Source of the DNA: Kiritimatiellia bacterium
GTDB taxonomy: Bacteria; Verrucomicrobiota; Kiritimatiellia; JAAZAB01
NCBI GenBank assembly: GCA_040767085.1
Contig: JAXGPF010000007.1
Location: forward strand, 160,001 to 224,000
Length of the DNA: 64,000 nt
Reading direction: 5' to 3'
A program made the translations under genes and the position numbers. Positions within the stretch are counted from its first letter, which is position 1. The number at the start of each line of letters is the position of its first letter. This document shows positions 1 through 64,000 of this stretch, one piece after another. The notes beneath the pieces were generated by a model. That model was not told where the DNA came from. It saw only the letters and a program-made list of their open reading frames with translations, and ran no database searches.

Positions 1-68
1 CAGCCGCCCTGATCGAGCATATCCACGGCCTGCCCGACCGTCAGAGTATTGAATTGCGGCATGGGCAT
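1..68 (-). CDS. gatA: Asp/Glu-tRNA amidotransferase subunit A, 5' end (runs off window)
   Basis: Minus strand reads MPMPQFNTLTVGQAVDMLDQGG..., starting 2 nt after the gatC stop; call rests mostly on conserved gatC-gatA order. Confidence 0.65.
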   Translation of the reverse strand, partial: MPMPQFNTLTVGQAVDMLDQGG

Positions 69-70
69 CC

Positions 71-379
71 TCAAACGATTTTCGGCACTATGAATTGTTC
101 GCCGTCATGGCGGGGAGCATTGGCCAGCACTTTTTCCCGCGGCAGTCCCGGGCGCGGCTCATCCAGCCGCAGCACGTTGCACCGGGGCATCGTCTGCGCC
201 ATCGGCTCGACTTGGTCCACATTCAGTTCCGCCAGTTCGCGCATGTAGCCCACCACCCGGCCCAACTGCTGCTGGAACAGGCTGGTTTCCGCGGGCGTCA
301 ACGCCAGGCGCGCCAGGCGCGCCACATACGGCACATCAATTGCATCCTGCCCTGCCGGGGCACTTCGGTCGGTTTGCAT
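71..379 (-). CDS. gatC: Asp/Glu-tRNA amidotransferase subunit C
   Basis: IDVPYVARLARLAL...NVLRLDE...LANAP...FIVPKIV is the GatC signature. Confidence 0.95.
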   Translation of the reverse strand: MQTDRSAPAGQDAIDVPYVARLARLALTPAETSLFQQQLGRVVGYMRELAELNVDQVEPMAQTMPRCNVLRLDEPRPGLPREKVLANAPRHDGEQFIVPKIV

Positions 380-449
380 GCTTGATTTAATAGCGTATCC
401 GGGATGGTTTGTCAATTGTCGCCTGCGCAAAAGCTGGGGGCCGTCACGA

Positions 450-561
450 CTGCGTCATTCTCGGCGGCTCGCCCGGAGGTCTCGCCCTACCCACGACAAA
501 TGCTTGTGAAACGGTAGGGCGAGGTCTCCGTACCGAGCCGTCTGTTCTGAGAATGACGCAG
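450..561. repeat. REPIN-like nested inverted repeat (GTAG-type REP pair)
   Basis: CTGCGTCATTCTC (450-462)/GAGAATGACGCAG (549-561); CGGCTCG/CGAGCCG; CTCGCCCTACC (481-491)/GGTAGGGCGAG (513-523). Confidence 0.75.
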
Positions 562-802
562 CCCTCTGTAGGGACCGGCAGTTTTTCACCGGCAATATGA
601 CTTTCGACTCTCCGATAAACACGGCGTTAAGTGCCCGGCGCATTTCCGCCTGCTCCGCCCAGGGCCTCCGGGGATTGGTATGCACTGCGAAAAAGCCGTG
701 TCGGGGCAGTTGGGCCGCACGTCCAGCACGACCGTCTCCGAACCGTCGCAGGTAAGATCCTGGGCGCAGGGGTGACGGATGCAAATCGCCGCATCCGCCG
801 GA

Positions 803-1504
803 TCAACCCAGCGCGCGGATTTCCCCGGGCGTCAATTCCCGCCAGCGCCCCGGATGCAAGCCCAGCAAAGTCAAGCCGCCGATCCCGGTGCGGACCAGCC
901 GATGCACCCGCAATCCCGCCCGTTCGCACAGGCGGCGCACCTGGCGGTTGCGCCCTTCGGCCAACCGGAATTCCAGCATAATCCGTCCCGCCACGGCGCC
1001 GGCGCGCAATACTGCCACGGCCGCCGGCCGCGTGGTATAGCCATCCTCCATGGTCAATGGCTCCCGCAAGCTTTGCAGGACGCGGGGATTGACAGGGCCG
1101 CTGACGGCCACCTGGTAGGTTTTAACGCAGCCGTAACGGGGATGCATCAACCGCTGCAGCAACGCGCCGTCATTGGCGAGCAAAACCAATCCTTCACTGT
1201 CCTTGTCCAGACGCCCGGCCATCCGCAAGGCGCGGTCGGCGGCCGGCAACAGGTCGTAAACCGTACGGCCGGCGGCGGCCGTGCACTGGTATCCCCGGGG
1301 CTTATAAAGCAGCACCGCGCGGCCAGGCGGAGCGGCGGGGGCGACCGGCCGGCCGTCCAGCAGCACGCGGTCGGACGCCGGCGTCACCGATTCGCCGAGC
1401 ATTGCCGGACGGCCGTTGACCTGCACCCGGCCGGCGCGAATCAACTCTTCGCAGGCGCGGCGCGAGCCTGCGCCGCGCGCGGCCAGAAATTTCTGCAGCC
1501 GCAT
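803..1504 (-). CDS. RsuA/RluB-family rRNA pseudouridine synthase with S4 domain
   Basis: MRLQKFLA..G.GSRRACEELI..GRV (S4), YKPRG, GRLDKDSEGL catalytic motif, EGRNRQVRRL. Confidence 0.93.
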   Translation of the reverse strand: MRLQKFLAARGAGSRRACEELIRAGRVQVNGRPAMLGESVTPASDRVLLDGRPVAPAAPPGRAVLLYKPRGYQCTAAAGRTVYDLLPAADRALRMAGRLDKDSEGLVLLANDGALLQRLMHPRYGCVKTYQVAVSGPVNPRVLQSLREPLTMEDGYTTRPAAVAVLRAGAVAGRIMLEFRLAEGRNRQVRRLCERAGLRVHRLVRTGIGGLTLLGLHPGRWRELTPGEIRALG

Positions 1505-1542
1505 GGGGCCGTCGGGAACATGAGAGGGAAAGGGTACGCCCT

Positions 1543-2319
1543 TCATAAAAACGATGTCAGGGGACTGGATGGTTCCGGAGTATCGCCGGCGGACATCAGG
1601 CCCGCCCGGCGGGCCTGGCGGCCGGCGCGCACCGCCTGCGCAAAAGCCGCAGCCATGGCCGGGGGATCGTCCGCCGCGGCGATGGCGCTGTTGACCAGCA
1701 CGGCGTCGCAACCCATTTCCATGGCCGCCGCCGCCTCGGACGGGGCGCGCAAACCGGCATCCACGATGACCGGCACACGGCTGTACCGCAGGATGACTTC
1801 CAGCATGCCGCGCGTCGCCAAGCCCTGCCCCGTGCCGATGCCGGCGCCGAGCGGCATGACGGAAACACAACCAACCTCCTCCAGGCGCTTGGCCAGCACC
1901 GGATCGGCCGGAATATAAGGCATGACCATAAATCCATCCCGCGCCAGACGCCGGGCAGCCTCGTAAGTTTCCAGGGGATCGGGCATTAAATGCTGGGGAT
2001 TGGGGTGGATTTCGAGCTTGATCAAGGCGCTGCCGCTGATCTCCCGCGCCAGGTGGGCGGCCCGGACGGCCTCCTCGGCGTTGCAGGCGCCGGAAGTGTT
2101 GGGCATGAGCACCAGGCCCGGCTGAGCCGCCAACGGCGCCAGCAAGTCCTCTTCCGGGCGTGCGCGATTGAAACGGCGGAGCGCGACCGTCACGATCTGC
2201 GCCCCGGCGGCCTGGACCGACGCCACCATCACCGCCGGGTTGGAAAACTTGCCGGTGCCCATCAGCAGGCGCGTAGAAAATCGGTAATCGCCGATTTGAA
2301 GAAAGTCATTCTCGGACAT
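1543..2319 (-). CDS. thiG: Thiazole synthase
   Basis: [54 protein letters not shown]. Confidence 0.96.
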
Positions 2320-2335
2320 GTGCAAATTCAAGGAC

Positions 2336-2821
2336 TCAACCGACAACCTGTGTCTCGCCGGCTTTATCTTCCTCCATGCTGGCCAAAGTCTCCTCAACCT
2401 GTTCCAGAGCGGTCCGGATCTCGGTCAACTGGCGCCTGATCGCCTGCAGGCCGGGCGCGGTTTTGGCGTGCAGGCGTTCCAGGTGCGCGCGCCGCGCATG
2501 CAATTCCTGGGTTTCCAGCACCAGGTTGCGCACTTTTTCCTGCAACTCCGGCGGCAAGTCGTCCAGGTCTAAAACATCCGGCGCCGACTCCTCGGCCACC
2601 CCGGTCAAGTCCGCGGTGATGCTCTTGTCAATTTCCGCCAAATCCACGTCCTCGGGAATCGGCACCTGCAACTCGGCGTTGCAATCCGGGCAGCGGATGG
2701 TCAAACCGGCGCCGCGGCGGTCAATGACCAGGCTTTTGCCGCAGTTGCCGCATTCGAACAGGATGTCATCGGCCTTGATTTCGCCTGCTCCCGCCACGTT
2801 CGCAATGATATCGTCCGGCAT
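2336..2821 (-). CDS. Zinc-ribbon plus coiled-coil hypothetical protein
   Basis: [10 protein letters not shown]...[13 protein letters not shown], heptad-rich C-terminus, GGAGG RBS upstream. Confidence 0.8.
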
Positions 2822-2946
2822 ATGCGCCTCCGCCGATTTTTTGTTTAACTGAAAGAACTGAAAGTGTTTTAACTATCTGCATTTTATCCGCGGTATCCGC
2901 TAAAGCAAGTATTTTGTTCGCGGAGTAGCCGTGCTGCAATTTTTGA

Positions 2947-2974
2947 TTGACCCGCGCGCGGTATTGGGTAGAAT
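2947..2974 (+). promoter_or_regulatory. Sigma70-like promoter of tRNA-Cys
   Basis: TTGACC-16 nt-TAGAAT about 30 nt upstream of the tRNA. Confidence 0.65.
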
Positions 2975-3003
2975 AATGCGCCGTAAGCCGGCTTTCGGCA
3001 AAG

Positions 3004-3077
3004 GGCGCGATAGCCAAGTGGTTAGGCACGGGTCTGCAAAACCTGTTACGCCGGTTCAATTCCGGCTCGCGCCTCCA
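3004..3077 (+). tRNA. tRNA-Cys (GCA)
   Basis: GGCGCGA/TCGCGCC acceptor stem, CT-GCA-AA anticodon loop, GGTTCAATTCC T-arm, encoded CCA. Confidence 0.97.
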
Positions 3078-3106
3078 TCCCAGATACCCATGCCGGCCAA
3101 TTACGG

Positions 3107-4546
3107 TCATGGCGTCGCAGCCGGCGCCCCCGACTTGATCTGCGCCGGCTTGTAAGTCCAACTCTGGCGGCGGCAGGCGCCGCATACCGCGCGGCCGGTA
3201 AATCCTTCCGGATAGGAACGCCTGGTAAAGGTTTCTTCGGCGAAATAGGGATGGGCGGCCATGCGCGGCAACAGCGGCGCGGCGGCTTCCGCGCGGCCGG
3301 GCCAATCCGCCCCTGCCCGGCCTTGCCGCGCCGCTTCTATCCAGGCGGCGCCCGCCTGGATGAAACCGCCGGGCGGCAGCGCCGCGCCGGCCAGGTCCAC
3401 CGACGCCGGCAGGCGCCGGTAATAATCCAGTTCGCGGTTGACGCGCCGCGCCGCCTCCAGGAGCCGGGCGGCGGAAAATGCGGCCGGCCCGGCCGGCGCC
3501 GGGTCTTCCACCGGCCCCAGCAAATCGCGCCAGGGCGCCTCCTCCGGCAGGATTTGGCGGGCCACGTAATAATCCATCACATACGCCAGCAAGCCGAAGA
3601 TTTCCGCGGGCGAATAATAGACGCCGCCGGCCGGATGATATGTCAAATCGCCGGCAGCGGCGGATGCCAGCGCGGCAACGTCTTGTAAACCGACGAATCT
3701 GGGAGGCCTCCGCCGGTATTGTTCCATCATGTCGGAAGTGCGCAAAAATTCCACCGCCGGCTTGGCCAGCGCGTAATCCAGGAATTGCTCGAAATCGGCG
3801 AATAATTTTTCGGTAATCCCGCGGTCATACATGCCGGCCAGGGGGATTTGCCAGGGAGCATGGATATCGCAGCGCCGGTAAAGCTGATTGGCGGAGGTCC
3901 ACGTTTCGATACTGTTGTTGTACAGGAACTTATACGGATGGTTAAACAGCTTGACCACCCCGCCGCAAGCGCCGGCGGCGGCCTGGGCGTAGAGCGGCTC
4001 GAACACTTCCTGAAAAGCCTGCAGGCGGCCCGGCGCCCAGGGCTTTTCCAAGTCCATGTACGGGGCGCTGAAACACAGCGAGCCGCAGTACCACGAGAAA
4101 GGAGCATTCTCGCTTGACGGCACACCGGAAAACCCGAGCAGATCGATCCCCAATCCCTTGATGGCGTAAATGAGTTGCGGCACCTTGACGAATTCCAGGA
4201 CGTAATACGCCGGCTTCCGGTCGAAAATATCGGCGAGGTCCATGATTCCCCGCGCCTCGGTGGCCATCAGCGCGGCCACGGCATCGTCCCAGGCACGTTC
4301 CTCGCAGATGCCGGCGAGGAAAGGCATCGCGCCATGGGTATTGCCGTGATAACCGATTTCATGGTCGCGCAGGGCGTTGATCACGTCCACCCGCCGGCGT
4401 TCGCGCAGTTTCCGGGCGTAGTCGCCGGTCAGGTGGAAACTGCCGGCGATCCCGCGCCGGCGCAGGATGGAGGCCAGCCGCAAAATGACGTCGTCATGTT
4501 CCGGCGTAACGAATTCCTCGGTGGCAAATGATATGATAATTTTCAT
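3107..4546 (-). CDS. Polysaccharide deacetylase-like (NodB/CE4-superfamily) protein
   Basis: [31 protein letters not shown]; overlaps the upstream gene stop. Confidence 0.7.
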
Positions 4547-7500
4547 TCCTGGCAGGGCTCCAGAGTTATGGTTTGGTTATTTCCATTGCGGCCGTCGAAC
4601 GCGCCGTCGAAATGGAAGATCGCGCGGGTATTGCCGTCCACGGCGAACGGCGCATCCGGCGGAGTGAAATCTTCCGTGTAACGCAGGCCGTCCGATATCC
4701 GCAATTCGTCAATCACACCCTTGGCGGCGCCGCGCAATTTAATGCGGTCAGCGACCCCAGCAAGGTCGTAATCCAGGGCAAACTCCTGGCCCAGGTGCAG
4801 ATAAATCGGCCATCCCTGGTTCAACTGCACACGCTGGTGTTGTTTGCCGTTGACATAGACCCAGAAGGTTTCGGAGGAGGCCCCGCGCCGGTAATCGTCG
4901 CGTTTGTATTTTGCCGCCAGATTTTCCGGCGACGTGATGGACACATCCCAGGCCAGGGCGATGTGAAGCCATTGATGCCGGCGGGGATAAATCCGCGCCT
5001 GGTTGCCGAAATGCTTGTAGCGGCCGGGGCTTTTCTCGAATTTCACGGTTTTGCCGCAGTAGAATACCAGGGCATTCTGGGGGTAATCCTCGTAAGGCGC
5101 CTGGCCGTACATGTAAACCGCACTTAAATCACCGGCCTCCAGGATCGCATGGCTGTAACGCCGGTTGGCGGGCACAACTAATTCCAGGGCATCCCAATCC
5201 GGCCGGTAAAAGAACTCGATGGTGCCGGCGCGCCCGGGGAAATTCTCGTAACCCCCTGCCAGGCTGCCGGCGCCGCGCAGAAAGGCGTAGTCCATGCGTC
5301 CGGCCAGTGCCAATCCCTGTCCGAACCGGCCCGGCGCGAAGGGCGGTTCTGCCGCCGTATTAACCGCCGGAATTGCAGCCGGCACGGCGGAGGCCGGCAT
5401 GGATTTTGACGGCACAAACAAAGCCGCCGGGGCGAGATAGGTTACATACGGCGGGAGATTGATGAACTTGACCAGCGCGGGGAAGTCGGACTCGATTTTC
5501 CAGGGCCCGGGGTGGCGGCCGGCGGCGGGCAAAGTTAATTCGCCGCAGGATTTTCCGGTTTGGTCCGCCACCGGTTGACCGCCGGCGTCGGTAATCCGCA
5601 CCGGGCTGCCGGCGAAAAGTTTGACCTCCGCCAGGGACGCATCCACCGCAAAATAAAACGCGCCCGGCGCTTCCAGGCCGGCCTTGCCGAGCCAGAAACC
5701 GTCCGGGCATTCCAGCACGACCTGCGCGGCATCGGTGTGGCTGATGGCAAATCCGGCCGGGCCGGCAGGATTGTCCAGTCCCAGGCGGTAATCCCCGGCC
5801 GGCAATCCGGCTGGCAGCTCGATCCGGGCGTAAAATGTTTTCAAGCCATAGGCGAATGGATCGGGTATGCCCTGCTGGCTGGCCGGCATATCAAACGGCG
5901 CAGGCTGCAAATCCGGCCCCAGGACGCGCAACTTCAGTTCTTCGGACTGGGCCACATGGAACACGCCTTCGATCCGCAGCGGCCGGCCGGGCAGTTTGCG
6001 CACCACCACCCAGGCATTGGACGGGGCGTCATGATACTTACGCAGGGCGGGGAACGGCGCCGCAGCTGGCGCCGCCGTTTCCGCCAGCGCCTTTAAGATC
6101 ACCGGCGTGCTCAGGCAGGCGTGATAATTGAAATGCGTGGCATACCGGATCATTTTGTTCGCGCGGGTTTCGGGCGGCAAGGCCAGGTCTTCCGCCAGGG
6201 TGGACTGGAAATCACGCATGGCCATGCGGTTGGACAGGAAGGCGATCTTGAGGTATTTTTCGTCGCCGGTCAGCCAATAGCCGACCACATTCTCCCACCC
6301 CACCGTGCTCTGGTATTCGAACGGCGGCGACTGCTGCAGGAAACGGAATTTATACTCGATGATTTTTTCCATGCCCTGCCTGGCGCGGACATCGCCCGTC
6401 AGGCGATAATAGTCGTACAGGGCGACCAGGTTGCGCCCGGTTTTATACAGGGGCGAGGGCGACATCGCCTCGTAAATGCCGCAGGGACTGTCCAGATCGA
6501 CGAACTGATGCGCCAGCGACCGCGCCATCTCCCCCAGCACCGGATCCCAGTCCATGGAATAAAGGGCGGTAATATAGCGCAAATCCACCACGCCGCGATG
6601 CGGCGCCGGCGTCTGGAGGAAATCGTGTTTTTTCAGGGCCGCCGCATGCATCTCCGCCAGTTCCAGCGTCTCCCAGTCGCCGGAAAAATAAAAATGGTAC
6701 AGGTGATTGAACATATCCACCCCCGAACCGCCGGAGACCTTGCCGCTGCTCCAGCCCCAATAGAAGGGCAGGTCGTCAAAGGGCCGGCCTTTCAGGTCCA
6801 GGTCCCGGGAAATCACGGCCGAGGCGAATCCGCCCTTGACCTTGCGGGTAACGGCCTTGAATTCCGGCCATTGGGAAGATTCCGACAAACCGGCCTGCCC
6901 GGCCGTATCCCAGTGGTGCATGACCATATCGCCGGCAAACCGGTTGAACCGCTCGCCGTATTCGAAATACTTGCGTTCGCCGCTGCGCGCGTAGAGACTC
7001 CAGACATTGCGCCGCAGGTGGTAATCAATCAATCCGTTGCACCGGAACCAGCCCGGGCCCGTGACATTCGGGCAGCGGCCGCAGGCGATATAACCGGTTT
7101 GGGGAAAAACGACCTCGCCGTAGATGATGCGGTCGAAAAAGTCGGAGATATAGGCTTCTTCGCGCGGGAAACGCCGGACATCTTTGGGCAGCATCGGCGC
7201 GCCCAGGACGCCGGCGCGGCAAGTCCATTGCGGATCGGGCAAGGCCAGCACGCGCCGCGCAGCAGCAGCCGCATACTTGGCGCGGGCCGCGGTCGGAGTT
7301 CCGCCTTCAAACGTCAACAGCCACAGGGTATGGGTTTTGGCGGAGGCCGCGGCATCGCTGTAGATTTCCGCAAGCTGCTCCGGGGTAATCGCCGCATTTT
7401 TGCACCACTCGCCCCAGTATTCCCGCACCAGGGTGGCGGCGCGGAAATCCAGTTCGCGCCCGGAGCGGCCGGCCCAGAGATGCGCGGTGATGCCGTCCGG

Positions 7501-8574
7501 GGTGACGGTAAACTCCTTGGGGAACTGGCGCGCAAAATCGCGCAGGGTCACGCGCAAGCCGCCGGCGTCTCCGTCCAGGCCGCACCAATCGCCGCAGGCC
7601 GCGCCGCTGGCAAGTTCGCGTTCAGCGCCGCCGGCTCGCAGCGTCAGCGCGAAATGCGAGTTCGTGGCCAGGAAATGGGGATAATCGTCCTGGAGCATCC
7701 AGGCTGCGTTCCCCGGCTGCAAAGGCGCTTCCGCCGGCGGAGCGGCGCCATCCGCGGCCGTCTCGAACACCGCCTGGCGGCCCTGGAAACCGGCGGGGAA
7801 TTCCAGGCCGATGTCCTTGAACCAGATGCGGTTGGTGTTTTCAGTCAGCACCAGGCGGTGCACCAGTTTGACGAATGGTGAGCCCCCGAAAAAGTGCAGC
7901 CAGACGATGCCGCGCGCGACGCGTTCGCCGTCTTCGGCGACGTACCAACCCTCGCGCCGCACCACCGTCCAAAGCGGATCCTGCACCTTGAACGAAGATT
8001 GCATTTCGCTTTGCGGGCCGCCCAGGCGCGCCCGCCGCCCATGCTGGTCCACCGTGTACGCGCCGCGGCCGCCCTGCTGGACCAGGGCGGCGCCGGGCGC
8101 CGATTTGAAATGCATCTCCGCAATCAACGGCTCGTCATCCAAAAGCAGGAAGCGCGCCGGACCCGTGTCAATCACCAGCCGGCCGGCGGTTTTTTCAACC
8201 GTGATGCCGGGCGGCGTTGCAGCGGCCGGGCCGCCGCCGGTCAAAAAATATTGCCCGGCCGGACTGGCATTGAAGTTCAGCAACAGCCAGCGGATACTCC
8301 GGTCGGCCAGCCAGGTCGCGGCAGGGGTGGCCTGGAATGGCACCGGCTGCCCTGCGGCGTCTTCTACGCGCAAGCCGGCGGCATCCTGAAGCATACCCTG
8401 GGGGAACGGGACGCCGCAAACCATCGGCCAATCCCGGTCCAGACCGGAAGGATTGTCAATTTGGATGGGGATTTTCCGGTCCAGGTCCGCCAGGACGCCC
8501 TGGGCCAGGCTCAACACGAGAACTTCCGCCAGCCGTCCAAGGCGGCCCGTCAAAAGATGTCGGCACGCCCGCAT
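4543..8574 (-). CDS. Large secreted protein with polysaccharide-lyase-like (PcRGLX/YetA-like) N-terminus and C-terminal ConA/LamG-like domain
   Basis: Signal peptide, GVPFPQGML...[12 protein letters not shown]-terminal pattern, C-terminal [31 protein letters not shown]. Confidence 0.7.
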
Positions 8575-8585
8575 CGCACAACTCC

Positions 8586-9569
8586 TTAAAAATGGTCCAT
8601 ATCCCAGAAAACATAGTTTGAGGCGCGCAGCCGGGCAAGCAGGGCGTCCGTCGTGCGCGGTTCAAGCTTGTTGGAAATCAACTTGAACAATCCGCAGTAC
8701 AAGGCGTCCTTCCGGACAAAATATTTCTGCCGGCGCATTTCATCCAGGGTCGGCGGCACGGAACGCTCGGCGATATAATCGAACAATTCCGGGAGGAAAA
8801 ACTTGAACTTGAGTTCCGGGCCGGTCCGCTCGGCGAAGATGGCGCGCGCCACTGCCGCCATGGAATCCGGCTGCCCGGGGTCCCACCCCATTTCGCAGAC
8901 TTCATCCGCGCCTTTCCAGACGAAATACCCGGACGGGCGGTCTCCGCCGCCGACAATCCGCAGCCGGTAATACCTTTTCTGGCGGATTTTCAAGGCGATC
9001 CACCGCCGCCAGTATTCCGGCGCGCGCTGGAACGGGCCGTTCAACCAGGCGCTCGTTGCCTCATGCATGCGCGCCAGCCAGTCGGCGTCGCGCACCGGGT
9101 CGCCCTCCCGCGCCGTGGGCGGCGCGCCCGCGGCGAGGGCAAAATTCGTCGCCATGCCGAACGCGCTCAAGGTCTGCCAGCCGCTCTTCCCATAAATCGC
9201 CGGCTCGCCGAACAGCAGCGAGACGTCGAAGCCGCATTCCCGCATGCGCTGGGTGGAATCCTCCAGCAATTGCCTGGCATACCCCCGGCCGCGGTATTCG
9301 GGAGCCGTGCAGACGCCGCCGATCGCGCCCACGCGCAGTGTCCGCCCGTTGAAAAACATCCGGCGGTCGTAAATGCCGATGCGCGCCGCCAGTTTACCAT
9401 CCACTTCCAGCACGCGGTTCAAGTCCAGGTCAAAATACGGATCGGACTCAACGACGGCCTTGTAAGACGCGCGCAACGTCTGCTGGCCGGCGCCTTCCTT
9501 CCAATAGGAAACCGCCAGCAGATCATACAAGGCGTCCAGTTCACCAACCCGCAAACTTCTGATTTTCAA
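8586..9569 (-). CDS. GNAT (Eis-like) N-acetyltransferase
   Basis: [18 protein letters not shown] acetyl-CoA motif, IYGKSGW; TTG start at 9569 with GAGGA RBS. Confidence 0.85.
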
Positions 9570-9917
9570 TGTAATTCCTCTTGGATAATGTTTGATACCG
9601 GACCAGCGGGCCGCAGCGGGTGCCGCCCACGGAGATGAATTCACCGGTCAGCACAATGTCGCGCCAGCCGGGATCGCCCGCGTAGATGACGACATTGTCC
9701 CAGGCCTCCGGCTGTTCCAGCCAGAATTTGCCGGCGGCCTTGACCCGGCGCCACGGCAGCGGCGAGACCCGGTGGTTTGGCAGGCGCGGCTTTTCCACGA
9801 GTAGCGATGCGAAGACTGCGTCCACTTGCCGCAGCGCTGATCCCGCAGGCCGCATTTGATGATTTTGCCCGCCGGCACATCCGCGCAATCGTCCTGAAAT
9901 ACGGTTTTATATTGCAT
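9541..9917 (-). pseudogene. Frameshifted, truncated N-terminus of a lectin-like (DUF1080-like) domain protein
   Basis: MQYKTVFQDD.. continues in another frame as WRRVK...WLEQ...GDPGWRDIVLTGEF....CGPLVRYQT, then runs into the GNAT RBS. Confidence 0.5.
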
Positions 9918-10141
9918 GTTGCCTGAATTTTACGCGATTTTGGCGCGGGGCAAAATCCCGGTGTTATGGTTCCCGCCAATGTCTGAAAATTATTCCATCA
10001 GGTTGCCCATGCATTGATGGGCGACGGCACCGTCGTGCGCCACTGCCAGGCTGCCGATCATCCATGCCAGCAAAAACTGAATCTCCGCATGGCGCTCCCT
10101 CCTGTAATTTCCGTAAGTTCAAGCATAACCGGCCGGCGCCG

Positions 10142-12151
10142 TCAAGGTTGGACGGCCGCCGACTGCAAATACCGCTGGATGTTATGCAAGCGGAACTCCA
10201 GGTTGAAAAGGCGGGAGTCAATGTACTCCGGCAATTCTTCCGGCCGGTAATACGGCGCCAGGGCGGCGGCCAGTTTCTCCCGCCAGCGCGCGCATTGTTC
10301 CAACAATCCCGGGATGCGCGCCAGGCAGGCATCCAGGCTGACCCGCTCGCCGCGGCGCGGCAGGCGATCGTAGTGCAAATTCGACAGTGATTTTTCCAGG
10401 CCGAGGGCCTGGTCGGCCATCTCCGCGCGGAAGAGATCGAACTCGCACCAGAGCTGCAACATCGCAAAATGTTCCCGGCCGCGCCTGATTTGCGGCTCGA
10501 GTACACTCAAGCAATTGCGGGCATAATGCGGATGGACGCCCATGTACCGGTAAATTTTGGCCACTTCCGCGGCCGCCGCCGGCGCCCCGAACAGGCGTCC
10601 GGCGGCAATGGCCGCAAAATCCTCGAAGCGGGTGGCGGGCGTCCACAGGTACTGGGCGGTGGCGGCCATGGCGTCGAGCGCCGACAGCCAGGGGCTGTAG
10701 GGCGGACGCGAGCCGCTGCTGCGCGACCAGGACGAAATGACCACCCCCTGCAATCCGGCGCCGGCGGCGTAATCGGCCCAGTTGGCGATGTTGTTGATCC
10801 GGTCAATAATATTGGGCTGACCGAAATTCCAATCGCACTGCCCGCTGCGGGCGGCGCCTACGCCCAGCACGCGGTAGCCCTGGCGCATGAAATATTCCGC
10901 ATGGGCGGACAGCTTGCCGATACCGGTCGCCGAATCCGGCTGGAGGTATTCCCGCGCGAATTCCACGGCCTTGGGTCCGGCATTTTCAAGGTAATGCTCC
11001 GCCAGCACCGGCATTTCGGGATGGTCGGCGCAGTACTTCCGGGTGTAACGCAGCCGGCCGTTCCAGGCCATGCGCGGGCTGCCGCGCGAGGTCGGCAGGG
11101 TATATATCCACTCGCACAGGATAATATCCTTCGGCAACCGGGCGACCTGCTCGGGTGTATCGCTGCGCCAGAACATGTCGCACCACATCATCGTCTGCTT
11201 GCCCCGCGCCTGCAGATGCCGGTGCATTTCCTCCACCTGGGCGCAAAACACATCCAGCTTGGTTTCGCCGCGCTGCAGCCGCTCCCTGCAACGCGGGCAG
11301 GACGCCAGGCTCCAGGTTTCATCCGCGCCGATGTGGAAGTATTGGTCCGGCCCGTGCAGGGCCAGCACCTCGTCCAGCATGGTTTTAACGGTTTGGACGG
11401 CATCAGGATTGGATGGACAGATTTCACTGACTTCCTCGCCCTCGCGCAACGCCGCAAACCGGTCGTGCTTCAGGACGTAATTCAAGTGGCCGTGCGTCTG
11501 CACCAGCGGGATGACGGTCATGCCCGCGGCCCGGCAATGCCGCAGGAAGGCATCCCATTCCTCCAGCTTAGGCGAACCGGGCAGCGTGATTTCGGGCGCG
11601 AAACGGAACGGGAAGCGGTCTTCATACTCCAGCAGCAGCGCGTTGATTTTCCAGCGGATCAGCCGGTTGGTGAAGTCGTATAAGCCCTCCAGCGACGGCA
11701 GGCCGCCCTTGCAATCCAGGTGGTAGCCGCGCAGGGCGATATCCGGATAATCCGCGATTTCGGCGCAGGGCAAACGCCCGCCGCAGATTTCCGCCAGTTG
11801 CAGCAAAGTGCGGAAGGCGTGCGCAAACCCGGCGGAGGCCGCCGCGGCGATAACCACCCCGTCCCGCTCAATGCGCAGCGCATAAGCCTCCGGCCGGCAC
11901 GCCGCCGGAACCGGCATCGTTCCTGGCAAAACTGCCGCGCCGGCCGTTGTCCCCAGCGCCAGGCGGCCGTCCGGCGCCGGCCGGCGCCGCGGCTGAATGC
12001 GCAGGGTGGCGCAAAATGCATCCAACAGGCTGCCGGCAGCGTTTTCCGGTACAGCCGCCTCCCCCAGGGCGCGGACATCCAGAAAACCATCCTTCCGACA
12101 CAATGATTTCGGCGCGGGCAGCAGGCGGATCTGATCGGCATTATTTTGCAT
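10142..12151 (-). CDS. GH20 beta-N-acetylhexosaminidase
   Basis: LLPAPK, EAYALRI, IADYPDIALRGYHLD, IPLVQTHGH, YFHIGADE catalytic D-E pair, MWCDM. Confidence 0.9.
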   Translation of the reverse strand: MQNNADQIRLLPAPKSLCRKDGFLDVRALGEAAVPENAAGSLLDAFCATLRIQPRRRPAPDGRLALGTTAGAAVLPGTMPVPAACRPEAYALRIERDGVVIAAAASAGFAHAFRTLLQLAEICGGRLPCAEIADYPDIALRGYHLDCKGGLPSLEGLYDFTNRLIRWKINALLLEYEDRFPFRFAPEITLPGSPKLEEWDAFLRHCRAAGMTVIPLVQTHGHLNYVLKHDRFAALREGEEVSEICPSNPDAVQTVKTMLDEVLALHGPDQYFHIGADETWSLASCPRCRERLQRGETKLDVFCAQVEEMHRHLQARGKQTMMWCDMFWRSDTPEQVARLPKDIILCEWIYTLPTSRGSPRMAWNGRLRYTRKYCADHPEMPVLAEHYLENAGPKAVEFAREYLQPDSATGIGKLSAHAEYFMRQGYRVLGVGAARSGQCDWNFGQPNIIDRINNIANWADYAAGAGLQGVVISSWSRSSGSRPPYSPWLSALDAMAATAQYLWTPATRFEDFAAIAAGRLFGAPAAAAEVAKIYRYMGVHPHYARNCLSVLEPQIRRGREHFAMLQLWCEFDLFRAEMADQALGLEKSLSNLHYDRLPRRGERVSLDACLARIPGLLEQCARWREKLAAALAPYYRPEELPEYIDSRLFNLEFRLHNIQRYLQSAAVQP

Positions 12152-13184
12152 GAGTGCGGCTCCTGGCAGGCGGTTGAGCGGTGGAATCGCGGATAATCAA
12201 AGCGGCTTCCAGCACGATGGATTCGGGCAGCAGTGCGCGCTGGACTTCATTGCCTTCGATCCAGGCCACCAGCAGCCGCGCGGCGGCATCGGCTTTTTCG
12301 TTCATCTTTACGCCGACGGTGGTCAAACGGGGGCGCACGGCGGCGGCTAAGGGCAAATCGTCAAATCCCACCACCGAGATATCCCGCGGGACCAGCAGCC
12401 CTAAATCGCTCAGGCCGGCGATGGCGCCGGCGGCGAATTCGTCATCCTCGCACAAGAGGGCGGTCACCCCGCCCCGCCGGCCGGAGACCGCGCGCGCCAT
12501 CTGCACGGCGCTGGCAAACGAATTGTTTTCCAGACGGACCGGCACGGCAAACCAGCGGGGCGCCAGGTCGTATTGCCGGCAGAGAACGGGGTAAGCGGCC
12601 TGGCGGCCGGGATCGGACTCGTTGTAGCCCAGGAAGCCGATGCGGCGATGCCCCAGTTCGTACAGATGCCGGAAGGCCTGGGTCAACCCGCTGACATTGT
12701 CCGTGGTCACCATGCGGACAGCGGGATCTGCCGTCACCTGGCGCCGGATGGTGACCAGTGGCAGCGCCCGCGGGAGTCCGGCGCAACGGGCAACCAGTTC
12801 GCGTTCGTGCTTGGCATACATGCAGATCACGCCCGCCAGGTGGGTAACATCCAGGAACCCGCCGGCGGCGGGGGCGGATGCGGTCAGGTCCACCATGACC
12901 GGCGTGTATCCCAGTTCCCGGATGCGCAGGGACAATTTTTCAATCAGACTGTAAGTGGCATAGGCGTTTTGCGGCTGGGTAGTGATGCCGATCAGCCGGG
13001 TTTTTTTGAGGCGCATTAACCGGGCAGCCGCATTGGGGACATAGCCCATCTCACAGGCGGCCGCCAGCACTTTCCGGCGCGTGCCCGGCGCATAGGAAAA
13101 GCCGTCGGCATTGCGCAGGATACGCGATACGGTCGTATGGCTGACACCCGCCTGGCGGGCCACATCCAGAATATTGCCGGGCAC
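12141..13184 (-). CDS. LacI-family transcriptional regulator
   Basis: ILDVARQAGVSHTTVSRIL HTH, YVPNAAAR, VPRDISVVGFDD, IIRDST; GTG start with AAGGGAG RBS. Confidence 0.95.
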   Translation of the reverse strand: MPGNILDVARQAGVSHTTVSRILRNADGFSYAPGTRRKVLAAACEMGYVPNAAARLMRLKKTRLIGITTQPQNAYATYSLIEKLSLRIRELGYTPVMVDLTASAPAAGGFLDVTHLAGVICMYAKHERELVARCAGLPRALPLVTIRRQVTADPAVRMVTTDNVSGLTQAFRHLYELGHRRIGFLGYNESDPGRQAAYPVLCRQYDLAPRWFAVPVRLENNSFASAVQMARAVSGRRGGVTALLCEDDEFAAGAIAGLSDLGLLVPRDISVVGFDDLPLAAAVRPRLTTVGVKMNEKADAAARLLVAWIEGNEVQRALLPESIVLEAALIIRDSTAQPPARSRTHAK

Positions 13185-13196
13185 TTGACGGCTCCC

Positions 13197-13252
13197 TTAA
13201 TTAACGTTTTATGTTAACGTGTGCATAGTAGCCAAAGCCGGAGCAGTGTCAA
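13197..13252 (-). promoter_or_regulatory. Sigma70 promoter of the LacI operon with adjacent operator-like sites
   Basis: Minus strand TTGACA-16 nt-TACTAT followed by GCACACGTTAACA and AAACGTTAA. Confidence 0.65.
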
Positions 13253-13522
13253 CCATAATTTTGGCGCAATAATTACGGCATATTGCGGCATATTTTGCAG
13301 TCCGGCAAATAAAATGCCCGTCGATCCCATGTTTTATCGCAGACTACGCTGGGATAAACGTTTAACAGTTAATTGGTTTTGATTTTGCCGGAAGAGGCTG
13401 TCCATCTGCCCCTCTGATCCCCTGCCCCTACCGCGCAAACAAACTGCTGAATTGATTTCTACCGGCGCTTGGTGTATCTTGTACGGACAGTTGTACAAAC
13501 ATGCATGCCAGTGACGAGCGGG

Positions 13523-14293
13523 ATGATGTCCGATCAAATGTATATCAACAGGGAATTGCAGGCCGGCAATCTCCGCCGGCTGCTGCAGGCTGGGGGCTTC
13601 CGGTTTATTGACGCTCAGACCCCGTGGTTTCCTTACACTTCCGGGCAAATTGGACCTTATTACGTTCAGAGCGTGGATATCGAAAAAGACGGCGAAGCCT
13701 ACGCCGCGGCGATCGAATCGCTGGCCCGGTTGATCCGGGACTGGGGGATTGAATTCGATGTGATTGCCGGCGGCGAAACCCGCGACTGGGATTTTTCCAA
13801 CCCTTGCGCCGCAGCCATGCGCAAGCCGCATGTTAAAATTTACAAGGACGGCCGGATGCTGGGCGCCGATGTCCGCGGCCGGCGCGTGCTGCACGTGGTG
13901 GACTTGAATAACGAGGGCTCATCCGTCCGCGATTACTGGCTGCCGCTGGTGACCCGCCGGGGCGGCCGGATGGCCGGCGTGGCCGCCTTTGTCGACCGCA
14001 TGGAAGAAGGCGTAGGCGTCATGCGTGAACTGGGGCTGCCCCTGGCGGCCGTGGCGCCCCTCGATCAGGCCGCCTGGCAAATCGCCCTGGACGGCGGCTA
14101 CGTTTCCCTTGCGACGCATGCCGACCTGGTGGCGCGCCAGCGCGATCCGCTGGCCTGGGCGCTGGACCGCCTGGCCCGCCACCCCGAGCCGCTGCGCCAG
14201 ATGCTGCAAGACGCCCAAAACCGGAACAAGGCTTTAAAGATCATTGCATTTTATAAAAAACATCAACCCGGATTGGAGCGGCTGGCCGATTGA
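13523..14293 (+). CDS. pyrE: Orotate phosphoribosyltransferase
   Basis: FPYTSGQIGPYY, VIAGGETRD, VLHVVDLNNEGSS PRPP loop, FVDR; precedes dihydroorotase; start uncertain. Confidence 0.8.
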   Translation: MMSDQMYINRELQAGNLRRLLQAGGFRFIDAQTPWFPYTSGQIGPYYVQSVDIEKDGEAYAAAIESLARLIRDWGIEFDVIAGGETRDWDFSNPCAAAMRKPHVKIYKDGRMLGADVRGRRVLHVVDLNNEGSSVRDYWLPLVTRRGGRMAGVAAFVDRMEEGVGVMRELGLPLAAVAPLDQAAWQIALDGGYVSLATHADLVARQRDPLAWALDRLARHPEPLRQMLQDAQNRNKALKIIAFYKKHQPGLERLAD

Positions 14294-15258
14294 AAATTGA
14301 TCCACACGTGCATTGCCGCGACGGGCAGGAATCCTACAAGGAAACCATTGCCCATGTTTTCACCCTGTGCGACCAACAGGGCGTGGACATGATTTTCGAC
14401 ATGCCGAACACCGCGCCCCCGCTGCTGGCGGCGGCGGACCTGGAACGGCGCCTGGCCTTGGTCCCCCGCGCCGCGCGCGGCCGGTACAAAACTTTCATCG
14501 GCGCGACGGCCGACCCGGACCAGTTGCGCCAGGCGGCCGCCCTGGCGCGCGCCCACCCCGCCGATGTCGCCGGCCTGAAACTCTATGCCGGCCCATCCGT
14601 CGGTTCTTTGGCCGTCGGCGCGCCGGCGGCGCAAGCCCTGGTTTACCGCATCCTGGCGGAATGCGGCTTCACCGGCGTGCTGGCCGTGCACTGCGAGAAA
14701 GCCGCGCTTTTAAGCGATATTTTTAACCCGGCGCAGCCGGCCTCCCATGGCGCCGCCCGGCCGCCGGCCGCGGAAGCCGCATCCATCAACGACCAGGTTG
14801 ACTGTGCGCGCGCGGCGGGGTTCCGCGGCACGCTGCACATCTGCCATGTCTCCACTGCCGCCGCCCTGGACGCCATCCGCCGCGCCCGCCAGGCGTCGCC
14901 GGGGCCGGCCCTGAACATAACCTGCGGCGTCACGCCGCACCACCTGCTGTGGTCCGAAGAGCGGATGCAGGAGCCCGCGGGCCTGCTTTACAAGGTCAAC
15001 CCGCCGCTGCGGCCGGCGGCGGACACCGCCGCCCTGCGCACCGCCTTAAAACTCGGCGAGATCAACTGGATCGAAAGCGACCATGCGCCCCATGCGCTGT
15101 GCGAGAAACTGTATCCGCCCTATGCCTCGGGCTTTCCTTCCCTGTGCCTTTACCGCCGCCTGGTCGGGGAAATGCTGCCGGCCTGGGGGCTGGATGCCGC
15201 AACCATTAACCAAGCGACCGGCGGCAATATCCGCCAGGTCTTTCAAATGGAGCCATAA
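14290..15258 (+). CDS. pyrC: Dihydroorotase
   Basis: IDPHVHCRD, DMPNT.PP, VHCE, HICHVST, VTPHHL, KVNPPLR, SDHAPH. Confidence 0.92.
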   Translation: MKIDPHVHCRDGQESYKETIAHVFTLCDQQGVDMIFDMPNTAPPLLAAADLERRLALVPRAARGRYKTFIGATADPDQLRQAAALARAHPADVAGLKLYAGPSVGSLAVGAPAAQALVYRILAECGFTGVLAVHCEKAALLSDIFNPAQPASHGAARPPAAEAASINDQVDCARAAGFRGTLHICHVSTAAALDAIRRARQASPGPALNITCGVTPHHLLWSEERMQEPAGLLYKVNPPLRPAADTAALRTALKLGEINWIESDHAPHALCEKLYPPYASGFPSLCLYRRLVGEMLPAWGLDAATINQATGGNIRQVFQMEP

Positions 15259-15262
15259 AAAC

Positions 15263-16501
15263 ATGAAAATCCATGAACTCGCCGGCGTCAAGGTCGGCAT
15301 GTGCGTTTCAGGCGGACTGGACAGCCGCACCCTCGCCCATAAACTCCGGGAAACCGGCGTCAAGGTTTTGTGTTTCACGGCCGACCTGGGGCAGCCGGAT
15401 GAAACCGACATCCGCAATGTTGTCAAAAAAATGGCGCCATGCGGCGTGCGCACCATAATCGTGGACCTGAAAAAGGACATGGCGGAAGCCTGTTTCCAGG
15501 TGCTGAAAGCCCAGGCCATGTACGACGGCGGCTACTGGAACAGCACCGGCATTGCCCGGGCGGTGACCGTCCGCGGACTGTTGCCGGCCATGCGCCAGCA
15601 GGGCTGCATGGTGCTGGCCCACGGCGCCACCGGCCGGGGCAACGACCAGGTGCGCTTTGAGAGGTACACCAACGTGCTGGAGCCGAAAATGCGCGTGTAT
15701 GCTCCCTGGCGCGATCCGGAGATGTTGCAGGAATTCCCCGGCCGCACGGAAATGGCCGCCTACCTGAACCGGCATGGCATTCCGGCCTTTGCCGGCGGCC
15801 GGAAAAAATATTCCACCGACGCCAACCTGGCCGGACTGTCGCATGAAGCGGAGGACCTGGAAAGCCTGCAGACCCCCTGCACGATTGTCGAGCCGACCAT
15901 GGGCGTCTGGCCTGCCGCGGCGCCCAACCGCGCGGAGAAATTCCGCGTGCGCTTTGTCCGCGGCCGCGCCGCGACCGTCAACGGCAAAAAAGCCGATCCC
16001 CTGGCCATCATGCAGTTGGCCAACCGCATCGGCGGCCGGCACGGCATCGGCATGAAAAACGCCCTGGAAAACCGGGTGATCGGCACCAAGAGCCGGGGCG
16101 TGTACGAGGCGCCGGGCATGGAACTGCTCGGACGGTGCCTGGCGTTCGTTTACCAGGCGGTCATGGACCGCCGCGCCGCCGCCCTGTTCCGCCAGCTATC
16201 CGCGCTGGTGGCCGACCAGATATATGACGGACGCTATTTCGATCCGGCCACCCGGGCGGCGCAGGCGGCGATTGACGAATTGGCGCGGCATGCCGGCGGC
16301 GAGGTGGAAGTCGAGCTTTACAAGGGCAATATTCATTTCCGCCAGCTGACGGACTGCCCGGCCTCGTTATACAATCCCGCCGATTCCTCCATGGAAAAAA
16401 GCGAAGGGCTGAACCCGGTCAGTTCGCAGGGATTTATCGAGGTCCAGAGCGTCGAAGCGCGCAGCCTGGCGCGCGCGGGCCAGATTCGCGGACGGATTTA
16501 A
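15263..16501 (+). CDS. argG: Argininosuccinate synthase
   Basis: SGGLDS, AHGATGRGNDQVRFE, APWR, YSTDANL, ENRVIGTKSRGVYEAPG, LYKG. Confidence 0.95.
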   Translation: MKIHELAGVKVGMCVSGGLDSRTLAHKLRETGVKVLCFTADLGQPDETDIRNVVKKMAPCGVRTIIVDLKKDMAEACFQVLKAQAMYDGGYWNSTGIARAVTVRGLLPAMRQQGCMVLAHGATGRGNDQVRFERYTNVLEPKMRVYAPWRDPEMLQEFPGRTEMAAYLNRHGIPAFAGGRKKYSTDANLAGLSHEAEDLESLQTPCTIVEPTMGVWPAAAPNRAEKFRVRFVRGRAATVNGKKADPLAIMQLANRIGGRHGIGMKNALENRVIGTKSRGVYEAPGMELLGRCLAFVYQAVMDRRAAALFRQLSALVADQIYDGRYFDPATRAAQAAIDELARHAGGEVEVELYKGNIHFRQLTDCPASLYNPADSSMEKSEGLNPVSSQGFIEVQSVEARSLARAGQIRGRI

Positions 16502-16511
16502 CGGCGATTAT

Positions 16512-17594
16512 TCACGCGCCGTGATATTCATGGATCGGGCCGGCGCAATTGAAGATCACCGCCAGCAGCGCCGTGCGCGCCCACATGCCGTTGCGCACCT
16601 GGCGCCAATACACCGCCCGCGGATCGCGGTCAACCTCCACGGCGATTTCCCGGCGGCGCGGCAGGGGATGCATGACCACCGCCTGCGGCGGCAGGATTTT
16701 CAGATGCGCGGCGGTGAAATGGAACCTGGTCAAATCGATGCGGCCGCTCTCGCCGGCGGTCCGGTCCCATTCATCCTGGATGCGCGTCATGTACACGGCG
16801 TCCGCCTGCGGCAGAACCTTTTCGAAATCATCGCCCAGCGAATTTTCAACGCCCGCGGCGTCCAGCAGATCGAGGATGTCCCGCCCGATCTGCAGTTGGG
16901 GCGGCGCGATGAAATACTGGCGCACGCCCTGGTAGTTCGTCAGCAGGTAAGCCAGCGAGCGCACGGTCCGGCCGCGCGCCAGGTCGCCGACGAACACCAC
17001 CGTCTTGCCGTCAATCCCGCCGCGCTTCTCGAAACTGCGCTGGAGGGTGTAAACATCCAGCAGCGCCTGGGTGGGATGCTGGTCCTTGCCCGAGCCGGCA
17101 TTGATGATCGGCACCGGGCGGTCCGACTGGGAAAACGTCCAGGCCATTTTCTCGGCCAGCCCGCCCACGGCCGAGCGCATGATAATCACGTCGGCGAAGG
17201 AACTGAACGTGCGGATGGAATCCTCCTGGGTCTCGCCCTTGATTTCGCTGGAGGTGGCGGTATCCCGCACTTCCACCGTCTTCATGCCCAGCATCTGGCA
17301 GGCGGAATGGAACGAAAGAAACGTGCGCGAACTTGGCTGGGTGAAGTACAGCATGGCCGTCTTGTGGGAAAGCTGGGCGCGCAGGAAATCCATGCCGGCC
17401 TTGGTTTTGGCGATATGCCGGATGCGCGTCGCCAATTCGCACAAGTCTTCCAGCATGGCGCGGGTAAACTGCTGCGCCAGCAGCACGTGAAACAACCGGC
17501 CGTCGCGGTCGAACAGGCGCGCCTTGCCGCAAGGAGGCATTTGCGCCAACTGCTCCCACGTGAGTTCTTCCCTGCCCTTGCCCGTCTGGCACAT
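16512..17594 (-). CDS. pyrB: Aspartate carbamoyltransferase catalytic subunit (N-terminally extended)
   Basis: PSSRTFLSF, SSEIKGET, INAGSGKDQHPTQALLD, VGDLARGRTVRSL, YMTRIQDE, MHPLPR. Confidence 0.93.
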   Translation of the reverse strand: MCQTGKGREELTWEQLAQMPPCGKARLFDRDGRLFHVLLAQQFTRAMLEDLCELATRIRHIAKTKAGMDFLRAQLSHKTAMLYFTQPSSRTFLSFHSACQMLGMKTVEVRDTATSSEIKGETQEDSIRTFSSFADVIIMRSAVGGLAEKMAWTFSQSDRPVPIINAGSGKDQHPTQALLDVYTLQRSFEKRGGIDGKTVVFVGDLARGRTVRSLAYLLTNYQGVRQYFIAPPQLQIGRDILDLLDAAGVENSLGDDFEKVLPQADAVYMTRIQDEWDRTAGESGRIDLTRFHFTAAHLKILPPQAVVMHPLPRRREIAVEVDRDPRAVYWRQVRNGMWARTALLAVIFNCAGPIHEYHGA

Positions 17595-18596
17595 TTATTC
17601 CTCCAGGTCCGTCAAAGTTGCCACCATCACCGCCTTGATCGTATGCAACCGGTTTTCCGCCTGGTCAAACACCCGCGAAAACTGCGCCTCGAACACGTCG
17701 TCCGTCACCTCCAGCGCGCCGATCTCGCGGGTCAATTCCGTGTCCCGGTTATGAAAAGCCGGCAGGCAATGCAGGAAAATCACGCTGTTATGCTCCAGGT
17801 TGCCGGTCTGGCGCATGAGCGGCAGATTCACCTGGTACGGCATCAGCAACCGGCAGCGTTCCTGGAATTGCGCTTCCTCGCCCATGGAAACCCAGACGTC
17901 GGTGTAAACCACGTTGGCGCCGCGGACGGCTTCCGCCGGATCGCGGCATACCGTCACCGTCGCGCCGCTGGCCCGGGCCAACCGGCGCGCTTCCTCCAGG
18001 ACGCCCGGCTCGGGGACCAGCTCCGGAGGAGTGCAATCCACGAAATGCGCGCCGGCCATGGCGCAGCCGGTCATCAGCGAAGTGCAGACATTGTTGCGCC
18101 CGTCGCCGATAAACACCACCTTGATCCCCTTCAGCGCGTGAAAGTACTCGCGGATGGTCATCAAATCCGCCAGCGCCTGGGTGGGATGGAATTCGTCCGT
18201 CAACCCGTTCCACACCGGCACGCCGGCATATTGCGCCAGGATTTCCACCGTCGCTTGCTTGAACCCGCGGAACTGGATGCCGTCGTACATCCGCCCCAGC
18301 ACCCGGGCGCTGTCCTTGATGGATTCCTTTTTGCCGAGGTGAATGTCGCGGGCGCCGAGGTATTCCACACTCCCGCCCTCGTCCACCGCGGCGACGGTGA
18401 AAGCCGACCGGGTGCGGGTGGACGCCTTTTCAAAAATCAGGGCGATGCTCATGCGGCGCAGACGGTCGCCGCGGATGCCCAGCGCCTTCATACGCTTCAA
18501 CTGGTCCGCCAAATCCAGCAGCCCGATCATTTCCTCATGCGTGAGATCGGCCAATTTCAGCAGGCTGCGCCCCTTGAGTTTCAGTTTATTTTTCAT
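17595..18596 (-). CDS. argF: Ornithine carbamoyltransferase
   Basis: FEKASTRTR, NGLTDEFHPTQ, YTDVWVSMG, FLHCLP, QAENRLHTIKA. Confidence 0.96.
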   Translation of the reverse strand: MKNKLKLKGRSLLKLADLTHEEMIGLLDLADQLKRMKALGIRGDRLRRMSIALIFEKASTRTRSAFTVAAVDEGGSVEYLGARDIHLGKKESIKDSARVLGRMYDGIQFRGFKQATVEILAQYAGVPVWNGLTDEFHPTQALADLMTIREYFHALKGIKVVFIGDGRNNVCTSLMTGCAMAGAHFVDCTPPELVPEPGVLEEARRLARASGATVTVCRDPAEAVRGANVVYTDVWVSMGEEAQFQERCRLLMPYQVNLPLMRQTGNLEHNSVIFLHCLPAFHNRDTELTREIGALEVTDDVFEAQFSRVFDQAENRLHTIKAVMVATLTDLEE

Positions 18597-18628
18597 GCTC
18601 AACCAAACCTAAACGTTTGCATCAAAGC

Positions 18629-18671
18629 ATAGCGCATTATCGGGGTTTTGCAATGAATTTTTACGGCGGGG
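18629..18671. repeat. Degenerate 43-bp direct repeat, copy A (overlaps putative argF promoter)
   Basis: ATAGCGCATTATCGGGGTTTTGCAATGAATTTTTACGGCGGGG; 36/43 ungapped identity to 31172-31214; minus strand TTGCAA-16-TATGCT. Confidence 0.75.
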
Positions 18672-19030
18672 GTGGATGCGACGAATCGTTCCCGGAAGTG
18701 CTGCTGAAAACGAGATGCGCTGCAAAGAGCAAGTCGTTCGCATGGGAACGACTCAGTTAGCCGCCCCCAGACGGGACTGGCCGCCCTGCCAGGATTATGG
18801 CCACGCAAAGAAACTCGTTGAAACAAGTCAACTCGTATTATATTATATCTGCATTGTTCCGTCCGACGACCCGCCTCCTGCGAACGCCCGTTGGGCTGGC
18901 AAAGCACGACATTGGTTTTTTGCGGATTTTTTGTATTTACCTTGACACCCGATGCCGGAAAGTTCAAGATATTTGTGTCTGCTTGAACATACCAACATCA
19001 GGCAACTATACATTAAAAAGGTATTATAAT

Positions 19031-22000
19031 ATGCCAAACCGCTTCTTCGGCTCTTCCGCCCGCTCTTTATGGATTCGGGGTGCGGCGCGCTTCTGCTCTG
19101 CCGCGATGTTGCTCGCCCTGGCGCCGCCATTGGCGCAGTCCGCGGCGCCCTGCGTTGGAATTCTCTGCCACGGGGAGCGGCGGAACAATGAAGGGATTTA
19201 TCTCGCCCTGCAATCCGCGGCCGAGATCGGAGAAACGCGTTATGTGGATACGCTCGCGCCCGCCGGCCTCCAGGGCCTTGACGCGCTGATCGTGCCGCCG
19301 GCGCCGGATGGGCGCATGCTGGCCGCGGGCCGGGAAACGCTCCGGCAGTGGGTGGCGGAAGGGCATGGGGTCATGCTGCTGCACGACGCGGTCGGCTACC
19401 GGAAACACTCCGTGCTCTTCCCGGAAATCGCCAGGGGCGTCGGGAATCCGTTCAACCGCGAGACCGGGTACGGCACAGAATGCATCGTCACGATCCAGCA
19501 TCCGGCCGTCAGGGGATTCGAGCCGCCGGCCCTTGTCGAGCATGCGTACTATGACCAGGTTGTGATGGAGCGCGGGCCGGAAGGCGTTGTCCTGGCGCGC
19601 GAGGCCATCGTGCTGGACGCGGAATTGCGCGGCGGCGGTGAACCGGTCATTGTGGCCGGGACGCTGGGCAAAGGTCGGGTAGTGGCGAACGGACTGCTGG
19701 TCGGCTTTGACGAAACCGTCAAACCGAAGGCGCCGAAAGGCGCGGAACAGAAATTATTGATCGGTCTTGTACAATGGCTGGCCGGCGCAGGCGATCACCC
19801 GCAAAAAAACGATTTGGGCCCCGACGTGAAAGTGACGCGCAGCCGCGCAACGGAGGGCGGCGCGGGCGAACAGGACGTCTGGCAGAAAATCGCCGGGATT
19901 CAGAACCAGGCGCTCGAGCCCTGGTCCGGCGAATGGGGCCGGAGCGCAAAGCCGGCGCCTGCCCCGGTGGCAATCTCGCGATTCCGAACGCCGATCGAGT
20001 TCCCGGAGGCGGGGTTGCGGCCGAGCGGATACACCCCCGTTGCGGACGGCTGGGTTCGCGTCGATTTGCGGGACGAGTGGAAATGCCGGCCGATTCCGAA
20101 CAGCGAGGCCAATCCAGCGGATGACGAAGGCACGCGGCAGGCGTTCTTCCAACCGGAGCATGACGACCACGCGTGGACCAACCAGCCCGTGCCCGCGGAA
20201 AGCCGGCGCACGGACACGAAAGAGACCGGCATCATCTGGTATCGGCGTTCCGCCGTCCTGCCTCCGCTCAAGGCCGGGCAGCGCGTCCTCCTCTCCTTCA
20301 CCCGCTGCGGGATCGAAACCAAGGCGTGGGTGAACGGCAAGTACGCGGGAATGCGCGTGGGCGGCACAACTCCGTTCGAGTTCGACGTGACGGACATGGC
20401 CAGGGGCGGAGAGACAAATCTGGTCGCCCTCAGGGTCTATGACATTCGCAAGCCGAACGCCTCGTACACGCTGCCGGACGGACAGGTTTGCATGAAAAGG
20501 CCATACTACGTTTCAGCCGGCCATCTCTGGGGCGAGGCCGCCCTGACCGTCAAGCCGGAGCTCTATTCGGTCCGGACGCTGATCACTCCCCGCCTCGCGT
20601 CGTCGGAAATCGAAGTGGATGCATGGCTGTTCAATCCCGGGCCGGAGCGGAAAGTCTCCCTGGCCCTGTGCGTGGCGCCGGTTCCGCCGCCCCTGGCGAA
20701 AGGCGCGGGCGCGCCCTCGTCGGCGGCGGCCGGGTCCGTCAGCCTCGCGCCGGGCGTCCAGCGGCTGGCGTTCCGGGTTCCGATGAATCAGCCCATCCCA
20801 TGGACGACCGACAACCCGTTCCTGTACAGCCTGGAAATCCGGAACGGGCCGGACGTGCTGGCGCGCGAACGGTTCGGCTTCCGTGAATTCAGGACCGACG
20901 GCCCGCACTTCCTGCTCAACGGCAAGAAAATCAACCTGATCGCCAACGTCGTCAGCGGCGGCACGCTCGATCTGTCGCGGCGAATCGAGATTGACAACGA
21001 AGGGCTGTTCCTCAGCCGCTATCTGCTGGCCATGCAAGGGTTCAACGCCAACACGCTGTACACCATGGGCGGCCCCCACCCGCGCCAGATGTACGATCTG
21101 TGCGATGAGTTGGGTCTCCTCGTGTATGCCGACTGGAACGCCGCTGGCGCGTATTACGTGAATCCCGCGATGATCGAAGGCTGGAACCAGGGAGAGCGGG
21201 AAATGCAGGTGTGGGCGGCGGAGCTGTACAATCATCCCGCCCTGGTGATGTGGTCCCTCGGCGCGGAGTTGTTCGAACGCTACACTCCCAAGCCGTATTC
21301 CGGCTTCAACGAGCTCCTGAACCCGGCCTATGACGCCATGCAGGCGCTGGACCGGCAGGGGCGGCCGATCTGCTCTTCATCCGGCCGGGGCGTCTGGCTG
21401 GATCCGGACGCTAAAACCGACGTCAACGATTTCCACGCGTATCCGGGAAATATCGCCGGATCGTGGACCGAGGAGGCCGGAATGATTCGTTCGATCTGGT
21501 CGTACTCGCTCGGCCACAAGCCGGCCGTTCCGGTGATCCAGTTTGAGATGGACGGCGGCCGTCAATGGAACGAAGATCGGAAAGCCGTGGAAACGCTGCT
21601 CCAGGCCGAGCGCGAAAACGGCCGCATTGACCGCGCGAAGTTGATTGAATTGTTCCAGCAGAAACCGTATCGTATGGGCCTGCCCTGGATATCGTCACTC
21701 TACGGCTTTCGCCGTTATGCCGCTGAAGCCGCCCGCGGCGACGGCTGGCGCGAAGGCGCGTCCGGGCAGATTTACGTACGCAAGAACGTGGGCCAGGCGT
21801 CACGCATCGCGGGCCCCCTGCTGGCCGGGTATGCTCCCAACGCGGAGACATTCAATCTCATGGATATCACCGTCACGGGCGAGGTGTCCCAGACAACCCG
21901 CGGCTGGCTTCATACCCGCCTCGGCAAAGGCTGGGCGATCACCGACGATCTGGCGGAAAAACGATTCATCGAAGCCGAGGGATACCTGACGTGGCAGCGG

Positions 22001-23029
22001 GTCAACAACCCGACGCTGATCTGCATGGATCGTTTTGATCGCAACGTCTTCGCCGGCGGGGTCGTGACCGCCCGCGTATATGCCATCAACGACGTTGACG
22101 CCCAGTCCGCCCCCTGGACTGCGCGCTGCGTCGTGCGGGATGAAACCGGCCGGGCGCTGGACGACCGGGCAGCGGACGTCGGCCGGATCGGCGGATTCAA
22201 GCGCAGGATGCTCCCGTGGACGTATGCCGTCCCGCCGGATCTGCCGACCGGGTTTTACCGGGTGGACATGTACCTGTCCGCGGGCGAACGCATTGTTTCG
22301 GACAACTATGAATCATTCTTCGTTCTCGGTCAAGCCGATGCCATGCAACGCGTCACCCCCGCTGCCGGCCGGCGATTAGCCCTGTATGACAGCCGCGACC
22401 GGAAATACAAGACCGGGATCAGGACCAAGGACGTCCTGGATTCATTGCAGACCCCCTGCACGGAAATCACGGACTTCGCGTCGATCGCAGAATTCGACGT
22501 TCTGATTGTCGGGGCTGACAGCATGGACGAGCAGGTCCGGGCGGCGGGCGACGCCCTCAAGGACTGGATTTCCAGCGGCGGGCGGCTGCTCCAGTTCGAG
22601 CAGCACGTCGGCGGAACGATCCCTTATTGGCGCCAGCTCAGGCTGATCTCGGCCAAACCGCACATCCTCGCTGAAATCATCGAGGCGAACCATCCGGTCT
22701 TCAGGAGCATGGACTATCGCCACATGGAACTGTGGAACGATCTGCCCGACCTCCGAACGCCGGGGGAAGTGTACCGGATGCTGCTGGGGCCGCTGAATGA
22801 GGACATGCTGGCGACCGGCGCAATCGGTGTGCCGCGCGAGAGCGCGCAGAACAACCAGATGGCGGTCACGGAGACCATCATCGGCAAAGGGCGGCTGGTC
22901 ATGAGCCAGATGGAGGCGACGCAGCGCTACGGCGCCGATCCGCTGGCCTCGCGCCTGATTTGGAACCTGCTCGACTACATCCTGAGCGATTCTCTCTGGC
23001 CAGCGGCGACATCGGGGGACGCGCCATGA
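19031..23029 (+). CDS. Secreted multidomain GH2-family glycoside hydrolase with N-terminal ThuA/GATase-like domain
   Basis: Signal peptide; WYRR, WVNGK..G...GGTTPFEFDVT, W....PFLY, RFGFREF, YDLCDELGLLV, NHPALVMWSLGAE. Confidence 0.82.
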   Translation: MPNRFFGSSARSLWIRGAARFCSAAMLLALAPPLAQSAAPCVGILCHGERRNNEGIYLALQSAAEIGETRYVDTLAPAGLQGLDALIVPPAPDGRMLAAGRETLRQWVAEGHGVMLLHDAVGYRKHSVLFPEIARGVGNPFNRETGYGTECIVTIQHPAVRGFEPPALVEHAYYDQVVMERGPEGVVLAREAIVLDAELRGGGEPVIVAGTLGKGRVVANGLLVGFDETVKPKAPKGAEQKLLIGLVQWLAGAGDHPQKNDLGPDVKVTRSRATEGGAGEQDVWQKIAGIQNQALEPWSGEWGRSAKPAPAPVAISRFRTPIEFPEAGLRPSGYTPVADGWVRVDLRDEWKCRPIPNSEANPADDEGTRQAFFQPEHDDHAWTNQPVPAESRRTDTKETGIIWYRRSAVLPPLKAGQRVLLSFTRCGIETKAWVNGKYAGMRVGGTTPFEFDVTDMARGGETNLVALRVYDIRKPNASYTLPDGQVCMKRPYYVSAGHLWGEAALTVKPELYSVRTLITPRLASSEIEVDAWLFNPGPERKVSLALCVAPVPPPLAKGAGAPSSAAAGSVSLAPGVQRLAFRVPMNQPIPWTTDNPFLYSLEIRNGPDVLARERFGFREFRTDGPHFLLNGKKINLIANVVSGGTLDLSRRIEIDNEGLFLSRYLLAMQGFNANTLYTMGGPHPRQMYDLCDELGLLVYADWNAAGAYYVNPAMIEGWNQGEREMQVWAAELYNHPALVMWSLGAELFERYTPKPYSGFNELLNPAYDAMQALDRQGRPICSSSGRGVWLDPDAKTDVNDFHAYPGNIAGSWTEEAGMIRSIWSYSLGHKPAVPVIQFEMDGGRQWNEDRKAVETLLQAERENGRIDRAKLIELFQQKPYRMGLPWISSLYGFRRYAAEAARGDGWREGASGQIYVRKNVGQASRIAGPLLAGYAPNAETFNLMDITVTGEVSQTTRGWLHTRLGKGWAITDDLAEKRFIEAEGYLTWQRVNNPTLICMDRFDRNVFAGGVVTARVYAINDVDAQSAPWTARCVVRDETGRALDDRAADVGRIGGFKRRMLPWTYAVPPDLPTGFYRVDMYLSAGERIVSDNYESFFVLGQADAMQRVTPAAGRRLALYDSRDRKYKTGIRTKDVLDSLQTPCTEITDFASIAEFDVLIVGADSMDEQVRAAGDALKDWISSGGRLLQFEQHVGGTIPYWRQLRLISAKPHILAEIIEANHPVFRSMDYRHMELWNDLPDLRTPGEVYRMLLGPLNEDMLATGAIGVPRESAQNNQMAVTETIIGKGRLVMSQMEATQRYGADPLASRLIWNLLDYILSDSLWPAATSGDAP

Positions 23030-23862
23030 AATCCGAATCCTGCGCTACAAAGCACGAGTCCTCAGGCCGGCGCCGGGGTGAGGGCATCCCGGCTCCAGAT
23101 CGCGCTCCTGTAGTCAACGCGTTATACCCGCCGGGGATCGCGGCGTATAACGCCGCGGCTGCAATTTCTTCGTGTCCTTTGTACTCTTCGCGGTTTGCTC
23201 CGCTCCTGCTCCGGTGCGCTCTGCTGCTTTCCCTCTGCATGGCGGCTCAAAGCGGAGAAACGCCCCGGAACATGTGCGCTTTCATCAACATCGGCAAAGC
23301 GGCCGTGCGATCGCCAGTTGCGCAGGCGGATAAAACAGCGTTCGGATTCGGGGCCGGAATCCGCGAGATTCACGGCGTATCCTTCGATCACCGGTACGGC
23401 GGGGTTTCCCTCCGGGCCGGCGAACGGCTGACCATCACGACTGACGAATTTGTTTACGCGGGCGAAAACGGGATCGAAACCATGACCCACCACGACCTGG
23501 GCCCGCTGGTGTTTTATGCGGTCCAAACGGTGTACCTCCTGCACGGAGCGGACGGCGCTCCCGCCGGCCGCGCGATCGGCAGGATGGAATTCACCCGTGA
23601 AGATGGAACGACCGACGTCGAGGAACTCGTCCTGGGCGAAAATGTTTGCAGCGCCGAGGTCAAGGCGGAATGGGCGCAACCGGCGGAGAACGGCTTCTGC
23701 GTGGCGGCGCTGCTCAACCCGGTTCCGTACTCTGACATGATATATGAACCGGGCAGGGGGAACGGCCTGAAACAGTTGTCCATTGCGATTGTTCAGACCG
23801 GCATCGTGTATCGGGTCGCGGGGATTACCTGCCTGCTCGGCCGGCAGAAAGTCCACGATTGA
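23026..23862 (+). CDS. Putative secreted hypothetical protein with repeat-derived N-terminal extension
   Basis: ATGA overlap with the GH2 stop, hydrophobic LLLRCALLLSLCMAAQS stretch, GC3-rich body; start uncertain. Confidence 0.65.
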   Translation: MKSESCATKHESSGRRRGEGIPAPDRAPVVNALYPPGIAAYNAAAAISSCPLYSSRFAPLLLRCALLLSLCMAAQSGETPRNMCAFINIGKAAVRSPVAQADKTAFGFGAGIREIHGVSFDHRYGGVSLRAGERLTITTDEFVYAGENGIETMTHHDLGPLVFYAVQTVYLLHGADGAPAGRAIGRMEFTREDGTTDVEELVLGENVCSAEVKAEWAQPAENGFCVAALLNPVPYSDMIYEPGRGNGLKQLSIAIVQTGIVYRVAGITCLLGRQKVHD

Positions 23863-23923
23863 TCCAGGAGGAACAAGGTGGGGGCAACGTCATGCCCCCT
23901 GCCCAAGAGGAGGAGGATTAGCC

Positions 23924-25438
23924 ATGAGAAGCAGGAATGTGTCTTGCCGTATTTGTATAGGTTTGTTTGCCTGCATTTTGCACTTCTTGCAGGGCTTTAT
24001 GCCGTGCGATGGAGCGACGACGTACTATGTGGCCGGCACAAACGGGGACGACAGCGCGGACGGCACGAACTGGCCAACGGCGTTGCGCACGATCTCCAAT
24101 GCCGTCCTGAAGGCGCAGGCGGGGGACGAGGTCCGGCTGTCCACCGGCGAGCATTTCATTACCGACACATTTGTGCATGTGAAGAATGACATAACAATCC
24201 GCGGCGACACTGGAAACAGGGAAGACGTGATCGTAAACGGCAACTACCCCACCACACGAAATCGCTGTTTTTATATGACCGCCGGGACTATCGCGGATCT
24301 GACCATCACCAACGGCTACGGTCAGACCGACGCAACGTACATAACAAAATGGCATTACGGAGGCGGCGTGTACATGTTGGGCGGCACGCTTCGGAATTGC
24401 CTGATCACCGGGAATATATCCAGCAACCGGGCCGGCGGCGTGTACATGAGAGCCGACGGCGCCCTCATGACAAACTGCACTCTCTCCGGCAATTATCTCG
24501 TTTATAGCGGTGAAGGAGGCGCGGTGTACATGGAAAAGGGAAGGATAGTTGATTGCGTGATCAGCAACAACAATACCGCCGGGAATGGAGGCGGCGTTTA
24601 CCAAATGGCCGGAACGATCGAAAACAGCGATCTTGTGTGGAACACGGCAGACAAAGGCGCCGGCCTGTATCAGACAGGAGGGCTTGTGACCAATTGCCTG
24701 ATTGCGTTCAACAGCAACGTTAATGGCCTCTACCATGGCGGCGGAGGCGTTTACATGACGGCAGGCACCGTCGCGGCCTGTCGTGTTATCGGCAACAACG
24801 CGGGCGCGAACGGTCCGGGCGGAGGCATCAGCTTGCGGGCTGGAAAGGGCCAGATGGTGCATGATTGCTGGATCATCAGCAATACAGCAGCCACTTTCGG
24901 GGGCGGTGTTGCGTTGCATGCGAATACGGACGGGCAGGTCAGAAACTGCCTTATTGCGGGAAACACGGCCACCAATGGAACGGGAAGCGGCCTGGGTGGC
25001 GGAGTTTACACCGAGGTAATTACGGGCGCCGTCGTGAATTGCACGATCGTCGACAATAAGGGCGACACCGGCGGCGGGATGTACTGCAAAACGTCCGGAA
25101 ACATTCTGAACTCCGTGATCTACTTCAACACCGTGTCCAGCGAGACCAGCCCCAACTGGTTCAACAACGGATCGGGAATGCTTTATACCAATTGTTGCAC
25201 AACGCCTTTGACCGGACTGCCCGGCTCCGGCAACGTTGAGGGCGACCCGCGGTTCGCCGACCCGGCGGCAGGCAACTACCACCTTTCGGCCGGCTCTTCG
25301 TGCATCAACGCCGGGTTTTACCAGGAGTGGATGGCCACCGGCCGCGATCTGGACGGCAAACCGCGGCTGAACGCGGGCTTCGTGGACATCGGAGCGTATG
25401 AATACATCGCGAGCGGCACGATAATCAGAATAAAGTGA
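23924..25438 (+). CDS. Secreted parallel beta-helix (pectin-lyase fold) protein with choice-of-anchor-Q-like C-terminal domain
   Basis: AGGAGGAGG RBS, signal peptide, repeated GGGVY/NC.I.GN units, DPRF.D....NYHL..GS.CINAG...DLDG.PR....VDIGAYE, ends GTIIRIK. Confidence 0.88.
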   Translation: MRSRNVSCRICIGLFACILHFLQGFMPCDGATTYYVAGTNGDDSADGTNWPTALRTISNAVLKAQAGDEVRLSTGEHFITDTFVHVKNDITIRGDTGNREDVIVNGNYPTTRNRCFYMTAGTIADLTITNGYGQTDATYITKWHYGGGVYMLGGTLRNCLITGNISSNRAGGVYMRADGALMTNCTLSGNYLVYSGEGGAVYMEKGRIVDCVISNNNTAGNGGGVYQMAGTIENSDLVWNTADKGAGLYQTGGLVTNCLIAFNSNVNGLYHGGGGVYMTAGTVAACRVIGNNAGANGPGGGISLRAGKGQMVHDCWIISNTAATFGGGVALHANTDGQVRNCLIAGNTATNGTGSGLGGGVYTEVITGAVVNCTIVDNKGDTGGGMYCKTSGNILNSVIYFNTVSSETSPNWFNNGSGMLYTNCCTTPLTGLPGSGNVEGDPRFADPAAGNYHLSAGSSCINAGFYQEWMATGRDLDGKPRLNAGFVDIGAYEYIASGTIIRIK

Positions 25439-25575
25439 GTTTTGCGTAACTGAGGAGATGCCGGCCGCCGCGGCGCTGCTTGGCCTCGAAACGCTTCGGA
25501 GCGAAGGAGGCTACGCCGCGATTCCCGGCGCTGCAAAAGAGCGGCCAATGGCCGAGAAGAAAGGAACGCTGGACG

Positions 25576-26934
25576 ATGAGATTTCCGAAAAACTTCGTCT
25601 GGGGCGCGGCGGCGGCGAGCTACCAGGTTGAGGGCGCGGCGCGCGAGGACGGCAAGGGACTTTCCGTCTGGGACATGATGTGCCGCCAGCCCGGCAAAAT
25701 ATGGGAGGGCAACACGGGTGACGTCTCGTGCGATCACTACCACCATTATCGCGCCGACGCGCGGCTGATGGGCCGGTTGGGCCTCATGGCCTACCGCTTC
25801 TCCATCTCCTGGCCGCGCGTCATTCCCGGGGGCAAGGGCGCAGTGAACGCCAAGGGGCTGGATTTCTACGACCGGCTCGTGGACGCGCTCCTCGCCCACA
25901 AGGTTCAGCCGTGGGTCACGCTTTTTCACTGGGACTATCCGTACGAGCTCTTCTGCCGCGGCGGCTGGCTCAACCGGGACAGCGCTGACTGGTTTGCCGA
26001 CTATACGCGGGTCGTGGTGGAGCGGCTGGGCGATCGGGTGAAGCATTGGATGACGCAGAACGAGCCGCAATGCTACATCGGCTGCGGCCACGTCACCGGC
26101 GAGCACGCCCCCGGTCTGCGGATGGGCGTCGCGGAAATATTGAGGATGATTCATCATTCTCTGCTGGCGCACGGCCGGGCCGTGCAGGTTATTCGCGCGT
26201 GCGCCGCCGCCCGGCCGATGGTCGGCGCGGCGCCGGTGGGAATCGTGATGATCCCCGCGTCAGGAACCGGCGCCGACATCGCCGCCGCCAGGAAAGCGAT
26301 GTTCAGCGTGGGCAAGGACATCACGTGGTCCAACGCCTGGTACATCGATCCGATGATCCAGGGGCGTTACCCGGAAGACGGCATGAAGACTTTCGGACCG
26401 CGCCTGGCCGCCGTGAAATCCGGCGACATGGAAACGATTCGTCAGCCGCTCGATTTCTTCGGCTTCAATGTTTACCATGGGAACACCGTGCGCGCCTCCA
26501 GAGCGAGCCCGGCGGGATGGGAAAAGGTTGCGAGCGGGAACGGCCCCGCGCTGACGACCATGACGTGGAAAATCACGCCCGAGTGCCTCTACTGGGGTGC
26601 GCGCTTCTTCCACGAGCGCTACAAACTGCCGGTGGTCATTACGGAAAACGGCATGGCGAATTGCGACTGGGTGCATCTGGACGGCAAAGTCCACGATCCG
26701 CAGCGGATCGACTATTTGCGCAGGCACCTCCGCGAGCTTGGCCGGGCGATTCAGGACGGAGTCCCCGTGCTCGGCTACATGCAATGGTCCTTGATGGACA
26801 ACTTCGAATGGGCGCACGGCTATAAACAGCGCTTCGGCCTGATCTACGTGGACTATCAGACCGGCAAACGCATACCGAAAGAATCCGCGTTCTGGTACAG
26901 GGATGTCATCAAATCCAACGGCGTAAAGATATGA
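25576..26934 (+). CDS. GH1 beta-glucosidase
   Basis: FPKNFVWGAAAASYQVEG, YRFSISWPR, TLFHWD, NEP, ITENG, WSLMDNFEW. Confidence 0.96.
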   Translation: MRFPKNFVWGAAAASYQVEGAAREDGKGLSVWDMMCRQPGKIWEGNTGDVSCDHYHHYRADARLMGRLGLMAYRFSISWPRVIPGGKGAVNAKGLDFYDRLVDALLAHKVQPWVTLFHWDYPYELFCRGGWLNRDSADWFADYTRVVVERLGDRVKHWMTQNEPQCYIGCGHVTGEHAPGLRMGVAEILRMIHHSLLAHGRAVQVIRACAAARPMVGAAPVGIVMIPASGTGADIAAARKAMFSVGKDITWSNAWYIDPMIQGRYPEDGMKTFGPRLAAVKSGDMETIRQPLDFFGFNVYHGNTVRASRASPAGWEKVASGNGPALTTMTWKITPECLYWGARFFHERYKLPVVITENGMANCDWVHLDGKVHDPQRIDYLRRHLRELGRAIQDGVPVLGYMQWSLMDNFEWAHGYKQRFGLIYVDYQTGKRIPKESAFWYRDVIKSNGVKI

Positions 26935-26981
26935 CCTGACGCCGGTTGATCAGGTTCGGCGTCCGAACGGGAGCGCGGCAG

Positions 26982-27830
26982 ATGAAGATGAAACAAGCAA
27001 GAAGACAACGAATGAAATTCCCACGCTTTTTCAGCGCGCCGGCCTGTTCGGCCATGCTTCTATCGGCTGCGATCCTGCTCCCGCTCGCGCCATCGGCGCG
27101 GGCGGAAGATCCGAACCCGCTGCAAATCGCCGTGCTGGATGTGCAGTGGCAAACAACGCCTCTGACGAACCGCCTGGGAAAACTGAAGATCGGCTCCGAC
27201 TGTCTGACCAAGGAGGAGTTGTTTCAGGAAAAGCGCCTCTTCCTGTATGACATGTTCGTAATCCCATCCAACGGCACGCTGGACCAGGAGCAATACGATG
27301 CCGTCAAAACGTTCGTTTCGAAGGGCGGGGTGTTTGTCCCCTTCGACCTGGGCGGCACGGTCATGGACATTGATCGCAACGGGAAAGTGTCCCTGCCGCC
27401 GGACCTCATCGTCTCCTCGAAGGGAAAAATTTTTTACGAGCTTACCGGGGGCGAGCGGCTGGGGGCGCATTGGAAGATTGCCGGATTCAGCATACTGAAC
27501 GCGTGCCCCATCACCCAGGGCTTTGCCGCGGGCGAGCGGCTGGTGTTTACGAATGCGACGGGCGCGTGGGCGCAGAACTCCGCGCCGGGAACCATCGTCT
27601 GCTGCGGGGATGCGACGATCATGTCGCGTGCCGACGGCAGCGAGCGTTCCCGGCAGGGACAGGCGATTCAGGTGAAGAAGTACGGCAAAGGCGCGGGCAT
27701 TTGGATTGCCGTTGGCCTGCACAGCATTTCCGGCGAACCCGCGGATCGCCTGCTCACGAACATTTTTACCCGCAAGACGCTGGACTGGTGCCGCCGGTTG
27801 CCCGACCAGCCTGGTTTACGATCGAACTGA
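26982..27830 (+). CDS. Secreted hypothetical protein, class I glutamine amidotransferase-like fold
   Basis: Signal peptide ending ARA, YDMFVIP, FVSKGGVFV, KKYGKG; start uncertain (26982 or 27012). Confidence 0.7.
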   Translation: MKMKQARRQRMKFPRFFSAPACSAMLLSAAILLPLAPSARAEDPNPLQIAVLDVQWQTTPLTNRLGKLKIGSDCLTKEELFQEKRLFLYDMFVIPSNGTLDQEQYDAVKTFVSKGGVFVPFDLGGTVMDIDRNGKVSLPPDLIVSSKGKIFYELTGGERLGAHWKIAGFSILNACPITQGFAAGERLVFTNATGAWAQNSAPGTIVCCGDATIMSRADGSERSRQGQAIQVKKYGKGAGIWIAVGLHSISGEPADRLLTNIFTRKTLDWCRRLPDQPGLRSN

Positions 27831-28050
27831 CGCGGTCCGCAAAAGCGCTTTGGACCGCGGCAGCCGGCCCGCCTGCGCCAAGCCGACGGGAGGGCAGCGG
27901 CGTATAATGCCGCAACTACAGGGGCGGAATTTGGACTGCGGCGGCTGGACGCCGCTTTCATCCGGCGGGGCAGGAGCAGAAACCGCAGAACACCAGAAGG
28001 CGCGGAACCATGCATAGGAAGAGATTTGTAGCCGCGCCCGGCGATTGCCT
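27831..28050. repeat. Intergenic mosaic of degenerate REP-like palindromes
   Basis: CGCGGTCC..GGACCGCG hairpin, CCCGCCTGCGCCAAGCCGACGG, GCGGCGTATAATGCCGCAACTACA, TGGACTGCGGCGGCTGGACGCCGCTTT. Confidence 0.6.
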
Positions 28051-28055
28051 GCGAT

Positions 28056-29144
28056 TCAACGGCGTTTTCCCCGCGCCGGGAGGGTAAGATCGCGGACGCT
28101 ACTCCGCTCAATCAGCACGGGCGCGAACTGGCGGCGGATTCGCAGCGGGTTCCCTGCCAGCCATTCGTTTACGACCCTCGCCAGCGCGCGGCCGATGTCG
28201 GAGAGCGGCTGCCGGATTGATGTCAGCGGCACGGGCAGAAACGGATTGTATAAGCGATCGTCGTAGCCGATCAGGCTCACATCATCCGGCACGGTGATGC
28301 CGGCGTGCAGCAGTTCATCGTAAACCAATTGAGCATGCCTGTCCGTCAGCGCGGCGACCGCGGTATACGCAGGGCCCCGGCGCAGCGAATTCCGAACCAC
28401 TTGGTGCAGGCTGACCGCGCCGTCCGCCAGGGGGCGCAATTCGACGAGTTTGACGCCGCGTTGGCGCGCGGCCTGAGAGATGCCCCTGATCCGTAAAGCC
28501 ATTTCGTCGCCGGGCAAAGCGCCTTTGGCGGGCGTAGCGGGAAAGACGCCCACGCTCCGGTGTCCGTTCAGGGCGAGGTGCTCCATCATCCGCCGCCCGC
28601 CAAGCTCATTATTGGTGCAGACATACTGGCCGGCGGCTGTCACCCGATTCAACATGATGGTCCGGAATCCGTTTTTCTGCAAATCGGCAAGCACCGTATC
28701 ATCGAAAGCGCCATCCACAATGAGAAGATCCACCTTGTCACGCCGATAAACCTCGGGCGCAATGTAGTCCTGAAAATAAAAACTTGTGGCCACCGACGAG
28801 TCGACGAATTCCTTGAAGTTGTGAAAGACGGTCTCGAAGAACCAGTTGTCCCACCGCTGGATCACGAGGAGAAAGCCGACGCGCTTGGCTGCCGGCGGGA
28901 GTTGACGGGAGGTCGTGTCCGGGCGCCGGACAGCCACAAATGTTCCCCTGCCCTGTCTTCGCGTCAGCACGCCGCGTTTTTCGAGGGCCGCCAGCGCTCT
29001 GCGAACGGTGATCCGGCTCACCTCGTGACGTCCTGACAACTCCCGCTCCGAAGGAAGGCATACGTTCGGAGGATATAGCCCTGCCACGATCTCCTGGAGC
29101 AGGATGTCGATCAGCCGCTCCGTTTTACTCTCAATCCGGACCAT
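28056..29144 (-). CDS. GntR-HTH / LacI sensor-domain (AraR-like) regulator
   Basis: LPSERELS...VSRITVRRAL..L...G.L.R.QGRGTFV plus VPDDVSLIGYDD...LTSIRQP. Confidence 0.93.
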   Translation of the reverse strand: MVRIESKTERLIDILLQEIVAGLYPPNVCLPSERELSGRHEVSRITVRRALAALEKRGVLTRRQGRGTFVAVRRPDTTSRQLPPAAKRVGFLLVIQRWDNWFFETVFHNFKEFVDSSVATSFYFQDYIAPEVYRRDKVDLLIVDGAFDDTVLADLQKNGFRTIMLNRVTAAGQYVCTNNELGGRRMMEHLALNGHRSVGVFPATPAKGALPGDEMALRIRGISQAARQRGVKLVELRPLADGAVSLHQVVRNSLRRGPAYTAVAALTDRHAQLVYDELLHAGITVPDDVSLIGYDDRLYNPFLPVPLTSIRQPLSDIGRALARVVNEWLAGNPLRIRRQFAPVLIERSSVRDLTLPARGKRR

Positions 29145-29217
29145 GATTCTCCTTCAATGCTGCTCTGGTGTCATCATAATTCCAGTCAAGCGCAACCATG
29201 TTGACGAAGCGGCGGGG

Positions 29218-30117
29218 TCAGGCTTCCGCCCACAGGGACCGGATCGCATCACGGGAGACCAGCAGCGGATCTGTCTGGCCCGCATCGCTGATATCCGCGG
29301 CATAGTTGCGCGACATGGCATCCAGGCACACTTCAATGGTAAACTTGCCCTTGAATCCGACCTGCTTCAGCGCTCGGAAAAGGGATCGTAAATCCAGGTT
29401 GCCGTAGCCGAGATGCCTGTGTTCGTCCGCCAGGCCCCGATTATCGCTGAAGTGGACTTCCAGCACCTCAAAAGGCAGCCTGCAAACGTATGCGCCTATT
29501 TCGGTTTCGCCCTCGACCCCGCCGCTGCGCACATGAATGTTTGCATGGCCGGCATCAAGCAACATGCCGACTCCGGGCGCGCAAAGACTCTTGAAGCGCG
29601 TGAAATTGTCCAACGTGCGATATGCGCCCGGACCGCCATGGCTGTTTTCCAATCCGACTTTTATGCTCAACCCGCGCAACCCCGCCTCCAGCATGTCAAT
29701 AAAACCGCGGTTCGCTTCGTAGTCGAAATGCCGGATATGCTCCTGGCCTGGCAGAACAAGAGGATCCGAACAGCAGGAGTGCACGCCGTTGGTATTTTCA
29801 TGCCACCAGATGACGTTGTCGATCATTGCCCGGACAAAATCGGCATCCGGCTTTCCGTCCTTTATTCGGGTTTGCGGAACGTTGCCGTGGTATGTCACGT
29901 AAAATCCGGATGATTTGATGGCCGCGGCCGCATCCTCTCTTTCCTTGGGTTTGCAGTCCATCACGTATTGCAGGAGCGAAACACCCTGAAAACCGTTCCG
30001 GATCAGCCACTCGATTCGGTCTGCAAGTTTGCCGCCCTTGAGAAGCCATTGCGCCACGCCGATCGGTGGAAGGCCGTCATCGGGACTGTTTGCTTTGCTT
30101 GTCATTGCGTCAGTCAT
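29218..30117 (-). CDS. Sugar phosphate isomerase/epimerase (xylose isomerase-like TIM barrel)
   Basis: GLEN, LLDAGHA, VHFSDN, HRHLGYG.LD, FTIE metal ligands. Confidence 0.85.
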   Translation of the reverse strand: MTDAMTSKANSPDDGLPPIGVAQWLLKGGKLADRIEWLIRNGFQGVSLLQYVMDCKPKEREDAAAAIKSSGFYVTYHGNVPQTRIKDGKPDADFVRAMIDNVIWWHENTNGVHSCCSDPLVLPGQEHIRHFDYEANRGFIDMLEAGLRGLSIKVGLENSHGGPGAYRTLDNFTRFKSLCAPGVGMLLDAGHANIHVRSGGVEGETEIGAYVCRLPFEVLEVHFSDNRGLADEHRHLGYGNLDLRSLFRALKQVGFKGKFTIEVCLDAMSRNYAADISDAGQTDPLLVSRDAIRSLWAEA

Positions 30118-30926
30118 CCGTGGAGGTCGGGCGTCAAGGCGAAAGGCATGATGTGCTCACGGGTCAGGTTCAATGCCCGCGCGAAAGACATCAGCTCCGG
30201 CAATTTTTTCTGCGACTCGGGGTCGTGGGCATCGGTGCCGAAAGTGAATTTACAGCCCGCTTTCTTGGCGATGGACAGGAAGCGAATGGGGGTCTCAATG
30301 GAGAAGGCGGCTACGCGCGGAGAGGGCAGAAAGGACGCATTCACTTCGATGCCGACTCCCGCTCCGGCGGCAAGGCTGAACAGGTCAAAGAACTCGTCGT
30401 CTGAAATGGCGGACAGGACGGCATCGAACCGGTCCATGTACCCGAGCAACAGGAACGGATGCGCGATGACCGTGGCGATTCCGCTCGTGACGGCGGCGCG
30501 GAAAAACCGGGTGGCGAGCGCCGCAATATCGCGGGGTGCGGGGCTTGCCGGCCGTTCGGCGAACTTGAAATGGAAATGGCTGCACGCCAGGAGCACGAAA
30601 TCCAGTTCGCGGGCGAATTCCGGCGTCAGCCCCACTTGGCCGGGAGCAATCATGTCGGCTTCGCACCCTACAAGGACCCGCACAGGGGACGAAATCGAAG
30701 CGAGGTCAGCCCGCAGTCTGGATATCTGGTTCTGATCCTGCGGGCGATACCACTCCGGCGGCGGGATGTCCGGATTGACCCAGATGTGATCGGCAAACCC
30801 GATCGTCTCCACGCCCATGCTTTCGGCCAACTCGAGAATTGCGCCCGGCGTCTGGCGGTCTTTGGCTTTGCAACACGTCGAGAGGTATGTGTGGAGATGG
30901 AGATCATGGGTCAGCTTCATGTTCAT
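30114..30926 (-). CDS. PHP-domain phosphoesterase
   Basis: DLHLHT, GFADH, GCEAD, IAHP, IEVN, FGTDAH. Confidence 0.9.
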   Translation of the reverse strand: MNMKLTHDLHLHTYLSTCCKAKDRQTPGAILELAESMGVETIGFADHIWVNPDIPPPEWYRPQDQNQISRLRADLASISSPVRVLVGCEADMIAPGQVGLTPEFARELDFVLLACSHFHFKFAERPASPAPRDIAALATRFFRAAVTSGIATVIAHPFLLLGYMDRFDAVLSAISDDEFFDLFSLAAGAGVGIEVNASFLPSPRVAAFSIETPIRFLSIAKKAGCKFTFGTDAHDPESQKKLPELMSFARALNLTREHIMPFALTPDLHG

Positions 30927-31171
30927 GCGTAAAACCTATCAAAAATTACGGCGTTAAACGAGGCAAAATCGGATTGATTGGCTGAATTCCTATGGGACAG
31001 CCACGTGTCCAAAAAGGGGGTGCATAGTGGAATTAGACAAAAACACCGGAACTGAACTTCTGGAAACCAATGCATATTTATTAGGAAATAAAGGCTTTTT
31101 CAGGCCCGATATTCTTCCTGTGGGATGCAACTGTTTTCATATCATTGCATGCACATCCTTGTCCTATAAGG

Positions 31172-31214
31172 ATAGCGCATTGCGGTGTTTATGCAATGAA
31201 TTTTTAAGGCGGGG
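31172..31214. repeat. Degenerate 43-bp direct repeat, copy B
   Basis: ATAGCGCATTGCGGTGTTTATGCAATGAATTTTTAAGGCGGGG; matches 18629-18671. Confidence 0.75.
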
Positions 31215-31225
31215 CGTTTTCGCCG

Positions 31226-31254
31226 TTGACCGGATGCCGCCGGGATGTTAGGAT
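31226..31254 (+). promoter_or_regulatory. Sigma70-like promoter of tRNA-Pro
   Basis: TTGACC-17 nt-TAGGAT, 15 nt before the tRNA. Confidence 0.7.
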
Positions 31255-31269
31255 ACAGGTTTTGGATGT

Positions 31270-31346
31270 CGGGGCGTAGCGCAGACTGGTAGCGCGTTTG
31301 CTTGGGGTGCAAAAGGTCGCGGGTTCAAATCCCGCCGCTCCGACCA
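31270..31346 (+). tRNA. tRNA-Pro (GGG)
   Basis: CGGGGCG/CGCTCCG acceptor stem, TTTGC-TTGGGGT-GCAAA anticodon arm, GGTTCAAATCC, encoded CCA. Confidence 0.97.
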
Positions 31347-31540
31347 TACTTCGCTCGGAGCGGAGCGACGAGCGAAGTATGCCCTACGTAGCACGGCGCC
31401 GCGCCGGGCGAAGCAGGGCCGGCTCGATGGTTCCCGCTCCGTGCTACGTACTTGTCCTGCGAAGCCTTGGCGAAGCAGGATGGCACGCCAGCAGCGAGCG
31501 AAGGCTGCCGCGCCGTAGTGGCGCAGCCACGAAGGCGGGC
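31346..31540. repeat. Cluster of CGAAG/CGTAG-type palindromic repeats downstream of tRNA-Pro
   Basis: ATACTTCGCTCG/CGAGCGAAGTAT; TACGTAGCACGG/CCGTGCTACGTA; TCCTGCGAAGCCTTGGCGAAGCAGGA; CGCCGTAGTGGCGCAGCCACGAAGGCG. Confidence 0.8.
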
Positions 31541-31612
31541 AAGCTACTGGTGGACGAAATCCATAAATTCCGACTCGTCCGCCGCAACTCCGGCAGCGCC
31601 CCCACCCCATAA
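31427..31612 (+). pseudogene. Probable degenerate small GIY-YIG nuclease
   Basis: CYVLVLRSL...SERRL...TK..KLLV.E follows the YVYxLxS / ERRL / TK..KLV.E order of small GIY-YIG proteins; the YIG segment is missing. Confidence 0.4.
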
Positions 31613-31639
31613 CTTCAGCGGGTGCAACCGCTCCGCCGG

Positions 31640-32548
31640 TCAGCGCCGGTTGGCGGCATTGGCCTTTTCTATCCGGGCAAAGTAATCATCGAGCAATTCC
31701 AGCCCGAATTCCCGGACCAGGTCCATGGCCGACCGCTTGTCGGTGTTGCTGTAGATCAACGCGGAACCGATGTTGGGCGGGATATCGATGGCGACTTCAT
31801 CGCGGTATTTGCGTTCAATGTCGGGAAAACGGGCACGGTTGTAATCCAGGTGCACCATGGCGCGGTCCAGGTTGATGCGGGCGCGGGGATTGACGGTGTA
31901 GCAGTCGGACAGCGCCAGGGGGCGGCCGAACGGATCGAGAATGCCGCAACCGTGGAAATAAAGGGCGGAGGCGAAAAAAGCCCGGCATTTATAGGCCCAG
32001 ACCGCCTGCATCAGTCCGCCGTGGTAATTTGACGAAAAGCAGATGATGTCCGGCCGGAGCGCAGCATACTCGCGGCACAGGCTGTCGAAATTCAAATCAA
32101 AACAGACGGCGCCGCCCAGGCGTCCGACAGGCGTGTCAACCGCCACCGCGCCTGGCCCGGAGGCGAGTCCCCTGTCGATTTCCGGCTGGGTCAGATGGGT
32201 TTTGTGGTAGGCGCCAAGCACGCCGTCCGGCCCGACGAAGACGATGGAGTTGTATGCCTGGCCCCGGTCGCGGAGCTTGATGGAGCCGGCCAGGCAGGTT
32301 TTTGCGGAGGCGGCGTAATCCAGGTACATCGAAAGAAAGCGGCCGGGGCGCGCAATTTCCTCCGCATCGTCCACGTCCTGCCCGAATGATTCCACGCTTT
32401 CGCACAAGACCACCAGGTCATGGCCGAGCCCGCGCAATGATTCCAAGGCCTGCCTGGTATGCTCCCAGGCGGCATCTTTCGAGGCCGGATGGCCGCGTTC
32501 CAAGACGGCATTAAACATCACGGCGGCGACATTAACGTATCGGGACAT
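31640..32548 (-). CDS. Carbon-nitrogen hydrolase (nitrilase/amidase family)
   Basis: LVVLCE, YHKTH, VCFDLNF give the E-K-C triad; GGAGGAG RBS. Confidence 0.9.
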   Translation of the reverse strand: MSRYVNVAAVMFNAVLERGHPASKDAAWEHTRQALESLRGLGHDLVVLCESVESFGQDVDDAEEIARPGRFLSMYLDYAASAKTCLAGSIKLRDRGQAYNSIVFVGPDGVLGAYHKTHLTQPEIDRGLASGPGAVAVDTPVGRLGGAVCFDLNFDSLCREYAALRPDIICFSSNYHGGLMQAVWAYKCRAFFASALYFHGCGILDPFGRPLALSDCYTVNPRARINLDRAMVHLDYNRARFPDIERKYRDEVAIDIPPNIGSALIYSNTDKRSAMDLVREFGLELLDDYFARIEKANAANRR

Positions 32549-32670
32549 GGCGGGCTCCTCCCTGGCGCCAATCGACTTGGAAGCGCAAACATTTTGATCA
32601 TCCGATGACCGGCATACAAGCAAAACGTTTCGGAATTATCTGCATTCGCAACAACGAATGGTTGCGCGTT

Positions 32671-33873
32671 TTACCCTGCGGCGCCGCCGGACTTATGCGT
32701 CAGGCCCGGAATGCCAACCGGACGGCCACCCGCCATGGACTGCTCGGCGCAAACCGCCAGCGCTGTCGAGTAATATCCCTGTTCCATGGCCGCCCGGTTG
32801 CCCCGGCAGTCGCGCCGCGCTATCCGCTCGTGAAACCGGCGGCACAGTCCGACATCGCCGCCGCCATGGCTGCTGCCGTCAGGCACGGGTTTCCATTCCT
32901 CGACGCGGCGGTCTTGGGCATGGGCATATTCAATGCGTATCAGGAAACGGCCGGGATTGTCATAATAACCGTACAGCTTGCCTTTGTCGCCCACCAGCCA
33001 GAACTCGCGGGAATAATCCGGCGTGAAGTGGCACTCATGAAAAGTCGCCTGGCCGCCGCCGGCGTAGGATATGCTCAACACGGAGTGGTCGTTCAGATTC
33101 ATGGCCTTGCTCCAGACACAGACATCCGGCATCTCCACCTTGACATTGTAGTCCAACTGCAAGCCCATGGCCTCCAGCCGGTAAGGACAGCGGCGCGCCG
33201 GACAATCCCGGCAACGCCGGCCGGCGGCATATTTGCGGCCATAGAAAACCAGGCCGCCCGTCCCATAGACCTTGACCGGCGGGCGGCCCATGAACCAATT
33301 CAGCAAGTCCAGCGAATGCGACGCCTTTTGCAGCAGGAGCGAACGGTAAAAAGCCTGCTGTTTACGGGGATCATGGAAGTAATAATTCCCGCCAACGGAC
33401 ACGTTGTCAAAAACATGCCCCAGGATGACCCGGCCAATGCGTCCCTCGTCCAGCAGGGCTTTGATGCGTTCGAACAATGTGCAGCAGCGCAGTTCGAACC
33501 CGACCATGAACACGCTGCGCGCCTGGCGGACTGTAGCGGCGATCCGGCGCGCATCCGCCAGGGTTTGGCATAACGGCTTCTCGACCAGCACGTGTTTCCC
33601 CGCGCGCAAGGCGGCAATGGCCGGCGCGGCGTGATCAGGATCATTGGTGGTAATCAATACTGCTTCGATTTCCGGATCTTGCAGCATGGCATCCAGGTTC
33701 CGGTAACAGGCCACCGCTTCGCCATACTTGCGGCGGATCCGGTCCAGGACCGGCGCAGAATAATCGCACACTGCCCGCAGTCTGAATCCATGCGCGGCAT
33801 TGCCGTACATTTCCGCAAAATACTCTCCCCGCGCCCCCATCCCAACAACCGCGGTCTTGATGATTTTCCGCAT
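32671..33873 (-). CDS. Gfo/Idh/MocA oxidoreductase
   Basis: AVVGMGARG, GKHVLVEKPL, LLQKASHSLD, HGGGD. Confidence 0.92.
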   Translation of the reverse strand: MRKIIKTAVVGMGARGEYFAEMYGNAAHGFRLRAVCDYSAPVLDRIRRKYGEAVACYRNLDAMLQDPEIEAVLITTNDPDHAAPAIAALRAGKHVLVEKPLCQTLADARRIAATVRQARSVFMVGFELRCCTLFERIKALLDEGRIGRVILGHVFDNVSVGGNYYFHDPRKQQAFYRSLLLQKASHSLDLLNWFMGRPPVKVYGTGGLVFYGRKYAAGRRCRDCPARRCPYRLEAMGLQLDYNVKVEMPDVCVWSKAMNLNDHSVLSISYAGGGQATFHECHFTPDYSREFWLVGDKGKLYGYYDNPGRFLIRIEYAHAQDRRVEEWKPVPDGSSHGGGDVGLCRRFHERIARRDCRGNRAAMEQGYYSTALAVCAEQSMAGGRPVGIPGLTHKSGGAAG

Positions 33874-33924
33874 GATCCATCCTTTCGACTCGAACGCGGC
33901 ATCCTGCATTCCGCGCAAAATATA

Positions 33925-35580
33925 TCAGGTGAGTATCTGCCCATCCGCCAACAGACGCCGCTGCAGCCGGTCATAATCAATGTGCTGGATGGCGGTCTGC
34001 TCGTCAATGGCATGAGCGGCGGCCGTCGCGGCCGACTGGCCCAGCAGCATGAATACCGGTTCCATGCGGATGGAGCCGAAGGCGATGTGGGAGGCTGAAA
34101 GGCAGACGGGCACGGCCAGATTCACGCATTCTCCGGCGCAGGGGACAATAGACTGGAAAGAAATCGGGTATGGCGCAAAATTGCCCACCTCCACATCCCC
34201 CTCGTTGCGCACAAATCCGTCCGCGCCGACATATCGCCGGACATGATGCGAATCCATGCCATAAGCGGCCATCCCGACCGGGTCGGCCGCCTTCACCCGT
34301 CCTTCGCAATGGTGTTGCGTCATCACCATTGCGCCGATCATCCGGCGGGCTTCCCGGATGTAAAGTTGTTCCGGCCAGCCGGCGTTTTCGAGGAATTCAT
34401 CCTTGCACACTCCCCAACAGCTTACCACAGCCCGGATGGCGGCCGGCACGCGGGGATGATTCGCCAATGCCCACATCAACCCCTGCTGGTATTTGAGATG
34501 CGCCCGAACAATCGCTGCGCGTTCCGCGTAAGTCCCTGCCGGATAACGGAAATTCCGCCCGATAAAATCGGTCGATACCCCTCCGCGGTTGTTGGTGTCC
34601 GTTTTACGGTTAGGCATTGGGGTATTGATCCAGGGAATTGCGGTTTCGCCCGCCTCATAATTCCGGAACAGGAGTTCATAATCCAGGTCGCAATACCCCG
34701 CGGGCTTCTGAAACGGCAGCCGGTTTTCAGGATGATCCGTCAGGCACATGCGGAAACAGTAAGCTTGCAAACGCGCATCGCCCGCGCCTTCCACGCCGGG
34801 CCCGGCGGGATCGATGCCCGGCAAAAGCCCGCTGGCCGGCTGGCCCCTGACAACATAAGGATCAACTCCGGGCCGGAGCTGATGATAAACCGCCTGCCGG
34901 GCGCGCACGCCGTTGAGATTTTCGCCATAAACGGATTCCGCTTCCCGTCCGATCCGGCAAGCAACACCGGCCGCGGCCATCAAATCGCCTTCGTAGGAGG
35001 CATCTATAAACATGGCCGCGCGGAATTTCCGGCCGGATTCCATTTCAATTGACAATATCCGCCGGCCGTCCATGGCCACGCCGCCGGCGCGATTCAAACG
35101 TTCGCCATACGCCACCGGCACGTTTGTTTCGGCGATAAAATCCGCGAATATCTTCTGCGCCGCGGATGGCTCGAAAGTCCACATGCAGTCTTCGCTTTGC
35201 GCGGCGCGGTTGGCGCCCGTGGCCTGATATGATTCGGGTTTTTGCCAGCGCCAGTTGGAGGCGTCAGCGTAAAACGCCCTGACGCGCCGATAAAATTCCC
35301 GGGCCAAGCCGCCGATCGCCGCCTTGCTGCCGATATCCGTCCGGCCCAGACCGCCGGTTGTCAGGCCGCCGATCCGGCGTCCCGGCTCGACGATCACTGC
35401 CGTTTTGTTCATGCGGACGGCCTGAATAGCGGCCATCACGCCCGCCGAAGTGCCGCCGTAAACAACGATATCCGCCCGGTATTCCGCCGGCAACGTTTCG
35501 CTATGTTTGCCCGCGGCGCGGTCCGGCAAATCCACGCCGCGGGCCGGCGCGTCTGCCTGGGATTGATCCGGCTTGCGCAT
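33925..35580 (-). CDS. FAD-dependent oxidoreductase (FAD_oxidored family)
   Basis: DIVVYGGTSAGV.AA, IGGLTTGGLG, FIDASYEGDL, YIREARRM, SHIAFGSIRMEP. Confidence 0.9.
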   Translation of the reverse strand: MRKPDQSQADAPARGVDLPDRAAGKHSETLPAEYRADIVVYGGTSAGVMAAIQAVRMNKTAVIVEPGRRIGGLTTGGLGRTDIGSKAAIGGLAREFYRRVRAFYADASNWRWQKPESYQATGANRAAQSEDCMWTFEPSAAQKIFADFIAETNVPVAYGERLNRAGGVAMDGRRILSIEMESGRKFRAAMFIDASYEGDLMAAAGVACRIGREAESVYGENLNGVRARQAVYHQLRPGVDPYVVRGQPASGLLPGIDPAGPGVEGAGDARLQAYCFRMCLTDHPENRLPFQKPAGYCDLDYELLFRNYEAGETAIPWINTPMPNRKTDTNNRGGVSTDFIGRNFRYPAGTYAERAAIVRAHLKYQQGLMWALANHPRVPAAIRAVVSCWGVCKDEFLENAGWPEQLYIREARRMIGAMVMTQHHCEGRVKAADPVGMAAYGMDSHHVRRYVGADGFVRNEGDVEVGNFAPYPISFQSIVPCAGECVNLAVPVCLSASHIAFGSIRMEPVFMLLGQSAATAAAHAIDEQTAIQHIDYDRLQRRLLADGQILT

Positions 35581-35590
35581 CAAGTTTTCC

Positions 35591-37174
35591 TCAGTTCCGA
35601 TTCAGTTCGTTGAAAATGCCGCGGACCGCCGCCTCGAAAATCCCCTCCCACTCCGGCGCCAACAGGCACTCAGTCGCCTCGTAACCGCCGCGGGGATAGT
35701 AACTGGCGGGAGGAGCATAATGGAGGTAGCCGTTGGACAGCGAGACGACCAAAGTGTTTTTAAAAGGCGACATGCGCTTCACGTTCAGGCCGACTTCCGC
35801 CAGCAGTTCCATCGGCGCGGTGATCAAAACGCTGTCGCCAATCCGGATGCCCTGGATTTCGGCGGGCACGCGCTCGGCGCCAAGCGTCTCGATAATTTCG
35901 TGGTGCTTCCGCAGGGTGGCGATTTTCTCTTCGTTCCGCGCCATGCGTTCCATGGCGCGGATACTGGCCAGGTATTTCGCCACCGCGTTGCGATTTCGTT
36001 TATCAAGCGCCTGCATGAGCGGATTGCCGCATTGTTCAGCCTGCATATAACGAAAGGCCCAGTGGGATGGATAGTCCGGATGCAGCGCATACTTGAGATA
36101 TAGCGGCAGAAATTCCTTGAATCCCAGGGGGGTGTACCTCAGCGAAGCCAGGTCGGCAGCCTGGGCCTGCTGCAACTGTGCCATCACTTCGTGAAGATCA
36201 GTTCTGAGCGGAAACTCAACCTGGCGCGCAGTTCTCCGCAGCGTTGCCGGCCCGGTCGCGATGCCGCGGCAGGCTTCGACTACATCCTGGCCCAGACGCG
36301 TCCCGAATTCGAGGGAACTGGCTGGAAGTCCGGTATCATACCGCGACACCTCGTCAATGTCGCCCTGCGCGCCCTGGAGGAAAAGCGCCATGGCGACGCC
36401 GTCGAGATTGGCCTCGATGTAACGCATGGCGACGCCGGCATGATCGGCGGTGATATGGCCCTGGGCGCCTTGGGGCGAGCCGAGCAGGAGATGCGATGCA
36501 AAGTTGTAAACCACGGCCAGCGGGCTGCCGTCCAGGCGATCCACCCGCAGGATGCCGATCTCGGGATCGATGGGACGCAATCCCGCGACCGCTTCATCCG
36601 GCGGCGCGGGGTTGCAGCCCCGGAAGGTATAGTCCGTCCCGTCCCGCATCATCATGGTGCGGTTAAAAGTGAGACGATCCTCGCGCCGTGCGCCCGCCCC
36701 GATTTTGACCGGCATCCGGTTCTGCAACGCCTGGCTGACCGCCGCCACGGTTTTGGCAATTTGCTCATCATCGCTGCAGAGCATCCGCGCCACTTGATGA
36801 GTATGCGATGCGCTGATGTTCACGCAGGCGCCGGGGAGGCCCAGTTCCTGCTCCAGCCGCAAGCGCAGTTTCGGCACAAAATCATCCGCGCTGGAATCCA
36901 AAATGTTCTGACTGATGGTGCGGGCGGCAATGGCGGTGACGTCCATGGTGACCAGCGCCACCATTTCCCGCCCATCGTCCAGGACCAGCGCGCGCACGTA
37001 AAGCGGATCGTCCACCGTAATGCGCTGTTGCAGGTATTGGGGCGGAATGTGCGCCTTGACCTTTTCGGAAAGCACATCCGCCCAGATACCGTCCGCCCGG
37101 CAGGTGATCTCCGCCCTGCCCACCCCCGCCCGCAGGCATTTGATTTCGGGTGTCACAGGCATATCATCACTCAA
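35591..37174 (-). CDS. Neutral/alkaline ceramidase-like protein
   Basis: RAGVGRAEIT, DDPLYVRALVL, ISASHTH, IDPEIGIL, NFASH, FLQGAQGD, GYLHY.P....Y.RGGYE. Confidence 0.75.
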   Translation of the reverse strand: MSDDMPVTPEIKCLRAGVGRAEITCRADGIWADVLSEKVKAHIPPQYLQQRITVDDPLYVRALVLDDGREMVALVTMDVTAIAARTISQNILDSSADDFVPKLRLRLEQELGLPGACVNISASHTHQVARMLCSDDEQIAKTVAAVSQALQNRMPVKIGAGARREDRLTFNRTMMMRDGTDYTFRGCNPAPPDEAVAGLRPIDPEIGILRVDRLDGSPLAVVYNFASHLLLGSPQGAQGHITADHAGVAMRYIEANLDGVAMALFLQGAQGDIDEVSRYDTGLPASSLEFGTRLGQDVVEACRGIATGPATLRRTARQVEFPLRTDLHEVMAQLQQAQAADLASLRYTPLGFKEFLPLYLKYALHPDYPSHWAFRYMQAEQCGNPLMQALDKRNRNAVAKYLASIRAMERMARNEEKIATLRKHHEIIETLGAERVPAEIQGIRIGDSVLITAPMELLAEVGLNVKRMSPFKNTLVVSLSNGYLHYAPPASYYPRGGYEATECLLAPEWEGIFEAAVRGIFNELNRN

Positions 37175-38447
37175 GGATTGGCTCGCCCCAGATGCCGTGC
37201 AAGGCGCTGGTAAGCCCTTTTAATTTTTGGCGCTCGCTGTCCGATAGTCCGCCGCGGAACTGCATCTCCAGGCGGAGCGAATGCGAGCGGCGCAAATCCG
37301 CGGCCAGGCGGACAGCGGGCGTGCCGGCGCGGACAACTGCGCGGGCCAATTCTCCCCTGTCGCCATGGACGGAAAATGCCGCCGACAAGAAAGGCAGCTT
37401 GTCAAGCCCGGGATTAAGCCCCACGCGCGCGGTAAACTTGCGAAAGGCGCCCGGCGCGATCACATATTCAACCCTGGCAGGCTCCGCGAACTTCGGCGGG
37501 ATCACGCACAAACCATGCACGCGCTCATCCCGGCCGTCCGCCCGGGCACGCAGCGTCAGCGGACGCGTTTTCAGCAGGTATGGCCCCCGGCAGGGGCGCG
37601 CGAAGTTGGCCGGATCCATTAAGACATCCACCAGCGGGCGGAAGCGGCATAAACAGCTGACTTCGGCTAAAACATAGGGCAAAGCGCAAAGATCGTATTG
37701 GGCGCCGGCGGCTTTGCGCCCCGCATCGGCCAGGCAAAAAACCGTATGCATAAAATCCGCGGTTTTGCGCGCCGACTCGCTCTGGGCGCGGGAAGAATAA
37801 TCGCGGGCGTCTTTAATTCTGCCGGCGTAAAGCGCCTGTTCCATCGGGGCCGCCAGCGATGCGCCGAATCTGCTGCCGGCGATCAGATCATTCATGGCCG
37901 CCATTTCGGCCCGTTCCAGGGTGTCGCCCAGCAATCGCGGGGTATACCCCGGAATGGACGCCGGCCCGCGCAGGCATTCCTTGTTGGTCAATATCCGCTT
38001 CGCCGGATGATACACGCCGGACGGCACGAAGATGTCGAGCGCCCAGTCGAACACGGCATGTCCCGGTTCGATCGCATCGGCAATCACGTGCGAATACACC
38101 CCGCAGTATTTAACGGCGGATTTTAAATCTCCGGCCCGGAGACTGCCCACCGCCTGGCGCAAATAATGACGGCAAAGATAAAGATCGGGGAGCGGCGGTT
38201 GCCCGCACCAGGTCCAGAGCGGCTCAGACCGGCTGATGCGTTCCAGCCGGCGTTGCCAGGCCGTTTGCGGCGGCGGCGGGAAAAGAAAATGCGCTTCCCG
38301 GGGATTGTTTTGCCGGATCGTCGCAGCATGGTCCGGATACCAGCTGCTTTTGATAAAATCTTCCTTGTATGGCTGGAAAATTTTGCGGATGTCTTCTGGT
38401 TGCGCCGCCAGCGCGGCCATCGCAATCGAATCGTGTACTTGACTCAT
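37167..38447 (-). CDS. Hypothetical protein: Zn-dependent PLC/P1-nuclease-like N-terminus plus NPCBM-like C-terminus
   Basis: N-terminal H, YPD, G.YSH.IAD...PGH; C-terminal HGLCV.P...FTARVGL...FSVHGD...WGEP. Confidence 0.6.
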   Translation of the reverse strand: MSQVHDSIAMAALAAQPEDIRKIFQPYKEDFIKSSWYPDHAATIRQNNPREAHFLFPPPPQTAWQRRLERISRSEPLWTWCGQPPLPDLYLCRHYLRQAVGSLRAGDLKSAVKYCGVYSHVIADAIEPGHAVFDWALDIFVPSGVYHPAKRILTNKECLRGPASIPGYTPRLLGDTLERAEMAAMNDLIAGSRFGASLAAPMEQALYAGRIKDARDYSSRAQSESARKTADFMHTVFCLADAGRKAAGAQYDLCALPYVLAEVSCLCRFRPLVDVLMDPANFARPCRGPYLLKTRPLTLRARADGRDERVHGLCVIPPKFAEPARVEYVIAPGAFRKFTARVGLNPGLDKLPFLSAAFSVHGDRGELARAVVRAGTPAVRLAADLRRSHSLRLEMQFRGGLSDSERQKLKGLTSALHGIWGEPILE

Positions 38448-38503
38448 AACCGTTTATGTTCCTTCAGGATGCCGGACAAGGCGCCAATGGCGCCGCCGCG
38501 CAA

Positions 38504-41092
38504 TCAATCGTCCGCCGGTTCAAGCGCCGGTCTTTCTGCTGCCAGTGGTTTACTTTCCACGCCGTTGTCAGGAATGCGCACCGCCCCCCAGATACCGCCT
38601 TCCAAAGCATACGAATGGACGAGCACCGCGATCAAATTCGACGCGCCCGGAGGATTCAGATGTGGTTTGGCAATTTCCACGGTAAACGGCTTATTCCAGA
38701 TGGAATAGCCCTGCTGCTCCGAAACAAGTGTGTGTTCCTTCAGCAGCCGGCCGTTCACAAACACCCAGGCCTGTTCATCCACGCCTTCAAACTTCACGGC
38801 CAGGTTGCGCTCCTCGATGTCGGCGGGGGTTTTGAAATCAGCGCGATACCAACCGTATCCCTGATAATCTCCCACCCAGGTTGCGGACCAAAATGCCGGA
38901 ACCTTGATGGTCAGCCAATCCTGGTCGTCAAAATCCTTCCCATACCATCCCAGGCTCAAGCCAATGCCGCCCGGATCTTTGCAGAACCGCCACGCGCCGT
39001 CAGGGAAATTGGCGGCAACGGGTGGCGGCGCCTCCAGTGCCTTACGCGCGGCGCTGCGCAGCTTGACACATTCGCCGTGTTCGGCCAGTTCCTGCATGCG
39101 CCGGGTAACAGCCGCATTGCTGCGCGCCACCCAGTCGGCGACGGCCTCGATCCCCGCCAGTCCCCATGTATCGCCGCTCAGGCTGCCCTCAATGGCCCGC
39201 TGATCAACCAGATGGGGATCCTCGGCCGCGATGGCCAGCGCCAGCCGGTTGCGCTGTTCGGCCGCCGCCCGGGCGCGCACCGCATCCTCCAGGATCGCCA
39301 GCGCCTCCGCTTCAGAGGCGGGGGGATCGGCTTTCAAGATTTTCCGATGCTGCTGGAATGCGGCGGTCGAAGCTTCATAAAATTCGAAGGCCCGCATGAT
39401 CATCGCGGCCCGTGCGGCTTGTTCTCTGGTCTCGACCAGTTGCATGACCTGGCCGAGCAATTCCCGGCTGCGGACAATGTATTCCGGATTGACATCCTCG
39501 AGATACCCGGGATGATTGAAGGCCATGTATATCCTGGGTCGGAGCGGGAACCAGCCGGACTTCAAAATGTCCCTGGTCCAGAATTTTTCCCAGAGATCGT
39601 AATATTGCGCCAGGCAAGGCGCGGCTTTCGGGCCGACAGCCCGCGCATACCATTCCGACAGCAATTTGTCCACGTCCTGGCGGGGATTCCACCAAAGCTT
39701 CAGATGAACATAGAGCTTGGGTCCCTCGCCCCAGTTGGGAAATGCTTCCGCGCAATGCGCCTTGACGCCGGCATCGGCCGCAAACCTCAAATATTCGCCT
39801 GCCAGCCGCGGATAAACGCGCGGCAATTGATAAAAAGAGCCGTAGATATAATCATACCAGCCGAAATTTTCGGATGCCTTTGCCCAGGCGCGGGCCATGG
39901 CTTTATCCGCTTCCGCGAAGTCCGGCTTAACCCAGAACATGCGTTCATGGCAATCGAACATTACCAGCCGGGGATGGACCTTGACGTGTTTAGGGGGATT
40001 GGTAACTTCCCGGTAGGCGATCGCGCCGAACCACTTGCCGGGATGGCGTTGGAGCACGCCGTCGATCACGAGGCCCGCCCAGGCGTGGTAGAGATCGGAG
40101 TAATCGGCGTAGAGATCGAACCGGCTATTTTCACGGGGAACGCGCGCCAGGCACTTTTCGCATTGACAGAAGCCGCCCCGGTCGTTGACCCCCAGGGAAT
40201 ACGATGTGGCATCGGGATTTTTGTCAAAATACTCCGATATGTTTTTTACCGCTTCGTCCACCGATCCCGTGGCGGAAAAACAAGGTTGCCAGCCGGGTTC
40301 CGCGTGCGGCGGATATGGGGGCGTGGTCTGCCGTTTGCCGTTGAGGACCGGGTAGAACTCCGGGTGCGCGGCGGCGTATTTTTCCATCGGGAGAACCTGG
40401 TAAAGATTATGGGAAAAGCTGATTCTGGAATGGACGCGGTTAAAACGCAGCCAATCGGCCTGCTCCCGGTTCCATCCGCCCTGTCCCTTGCGCCGGTCCC
40501 TTTTCGGGTTCATGTGCCTTGAAAAAAACACCGGCTGGTCCATGACCGCGCCGCCGGGAATGACCAGACTGTCGCGCCGCGGCACATCGGTGCCATGCGC
40601 GCCGGGCATCAGCCAGCGCACTCCCAGGTAGCGCTCCAGGAATTCATAAATCCCGAATTCCGTGCCCCAGGCCGTGGGGCCGGCAATCGTTATGCTGCGC
40701 GGCGGGCGCACCGCAATCACGAATCCATCGCCATCAAAACCCGCGGGAAGCAGCGCCGCCGTATCGGCCAGGAACTTTTGCCCAACCTTGATGGTTGCCC
40801 CGTCAAACGGGGCCGCCGCAGCGTTGGTCACCAGTGGGATATCGGCGCCGGTGGCCTGGGCAATGAATTCGCTGAGCGTCCTGGCCGCCGCGCGTTCCTG
40901 CCCGTCGGCTTCGCCGGCAATGGCAATCCGCGCGCGAGCCTGACCGTTGCGCACCAGTTCCACTCCCGCTTCCTGGCCGTGGATTATGCCATGGGCACAA
41001 CAGAACAGCGCGATGCCGATGCGCAGGCCGGCCAACCGTGCGTGCCGCGCGACGGTTGCAAACGGCGCGTTTGGGGCATGTTTGAATTGCAT
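38504..41092 (-). CDS. Secreted DUF4838-type protein with C-terminal GH2-N-like sugar-binding domain
   Basis: GTEFGIYEFLERYLGVRWLMPG, HPEFY, QPCFS, SLGVNDRGGFCQCEKC; C-terminal GYGWYR..F, FEGVDEQAWVFVNG. Confidence 0.8.
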   Translation of the reverse strand: MQFKHAPNAPFATVARHARLAGLRIGIALFCCAHGIIHGQEAGVELVRNGQARARIAIAGEADGQERAAARTLSEFIAQATGADIPLVTNAAAAPFDGATIKVGQKFLADTAALLPAGFDGDGFVIAVRPPRSITIAGPTAWGTEFGIYEFLERYLGVRWLMPGAHGTDVPRRDSLVIPGGAVMDQPVFFSRHMNPKRDRRKGQGGWNREQADWLRFNRVHSRISFSHNLYQVLPMEKYAAAHPEFYPVLNGKRQTTPPYPPHAEPGWQPCFSATGSVDEAVKNISEYFDKNPDATSYSLGVNDRGGFCQCEKCLARVPRENSRFDLYADYSDLYHAWAGLVIDGVLQRHPGKWFGAIAYREVTNPPKHVKVHPRLVMFDCHERMFWVKPDFAEADKAMARAWAKASENFGWYDYIYGSFYQLPRVYPRLAGEYLRFAADAGVKAHCAEAFPNWGEGPKLYVHLKLWWNPRQDVDKLLSEWYARAVGPKAAPCLAQYYDLWEKFWTRDILKSGWFPLRPRIYMAFNHPGYLEDVNPEYIVRSRELLGQVMQLVETREQAARAAMIMRAFEFYEASTAAFQQHRKILKADPPASEAEALAILEDAVRARAAAEQRNRLALAIAAEDPHLVDQRAIEGSLSGDTWGLAGIEAVADWVARSNAAVTRRMQELAEHGECVKLRSAARKALEAPPPVAANFPDGAWRFCKDPGGIGLSLGWYGKDFDDQDWLTIKVPAFWSATWVGDYQGYGWYRADFKTPADIEERNLAVKFEGVDEQAWVFVNGRLLKEHTLVSEQQGYSIWNKPFTVEIAKPHLNPPGASNLIAVLVHSYALEGGIWGAVRIPDNGVESKPLAAERPALEPADD

Positions 41093-41151
41093 TGCTGATT
41101 ACTCCGTTTTCCGTTTGATCGATCCGCTCAATGCGAATCGCAACATAATAA

Positions 41152-42813
41152 TTACCGCACGGTCATTATCGTGCCGGAATACATCCACTTGCCGGCGCCG
41201 CTATCCCAACCATCATAGGCGCCGCCCTGCCATACGTCGCTCTGTGAGGCGCAGTTGTCATAAGTGATCCCGGAAGGCGCCGTACGCACAGCGCGTCCGC
41301 CGTAGTCTTCCCTGCGAGTCGAGTCCCAGTAGGCGGTAAGCTCGCGGGACGAAACGCGCGTCCGCGTTGTGGCGCTGCCCCATCCTCCAGCGCGAGATCC
41401 CATGCCGTATGTGTCGGCGTTGGGCCAGTCCGGCAGATCCGAGTGGCCGTTGATATCCAAATTTCCATCGCCATGCGAACCCGTGAATTTCCGGCCGTTG
41501 GGGTGCCCAACCGTCAATGCGCGTTCAAAAACATTGCCGCTGAGTTCCATGATCCCCCAGTAACTGGCGCCCGCGCTTATACGGCTGGCGCCCGGCTTGG
41601 CCGCAAAAATACCCGCGCGCAAAACCCCGCCGGGGCCTGCCGTTCCCGTAATATTCAGATTGCCGTTCGTGTAATATTCGAATCCCGATCCGTCGTCGCC
41701 GACAAGCCCTGACATGTCGGTGGAGGTGGTTGTGCCATGCGCGTACTCGTCCGCCAGCGGCGCCTGCAGCCCGCGGCAGGCTTTTTCAAATTCCAGTTCC
41801 GTCATCGGCCGCAACGCCATCCAGTCCAGGATGGCGCATAGATCCGCCATGGAAATATAGTTGCAGGCGCGGTTGGGAGTGGCTGTTGCATATACACGGG
41901 GATACGGATCGCCTGGATCTGCGATCAATTGCACTGTGTTGCGGGCTTTGATCGTCGCACTGCCGCCCACGGTGTCAGCCATGTAGTAGTTCAGGTTGGT
42001 TGCGGTGCAGCGCATCCCCTGCTGGCGGCGGGTTAGCGTATTGAGGAAATCGGCGTATTGTCCCTGCGTGATCTCGTATTTCATGCAATAGAATGCCGCG
42101 TAACCCTTGGGAAAAGCGGCCGGGAGATTCGTGCTGACGGTATCGTTGAAATCGTCCCGTCTGGACGCGTTCATGCCTGTCGCATTATTGTTCCCGAGAC
42201 TGCCGGGCGCGCCGCCGCCGAGGGTGATTTCGTATGCCTCGTTGGTGATCGCAAACGGCAAACCGCTGGTGTCCGCCTCGAATTGGCCGTGCAGCGTGGC
42301 GCTGGTGCCGTCGCCCACGGTATTCGTCCCCTCCGCCACAAACACCATCTCCACGCCATATGCCTGCCACTCGGCATTCTGGACGTTTTCCATGCCGTTG
42401 GATGCAAAATTCCATACCGCCCTGACGTGCCGCGCGGCCGTGGTGCCGCTTCCATGCCCCGCGCGGCGTACGAATAGACCGCTCCGGTCTTCCGGGACGA
42501 TCAATTCGACCGGCGTCCCTGACCCGGCGGCGTAACCGTCGGGGTTGACTCCCGTGCCCTCCAGGATGACGTGCTGCCAGTTTGTCAGCGGAGCAGGCCG
42601 CACCTTGAAGAACACCCAAGCCGCGTCATGGTTGAAGTTCGTGTCGCGCCATGAATTTTCCCAGGCAATGTCGAAATGAATATAGACCGTGCTGCTGTCC
42701 CGTGCGGTCGCCTTCACGTTGGATATTTGCAGGTTATTCGCCTGAATATTGCCCGCTGCCAGCAAGCAGAGGGCCGCCGCACCCAGTCTCTGGAACCATG
42801 CTTGTTTGCGCAT
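41152..42813 (-). CDS. Secreted SUMF1/FGE-sulfatase-domain protein
   Basis: Signal peptide, NNLQISNV, FYCMKYEITQGQY..FLN, RPMTELEFEKACR, GIMELSGNVFE, GGRAVR; ends GTIMTVR. Confidence 0.85.
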   Translation of the reverse strand: MRKQAWFQRLGAAALCLLAAGNIQANNLQISNVKATARDSSTVYIHFDIAWENSWRDTNFNHDAAWVFFKVRPAPLTNWQHVILEGTGVNPDGYAAGSGTPVELIVPEDRSGLFVRRAGHGSGTTAARHVRAVWNFASNGMENVQNAEWQAYGVEMVFVAEGTNTVGDGTSATLHGQFEADTSGLPFAITNEAYEITLGGGAPGSLGNNNATGMNASRRDDFNDTVSTNLPAAFPKGYAAFYCMKYEITQGQYADFLNTLTRRQQGMRCTATNLNYYMADTVGGSATIKARNTVQLIADPGDPYPRVYATATPNRACNYISMADLCAILDWMALRPMTELEFEKACRGLQAPLADEYAHGTTTSTDMSGLVGDDGSGFEYYTNGNLNITGTAGPGGVLRAGIFAAKPGASRISAGASYWGIMELSGNVFERALTVGHPNGRKFTGSHGDGNLDINGHSDLPDWPNADTYGMGSRAGGWGSATTRTRVSSRELTAYWDSTRREDYGGRAVRTAPSGITYDNCASQSDVWQGGAYDGWDSGAGKWMYSGTIMTVR

Positions 42814-42986
42814 CTTGGCACCGCCTTTCCTGGTTTTTGTGACTTGCGACATAACGTATGGCTGTTATTGATTTAACACCCAAAATATATATAAATAATG
42901 CTGTTCGTAACAAGTCAAGTGTCCGCTTTTTGTAACAAGTGATCTGTCCGATTTGTTATTGTGTGTTGTTGCTCCTGGGGTGAGGA

Positions 42987-43012
42987 TTTTCCTCCCCCGC
43001 GGGGGAGGAAAA
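42987..43012. terminator. Palindromic terminator-like hairpin after the transposase stop
   Basis: Perfect palindrome TTTTCCTCCCCCGCGGGGGAGGAAAA. Confidence 0.6.
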
Positions 43013-43015
43013 AGT

Positions 43016-44200
43016 TTATGCGACGTCCTCCAGCGACGCCGAAATGTTCAACGGTCCTTGGTAGCGGCCAACCACATGCGGGCCATAACGGATGGACACC
43101 GTGCCATCGAGGTGCTCGCAGACTTTAACCCGGCACTTGGCGAAGCTGAAACGCCATTTTGATGGTCCAATCTGCAAGCGGCGACTCCCGACAGCCACGG
43201 TATTGTCATTTTGAACCTCTCGCGCATGCTGCACACAGAAAATGCTGTCCAAATCCTGCTCACCGCAAGGCACGAAACACGTTCCTGTTTCCCGCGCCTT
43301 CACCTTCATGTTGCGATTGAAGGAAGGCAGAAACTGTTGTTGAATATAGACGTTGGCCTCGGCCATCGTCCGGATTCCCGCCTGCCTTAATTCCTGCGGC
43401 AGGCGCCCTTGCCAGGTCTTAAACATCCGCTCTATTCGCCCACGTCCCTGGGGGCTATAGCTCGGAATATGTTCGATCCCCAACTGTTGCAACGCCCGTC
43501 CAATTTGCGTCAATTGACGCCGGTCCACCGCCCCGCCTTCTTTGGGCGTATAAAAGAAATGACTGCCACGATCCGTGTACAGACTGCAGAAAACCCCATG
43601 TTTAATAATGACTTCTTTCAACCCCTTCATCACCGTTAATGTCCCTTCCTGGGGCACAAGATAGGCCGTGTAGACTTCGCTGGTGGCATCGTCCATCACC
43701 AGGATCAGATCCTGCTTCTGGCCCGCCAGCAGGGGCAACCAGGCATGGGTGCTGCCATCCACCATCAACATCATCCCCGCCATTGGTCGCCGTTCCCGCT
43801 GCTGCCGATGCGGCCCTCGTTTCCGGGCCTTCGCCACCAACCCGGCCGTCTGCAAGGCGCTCTTGACCCACTGATAACTGAGCTCGATCCCATGCTCCGC
43901 CTGCAGCTTCTCGTGAAAATGCCTCACATTGAAATCCATGTATTCTTCTCGGTACAACCTCAGCACCTGCTTCACCGTCGCAAGGGGCACGCGCCGCGGC
44001 CCCGGTATCTTCCGCCGACGATCCAGCAGCCCGTCGTAACCATACCGCTCGTAGCGCCCTTTCCAGCGCCGCATGGTCCGGTAGCTCACACCTAGTATCT
44101 CCGCCGCCTCCCACCACATTAACCGCCCTTCAATCGCACGCAAGATCACTTCCTGTACCTTCATTGCCCGCTCCAGTGCTGCCTTCGGATATTCATCCAT
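43016..44200 (-). CDS. DDE transposase
   Basis: HTH EAAEILGVSYRT.RRW, VDGSTHAW, YTDRGSHF, SPQGRGRIER. Confidence 0.95.
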   Translation of the reverse strand: MDEYPKAALERAMKVQEVILRAIEGRLMWWEAAEILGVSYRTMRRWKGRYERYGYDGLLDRRRKIPGPRRVPLATVKQVLRLYREEYMDFNVRHFHEKLQAEHGIELSYQWVKSALQTAGLVAKARKRGPHRQQRERRPMAGMMLMVDGSTHAWLPLLAGQKQDLILVMDDATSEVYTAYLVPQEGTLTVMKGLKEVIIKHGVFCSLYTDRGSHFFYTPKEGGAVDRRQLTQIGRALQQLGIEHIPSYSPQGRGRIERMFKTWQGRLPQELRQAGIRTMAEANVYIQQQFLPSFNRNMKVKARETGTCFVPCGEQDLDSIFCVQHAREVQNDNTVAVGSRRLQIGPSKWRFSFAKCRVKVCEHLDGTVSIRYGPHVVGRYQGPLNISASLEDVA

Positions 44201-44384
44201 ATAACCCCCCTTTGAATGCACCATCCTGACAGCTTTAAGCGGACAAATCATTTGTTAATTATGCGGCCAAGTCATTTGTTTACGACAATATATATAAATA
44301 ATGCTTGTTTTTTCCAGATTAAACGGTTATTGAAAATATGCAATTAATTATGTTTTTTACGCATACGCCAGTTGCCGGTGCAAG

Positions 44385-45284
44385 ATGTCAAACCGACACC
44401 CGATGCAAAAAACGATGCGCCTGCTGGACTGGTCCAGTCTTCAGGCCTATCTGATCTGGGCTTATGTCGGGTTGCCGGGGGGCAGCGGCATAATCCAAAA
44501 CCAGGATGATTTTCGCGCCTGGCTGTTGCGAAAGGGACAGGTGCGCGTTACCGTCGGCCGGCAAAATACCGTGGCAACGGTAGGACAATGGATCATTCCG
44601 GCGCATGGAACGCTGCACTATGAATTCTCACCGGACGCCCGCGTCATTTCGATTCGCTTCCGCGCCGCATGGCCGGACGGTCAACACCTGATTGACGCGC
44701 GATCCCACACGCTGCTGGACGCCCGGCGTTTTCCCGCGCTGGAAACAACCGCCAAAGCCATGGCGCGCATCGTGAGCACCCTTTTCCCCGCCACGGGGTC
44801 GCGCCTGTTGCGCGAATGCACGGACTACCATACCTATCTTGGACTGCAGCGGGGAATGACCGACTGGCTTGAGGCGCTCATCTCCGCCTTGGAACCGTCA
44901 GACAAGCTGGTCTTTCCGCCCGTGCAGGTGGTGGATGACCGCGTTCTGGCCGCCGCTCAGTGCATGGATCGCTTGCCGTTGGATCAGGAGCAGCCGATAA
45001 GCATGGCGGCTGAAAGCGCCGGGTTGAGCCTCAGCCAGCTTGACCGCCTGTTTGCGCGCCACCTGCGCTTAACGCCGCGCCGGTATTTCGATCAGAGACG
45101 TCTACGCCATGCGAGCGACATACTGGAACATACGAACCGCCCGATCAAAGAACTGGCCTATGAACTCGGGTTTTGCCACCCATCCGCCTTCACGGTCTGG
45201 TTCCAAAAACAAAAGGGATTTACACCGCGTGCTTACCGGATCCGGCTTAAAGCCCGGCATCCTGCCGCCGAACCGGCGGGATGA
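44385..45284 (+). CDS. AraC-family transcriptional regulator
   Basis: AESAGLSLSQLDRLF...TPRRYF..RRL..A..L...IKELAYELGF...SAF..WF....GFTPRAYR. Confidence 0.93.
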   Translation: MSNRHPMQKTMRLLDWSSLQAYLIWAYVGLPGGSGIIQNQDDFRAWLLRKGQVRVTVGRQNTVATVGQWIIPAHGTLHYEFSPDARVISIRFRAAWPDGQHLIDARSHTLLDARRFPALETTAKAMARIVSTLFPATGSRLLRECTDYHTYLGLQRGMTDWLEALISALEPSDKLVFPPVQVVDDRVLAAAQCMDRLPLDQEQPISMAAESAGLSLSQLDRLFARHLRLTPRRYFDQRRLRHASDILEHTNRPIKELAYELGFCHPSAFTVWFQKQKGFTPRAYRIRLKARHPAAEPAG

Positions 45285-45295
45285 TGCGAAGACGG

Positions 45296-46450
45296 TCAGG
45301 GCACATGCCAATCGGCGGGGCCAACCGCCACCGGCAGCCCCAGCCGGACGGATTGCAGGATTTTCAACGCCAGGCGCGTGACCGGCACAGCCGATTCCAC
45401 GCCGCAGGGATTCTCACCATGGCCTTCGAGGTGGGCCAGGAACCGGTCCAGGTGCCGGGCATGGCCCTTGTCCACGTTCAGCCAGCGCGCCGGCCGGTTT
45501 GCGGCGGCGGCGGCGGCGCGTTCCTGTTGCAGGCTCTGCATGTAACCGGCCATGCCCGCCCCCGCCGCCCATTCGCAGCCGGCGGCATACGGAAACGTTT
45601 TCAAGCAGGCTTCATCCGCCAGGCCGCATTGGCGCACCTCGAGATGCTGGTCCATCGCGATGGTCGTGTTGCGGCAAGTAGCTTCCAGCAATTCCTTGGG
45701 ATAATCGAAATGGCCGACCATGGTATGCTGCAGCGTGGTCAGCGAGCCGTCGTCGAACCGGATGACGATGGCGAAATTGCCGCGGGGCGAGCCTTCCGCA
45801 AACACCCGCGCGGGATGGCCGGGATTGAACCACAGCGCCAGGTCAATGAAATGCACCATCTCCGCGAAAATAATGCCGGCTTCATCCCTGAAAATCCAGT
45901 CTTTCCAACTGCGCGCGTCATCGTTGATCCGCATCAGCAGTTGCAGCCCGGCCTCTTCGGGTATCCGGTCGCGGCGGGGATTGCGATCGACGGTCGGACG
46001 GGCGCCGTCGGTAACGCGCGCCTTGTCCAGCAAGCGCTTGACTTCCAGGATGGCCGGGCTGGAACGCCGGTTATGGCCGACGCATACCGGCACGCCGGTG
46101 CGGCGCGCCGCCCGCGCAATTTCCAGCATCTCGGGAATTTCCCCGGCCAGGGGCTTCTCGGTGTAAACCGGCTTGCCGGCCTCCAGCGCCGGCAGGATGA
46201 AGCCGCCGCGCAAGTTGGTATGCGTGGCCAGGATGCACAGGTCCACATCGGGCGCCGCGATGACCTTGCGCCAATCGGTTTCCGCGCGGCGCGCACCGAA
46301 TTGCGCGCGGCATTGCGCGGCGTTTTCAGCGTCAAGATCGCAGGTTGCGATCAATTCCACGCGCGGATTGGCCGCACAATTCGGCAGATGCACCAGTTTC
46401 GCCAGCGCGCCGCAGCCCACTACCGCCACCCGGTGTTTTTTGCTTTTCAT
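45296..46450 (-). CDS. Gfo/Idh/MocA oxidoreductase
   Basis: VAVVGCGALA, GKPVYTEKPLA, VGHNRR, EMVHFID. Confidence 0.92.
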   Translation of the reverse strand: MKSKKHRVAVVGCGALAKLVHLPNCAANPRVELIATCDLDAENAAQCRAQFGARRAETDWRKVIAAPDVDLCILATHTNLRGGFILPALEAGKPVYTEKPLAGEIPEMLEIARAARRTGVPVCVGHNRRSSPAILEVKRLLDKARVTDGARPTVDRNPRRDRIPEEAGLQLLMRINDDARSWKDWIFRDEAGIIFAEMVHFIDLALWFNPGHPARVFAEGSPRGNFAIVIRFDDGSLTTLQHTMVGHFDYPKELLEATCRNTTIAMDQHLEVRQCGLADEACLKTFPYAAGCEWAAGAGMAGYMQSLQQERAAAAAANRPARWLNVDKGHARHLDRFLAHLEGHGENPCGVESAVPVTRLALKILQSVRLGLPVAVGPADWHVP

Positions 46451-46936
46451 AAATTGACTGGAGCGCATCCAGCGCTCGATATGTCCCGGCAATAACGCCA
46501 CCGCCAATGTTCCGCCCCGTGGCAGATAAATCACCCAACCGCGACAAACAGTATTCCGGGATGAGAAAAAGTCAAATTATTTTCTATATACCGGAATTTT
46601 GCACCGCGCATGTTTGGCGCACGGCGCGGCGCAAGGGTTGCCGCTGTATAAGGATATCCCGCCAATCGGGACCCCGAGCAACAAAGCCCGCCGCCAAAAA
46701 CTTGTCCGCCATAGCCGGACGACGGCGGATCGCACGGCCGGCGGCCGGAGGATATGGGCATTTCCGGAAATCATGCTAGTATAACCACATGGTTGACAAC
46801 CAATAACCGTGCAATATCCAGAAAAATCATTGCAACAATAATTTTCTTGAAAAATTCAGGCGCCTGCCGCCATAATTGACAGCCACAGCCATCTGACCGC
46901 GCAACCGGCGATGATACGACGGCTGATGGGGCAAGC

Positions 46937-47098
46937 ATGACATGTATCGGCATGGTTAACATAGACACATCCCACCCGGAAGTTTTCGGTGAATACCAGG
47001 CACGAACAGGCCGGGCGCGTCTCACGCGCCGCGGGCGGACACCCCGCGCATATCAGAGAATTAACCGGCGGCAGCGGCCCGGCAAAATTTATCTTTAA
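46937..47098 (+). pseudogene. Stub of a Gfo/Idh/MocA-type oxidoreductase
   Basis: 53-aa ORF beginning MTCIGMVNIDTSHPEVF, the DTSH-type Rossmann N-terminus, with the rest missing. Confidence 0.6.
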
Positions 47099-47102
47099 AT
47101 AT

Positions 47103-48890
47103 ATGATTTCCATCGAGCAAAAAGTCAGGCAATCAACCACCCGCGGGAACGGGACCGCCGTTACCGATGTCAGCGCAATATTACGCCGCGGCCTCGATCA
47201 TGCCGAACGCATTGTGCGAAATGCCGTCAACTGGCAGGATCAAAACGGACGGATTATTGATCCCTACGAACAAAAGGAAACCAACACCGTCACCGCGCGT
47301 TTCCTCGGCGCGCTGGGATTGCAGATTCAACATGGCCGGTGCCTGGATTTGATTCCATCCTGTGCCGCGGCGCTTACGCCCGCGCTGGAGGATTTATTTC
47401 ACAAACGCGCCAGGGATTGGGGTGAATTTATTGTCAAAGAGGCTTTCATGGCCTATATTGCCTTGAAAGGGAAGGTGCCGCGGGCTCAGTACGACCAATG
47501 GACGCATCTGTTGGCCGATTACGATCCCGAAACGACCTATGGACATACCTGGACAAACACACCCGACCCGGCAGCGATGCACAATTACGTCACCTTCGGC
47601 ATTGCCGGGGAGGCATTGAAAAAGAAGTTCGGCTTGGCGGATCATACCGCCTTCATGGACAAATACATAGCGCAGCAACTTGACCGTTGCGATGAAAACG
47701 GCATGTATAATGATCCGCACTCGCCCCTGGTTTACGATGTCACGCCGCGGATGAACCTCAGCATCGCCATGTGGGCCGGGTATGATGGAACGCAACATGA
47801 AAACTTGAGCGAAACACTGAAACGCGGCGGCCTGTCCCAACTGCTGTATCAATCTTCCACCGGCGAGTTCCCATTTGGCGGCCGCAGCAATCAGCAGAAT
47901 TTCGTGGAAGTGTCTTTCGCGATCGTGTGCCTGTTCGAGGCGCGGCGCTGGGCCGGCATGGGCGATATGCTCATGGCCGGCGCATTCATGCGCGCCGCCG
48001 GCCTGGCCTTGCGCGCGATCGAAAAATACCTGCGCCATTCACCCATATATTTCAACAAGAACCTGTTTCCACCGGAAACACAGCATGGCCGGCAGCGCAG
48101 CTACGGGTTTTACGGCGCTTATTCCTTGCTGATCGCCAGCCAGATCGGTTTCGCCAGCCTGATGGCCGACGAGACGATTGCGTCAATGGCATGTCCCGCA
48201 GAACGCGGCGGCTACGTGTTCATACCCACAGCCTCCTTCCACAAGATATTCGCCAACTGCGGCGGGACGCATCTTGAAATTGACACAAATGCTGATTTCA
48301 AATACGACGCCACGGGGCTGGGACGCGTCCATTTCCGCGGGTGTCCGGCGGAACTTTGCCTATCCTCACCTATTACCGCGACGCCGGGATATTTAACCTG
48401 TGTGCCGCCCGCCCCGGAAAATATCGTCATCGGGCCGGGCCGGCAGGGACATTGGCTGGCCGGGTGGAATGGTGAACAATTGCGGACGACCGTCCGCGTA
48501 ACGGCGGCAACCCCGGAGCGCGTGGCGTTCAGCGTGGAATATGAACATGCCGGCGACGTGATTTGCGAGTCGTATGAATTATTGCCCGGCGCCTTAAATC
48601 TGCAAATTGATCAGCAAACGGATTTGCCGCTTGAATTCCGCATGCCGTTGCTGAAGACCGATGGCGCCGAAATCGCCGAAACCACGGCGCTGGCCCATGG
48701 CTTTGAAGTGGTTTACAGGGGATGCGTCTGTAAAATAGAGTGCCTTACGCCCGACACAAACATCCGCCTGGAAGAATTCGAGGCGCCCAATCGCAACGGG
48801 ATTTACAATGTCGCCAGGTTTTCCACCGCCGGCCGCCGCCTGCAATTCCATATCTCCGCGCGTCAACTGCGGCCGGTTCAGCAGGCATGA
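47103..48890 (+). CDS. Hypothetical protein, probable alpha/alpha-toroid carbohydrate-active fold
   Basis: Long ORF; helical N-terminal half (WQDQNGRIIDPY, GMYNDP, GGRSNQ) and beta-rich C-terminal half. Confidence 0.75.
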   Translation: MISIEQKVRQSTTRGNGTAVTDVSAILRRGLDHAERIVRNAVNWQDQNGRIIDPYEQKETNTVTARFLGALGLQIQHGRCLDLIPSCAAALTPALEDLFHKRARDWGEFIVKEAFMAYIALKGKVPRAQYDQWTHLLADYDPETTYGHTWTNTPDPAAMHNYVTFGIAGEALKKKFGLADHTAFMDKYIAQQLDRCDENGMYNDPHSPLVYDVTPRMNLSIAMWAGYDGTQHENLSETLKRGGLSQLLYQSSTGEFPFGGRSNQQNFVEVSFAIVCLFEARRWAGMGDMLMAGAFMRAAGLALRAIEKYLRHSPIYFNKNLFPPETQHGRQRSYGFYGAYSLLIASQIGFASLMADETIASMACPAERGGYVFIPTASFHKIFANCGGTHLEIDTNADFKYDATGLGRVHFRGCPAELCLSSPITATPGYLTCVPPAPENIVIGPGRQGHWLAGWNGEQLRTTVRVTAATPERVAFSVEYEHAGDVICESYELLPGALNLQIDQQTDLPLEFRMPLLKTDGAEIAETTALAHGFEVVYRGCVCKIECLTPDTNIRLEEFEAPNRNGIYNVARFSTAGRRLQFHISARQLRPVQQA

Positions 48891-49082
48891 GCATGGCAGG
48901 CGCCATGCTTCCTGCCTGGCCACAATTCAAGCAAAAGGCGGGACAGTCGCATCCGTGCAACTAACACCATGCGGGGCGGACTGTTCAGTGTTCTTGTCCT
49001 GACCGGCAGTTGATGTAATTTACCGGCCGGATTGTTGCGCGAAAAAAAGCCATCTTCACAACCATTCCCCGGAGATCGCGCA

Positions 49083-49249
49083 ATGCCCCGGCATGAAACC
49101 ATCAAACGTGCGCTGGCATTCGAGCCGGGTGGCCGAATATCCTGTAATGTCGATTTTATCCAGGACAGATTCTGGCGCCGGCGCACGCCATCCAGCGCGA
49201 TGTTCCTGTTGAAAACGTGCTGGCGTTGATTAATGCGGCGCGCGGGTAA
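49083..49249 (+). pseudogene. Internally deleted uroporphyrinogen-decarboxylase-family (URO-D/MtaA-like) gene
   Basis: GGAGA RBS + MPRHETIKRALAFEPGGRI.. joined out of frame to ILAPAHAIQRDVPVENVLALINAARG*. Confidence 0.75.
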
Positions 49250-49406
49250 CCTGCGCCATCACATGGACCCGGATCGCGCCGGGCGACGGCGCCCGACATG
49301 CGTTTGCGCTAGCAAAGCGCCCGGCTATTGGCCCGGAAATCTGTTTGACAAACACGGTTATGGCGCATAACTTACCCGGCAGTCATGATCGTTAAAAGTC
49401 CGCCGG

Positions 49407-49428
49407 CCGGCAAATTATAATTTGCCGG
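49407..49428. promoter_or_regulatory. Perfect 22-bp palindrome containing TATAAT upstream of the ALDH gene
   Basis: CCGGCAAATTATAATTTGCCGG. Confidence 0.55.
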
Positions 49429-49458
49429 ATTCCAGGCCGTAACAGACCAGGAGCGCAT

Positions 49459-50916
49459 ATGCCGCAGAATCCCCCAAAAGACCAGGTTGCCCCCGAACAG
49501 GCAGCGGCCAATGCTGTAATGGAAAAGGCCCTGCTGGCGGCCGCCGAGTTCAATCAACTGGATCAGGCGGCCACCGATCGCATCGTCGAGGCGGTCTTCA
49601 AGGCCGCCTTTGACGCCCGGGTCAGCCTGGCCAAAATGGCGTTTGAAGAGACCAAGCTGGGCATCTGGAAGCACAAAGTCTTGAAAAACGTGCTGGCCAG
49701 CAAGCTCGTTTACAACGACATCCGTTACGAAAAGACCGTCGGCATCCTCTCCCATGACGACCGGTCCGGGATCACCGAAATCGCCCAGCCGCTGGGCCCG
49801 ATTTTCGCCATCACGCCCATGACTAACCCGACATCCACGGTGATCTTCAAAATCCTGATCTGCCTGAAATCCCGCAACCCGGTCATCATCAGCCCGCACC
49901 GCCGCGCGGCCAAGTGCTCGGGCGAAGCCGCCCGCATCTGCTACGAGGCCGCCCTGGCGGCCGGCGCCCCGGAAGATTGCGTGCAATGGCTCTCCGGCGG
50001 CTCGCGCGAGCTGACCCGCGCGTTCATGACCCACCCCAACCTGGCGTTGATCCTGGCCACGGGCGGCACCGGCCTGGTCTCAGCCGCCTACAGTTCCGGC
50101 ACTCCCGCCATTGGCGTCGGCCCGGGCAACGTGCCGGTGTTGATTGACAAGTCCGCGGATTTTCCCTTTGCCGTTTCCAGCATCATCATTTCCAAGACTT
50201 TCGACAACGGCACAGTCTGCGCCAGCGAGCAGGCCATCGTCGTGGAACAGGCCATCGCGGCGGAAGTCCGCGCCGAATGCGAACGGCAGAAATGCCATTT
50301 CCTGAATGCCGCGGAAATCAAGCAAGTCGAACGGGTGGCCATCGATCCCAGGACCGGCGGCATGAGCGCCGATATTGTCGGCCAGTCGGCCATGGAAATC
50401 GGGAGGCGGGCCGGCATCAACCTGCCGCCGGATACCCAGATCATCATGGCGCCGCTCAGCCGGGTGGGCGCTGACGAGCCGTTGTCGGGCGAAGTGCTGG
50501 CGCCCATCCTGGCGTTTTATGTGGAAAAAAATTACACGGACGCCTGCAAGCGCTGCATCGCGCTCAATTACCGCGGCGGCGTCGGACATACCGCCAGCAT
50601 CTTCGCCAACGACGAGGCGCGCATCCTGGAATTCAGCGAGCTGATGAACGCCGGGCGCGTGGTGGTCAACACCCCCTCCTCCCAGGGCGGCGTGGGCGGC
50701 TTGTTCAACACGCTCCTGACCAGTTTCACTTTGGGCTGCGGCAGCGGCGGCAAAAACATCACCACGGAAAACATTTCCGCGCGCCACCTGATCAACATTA
50801 AAAAACTCTGCCGGCGCCGGCCGCATCCGCGCTGGGGTTTCTTCGATCTGAACAAGTATTACGATGAAACCCAGACGGCGGACACACTCTACGCCGAATT
50901 CAACCGCAACTTTTAA
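49459..50916 (+). CDS. CoA-acylating aldehyde dehydrogenase (stand-alone AdhE N-terminal-like)
   Basis: ITPMTNPTST, LILATGG, GVGPGN, SKTFDNGTVCASEQ, EVLAP, GHT, TLGCGS.G.N. Confidence 0.92.
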   Translation: MPQNPPKDQVAPEQAAANAVMEKALLAAAEFNQLDQAATDRIVEAVFKAAFDARVSLAKMAFEETKLGIWKHKVLKNVLASKLVYNDIRYEKTVGILSHDDRSGITEIAQPLGPIFAITPMTNPTSTVIFKILICLKSRNPVIISPHRRAAKCSGEAARICYEAALAAGAPEDCVQWLSGGSRELTRAFMTHPNLALILATGGTGLVSAAYSSGTPAIGVGPGNVPVLIDKSADFPFAVSSIIISKTFDNGTVCASEQAIVVEQAIAAEVRAECERQKCHFLNAAEIKQVERVAIDPRTGGMSADIVGQSAMEIGRRAGINLPPDTQIIMAPLSRVGADEPLSGEVLAPILAFYVEKNYTDACKRCIALNYRGGVGHTASIFANDEARILEFSELMNAGRVVVNTPSSQGGVGGLFNTLLTSFTLGCGSGGKNITTENISARHLINIKKLCRRRPHPRWGFFDLNKYYDETQTADTLYAEFNRNF

Positions 50917-50940
50917 TCGCGCGCCAACCAAGGAAAGATC

Positions 50941-51255
50941 ATGCTGAACATCAACTTCGATCCGGAAACCCGCACCCACGTCTGCCAGTTCACCGGCAAG
51001 ATCACCAGCGCGGCCTGCCCCCCGCTGGCCGCCGAAATCGAAGCTAAAATCCGTGAAATCCAGGACGGCCGGCATAACGAGAAGGTGGCCTTCGACCTGG
51101 CCGGGGTGGATTTCATCGCTTCCGCCTTCCTGCGCATCTGCATGCTGGCGGCCCGGCAAATGCCCCCGGGGCATTTCATCATCGTCAACAGCCAGCCGGC
51201 GGTGCAGAAAATTTTCTCCATCGCCGGACTGGACGGCCTGACGGACACCCACTAA
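50941..51255 (+). CDS. STAS-domain protein (anti-anti-sigma factor-like)
   Basis: FDLAGVDFIASAFLR, VQKIFSIAGLD. Confidence 0.88.
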   Translation: MLNINFDPETRTHVCQFTGKITSAACPPLAAEIEAKIREIQDGRHNEKVAFDLAGVDFIASAFLRICMLAARQMPPGHFIIVNSQPAVQKIFSIAGLDGLTDTH

Positions 51256-51329
51256 ACCGTTCCGTTTCGGCATGATATTCCGCTGCATGGGACAGGCATT
51301 CTGGCGCAGTTAAGCCGGACAAGTTAATC

Positions 51330-51530
51330 TCATAAAGACACTAAGCCGCGAAGGGTGAGTGGATTGCGGATGCTGAAGGCAAACAAGGTTTTCCTGCTTG
51401 GTTTTTTCTTGGCGCCTTGGTGGCTTCGTGCGATAATATTTTTTCGTGTGCAGGTAAATAATCTGCGCAGATCCGCGTCATCCGTGGATAAAAATGATCC
51501 GCAGATGACACAGGTGCACCCAGATGAGAT
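51330..51530. repeat. Degenerate short-unit inverted repeats (CACAGAT / CACTAAG types)
   Basis: ATAAAGACACTAAG vs CTTGGCGCCTTGGTGGCTTCGTG; ATCTGCGCAGATCCGCGTCATCCGTGGAT vs ATCCGCAGATGACACAGGTGCACCCAGAT. Confidence 0.6.
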
Positions 51531-51585
51531 GAACAGCTTAATCAGGTTGCGGGCGTAGCCCGCGAAAAGACCTGAAGGATTTACT

Positions 51586-54045
51586 ATGAAAATGCTTGTT
51601 ATCGGGGGAGTGGCGGCGGGGATGTCGGCGGCGGCGCGCGCGCGGCGGCTGGACGAAACGGCATCCATCATTGTTTTCGAACGCGGCGATTTCGTTTCAT
51701 TCGCCAACTGCGGCCTGCCTTACCACATCGGCGGCAAGATTGCCGACCGCGACCAACTGCTCCTGCAGACGCCGCAAAGCCTGGCCGCCACGCTGAATCT
51801 TGACGTGCGGACCGGAACCGAAGTCGAGGCAATTGACCGCGCCGCCCGGCAGGTGCGCGTGCGCGAACTGGCCGCCGGCAAAACCTACACGGAAACGTAT
51901 GATAAACTAGTCCTGGCGCCCGGCGCCGCGCCGCTGCGGCCGCCGCTGCCCGGGATTGACCACCCGCGCATTTGCGTGCTGCGCAATATCGCCGACATGG
52001 ATCGCATCCAGAAGCTGCTGGAAGAGGGCGCCAAGGCGGCGGTAGTGATCGGCGGCGGCTACATCGGCGTGGAAATGGCGGAAAACCTGCGGGAACGCGG
52101 GCTGGCGGTGGACCTGGTGGAAATGGTGGACCAGGTGATGCCGCCGCTCGACCGCGAAATGGCGCGGCCGCTGGAAAACCACCTGCGCTGGCACGGCGTG
52201 AATCTGCACCTGGGCGTGGCCGCCGCCGCCTTCACGGAAAGCGAAGGACGCCTGCGCACGGAACTGGTTAACGGCCAAATGCTCATGGCCGACCTGGTGA
52301 TTTTATCCGCCGGCGTCAAGCCGGACCTCCGGCTGGCGCGGGCCGCCGGCCTGGCCATCGGCCCGCGCGGCGGCATCCAGGTGGACCAGCACATGCGGAC
52401 CAATGACCCGCACATTTACGCCGCCGGCGATGCGGTGGAAGTCACCGACCTGGCGCTCTGCTGCCCCACCCTGCTCCCGCTGGCCGGGCCGGCCAACCGG
52501 CAGGGCCGGATTGCGGGTGAAAACGTCTGCGGACGCCATACGGTTTATACCGCCACGCAGGGCACGGCCATCGTCAAAGTTTTCGAGATGACCGGGGGCG
52601 GCACGGGCGCCAATGAAAAATCGCTCCAGCGCGCCGGCATAAATTACCGCAAAATCTATCTGCACCCCTCCGGCCATGCCGGCTACTACCCCGGCAGCGC
52701 GCCGATGAACATGAAGGTCCTGTTCGCGCCGGGCGACGGCAAACTGCTGGGCGCGCAGGTGGTGGGATACGACGGCGTGGACAAGCGCCTCGACGTCCTG
52801 GCCACGGCCATCCGCGCCGGCCTGCAAGTCCATGACCTGGAATCCCTGGAACTGGCTTACGCCCCGCCTTACGGCTCGGCCAAGGATCCGGTCAACATGG
52901 CCGGCTTCATTGGAACTAACCTGCTGCATGGCGACCTGGAACTCTGGTACCCGGAGGAGTATCCCGACCAGACCAGAAACGCGGTGCTCCTGGACGTGCG
53001 GTCGGCGATGGAATACGACACCTGGCATATTCCCGGGGCGGTCAATATCCCGCTGGATAAGCTGCGCGGCAATCTCGACCGCCTGCCGCGCGGGCAGACC
53101 ATCCTGGTGTACTGCAAGGTCGGCTTCCGCAGCTACCTGGCTTACCGCCTTTTGAAACAGCGCGGGTACGACGTCAAGACGCTGTCGGGCGGGACGATGA
53201 CGTTCTGCAACTATCACCGCACGGGCATCTGCCCGGGCACCCCTGAGCCGCCGCTGCTGTCATACGCCGAAGAGCGCCAGTTGGCCCCGGCCGCCGCCCC
53301 GCCCGTCCCGGGCCGGGTGGTGGAGTTGAACTGCGCCGGGATGCAATGCCCGGGCCCCATCCGCCGCCTGGCGGAGACCATGCAGGGCTTGCAGACGGGC
53401 GACGAACTAATAGTGAGCGCTTCCGACCCCGGCTTTACCGCCGACGGCGCCGCCTGGTGCCGCCACTTCGGACACACGCTCGTGAGCCAGGAGCAGGCGG
53501 GCCCCCTGGTGCGGCTGCGCATCCGCAAGGGCGGGCCGATGCAGCCGGCCGCAGCGGCAAACTCCGACAAGCCGGCGGGCGCCGGCAAACCGCGCAAGAC
53601 CATGGTGGTTTTTTCCGGGGACCTCGACAAGGTGCTGGCCGCCTTCGTCATCGCCAACGGCGCGGTCAGCATGGGCAGCGAGGTGGTGATGTTTTTCACC
53701 TTCTGGGGCATCAACGCCCTGCGCCGCTCGGGGCCGCAGGCGCCGGGCAAGACCCTGTTGGATCGAATCTTCGGCTGGATGATGCCGCAAGGCGCTGCCG
53801 CGCTACGCCTGTCCCAGATGCACATGGGCGCTTTAATGCGCCGGGTAATGCGCGCCAAGCAAGTGGATTCGCTGCCCGGCATGATCGCCCAGGCGCAGGC
53901 CGCCGGCGTCAAGCTGGTGGTCTGTTCCATGTCCATGGACGTCATGGGGCTTAAGCGCGAAGAATTGATTGACGGCCTGGAAATCGGCGGCGTCGCCGCA
54001 TTTCTGGGGGAATCCGCCGGGGCGGACATGACGCTTTTCATTTAA
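51586..54045 (+). CDS. CoA-disulfide/persulfide reductase fused to rhodanese, TusA/SirA and DsrE2 domains
   Basis: GGVAAG, SFANCGLPY, GGGYIG, YAAGD, YAPPY; rhodanese LDVR..E...HIPGA..YCKVGFRS; TusA GMQCPGP; DsrE FFTFWG...CSMSMD. Confidence 0.93.
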   Translation: MKMLVIGGVAAGMSAAARARRLDETASIIVFERGDFVSFANCGLPYHIGGKIADRDQLLLQTPQSLAATLNLDVRTGTEVEAIDRAARQVRVRELAAGKTYTETYDKLVLAPGAAPLRPPLPGIDHPRICVLRNIADMDRIQKLLEEGAKAAVVIGGGYIGVEMAENLRERGLAVDLVEMVDQVMPPLDREMARPLENHLRWHGVNLHLGVAAAAFTESEGRLRTELVNGQMLMADLVILSAGVKPDLRLARAAGLAIGPRGGIQVDQHMRTNDPHIYAAGDAVEVTDLALCCPTLLPLAGPANRQGRIAGENVCGRHTVYTATQGTAIVKVFEMTGGGTGANEKSLQRAGINYRKIYLHPSGHAGYYPGSAPMNMKVLFAPGDGKLLGAQVVGYDGVDKRLDVLATAIRAGLQVHDLESLELAYAPPYGSAKDPVNMAGFIGTNLLHGDLELWYPEEYPDQTRNAVLLDVRSAMEYDTWHIPGAVNIPLDKLRGNLDRLPRGQTILVYCKVGFRSYLAYRLLKQRGYDVKTLSGGTMTFCNYHRTGICPGTPEPPLLSYAEERQLAPAAAPPVPGRVVELNCAGMQCPGPIRRLAETMQGLQTGDELIVSASDPGFTADGAAWCRHFGHTLVSQEQAGPLVRLRIRKGGPMQPAAAANSDKPAGAGKPRKTMVVFSGDLDKVLAAFVIANGAVSMGSEVVMFFTFWGINALRRSGPQAPGKTLLDRIFGWMMPQGAAALRLSQMHMGALMRRVMRAKQVDSLPGMIAQAQAAGVKLVVCSMSMDVMGLKREELIDGLEIGGVAAFLGESAGADMTLFI

Positions 54046-54134
54046 CAGCGTTCAGGTGGTCAGATTGACGCCCGTGCGGGCATGGAAGGGATGCGCAGAG
54101 GCCGTAGCGTCCCATTCGGCGATACAAGGCGCCT

Positions 54135-56114
54135 TCATGCCGTCGGGAACACTCCCCGCGACACGCGCGCGCGGGCCGGGCGGCGGAATCGCCGGGCTTC
54201 CCGCCGGATGGCCGCTTCCAGCGCCCGGCATTTGGCCGCGGTATATGGCTGCCCTGCGCCATCCACCGGATTCAACAAGGTGACAGCCCCGGCGGGCAGG
54301 GCGGCCAAGGCGGCGACATCGCCCCAGCGCAGGATGCCGGGCACATGGATGGCCATGGATTTGCCGCTGCGGGCGCCCTGGTACAGGTAAGAGCCCTGCA
54401 AGTTCACGCAGGTGACGGACTGTATCCGGCGATTGAAGGCGGCGGCGCACAAGGCCGCCAGCCCGGCTTCGCCGTAAGCGCGGATTTCCAGGCGGGCGCG
54501 CGGGTAAATTCCGGCAACCGCCCGCGCGAGCGCCTGGATATCGCAAACCCAATCGCCGAGCATGGTGCGCCCCAGCCAGAAACAGGCGCGCGCATGGTCA
54601 TGGTAACTCTGTTCGCCCAGTTGGCTCAAGTTGTAGCAGGTTTCACCGGTCCCGCGCAAATCCGCAAACACCAGCGCCGGGGCACGGCGGCCGCCGCCGG
54701 CGGTCCAGGCATCATCCGCCAGCGCGGCTTTGCCGTGCGGATGCAGCACCAGCGCCACGGTTTTGATCGGCCCGGCGGCTGGCGGAGTGACAAGCGCCGA
54801 CGGCAGCAGGATATTCGGCTCCGACTCCACCGCGAATTTGCGGATGCAACGTCCGGCTTCCTCCACCGTCCCGAATTCGACCGGCGCGGCAGCCGCCGGA
54901 GAACGCGGGCGCAGCAATGCCTGCAATTGGCGCAGTTTGACCGCGCGGCTGACGGCGATCCGATCAGCGCCGGCCAGCAACCGCCGGCCCGCGATGCGGC
55001 AATATTCGGGAATGGAGACCACCGAAGGCGGACGGCGGCCGGACGGGAAACACAGGCACCGCTCCTCGGGCAGCGTTTGGAATGCGGGCAAATCGCAAGG
55101 CCGGCCTTCGCCCTCGTCCTTCAGCCAGCGTTTGAACCAGCCCAGCATGCAGCGCTGCATTTCCGGCCAGTAGCCATGGGGCCTGTCAAAAACCTGGTAG
55201 GCCAGCCTGTCTTCCGCGCCGTACAGGCGGTAAACCCGGCTGGCGGCGCTGAAGGAACGCAGCATCTCCGGCACGCAGAAGGCAGGGCCGTCGCGCAGTG
55301 CGTTCAAAAGCAGCAGGGCGTTGGGCGCAACCAGGCCGAGCGCCGCCCATTCCTCCATGAAGGTCAAACCGTTCGGCAATACTTCACACACGCAGTTAGA
55401 GCGGGTGACATATGATTCGAACGTCCCCACCGACACCACCGGCACGGCCGCCTTGATCCGCGGGTCGGCCGCCGCCAGCCACATGGTCTGGTTGCCGCCG
55501 CCGGAGGCGCCGGTCACGCCGATGCGATCGGCATTCACGTTCGGCATGGACTGCAAAAGGTCAATGCCGCGCATATTGTCGTAAAGCTGCATACCCAGCA
55601 GGGTTTCGCCAAGATCAAAGAGCCCGGCGCCGATGCCGGCCCCATGGTATTCATATTTCCCGGGGATGGAGCTGCGTTCGCCGGCGCCGAATGCGTCAAT
55701 CGCCAGCACGACGAATCCGTTCAAGGCGAGCAGGTGTCCGCGTTCCTGCACGCGGCCGGCGATTTTGCCTTGGGCATGATGACCATGGACGCCGATAATC
55801 CCCGGGAATGGCCCCGGGCCGTCCGGCACGTATAAATTGGCGGTGACCCGCATGCCCGGGCGGCTTTGATAGGTAATTTTGCGGAGTTCGTAGCCCGACA
55901 GCCGGATCACGCCATGCACCTGCGGTTCCAGCGCCGGCGGCGGGGGAAATGTGCCGGCATTGGAACGGATGGCGGACAGCAAGGCGCGGCGTTGCGCGCG
56001 CCATTGCGGCAGAGTCAAAGGCGGCTGGCGCCGCCAATGCCATTGACGGGCTTCGCCGATTTGATGATCTTTGACCAGTTCCAACGGTTTTTCCTGCCAG
56101 ACGTCCAGATTCAT
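54135..56114 (-). CDS. Alpha/beta hydrolase (acetylxylan esterase-like, duplicated domain)
   Basis: VTANLYVP, GHH..GK, RIGVTGASGGG nucleophile elbow, PHGY; degenerate second domain DLRGTGE. Confidence 0.85.
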   Translation of the reverse strand: MNLDVWQEKPLELVKDHQIGEARQWHWRRQPPLTLPQWRAQRRALLSAIRSNAGTFPPPPALEPQVHGVIRLSGYELRKITYQSRPGMRVTANLYVPDGPGPFPGIIGVHGHHAQGKIAGRVQERGHLLALNGFVVLAIDAFGAGERSSIPGKYEYHGAGIGAGLFDLGETLLGMQLYDNMRGIDLLQSMPNVNADRIGVTGASGGGNQTMWLAAADPRIKAAVPVVSVGTFESYVTRSNCVCEVLPNGLTFMEEWAALGLVAPNALLLLNALRDGPAFCVPEMLRSFSAASRVYRLYGAEDRLAYQVFDRPHGYWPEMQRCMLGWFKRWLKDEGEGRPCDLPAFQTLPEERCLCFPSGRRPPSVVSIPEYCRIAGRRLLAGADRIAVSRAVKLRQLQALLRPRSPAAAAPVEFGTVEEAGRCIRKFAVESEPNILLPSALVTPPAAGPIKTVALVLHPHGKAALADDAWTAGGGRRAPALVFADLRGTGETCYNLSQLGEQSYHDHARACFWLGRTMLGDWVCDIQALARAVAGIYPRARLEIRAYGEAGLAALCAAAFNRRIQSVTCVNLQGSYLYQGARSGKSMAIHVPGILRWGDVAALAALPAGAVTLLNPVDGAGQPYTAAKCRALEAAIRREARRFRRPARARVSRGVFPTA

Positions 56115-56123
56115 GTTGTTGGT

Positions 56124-56198
56124 TCCAGGATTAGGGGTTCAGGATTCGGTGTTCTGACATAACACTTTAAAACCTCAAACCTTAAAACTTCCAAAACG
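56124..56198. repeat. Degenerate opposed heptamer tandem repeats
   Basis: TCCAGGA TTAGGGG TTCAGGA TTCGGTG followed by TAAAACC TCAAACC TTAAAAC. Confidence 0.5.
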
Positions 56199-56314
56199 TG
56201 AGTTTTAAAATTGGCGCGCGCGCATCCCATAGAAAATAAAAAGTGTTGGAATAATCCCCGGCGTCATAACATAATGACGGGCGACCAAGCCAAACCGAAA
56301 GGATCATTCCAACG

Positions 56315-56464
56315 ATGATCAAATACACCATGTTGAAGCAGGTCTGCAATCTTTATCCTGGATTGCGCAGGATTATTCCGCCGCATTTGGTAAAGCGCCT
56401 GGCACAGGAACACGGTGTTGATAAAAAGAGCAGGACATTCACGACTGGCGGCAATTTTATTTGA
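56315..56464 (+). pseudogene. IS4-family transposase N-terminal (DUF4372-like) fragment
   Basis: MIKYTMLKQVCNL[YPGLRRI]IPPHLVKRLAQEHGVDKKSRTF, truncated; AAAGGA RBS overlaps an upstream hairpin. Confidence 0.65.
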
Positions 56465-56746
56465 TAATATACATGGTGCCCACCGTCACAAACTCGTAGC
56501 ACCCCATATCCGCCAACCGGCTAAACCGGTCAAGCCGCGAATGCCCGTCCAAATCCAAAGCGTCCGGCATCCACGCCTGGTTTGTTCCGGTGTTCACACA
56601 CGGGGAAGCCGCCCCAAGCCGGTAATTACCGGAAATAAAATTCACAAACTGCGGATCATAATTTATATTATTTAATCCATAATTTTCTGGCGGCGCAGGC
56701 GCCATGCATGAGTTGGATACGGATGACATTGTCGCGGGCGCAGATA
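56457..56746 (-). pseudogene. Detached 3' end of the beta-helix gene (choice-of-anchor-Q-like domain)
   Basis: DPQFVN...NYRL...SPCVNTG...DLDG.SR....ADMGCYEFVTVGTMYIIK*; continues the 57669-59201 protein across the 88-bp repeat. Confidence 0.85.
56659..56746. repeat. 88-bp perfect direct repeat, copy 1
   Basis: TAATTTATATTATTTAATCC...GCGGGCGCAGATA, identical to 57676-57763. Confidence 0.95.
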
Positions 56747-56933
56747 AAGAGAATAAATATTTCCTCCGTTGCGTATGCAATGGCTACTGGCTGACAAGGG
56801 TGGCTCTTTGTGTTTCTGGTTTTAAAGGAAATATGGTGTTGATGGTGGGACAAGGAAAGTGGATGCGGACCGCTCGCCAACCGGACTGCCCGCGCGGGGC
56901 GACCCTGGCGACAGAACTCTGCCTGAAGGATTT

Positions 56934-57675
56934 TGTGCCCACTTTGAAGGGGCATTTGCATGAAAGCCGGCCGGGTATTCCCCCGAACTTGGCGGGTCGT
57001 GAAACCGCTCGATGCGCAGTGCCTGCCGACCCGCAAGGGATGCTTGGGATAGGCGCGGATCAACCCGTTGATGTTCTCGTTGGAGCCACGCTCCGAGTGA
57101 TGGTCGCGCAAAGAATATAACCCGTTGTGTTGAGATTCTCGTGCCAGGCAAACTCTGCCTTGTCCATCAGAGACGCGCCGCCAGCGGGTCGGAAACCCGC
57201 GCACAGCCGGGGTAAAGGGTTCCTTGGGTCCGTGCGGCCCACAAGGCGAATGTTGCGCTCGAAGTCATTCCCGCTCTGCCACGGTTGACAGATCGCTTCC
57301 ATGTCCAACCTTGGCCGCCACTTCCGCCGCCGGGATATCCGCTGGCAGCTTCCGGCGGCCAAGCCTCTGCGCTGGACGCTGCGCCGGCCCGCTTGCGGGC
57401 GCTCGCGGCGGTTGCGCACAAATGCCAGCCGGCCGCGTTGCTTTGATTTCCTTGCATAGCTATCACGCCCAACCGGGCCCGTGATTATCTCCGGCGTCAA
57501 CCCTGTCGTAGCCTCTTCGCATCCAAGGCAGCTCGGTAAACCGAGGAGCTGCTGAACGTCAGGACCAGCGCTTTTCGGCCGATAGCTTCTCCGCGGTTAC
57601 CAGTTTGGCTGATTCCGCCGCTCAACCCTTGGCTATTTCCCGAACCAGTTCACCCACAAATTCACGGGTCACGCG
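56934..57675 (-). mobile_element. Highly degenerate IS30-family relic
   Basis: Frameshifted fragments RLRQG(W)TPEIITG, EFAWHE, ERGSNENINGLIRAYPK and terminal TGCCCCTTCAAAGT, in IS30 order. Confidence 0.7.
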
Positions 57676-59201
57676 TAATTTATATTATTTAATCCATAAT
57701 TTTCTGGCGGCGCAGGCGCCATGCATGAGTTGGATACGGATGACATTGTCGCGGGCGCAGATATATAATGATTTGAATAAGTATTTCCTGCGTTATTAAA
57801 ATAAACAATGGTATTATTCATCCTTCCAACCAAATGATTGATTTCATTGCTTGTGCCAATATAAACTCCGCCGCCGTTGGAAACCGAATGATTGCTGACG
57901 ATGGTGCAATTGTTTATATGCAAGCCGGTGCGATAATGATAGATGCCGCCGCCTGAATTACCGGCATAATTACCGCGAATCAAGCAATTCCTGATCTCGC
58001 CGCCGCCCGTCCAGAAGTTTATGCCGCCGCCGCTATTTCCGATGTTATCCGCGATCAGACAAGCATCCACAAGGGAATTGGTGGAAATAAATAATCCGCC
58101 TCCTCCATGGGTTGATCCGGTTCCCAATGCGTGATTATTCACTACGTCGCAACGTCTTACGATGCCGCCATCAACCGCAATGCCGCCGCCCATAGCGCCT
58201 GAGGTATTATTGCTGATTAAAGAATCTTCCAACAGTCCGCCGGCAATATACACACCGCCGCCGCCGTATCCAGAGGATCGCGTGGTGTTGCGGCTGGTAT
58301 TGCCGACCATGATGCAGTGACGCGCTTCCGCCGCCAATGAGAATAAACCGCCGGAATAATGGGCGCTGTTTCCATAAAACTGATTGGAATCGATCAGGCC
58401 GCCCTTGGCATATATACCACCGCCAAAGCCGCCGGCCCAATTGGATGCAATCATGCATCTTCTTGCCTCGGTGTTGATGTCCATATATATTCCGCCGCCA
58501 TCTATTTTAATAGCTTTATTATTACTTACCACCGTATCCACCAGCACCCCGTTGTTACGGACATATAATCCACCGCCATAGTTAGTGCTTTCATTGGCGA
58601 CGATTTCGCAATTGGTCACCATTCCGCCGTCATCCAGGTAAACTCCTCCCCCGTAATATTCGGAACGATTCCCGGTGACCAGGCAATCATCCAGCACGGC
58701 GCTGTTGGTGACATAAATCCCGCCGCCGGATTTACCGGGATTAGCAGATCCGGTGAGGGCGGCGCCGTTGGTTATGGTTAATCCCCGCAAAACGGCCTGA
58801 GGATGATCCAACCAGAAGCAACGATTGGTAAAACCAGGAGAATTACCGTCGACAATTGTGCCGTTACGGTCAATATCCCCCTTGTTCCAACTGCGGACAG
58901 TCATGGCGCTTGCGATGACAACCTGACCGGTCAGGTAATACGTGCCGTTGGACAGCCAGACATTTGTCCATCCCTGTCCGGCTGCCGCGGCAACAGCTTC
59001 ATGGATGCTGGTGGCGGCGCTGGCCCATGAATCATATGGGGCGCTGGGATTCGCATCGGGTGTCCCGGGCGGAACCACATAACTGATCTGGGCGCAGGCG
59101 TTAACAGTCGCAAGACAAGCGATAATTATCACCCGTCTGCCTGAATACCGGCGTTGGCAAGATTCAAAGGAATTGGTTTGTTCCATAAGGGCAACCCCCA
59201 T
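57669..59201 (-). pseudogene. Secreted parallel beta-helix protein, interrupted near its C-terminus
   Basis: Signal peptide, PYDSWASAA.SI..A, repeated GGGVY/C.I..N units; stop immediately after the repeat; start uncertain. Confidence 0.8.
57676..57763. repeat. 88-bp perfect direct repeat, copy 2
   Basis: Identical to 56659-56746 (offset 1017 bp). Confidence 0.95.
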
Positions 59202-59202
59202 A

Positions 59203-60522
59203 TTATTTTTTTACTTCCACGGTCACTTTTTGCCAACTTTGCGTTGGAAAATAATCCTCAAGCACCTGCGCCTGGTCGCCGCCGCGGGGAGTGATGCAGA
59301 CAGCATAAGAATATTTGCGGATGGCCGGCTGGTTTTCAATCTCGCCGGCCGATTCCTCCCATTCGTCCAGCAACAACGCGCCAGATTCATTGCGGCCGGG
59401 CGTTTGGCCATCCGCGCCGGTTAATGCCTTGCGGATTATGCGATCATCCTGCTCACACCGGGCCATGACAATGACATTATTGACCGGACGCCCATACGTG
59501 TCAATTACTTTTATAACCACATGCCGGCTGGAAACAGCACGAATGCATTCCCGCATTTCCGCGGCGCTCTTTGTTTCGCTAACGCCGCCGATGTGCGAAT
59601 TACGGACTTTAAAAACGGCATTCGTTCGCGCCGCGTAAAGGTTGCGTTTCACCGGCGGTTTGATGTCGCAATCCACCAGATAAAGATTGCCGGCGCAAAG
59701 CGACCAATTGACTTCATTATCTTCAAACCTGCATTCCGTCAATATGGCTGCAATCGGGTAACGATCTGAATCGCTGACGGCGACTTTCAAGCGGCGGAAA
59801 GTTACGCCGCGCATGACCTGCGGCCCCCAACAGAAAGCATTATTGCTGTCTTCAAAAATGCAGTTTTTAATGCTGCTGTTTTTGGCGTTCAAGCCGTAGC
59901 CAATCGTGCCTGTCACCCGTGAAATCACCGTATTTTCAATAATTATCTTATTCAGATAAAGATAAAGATGGCGTCCGATGGGATATTTCGGGTCAGCCGA
60001 GGAAAGCAATCCGTTGTAGACATGCAATTCACCGCTGTTCACCACCCCGGCGGACATGGTCCTGCCTCTGTAATAAGCGCCGGCATGAATGGTGTGTGTC
60101 GCATCCGGAGTGTTGTTGAACAGCAATTTCGCGTAAATGCCCGTATTGCCGGAACATCCCAGGGTCATTCGGTTGATTTTTTGCGGACTGGCCGGATAAA
60201 TCACCAGGTTGCCGTTCATTATCAATGTTGTATTGGGGTGTTCGGGCGAACCCAACTGAAAAAAGGTCTCGGTGTTATTATCGCGTCCGACCCATAGGTT
60301 GGCATTAATTGAATAAACGTCGTTGGAGCGTTCATAATGCACCAACCCCCAATCGTTCACCTGGTCAGCAAACAAAATCTGCCGGGGGGCAGCCGGCAAT
60401 TCCTCGGTATAATCATACAACCAGATGGCGTTGGCCTCCCGGTTATACACGCAGGCGGCATGCGCGCGCCAGAACAGGCAGAGAAACACGACAAATAACA
60501 GATGTGAGCTTGCATGTTTCAT
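59203..60522 (-). CDS. Secreted hypothetical protein with beta-helix-like repeats and C-terminal beta-sandwich
   Basis: Signal peptide ending AHA, repeated NC.FE.N units, VIDTYGRPV.NV.V. Confidence 0.75.
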   Translation of the reverse strand: MKHASSHLLFVVFLCLFWRAHAACVYNREANAIWLYDYTEELPAAPRQILFADQVNDWGLVHYERSNDVYSINANLWVGRDNNTETFFQLGSPEHPNTTLIMNGNLVIYPASPQKINRMTLGCSGNTGIYAKLLFNNTPDATHTIHAGAYYRGRTMSAGVVNSGELHVYNGLLSSADPKYPIGRHLYLYLNKIIIENTVISRVTGTIGYGLNAKNSSIKNCIFEDSNNAFCWGPQVMRGVTFRRLKVAVSDSDRYPIAAILTECRFEDNEVNWSLCAGNLYLVDCDIKPPVKRNLYAARTNAVFKVRNSHIGGVSETKSAAEMRECIRAVSSRHVVIKVIDTYGRPVNNVIVMARCEQDDRIIRKALTGADGQTPGRNESGALLLDEWEESAGEIENQPAIRKYSYAVCITPRGGDQAQVLEDYFPTQSWQKVTVEVKK

Positions 60523-60545
60523 TATTCATTCCCGCATAATAGCAA

Positions 60546-63500
60546 TTAAGGTTCAAATTCCGTCGGCTCGGCGCCCTGCTCAAATTGGACTGCGTCAATC
60601 CACACCGGCCCGTTGATCACCGACAATCCATATCCATTGTGCCGCGGGGCGTTCGCCGGCATAATCACCGGCACACGGTAACGTTTCCATTCCCGGGTAA
60701 TTTTCAACAACGTTTTTTTATTATCAACGTCCATGAAATCAATTTTGACAAGCGCCTCATCGCTATCCGCGCGCATCCAAGCCGACCATACATACGGTGT
60801 CGGCCGATCATGTTGGGGAGACAATTCAAAATAGACATAACCCGAAGCCACTCTATATGAAACCTTGCCGTGGTATGGATTATTTTTATCCAGCGAGAAT
60901 TGGGCATTGACGCGCCCGGTGCGCTCGTCGGGATGGGTCGCCCCGCAATGCGACCCAAGCCACCAATAATCGGGATAATCCGGCAAGGACGCTTCTTCAA
61001 AACTTGGATTGGGCATGATATTGCGTTTGCCGGGACGTCCCGTGCGCGGAGTCGCTGATTCCGGCTGCCAGGCGTCAAGATGCGCTTGGGCGGCAACGAC
61101 GATATCCACAGGTTTGCCGCTTTCCGGCGCGGACAGCAAGTAAGCCCGCGTGGCATACGGATCCAGTTTTTCCTGGAACGCGCCGTTTTCCAGCGCAAGG
61201 CTTCCCCCGCCGAACATGCGTTTTACCGGGCTGTGCAAACCGGGTAAATGGACTGTGAAAACAGCGGTCACCGGCCAGGGTTGACTGTTGGCCGCCAGCA
61301 GCACATATCCACCCGAAGGATTGCGCCGCAATAGCGCCTGCACATCCGGCATGATTTCCCTGCCGGGATCAAAACCGGCTGGCGCATACGTTATGCGTTG
61401 CGCCGGCAGCGGGGTCGTGAGGGCCGGATTCAAAGCGCGCAGTTCACTGCCAATTGTTTTCATCATATCCCACATAACCTGATGCTGTGACGGATAAACG
61501 AAATAAAACAGTCCGCTGGCCTGATGGATTATTGCCAGCCAGGATTGCGCCTTTTGTTCGGCGGGTAAATGGGGGCGCTTGTAATGGCCGCTGTACATTT
61601 CCAATATGGGAGTTATCCACACCGGTTTGCGTTCCTTCTCGCCACGCATGGTCAAAAGCGCCGTTTGCCCGGCGGCATAATTGGGCGAATTGCGAAAAGT
61701 GGTCACCGGAGGCGCCCAGTAAGGATCTATGGCGAGGATATCCGTCCAATCGGTGTATTTCGGGTCGGGCGGCGGGAATCCCCAAAGCACCCGCACAGGA
61801 TGATACCCATCCGTCTCATGAATCAGTTTATACAATTCCCGCCCCTGCACATACTGATCAAACCAGTGCTCGGCCATCGGCTCGTCAAAACCTTCGTACG
61901 CCATGAGCGCCGGATGATCCTTGACGGTCTCAATTCCCTGCCGGATCAACGGTTCGGCCTGACGGTAAACTTCAGCGAATATGCGCGATCTTTCCGCGCG
62001 CCCAGGCATTTTGATGACCTTGCCTTTCAATCCGGTGAAACCTCTGAAATGCAGGCCGGCAGGCAGGTTTGTGGGAACGAAGTCCGGGGTTTCGGAAAAA
62101 CCGTCAACCGTCACGCACATGCGGAGATTGTGCCTCGCAGCCATGTCCAGCGCATGCAAGGTGCCGGTGGGCGAGTTATCTTTTGCCGCCCAGTACATTA
62201 TTGCGTTGAATCCGGCCGCGGCTATCTCGCTGAAGTTTTCCTCGTTGTATACGCCCGGATTCCAGCCGCCCATCAGTATGCCGTATATGAATTGCGGCCG
62301 GCCATCATGAAGAACCATGCGGTTGATCCGGTCAATCTTCCATTCCCGGCCGGGCTTCGGCACGCGCTTGATCAATTCAAGCTGCTGTTCGGAAATCAAA
62401 CCGCCGTCCGCCTGCCGATGCGTCACTGTCAGACCGTGCCGGCCCACCGGAACATTATTCAGCGGCACCGGCACTTGCGTCAGCGACTGCGCCGCAGGCG
62501 ATTCGCCCCACACCCGCCCATCCTTGCCGGCAACCTGCAACATACTGCCGGCCAGGCCTTTTTCCGGCAATCCTGTTTCACAGATTAGATAAGCGACATC
62601 CTCCGTCGTGTAATAATTTTTATCCATATATGCTTTGAATAAATCCAGCGCGGGAGGATTTTCGATCAACAACCGTGACAACAATTCTCCGGATTGCTCC
62701 GAGAGCATTTCCACTCTGATCGAGCGCTGTCGCACCGAATTCACCGGCACCGCCACAGTGATTTCCTTCGAGGCATTACCCGGCAATTCGAGCGCAAGAT
62801 TGGTTGTCACGCCGCCGGCGCCGGCGGGCTCGTCCCGCACGCGAATAATCACCCTGCCGTCCCGGCTGCTTGAGTTACGCGCTGCCATCGCAACATCATA
62901 AAAATACTTCTTGCCTTCCGCCCGATACGCGCTCACTTGCGCCGATTCCAGCAGCGGTAGAAACGGCGCCTTGAAAACAGCGTCAGCCAACCCGGTCACC
63001 CGTCCGAATAGTTCCGGCATTCGCCACCAGTCGGAACCAACCGGCGCCCAACTGTAAACAGTGCATTCCTGATTGATTTCCACGCCATAGGGGTCCAATA
63101 CCGGCTCAAACACGTGCGCCAGCAGGTTCATACGCGCCTTAACCGGATCGCCCATTTCCATAACAACGGCAAAAGGAATCCCCAGTTCCGCCTGCCAGCC
63201 GGTTTCCGTGATGTGCGCGGCGGAACGCAATGGGCAATCCCACCCCATGTCAATTGATTCGTTTAGATTCCGCTGATCCGAAATTACGTTGCCGGCGCTC
63301 AGCCGGATATGATACCAGAGTTTGCCGGATGTACCGGGATCGAACGTAACCTTGACGCAATTCTCGCGTTGCACCCGGATCGAGTTGGAATCCCGCTGCA
63401 CCGCCTTGGGCACAATTGTCGCAGGCTGCGGATGGCGGACATCGAACCCCAAGAACAGCCAGGCATCGTCCCGCATCACCTTGGCGGTAATATTATCTGA

Positions 63501-63716
63501 TATTTGACCCTGGTTGCGTCCACGGATTACATGGAAATCCGTCAATACCGCCGCCGCCTGCCACGCCGGATCGTCCAGATTTCCGTCCATGACAGGATTG
63601 GATTTACATACGGGGATAGCCAAAGAAGGTGATGCGGAATCACCCGCGTTCGCAATCATTGTCCACGAACCGGCCAAGATAATCAACTGAACTGCTGCAA
63701 TAATATTTTTGCGCAT
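60546..63716 (-). CDS. Large secreted multidomain glycoside-hydrolase-like protein (CBM9-like, TIM barrel, CBM4/9-like)
   Basis: P.MDGNLDDPAW, WQAELGIPF, AAAGFNAI, HPALMAY..FDEP, DGYHP, DILAIDPY, NIMPNPSFEE, WIDAVQFEQG; AAAGGA RBS. Confidence 0.8.
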   Translation of the reverse strand: MRKNIIAAVQLIILAGSWTMIANAGDSASPSLAIPVCKSNPVMDGNLDDPAWQAAAVLTDFHVIRGRNQGQISDNITAKVMRDDAWLFLGFDVRHPQPATIVPKAVQRDSNSIRVQRENCVKVTFDPGTSGKLWYHIRLSAGNVISDQRNLNESIDMGWDCPLRSAAHITETGWQAELGIPFAVVMEMGDPVKARMNLLAHVFEPVLDPYGVEINQECTVYSWAPVGSDWWRMPELFGRVTGLADAVFKAPFLPLLESAQVSAYRAEGKKYFYDVAMAARNSSSRDGRVIIRVRDEPAGAGGVTTNLALELPGNASKEITVAVPVNSVRQRSIRVEMLSEQSGELLSRLLIENPPALDLFKAYMDKNYYTTEDVAYLICETGLPEKGLAGSMLQVAGKDGRVWGESPAAQSLTQVPVPLNNVPVGRHGLTVTHRQADGGLISEQQLELIKRVPKPGREWKIDRINRMVLHDGRPQFIYGILMGGWNPGVYNEENFSEIAAAGFNAIMYWAAKDNSPTGTLHALDMAARHNLRMCVTVDGFSETPDFVPTNLPAGLHFRGFTGLKGKVIKMPGRAERSRIFAEVYRQAEPLIRQGIETVKDHPALMAYEGFDEPMAEHWFDQYVQGRELYKLIHETDGYHPVRVLWGFPPPDPKYTDWTDILAIDPYWAPPVTTFRNSPNYAAGQTALLTMRGEKERKPVWITPILEMYSGHYKRPHLPAEQKAQSWLAIIHQASGLFYFVYPSQHQVMWDMMKTIGSELRALNPALTTPLPAQRITYAPAGFDPGREIMPDVQALLRRNPSGGYVLLAANSQPWPVTAVFTVHLPGLHSPVKRMFGGGSLALENGAFQEKLDPYATRAYLLSAPESGKPVDIVVAAQAHLDAWQPESATPRTGRPGKRNIMPNPSFEEASLPDYPDYWWLGSHCGATHPDERTGRVNAQFSLDKNNPYHGKVSYRVASGYVYFELSPQHDRPTPYVWSAWMRADSDEALVKIDFMDVDNKKTLLKITREWKRYRVPVIMPANAPRHNGYGLSVINGPVWIDAVQFEQGAEPTEFEP

Positions 63717-63726
63717 GTAATGTCCT

Positions 63727-64000
63727 TTAAATTACCCTGAATCCGTGACGGGCAAGCCCGTCAACTATTATTTCTCCGGAATTTTGTTTTTCCATCAGCC
63801 ACCGCCGGATATTCGATGGCCAACTTCTCAATTCTACGCTACCACCATAATGATTTGTGCGTTTTGTCAGATTACCAACCCTGATGATGATTGTCGACAT
63901 ATATGATGATTGCCTTATTTCAGTTAACATGCGCGCACAGCCGGCACAATTAACAACGGATATTTTGGAAATTGCGCATAGCTCTCGCGGTTTGCCGGTC
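63727..64000 (-). other. Possible 3' end of an upstream gene, perhaps frameshifted
   Basis: One frame is open to the window edge, but the most protein-like segments (YPLLIVPAVR, AIIIYVDN) lie in other frames. Confidence 0.3.

Follow-up and report, generated by a model that had tools for sequence, protein, structure and literature searches.

A seven-residue C-terminal tail as a putative sorting or docking tag of secreted proteins in part of the class Kiritimatiellia

We describe here a conserved seven-residue tail that stands strictly at the C-terminus of secreted proteins in the genome of an uncultured Kiritimatiellia bacterium (G000, 95% complete) and in relatives from the same class. The tail has the consensus (P)-x-G-[T>A,M,S,V]-h-h-x-h-[R>K,H,Q]-COOH, and it resembles a label for addressing or docking that no catalogue yet contains. 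The reading that we favour, and to which we give about an even chance, is that it constitutes a putative lineage-specific, modular tag of Sec-exported surface or extracellular proteins, a tag whose recognition in trans would lead to export or to retention at the surface. None of the Pfam and NCBIfam models that were run detects it, and it lies outside NF041518, the NCBIfam model of the choice-of-anchor Q domain that precedes most tails. No description of the tail was found among the papers listed for choice-of-anchor domains, Kiritimatiellia secretion and outer-membrane proteomes (PMC7356697 among them), Lentisphaerae sorting signals, and PEP-CTERM/exosortase.

The window, which is the whole 64,000-nucleotide stretch of DNA analysed, contains three tails, all flush with a stop codon on direct reading, as the first-pass annotation of this DNA had claimed (Table 1). 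No fourth ORF in the window ends in the strict form of the motif. The accompanying statement that all three carriers have signal peptides holds for P0001, given its likely start, and for P0002; the third carrier proved to be a split gene with the signal peptide on its N-terminal piece.

Table 1. Tail-bearing genes of the window and their parts (positions are those of the window)
Feature	Position	Strand	Basis
P0001, secreted Pmp-like right-handed beta-helix protein	23924..25438	+	sequence, AlphaFold2 fold
Choice-of-anchor Q domain of P0001, residues 498-541 of the 551-aa ORF, ends ...DIGAYEY	25274..25405	+	NF041518
Tail GTIIRIK and stop	25415..25438	+	direct reading
P0002, secreted FGE/SUMF1-like protein with N-terminal beta-sandwich domain	41152..42852	-	PF03781, AlphaFold2
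Appended linker of P0002, residues 527-559, contains GGAYDGW	41176..41274	-	relatives, pLDDT
Tail GTIMTVR and stop	41152..41175	-	direct reading
C-terminal piece of split beta-helix paralog, choice-of-anchor Q-like domain and tail	56457..56780	-	ORF, NF041518
Tail GTMYIIK and stop	56457..56480	-	direct reading
929-bp insert splitting the gene, unique in the assembly	56747..57675	.	perfect 88-nt direct repeat flanks
N-terminal piece, 510 aa, signal peptide and beta-helix repeats	57669..59201	-	ORF

P0001 is a complete gene; its product contains Pmp-like GGxxY...N repeats and ends in ...YEYIASGTIIRIK, flush with the stop codon. Its N-terminus resembles a signal peptide if translation starts at the ATG at 23924, the likely start; the public gene call for the same gene, P0122, starts at 23999 and has no signal peptide. 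The NF041518 match (27.3 bits at a cut-off of 25, profile positions 16-57 of 58) stops at YEY, 10 residues ahead of the stop codon. The AlphaFold2 model of P0122 has a beta-helix fold with a mean pLDDT of 90.7, and the tail (residues 471-479) has a mean of 49 and no secondary structure; low pLDDT is common at termini and is not in itself proof of disorder. The third carrier is a paralog whose C-terminal piece, a 107-aa ORF without its own signal peptide, ends in ...YEFVTVGTMYIIK, flush with the stop codon, and scores 22.8 bits against NF041518, slightly below the cut-off of 25. The copies of the direct repeat that flanks the insert lie at 56659-56746 and 57676-57763, and the final 29 residues of the N-terminal piece repeat the start of the C-terminal piece.

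P0002 is a complete gene with the N-terminus MRKQAWFQRLGAAALCLLAAGNIQA and no NF041518 match; its similarity to Pfam PF03781 (FGE-sulfatase) is weak (26.5 bits at a cut-off of 23.3, profile positions 35-142 of 255 only). Its C-terminus, ...WMYSGTIMTVR, flush with the stop codon, has the top tail PSSM score (9.8) among the C-termini of G000 outside the main carrier family described below. The first-pass annotation had placed this tail after a linker appended to the FGE fold, and comparison with relatives bears this out: 4,896 were found, and 116 of the 120 listed lack the extension of about 40 residues that precedes the tail, ending instead in ...GGRAVRTAP(SGVGP). Extension and tail are common to the other four, P0002, P0011, P0083 and P0108. 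In the AlphaFold2 model of P0002 (mean pLDDT 81), residues 533-537 and 541-566 fall below a pLDDT of 50. Among 74 loci of FGE-like relatives in other genomes, inspected for alternative anchors in other phyla, none has extension and tail, and most end at the domain; this family therefore yields no evidence for a 'choice of anchor'. Judged against these relatives, the tail of P0002 appears newly appended rather than ancestral.

The excess of terminal tails extends through the genome. Of the 16,777 ORFs in G000 that reach 100 aa or more, 27 end in the strict motif, compared with 1.16 expected from its internal frequency, which exceeds chance; the looser motif G-x-h-h-x-h-[R/K/H/Q]-stop ends 67 predicted genes. 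These tails consist of 4-5 hydrophobic residues and one R/K/H/Q before the stop, with the glycine kept in 58 of 62 paralogs, and have neither a membrane helix nor a terminal aromatic residue nor a CTD-sized domain, exactly as first described. The association with secretion that had been predicted was also recovered: signal-peptide-like N-termini were called for 53 of 62 carriers versus 597 of 2,125 other genes (28%), by a crude home-made rule that over-calls (28% of all genes) and with an enrichment that is inflated because the G000 carriers share descent. Between 62 and 66 of about 70 carriers in this genome (~94%) belong to one family of secreted paralogs with a beta-helix and a choice-of-anchor Q domain, and the spacing from YE to the stop is exactly 11 residues in 59 of 62 of them. 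Given a single family with fixed spacing, the evidence from G000 alone would fit a family-specific end piece. The other carriers are P0002, L003 (DUF2341 and Laminin_G_3), L002 (274 aa, no Pfam family), L005 (a NosD-type helix) and, weakly, L004 (an esterase).

Could the tail simply be the beta-strand with which the choice-of-anchor Q domain ends? The constant spacing speaks for it, as does the occurrence of this domain in most carriers of G000, G008 and G060. However, the NF041518 model ends ahead of the tail; homologues pass from GAYEF directly into a PEP-CTERM-like ending or straight into other domains; G018 encodes 64 choice-of-anchor Q domains and has no tail excess (4 pattern matches versus 1 in the control); and many unrelated domains precede the tail, which AlphaFold2 leaves unpacked. 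We consider such a closing strand hardly probable at all, and for the class as a whole it is already contradicted.

The modularity of the tail is seen in the relatives. A DNA pattern for tail plus stop was matched 47 times in G023, 39 times in G068, 32 times in G127 and 33 times in G235, with 0-2 matches for the reversed control. G023 and G068 represent two other families of the class Kiritimatiellia. Only position -3 and the choice of hydrophobic residue are free observations in these two genomes, since the pattern itself prescribed G, T and R as well as NTN codons at positions -5, -4 and -2. By coordinate cross-check, about 30 of the 39 matches in G068 and about 23 of the 47 in G023 have no choice-of-anchor Q match ahead of them. 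ORFs of at least 100 aa with a terminal tail are present in 51 of 53 fetched regions from both genomes, and 24 of the 51 have Pfam matches, which include G8, Chlam_PMP, Beta_helix/DUF1565, PATR, PKD, Laminin_G_3, F5_F8_type_C (discoidin), FG-GAP, PA14, fn3, Big_9 and Flg_new_2. Confinement to one domain family, which the first-pass annotation held would speak against a sorting signal, is thus nearly the case inside G000 and is not found in G023 and G068.

Spacing and composition of the tail vary among lineages. Depending on the lineage, YE and G lie 4 to 6 residues apart. At position -3, a polar residue stands in 47 of 62 tails of G000, Gly in 10 of 12 of G008, and a hydrophobic residue in all 21 of G023; at position -4, F is characteristic of G000, Y of G008 and I/M of G068. 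These preferences point to genome-specific 'dialects' of the tail, of which that of G000 is inflated because its carriers share descent. Some carriers counted as lacking a choice-of-anchor Q domain end in remote look-alikes of it, for example ...INLGAYGNT... in L043 and L044. No tail excess was detected in 134 genomes from the other classes of the phylum, which upholds the lineage-specificity first proposed; the tail seems to be restricted to part of the class Kiritimatiellia. In G018, a sister lineage, another ultrashort tail, ...PW-x-h-LLL-P, may be in use. A search of PDB sequences with the domain-plus-tail profile gave no match with an E-value of 1 or below.

The position of the tail invites comparison with the PEP-CTERM system, whose models are Pfam PF07589 and PF09721 and TIGR02595. 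In the homologues P0209, P0214 and P0218, VPEP comes straight after GAYEF and leads into a hydrophobic stretch that gives way to basic residues, an ending that we read by eye as PEP-CTERM and that begins exactly where VPRGT... begins in tailed proteins. Both kinds of ending are strictly C-terminal, occur many times per genome on Sec-exported carriers, start at the same point after the choice-of-anchor Q domain, and run from a Pro-containing motif through hydrophobic residues to a basic end. Where PEP-CTERM has a membrane helix, a cluster of basic residues and PEP, however, the tail has 4-5 hydrophobic residues, a single basic residue and P-x-G-T. Profile searches of G000 gave no match to exosortase (PF09721) or to PEP-CTERM (PF07589), and an exosortase substrate was rejected for the window's own family; in G001, G060 and G009 of that family exosortase was likewise unmatched, and the match in G008 is marginal and contains a stop. 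Within the class, 20 of 24 genomes have exosortase above cut-off, and PF07589 matches number 5 in G023, 1 in G068, 7 in G127 and 6 in G018. G023, G068 and G127 combine exosortase and these 1-7 PEP-CTERM matches with 32-47 tails, and by these profile matches the tail is apparently independent of exosortase.

Many PEP-CTERM domains begin with residues resembling the tail. This resemblance, the shared position, the missing exosortase match of the window's family and the marginal, stop-containing match of G008 would suit a remnant of a PEP-CTERM anchor that was truncated after exosortase loss and has no present function. Such a vestige is highly improbable in our view, since the exact length and the invariant glycine are kept in more than 60 paralogs and in several families of the class, tails abound in genomes that retain exosortase and canonical PEP-CTERM proteins, and an FGE-like family otherwise devoid of anchors has newly acquired the tail.

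For a tag read in trans, the following sequence of events may be proposed. Carriers would be exported by Sec, lose their signal peptides and fold in the periplasm, where a short, often Pro-rich linker would present the seven-residue tail as a free strand. An envelope protein would capture this strand in trans by beta-strand addition, recognizing the hydrophobic residues as well as the basic side chain and free carboxylate at the very end, and binding would either commit the cargo to outer-membrane passage or retain it on the cell surface. The invariant Gly might be a hinge or a cleavage/attachment site, and the tag would act independently of exosortase/PEP-CTERM, in whose position it stands. 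Secretin-type channels are the sole outer-membrane route detected in G000. More tentatively, we regard as possible, rather than probable, a candidate exosortase-independent pathway in part of the Kiritimatiellia, in which a helix-less seven-residue strand on dozens of folded exported proteins leads to their passage through the outer membrane or tethering beyond it. The tail could then be a linear signal that directs proteins to a secretin-type (type II-like) route; a signal of this kind has long been sought for type II secretion.

Neither neighbourhood nor phyletic comparison yielded a candidate reader or processing protein. The G000 tail genes have no recurrent neighbour beyond GH20-like genes, regulators and transposases, and the flanks of the 53 fetched regions of G023 and G068 have no neighbour in common. 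The co-occurring envelope partner envisaged in the first-pass annotation did not emerge from phyletic profiling. A FadL-like outer-membrane protein (PorV analogue) was found in only 7 of 20 genomes, and not in the tail-rich G068 or in 4 of 5 genomes of family f38, and a TPR-bearing secretin (L124:13539-16520) occurs in 20 of 20 and is therefore uninformative as a reader candidate. TonB-dependent receptors were not found, and none of the PDZ proteins of G000 lies within a secretin operon. An extra S41 tail-specific protease was also rejected, S41 peptidases being encoded in 22 of 22 genomes, tailed or not, with no extra copy in the tail-rich ones and one copy only in the tail-rich family f38.

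This distribution also weighs against the tail being a C-terminal pro-piece or degron for a periplasmic PDZ protease (S41 Ctp/Prc, HtrA), which would remove it or use it to clear unexported protein. PDZ proteases do bind free C-terminal strands, and the genes of G000 include two for S41 peptidases and others for HtrA-like PDZ proteins. The PDZ ligands of such proteases usually have a hydrophobic last residue, with which the Arg/Lys end of the tail is at odds, and it is difficult to see why about 70 abundant paralogs should bear a degron; we judge a role in processing or quality control improbable. Alternatively, the tail might serve in docking rather than export: after secretion it would insert as a donor strand into other tagged proteins or a scaffold and, like a minimal dockerin, assemble many enzymes and binding proteins into one surface complex. 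Each genome has dozens of carriers with beta-helices of the polysaccharide type and with lectin-like or adhesin-like domains, the G000 paralogs are located among GH20-like genes and AraC/LacI regulators, the strand is free and aggregation-prone in AlphaFold2 models, and one shared partner would fit the genome-wide dialects. On the other side, neither an acceptor protein that recurs nor a conserved neighbour came to light, and the present data do not separate docking from sorting; we think docking fairly unlikely.

LPXTG, PEP-CTERM, GlyGly-CTERM and T9SS domains serve annotators as markers of surface proteins, and each of them led to a dedicated enzyme or machine. If the tail is a true tag, it would be the smallest of its kind, with seven residues and no membrane helix, marking up to about 70 proteins per genome in hardly cultured polysaccharide-degrading bacteria. 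As a sorting or docking label it would offer a simple rule for predicting their surface proteomes, a handle on an unknown envelope machine, and possibly a tool for surface display; should it prove to be no more than an end piece, little would be lost and the pattern still serves annotation.

Several other known systems share features with the tail. As in autotransporter passengers, Pmp-like repeats (P0001) or PATR and Chlam_PMP domains (relatives) lie upstream of it; unlike type V autotransporters, the carriers have no beta-barrel behind the passenger and end 10-11 residues past the last domain, and a split autotransporter was rejected since the PF03797 barrel is unmatched in G000. The receptors of pilus-subunit C-termini (PapD-type chaperones), PDZ ligands and PTS1 (PEX5) read terminal residues and the free carboxylate; the tail differs from these ligands in its basic end residue, and no homologous receptor was found here. 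The Omp85/BAM beta-signal, G-x-x-hydrophobic-x-hydrophobic at the end of outer-membrane proteins, has the same G-x-x-h-x-h spacing and is likewise a terminal strand read by strand addition, whereas the tail has an extra terminal basic residue and no terminal aromatic, and its carriers are soluble beta-helices or beta-sandwiches, not barrels. In G000 the endings of BamA and other barrel-like proteins are ...GYGF, ...YRF and ...YLF, and the genome has a single Omp85 gene, for which reasons a lineage-specific BAM beta-signal was rejected. In other phyla, the C-terminal domains of T9SS substrates (type A, TIGR04183; type B, TIGR04131 / CHU_C) take the same place after choice-of-anchor domains, and their last strand may resemble the tail. 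The T9SS models SprA_N (PF14349) and PorP_SprF (PF11751) are unmatched in G000 and equally in all 14 control genomes, so that the negative for G000 is uncalibrated. T9SS domains are folded and span 70-100 residues, whereas the tail comprises 7-11 residues and is unstructured in AlphaFold2 models; like them, it has no membrane helix, is carried by Sec-exported adhesins and enzymes, and would be a C-terminal signal read outside the cytoplasm.

The three seven-residue C-terminal tails (G-T-h-h-x-h-[R/K]-stop) that the first-pass annotation proposed as a sorting signal are present in the sequence exactly as it stated, as seen by direct reading of the window. In the secreted protein P0001 (tail GTIIRIK), the last recognised domain is choice-of-anchor Q (NF041518, cut-off 25 bits); the match scores 27.3 bits and stops at ...DIGAYEY, ten residues short of the stop codon. 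The public gene call for this protein (P0122, 479 aa) begins at an internal Met and omits 25 residues (window 23924-23999), which the upstream ATG at 23924 would add as a signal peptide. The second tail, GTIMTVR, belongs to the FGE/SUMF1-like protein P0002. The annotation had counted three proteins with signal peptides; the third tail (GTMYIIK) is real, but it lies on a 107-aa ORF that forms the C-terminal part of a further beta-helix paralog, whose signal peptide is carried by the 510-aa N-terminal piece upstream of a 929-bp insert. This insert occurs only once in the assembly and lies between two identical 88-nt copies of gene sequence in direct orientation; the split could reflect an atypical insertion or duplication, or an error of assembly.

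Positions of tail carriers in the window and of the TPR-secretin in locus L124 of genome G000
Feature	Position	Strand	Basis
P0001, Pmp-like right-handed beta-helix	about 23924-25438	+	Sequence reading and NCBIfam
P0002, FGE-sulfatase match, weak but over cut-off	41152-42852	-	Pfam
Split beta-helix paralog region, insert and flanking repeats	56659-57763		
Insert splitting the paralog gene	56747-57675		
Secretin with TPR repeats, 994 aa, PilM/pseudopilin operon	L124:13539-16520	-	

The window corresponds to contig C26 in the 4.08-Mb assembly of genome G000 (61% GC, 95% complete), which the taxon names of close homologues assign to Kiritimatiellia. A simple gene caller based on ORFs and codon scores gave a set of 2,904 genes. 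Of 16,777 ORFs with 100 aa or more in this genome, 27 end in the strict motif, where the frequency of the motif at internal positions predicts 1.16. The core motif of choice-of-anchor Q lies at most 13 residues from the end in 62 genes, and in 59 of them it is followed by exactly 11 residues, with the family consensus YEY-v-P-r-G-[T30, A11, M7, S5, V5]-[L/M/I]-[F41]-[mostly polar]-[L/V/I/F]-[R41, K9, H9, Q3]. With three or four extra variants this beta-helix family numbers about 66, and nearly all members have a Sec-type signal peptide followed by ...TYYVATNG. The check for enrichment among signal-peptide proteins suggested by the annotation gave a positive outcome: 53/62 tail-bearing genes with a length of 250 aa or more appear to be exported, compared with 597/2,125 others, by a crude rule that over-calls signal peptides and with paralogs that are not independent. 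Carriers outside the family are P0002, a 274-aa exported protein without a Pfam family (...PPPRGTVVILR), a DUF2341 and Laminin_G_3 protein (...KGLIVKVR), a NosD-type helix (...PPAGSIMIVR) and, as a weak case, an esterase (...EGSVFMSR). Confinement to one domain family, which the annotation had named as an outcome against its proposal, is nearly what this genome alone presents, whereas its relatives show the tail after many domains. A second shared C-terminal module, ...WFA[V/L]DYP[M/K]DG[V/I]L[N/D]L ... V-x-V-[Q/E], was observed at C1:4087-6015 (L008) and in several other genes of the same genome, where a beta-lactamase-like protein and a number of further exported proteins end in it, as well as in the homologue P0232.

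Of 61 genomes sampled from the class, 47 contain choice-of-anchor Q according to a profile covering the domain plus the tail (A3), whose match extends to the tail positions in only some of these 47. The DNA pattern G-T-h-h-x-h-R-stop matched 47 times in G023, 39 times in G068 and 4 times in G018, a genome of a sister family, against 2, 1 and 1 matches of the reversed-pattern control. Hand comparison of coordinates with the profile matches left about 30 of the 39 G068 matches, and roughly 23 of the 47 from G023, with no choice-of-anchor Q domain before them. From these two genomes 53 such regions were taken, omitting one G023 match 78 nt from another, and in 51 of them an ORF of 100 aa or longer ends in the tail. 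Two ORFs of only 36 and 62 aa were excluded, a 143-aa Arg-rich ORF looks non-coding, and a small number of ends (L043 and L044 among them) distantly resemble choice-of-anchor Q. Pfam (E up to 1e-4) assigns families to 24 of the 51 ORFs, placing G8, Chlam_PMP, Beta_helix/DUF1565, PATR, PKD, Laminin_G_3, F5_F8_type_C, FG-GAP, PA14, fn3, Big_9 and Flg_new_2 before the tail. Matches not preceded by choice-of-anchor Q, together with these varied upstream families, identify the tail as a module that ends a wide variety of exported proteins of surface type. P0002 has the same modularity at the sequence level: 116 of its 120 listed relatives end at ...GGRAVRTAP(SGVGP), the other four carry an extension of about 40 residues (GG-x-[Y/F]-DGW ...) plus the tail, and this combination was found at 0 of 74 loci from other genomes.

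The P0001 homologues illustrate what else can follow the same domain. Among 120 of them, 52 end in a loose form of the tail motif, about 25 close with an 85-residue domain finishing in ...FYRVGVQ, and in three GAYEF is directly followed by VPEP, then by a run of hydrophobic residues and by basic ones, an ending read by eye as PEP-CTERM. The tail (YEY-VPRGT...) and the VPEP endings start at the same residue, and the YE-to-Gly spacing is 4 to 6 residues, differing between lineages. The approximately 85-residue domain (...GP[F/W]FYRVGV[Q/E]) occurs in P0148, P0159, P0169 and many other homologues, two of which their source assigns to Verrucomicrobiia or Verrucomicrobiota, and in some Kiritimatiellia proteins (L097, L105, L110); we regard it as another candidate anchor domain occupying the position of the tail. 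G018, with 64 choice-of-anchor Q domains, has no excess of the GT...R tail and several proteins with other ultrashort ends, namely ...GLPWLFLLLEP, ...GVPWQLLLLP, ...NLAWALLLLP and ...GLPWLFLLVQ (L094-L098, L220, L223, L225, L226). The pattern W-x-h-L-L-L-P-stop has five matches there, four with real stops, versus one control match, and no more than one in any of the 23 other genomes. Small DUF2341-LamG proteins of diverse metagenomic origin (P0243-P0250) have short hydrophobic ends about 15 residues past the domain that differ in form (...GLIILVR, ...IVPMFFIR, ...IIPLII, ...GTVGVLIF, ...FFPFF), and their longer relatives carry a MotA/ExbB domain fusion instead.

Across 201 genomes of the phylum, the tail-plus-stop DNA pattern clearly exceeded its reversed control only in the window's own class, with 15 versus 0 matches in G000, 47 versus 2 in G023, 15 versus 0 in G121, 32 versus 0 in G127, 22 versus 2 in G134, 33 versus 0 in G235, 10 versus 0 in G197, 11 versus 0 in G207 and 11 versus 3 in G238. 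More than five matches were found in 0 of 134 genomes of other classes, a sample that may or may not include Lentisphaeria; 'Lentisphaerae bacterium' is the source label of one homologue with the tail. These counts are underestimates, as the form G-T-[I/V]-Y-G-[V/I/F]-R of G008, from the window's own family, escapes the pattern. Dialects are apparent at position -3, which is polar in 47/62 tails of G000, Gly in 10/12 of G008, and hydrophobic in 21/21 of G023 and 22/29 of G068, the last two being sets in which the search pattern itself limited the remaining positions. The lineages rich in tails are f1 (g1/g5), f12, f37 and f38, while f30, f16, f17 and f8 are tail-free.

AlphaFold2 models of P0001 and P0002, from 38 and 35 aligned sequences, show confident folds (mean pLDDT 90.7 and 81.0). 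The P0001 tail (mean pLDDT 49) has no secondary structure and is unpacked, as is the entire P0002 extension (below 50), although low confidence is common at termini and limits the weight of this result. The unpacked tails argue against an integral strand. A structural closing strand is the least probable of the readings considered, and the comparison across genomes contradicts it. We favour, with roughly even credence, the reading of the tail as a tag read in trans, which an envelope protein would bind by strand addition and whose recognition would serve export or surface retention. A tag for docking after secretion is an unlikely alternative account of such a shared ending, and a processing or degradation signal a decidedly improbable one. 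Literature searches on choice-of-anchor, sorting-signal and Kiritimatiellia topics found no published description of this tail.

Candidates for the reader were sought in G000, a 4-Mb genome with six secretin matches, on contigs C4, C11, C23, C24, C27 and C28 (L118-L123), one of these matches falling on the 994-aa protein with TPR repeats (the TPR-secretin), one FadL-like outer-membrane protein, two S41 peptidases and HtrA-like PDZ proteins. In 20-22 genomes picked to cover lineages with many tails and with few, the FadL-like protein has a patchy distribution and was detected neither in tail-rich G068 nor in most of family f38; the TPR-secretin is present in all genomes tested (relatives of its N-terminal part in 20/20 class genomes) and does not track the tail; and S41 peptidases are universal, with no additional copy in tail-rich genomes. 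All three were rejected, and no recurrent partner was seen among the neighbours of tail genes. Elimination in G000 would leave secretin-type channels as the only evident outer-membrane route for these folded proteins.

Several known C-terminal systems were compared with the tail. The organism's own beta-signal is excluded, as BamA ends in ...FWLGYGF and other barrel-like proteins in F; in G000 no autotransporter barrel was found, and SprA_N and PorP_SprF gave no match, with uncalibrated controls. Exosortase (PF09721) scores over the cut-off in 20/24 class genomes, including tail-rich G023 and G068 and five f38 genomes, and PEP-CTERM (PF07589) has 1-7 matches in exosortase-bearing tail-rich genomes where tested. 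Neither profile matches in G000; within its family, exosortase is also without a match in G001, G060 and G009, and G008 has only a marginal match containing a stop, a distribution that suggests loss of the exosortase system in this family. Tails are nonetheless abundant in G000, G008 and G060, and an exosortase substrate is excluded in the family by tail-rich G000 and G060, which have no exosortase match. That the tail is a functionless PEP-CTERM remnant is very improbable, and a simple relic of the exosortase system was rejected, since the tail coexists with exosortase in G023, G068 and f38 genomes and survives without it in G000 and G060. In the favoured reading, the tag is analogous to, but independent of, PEP-CTERM.
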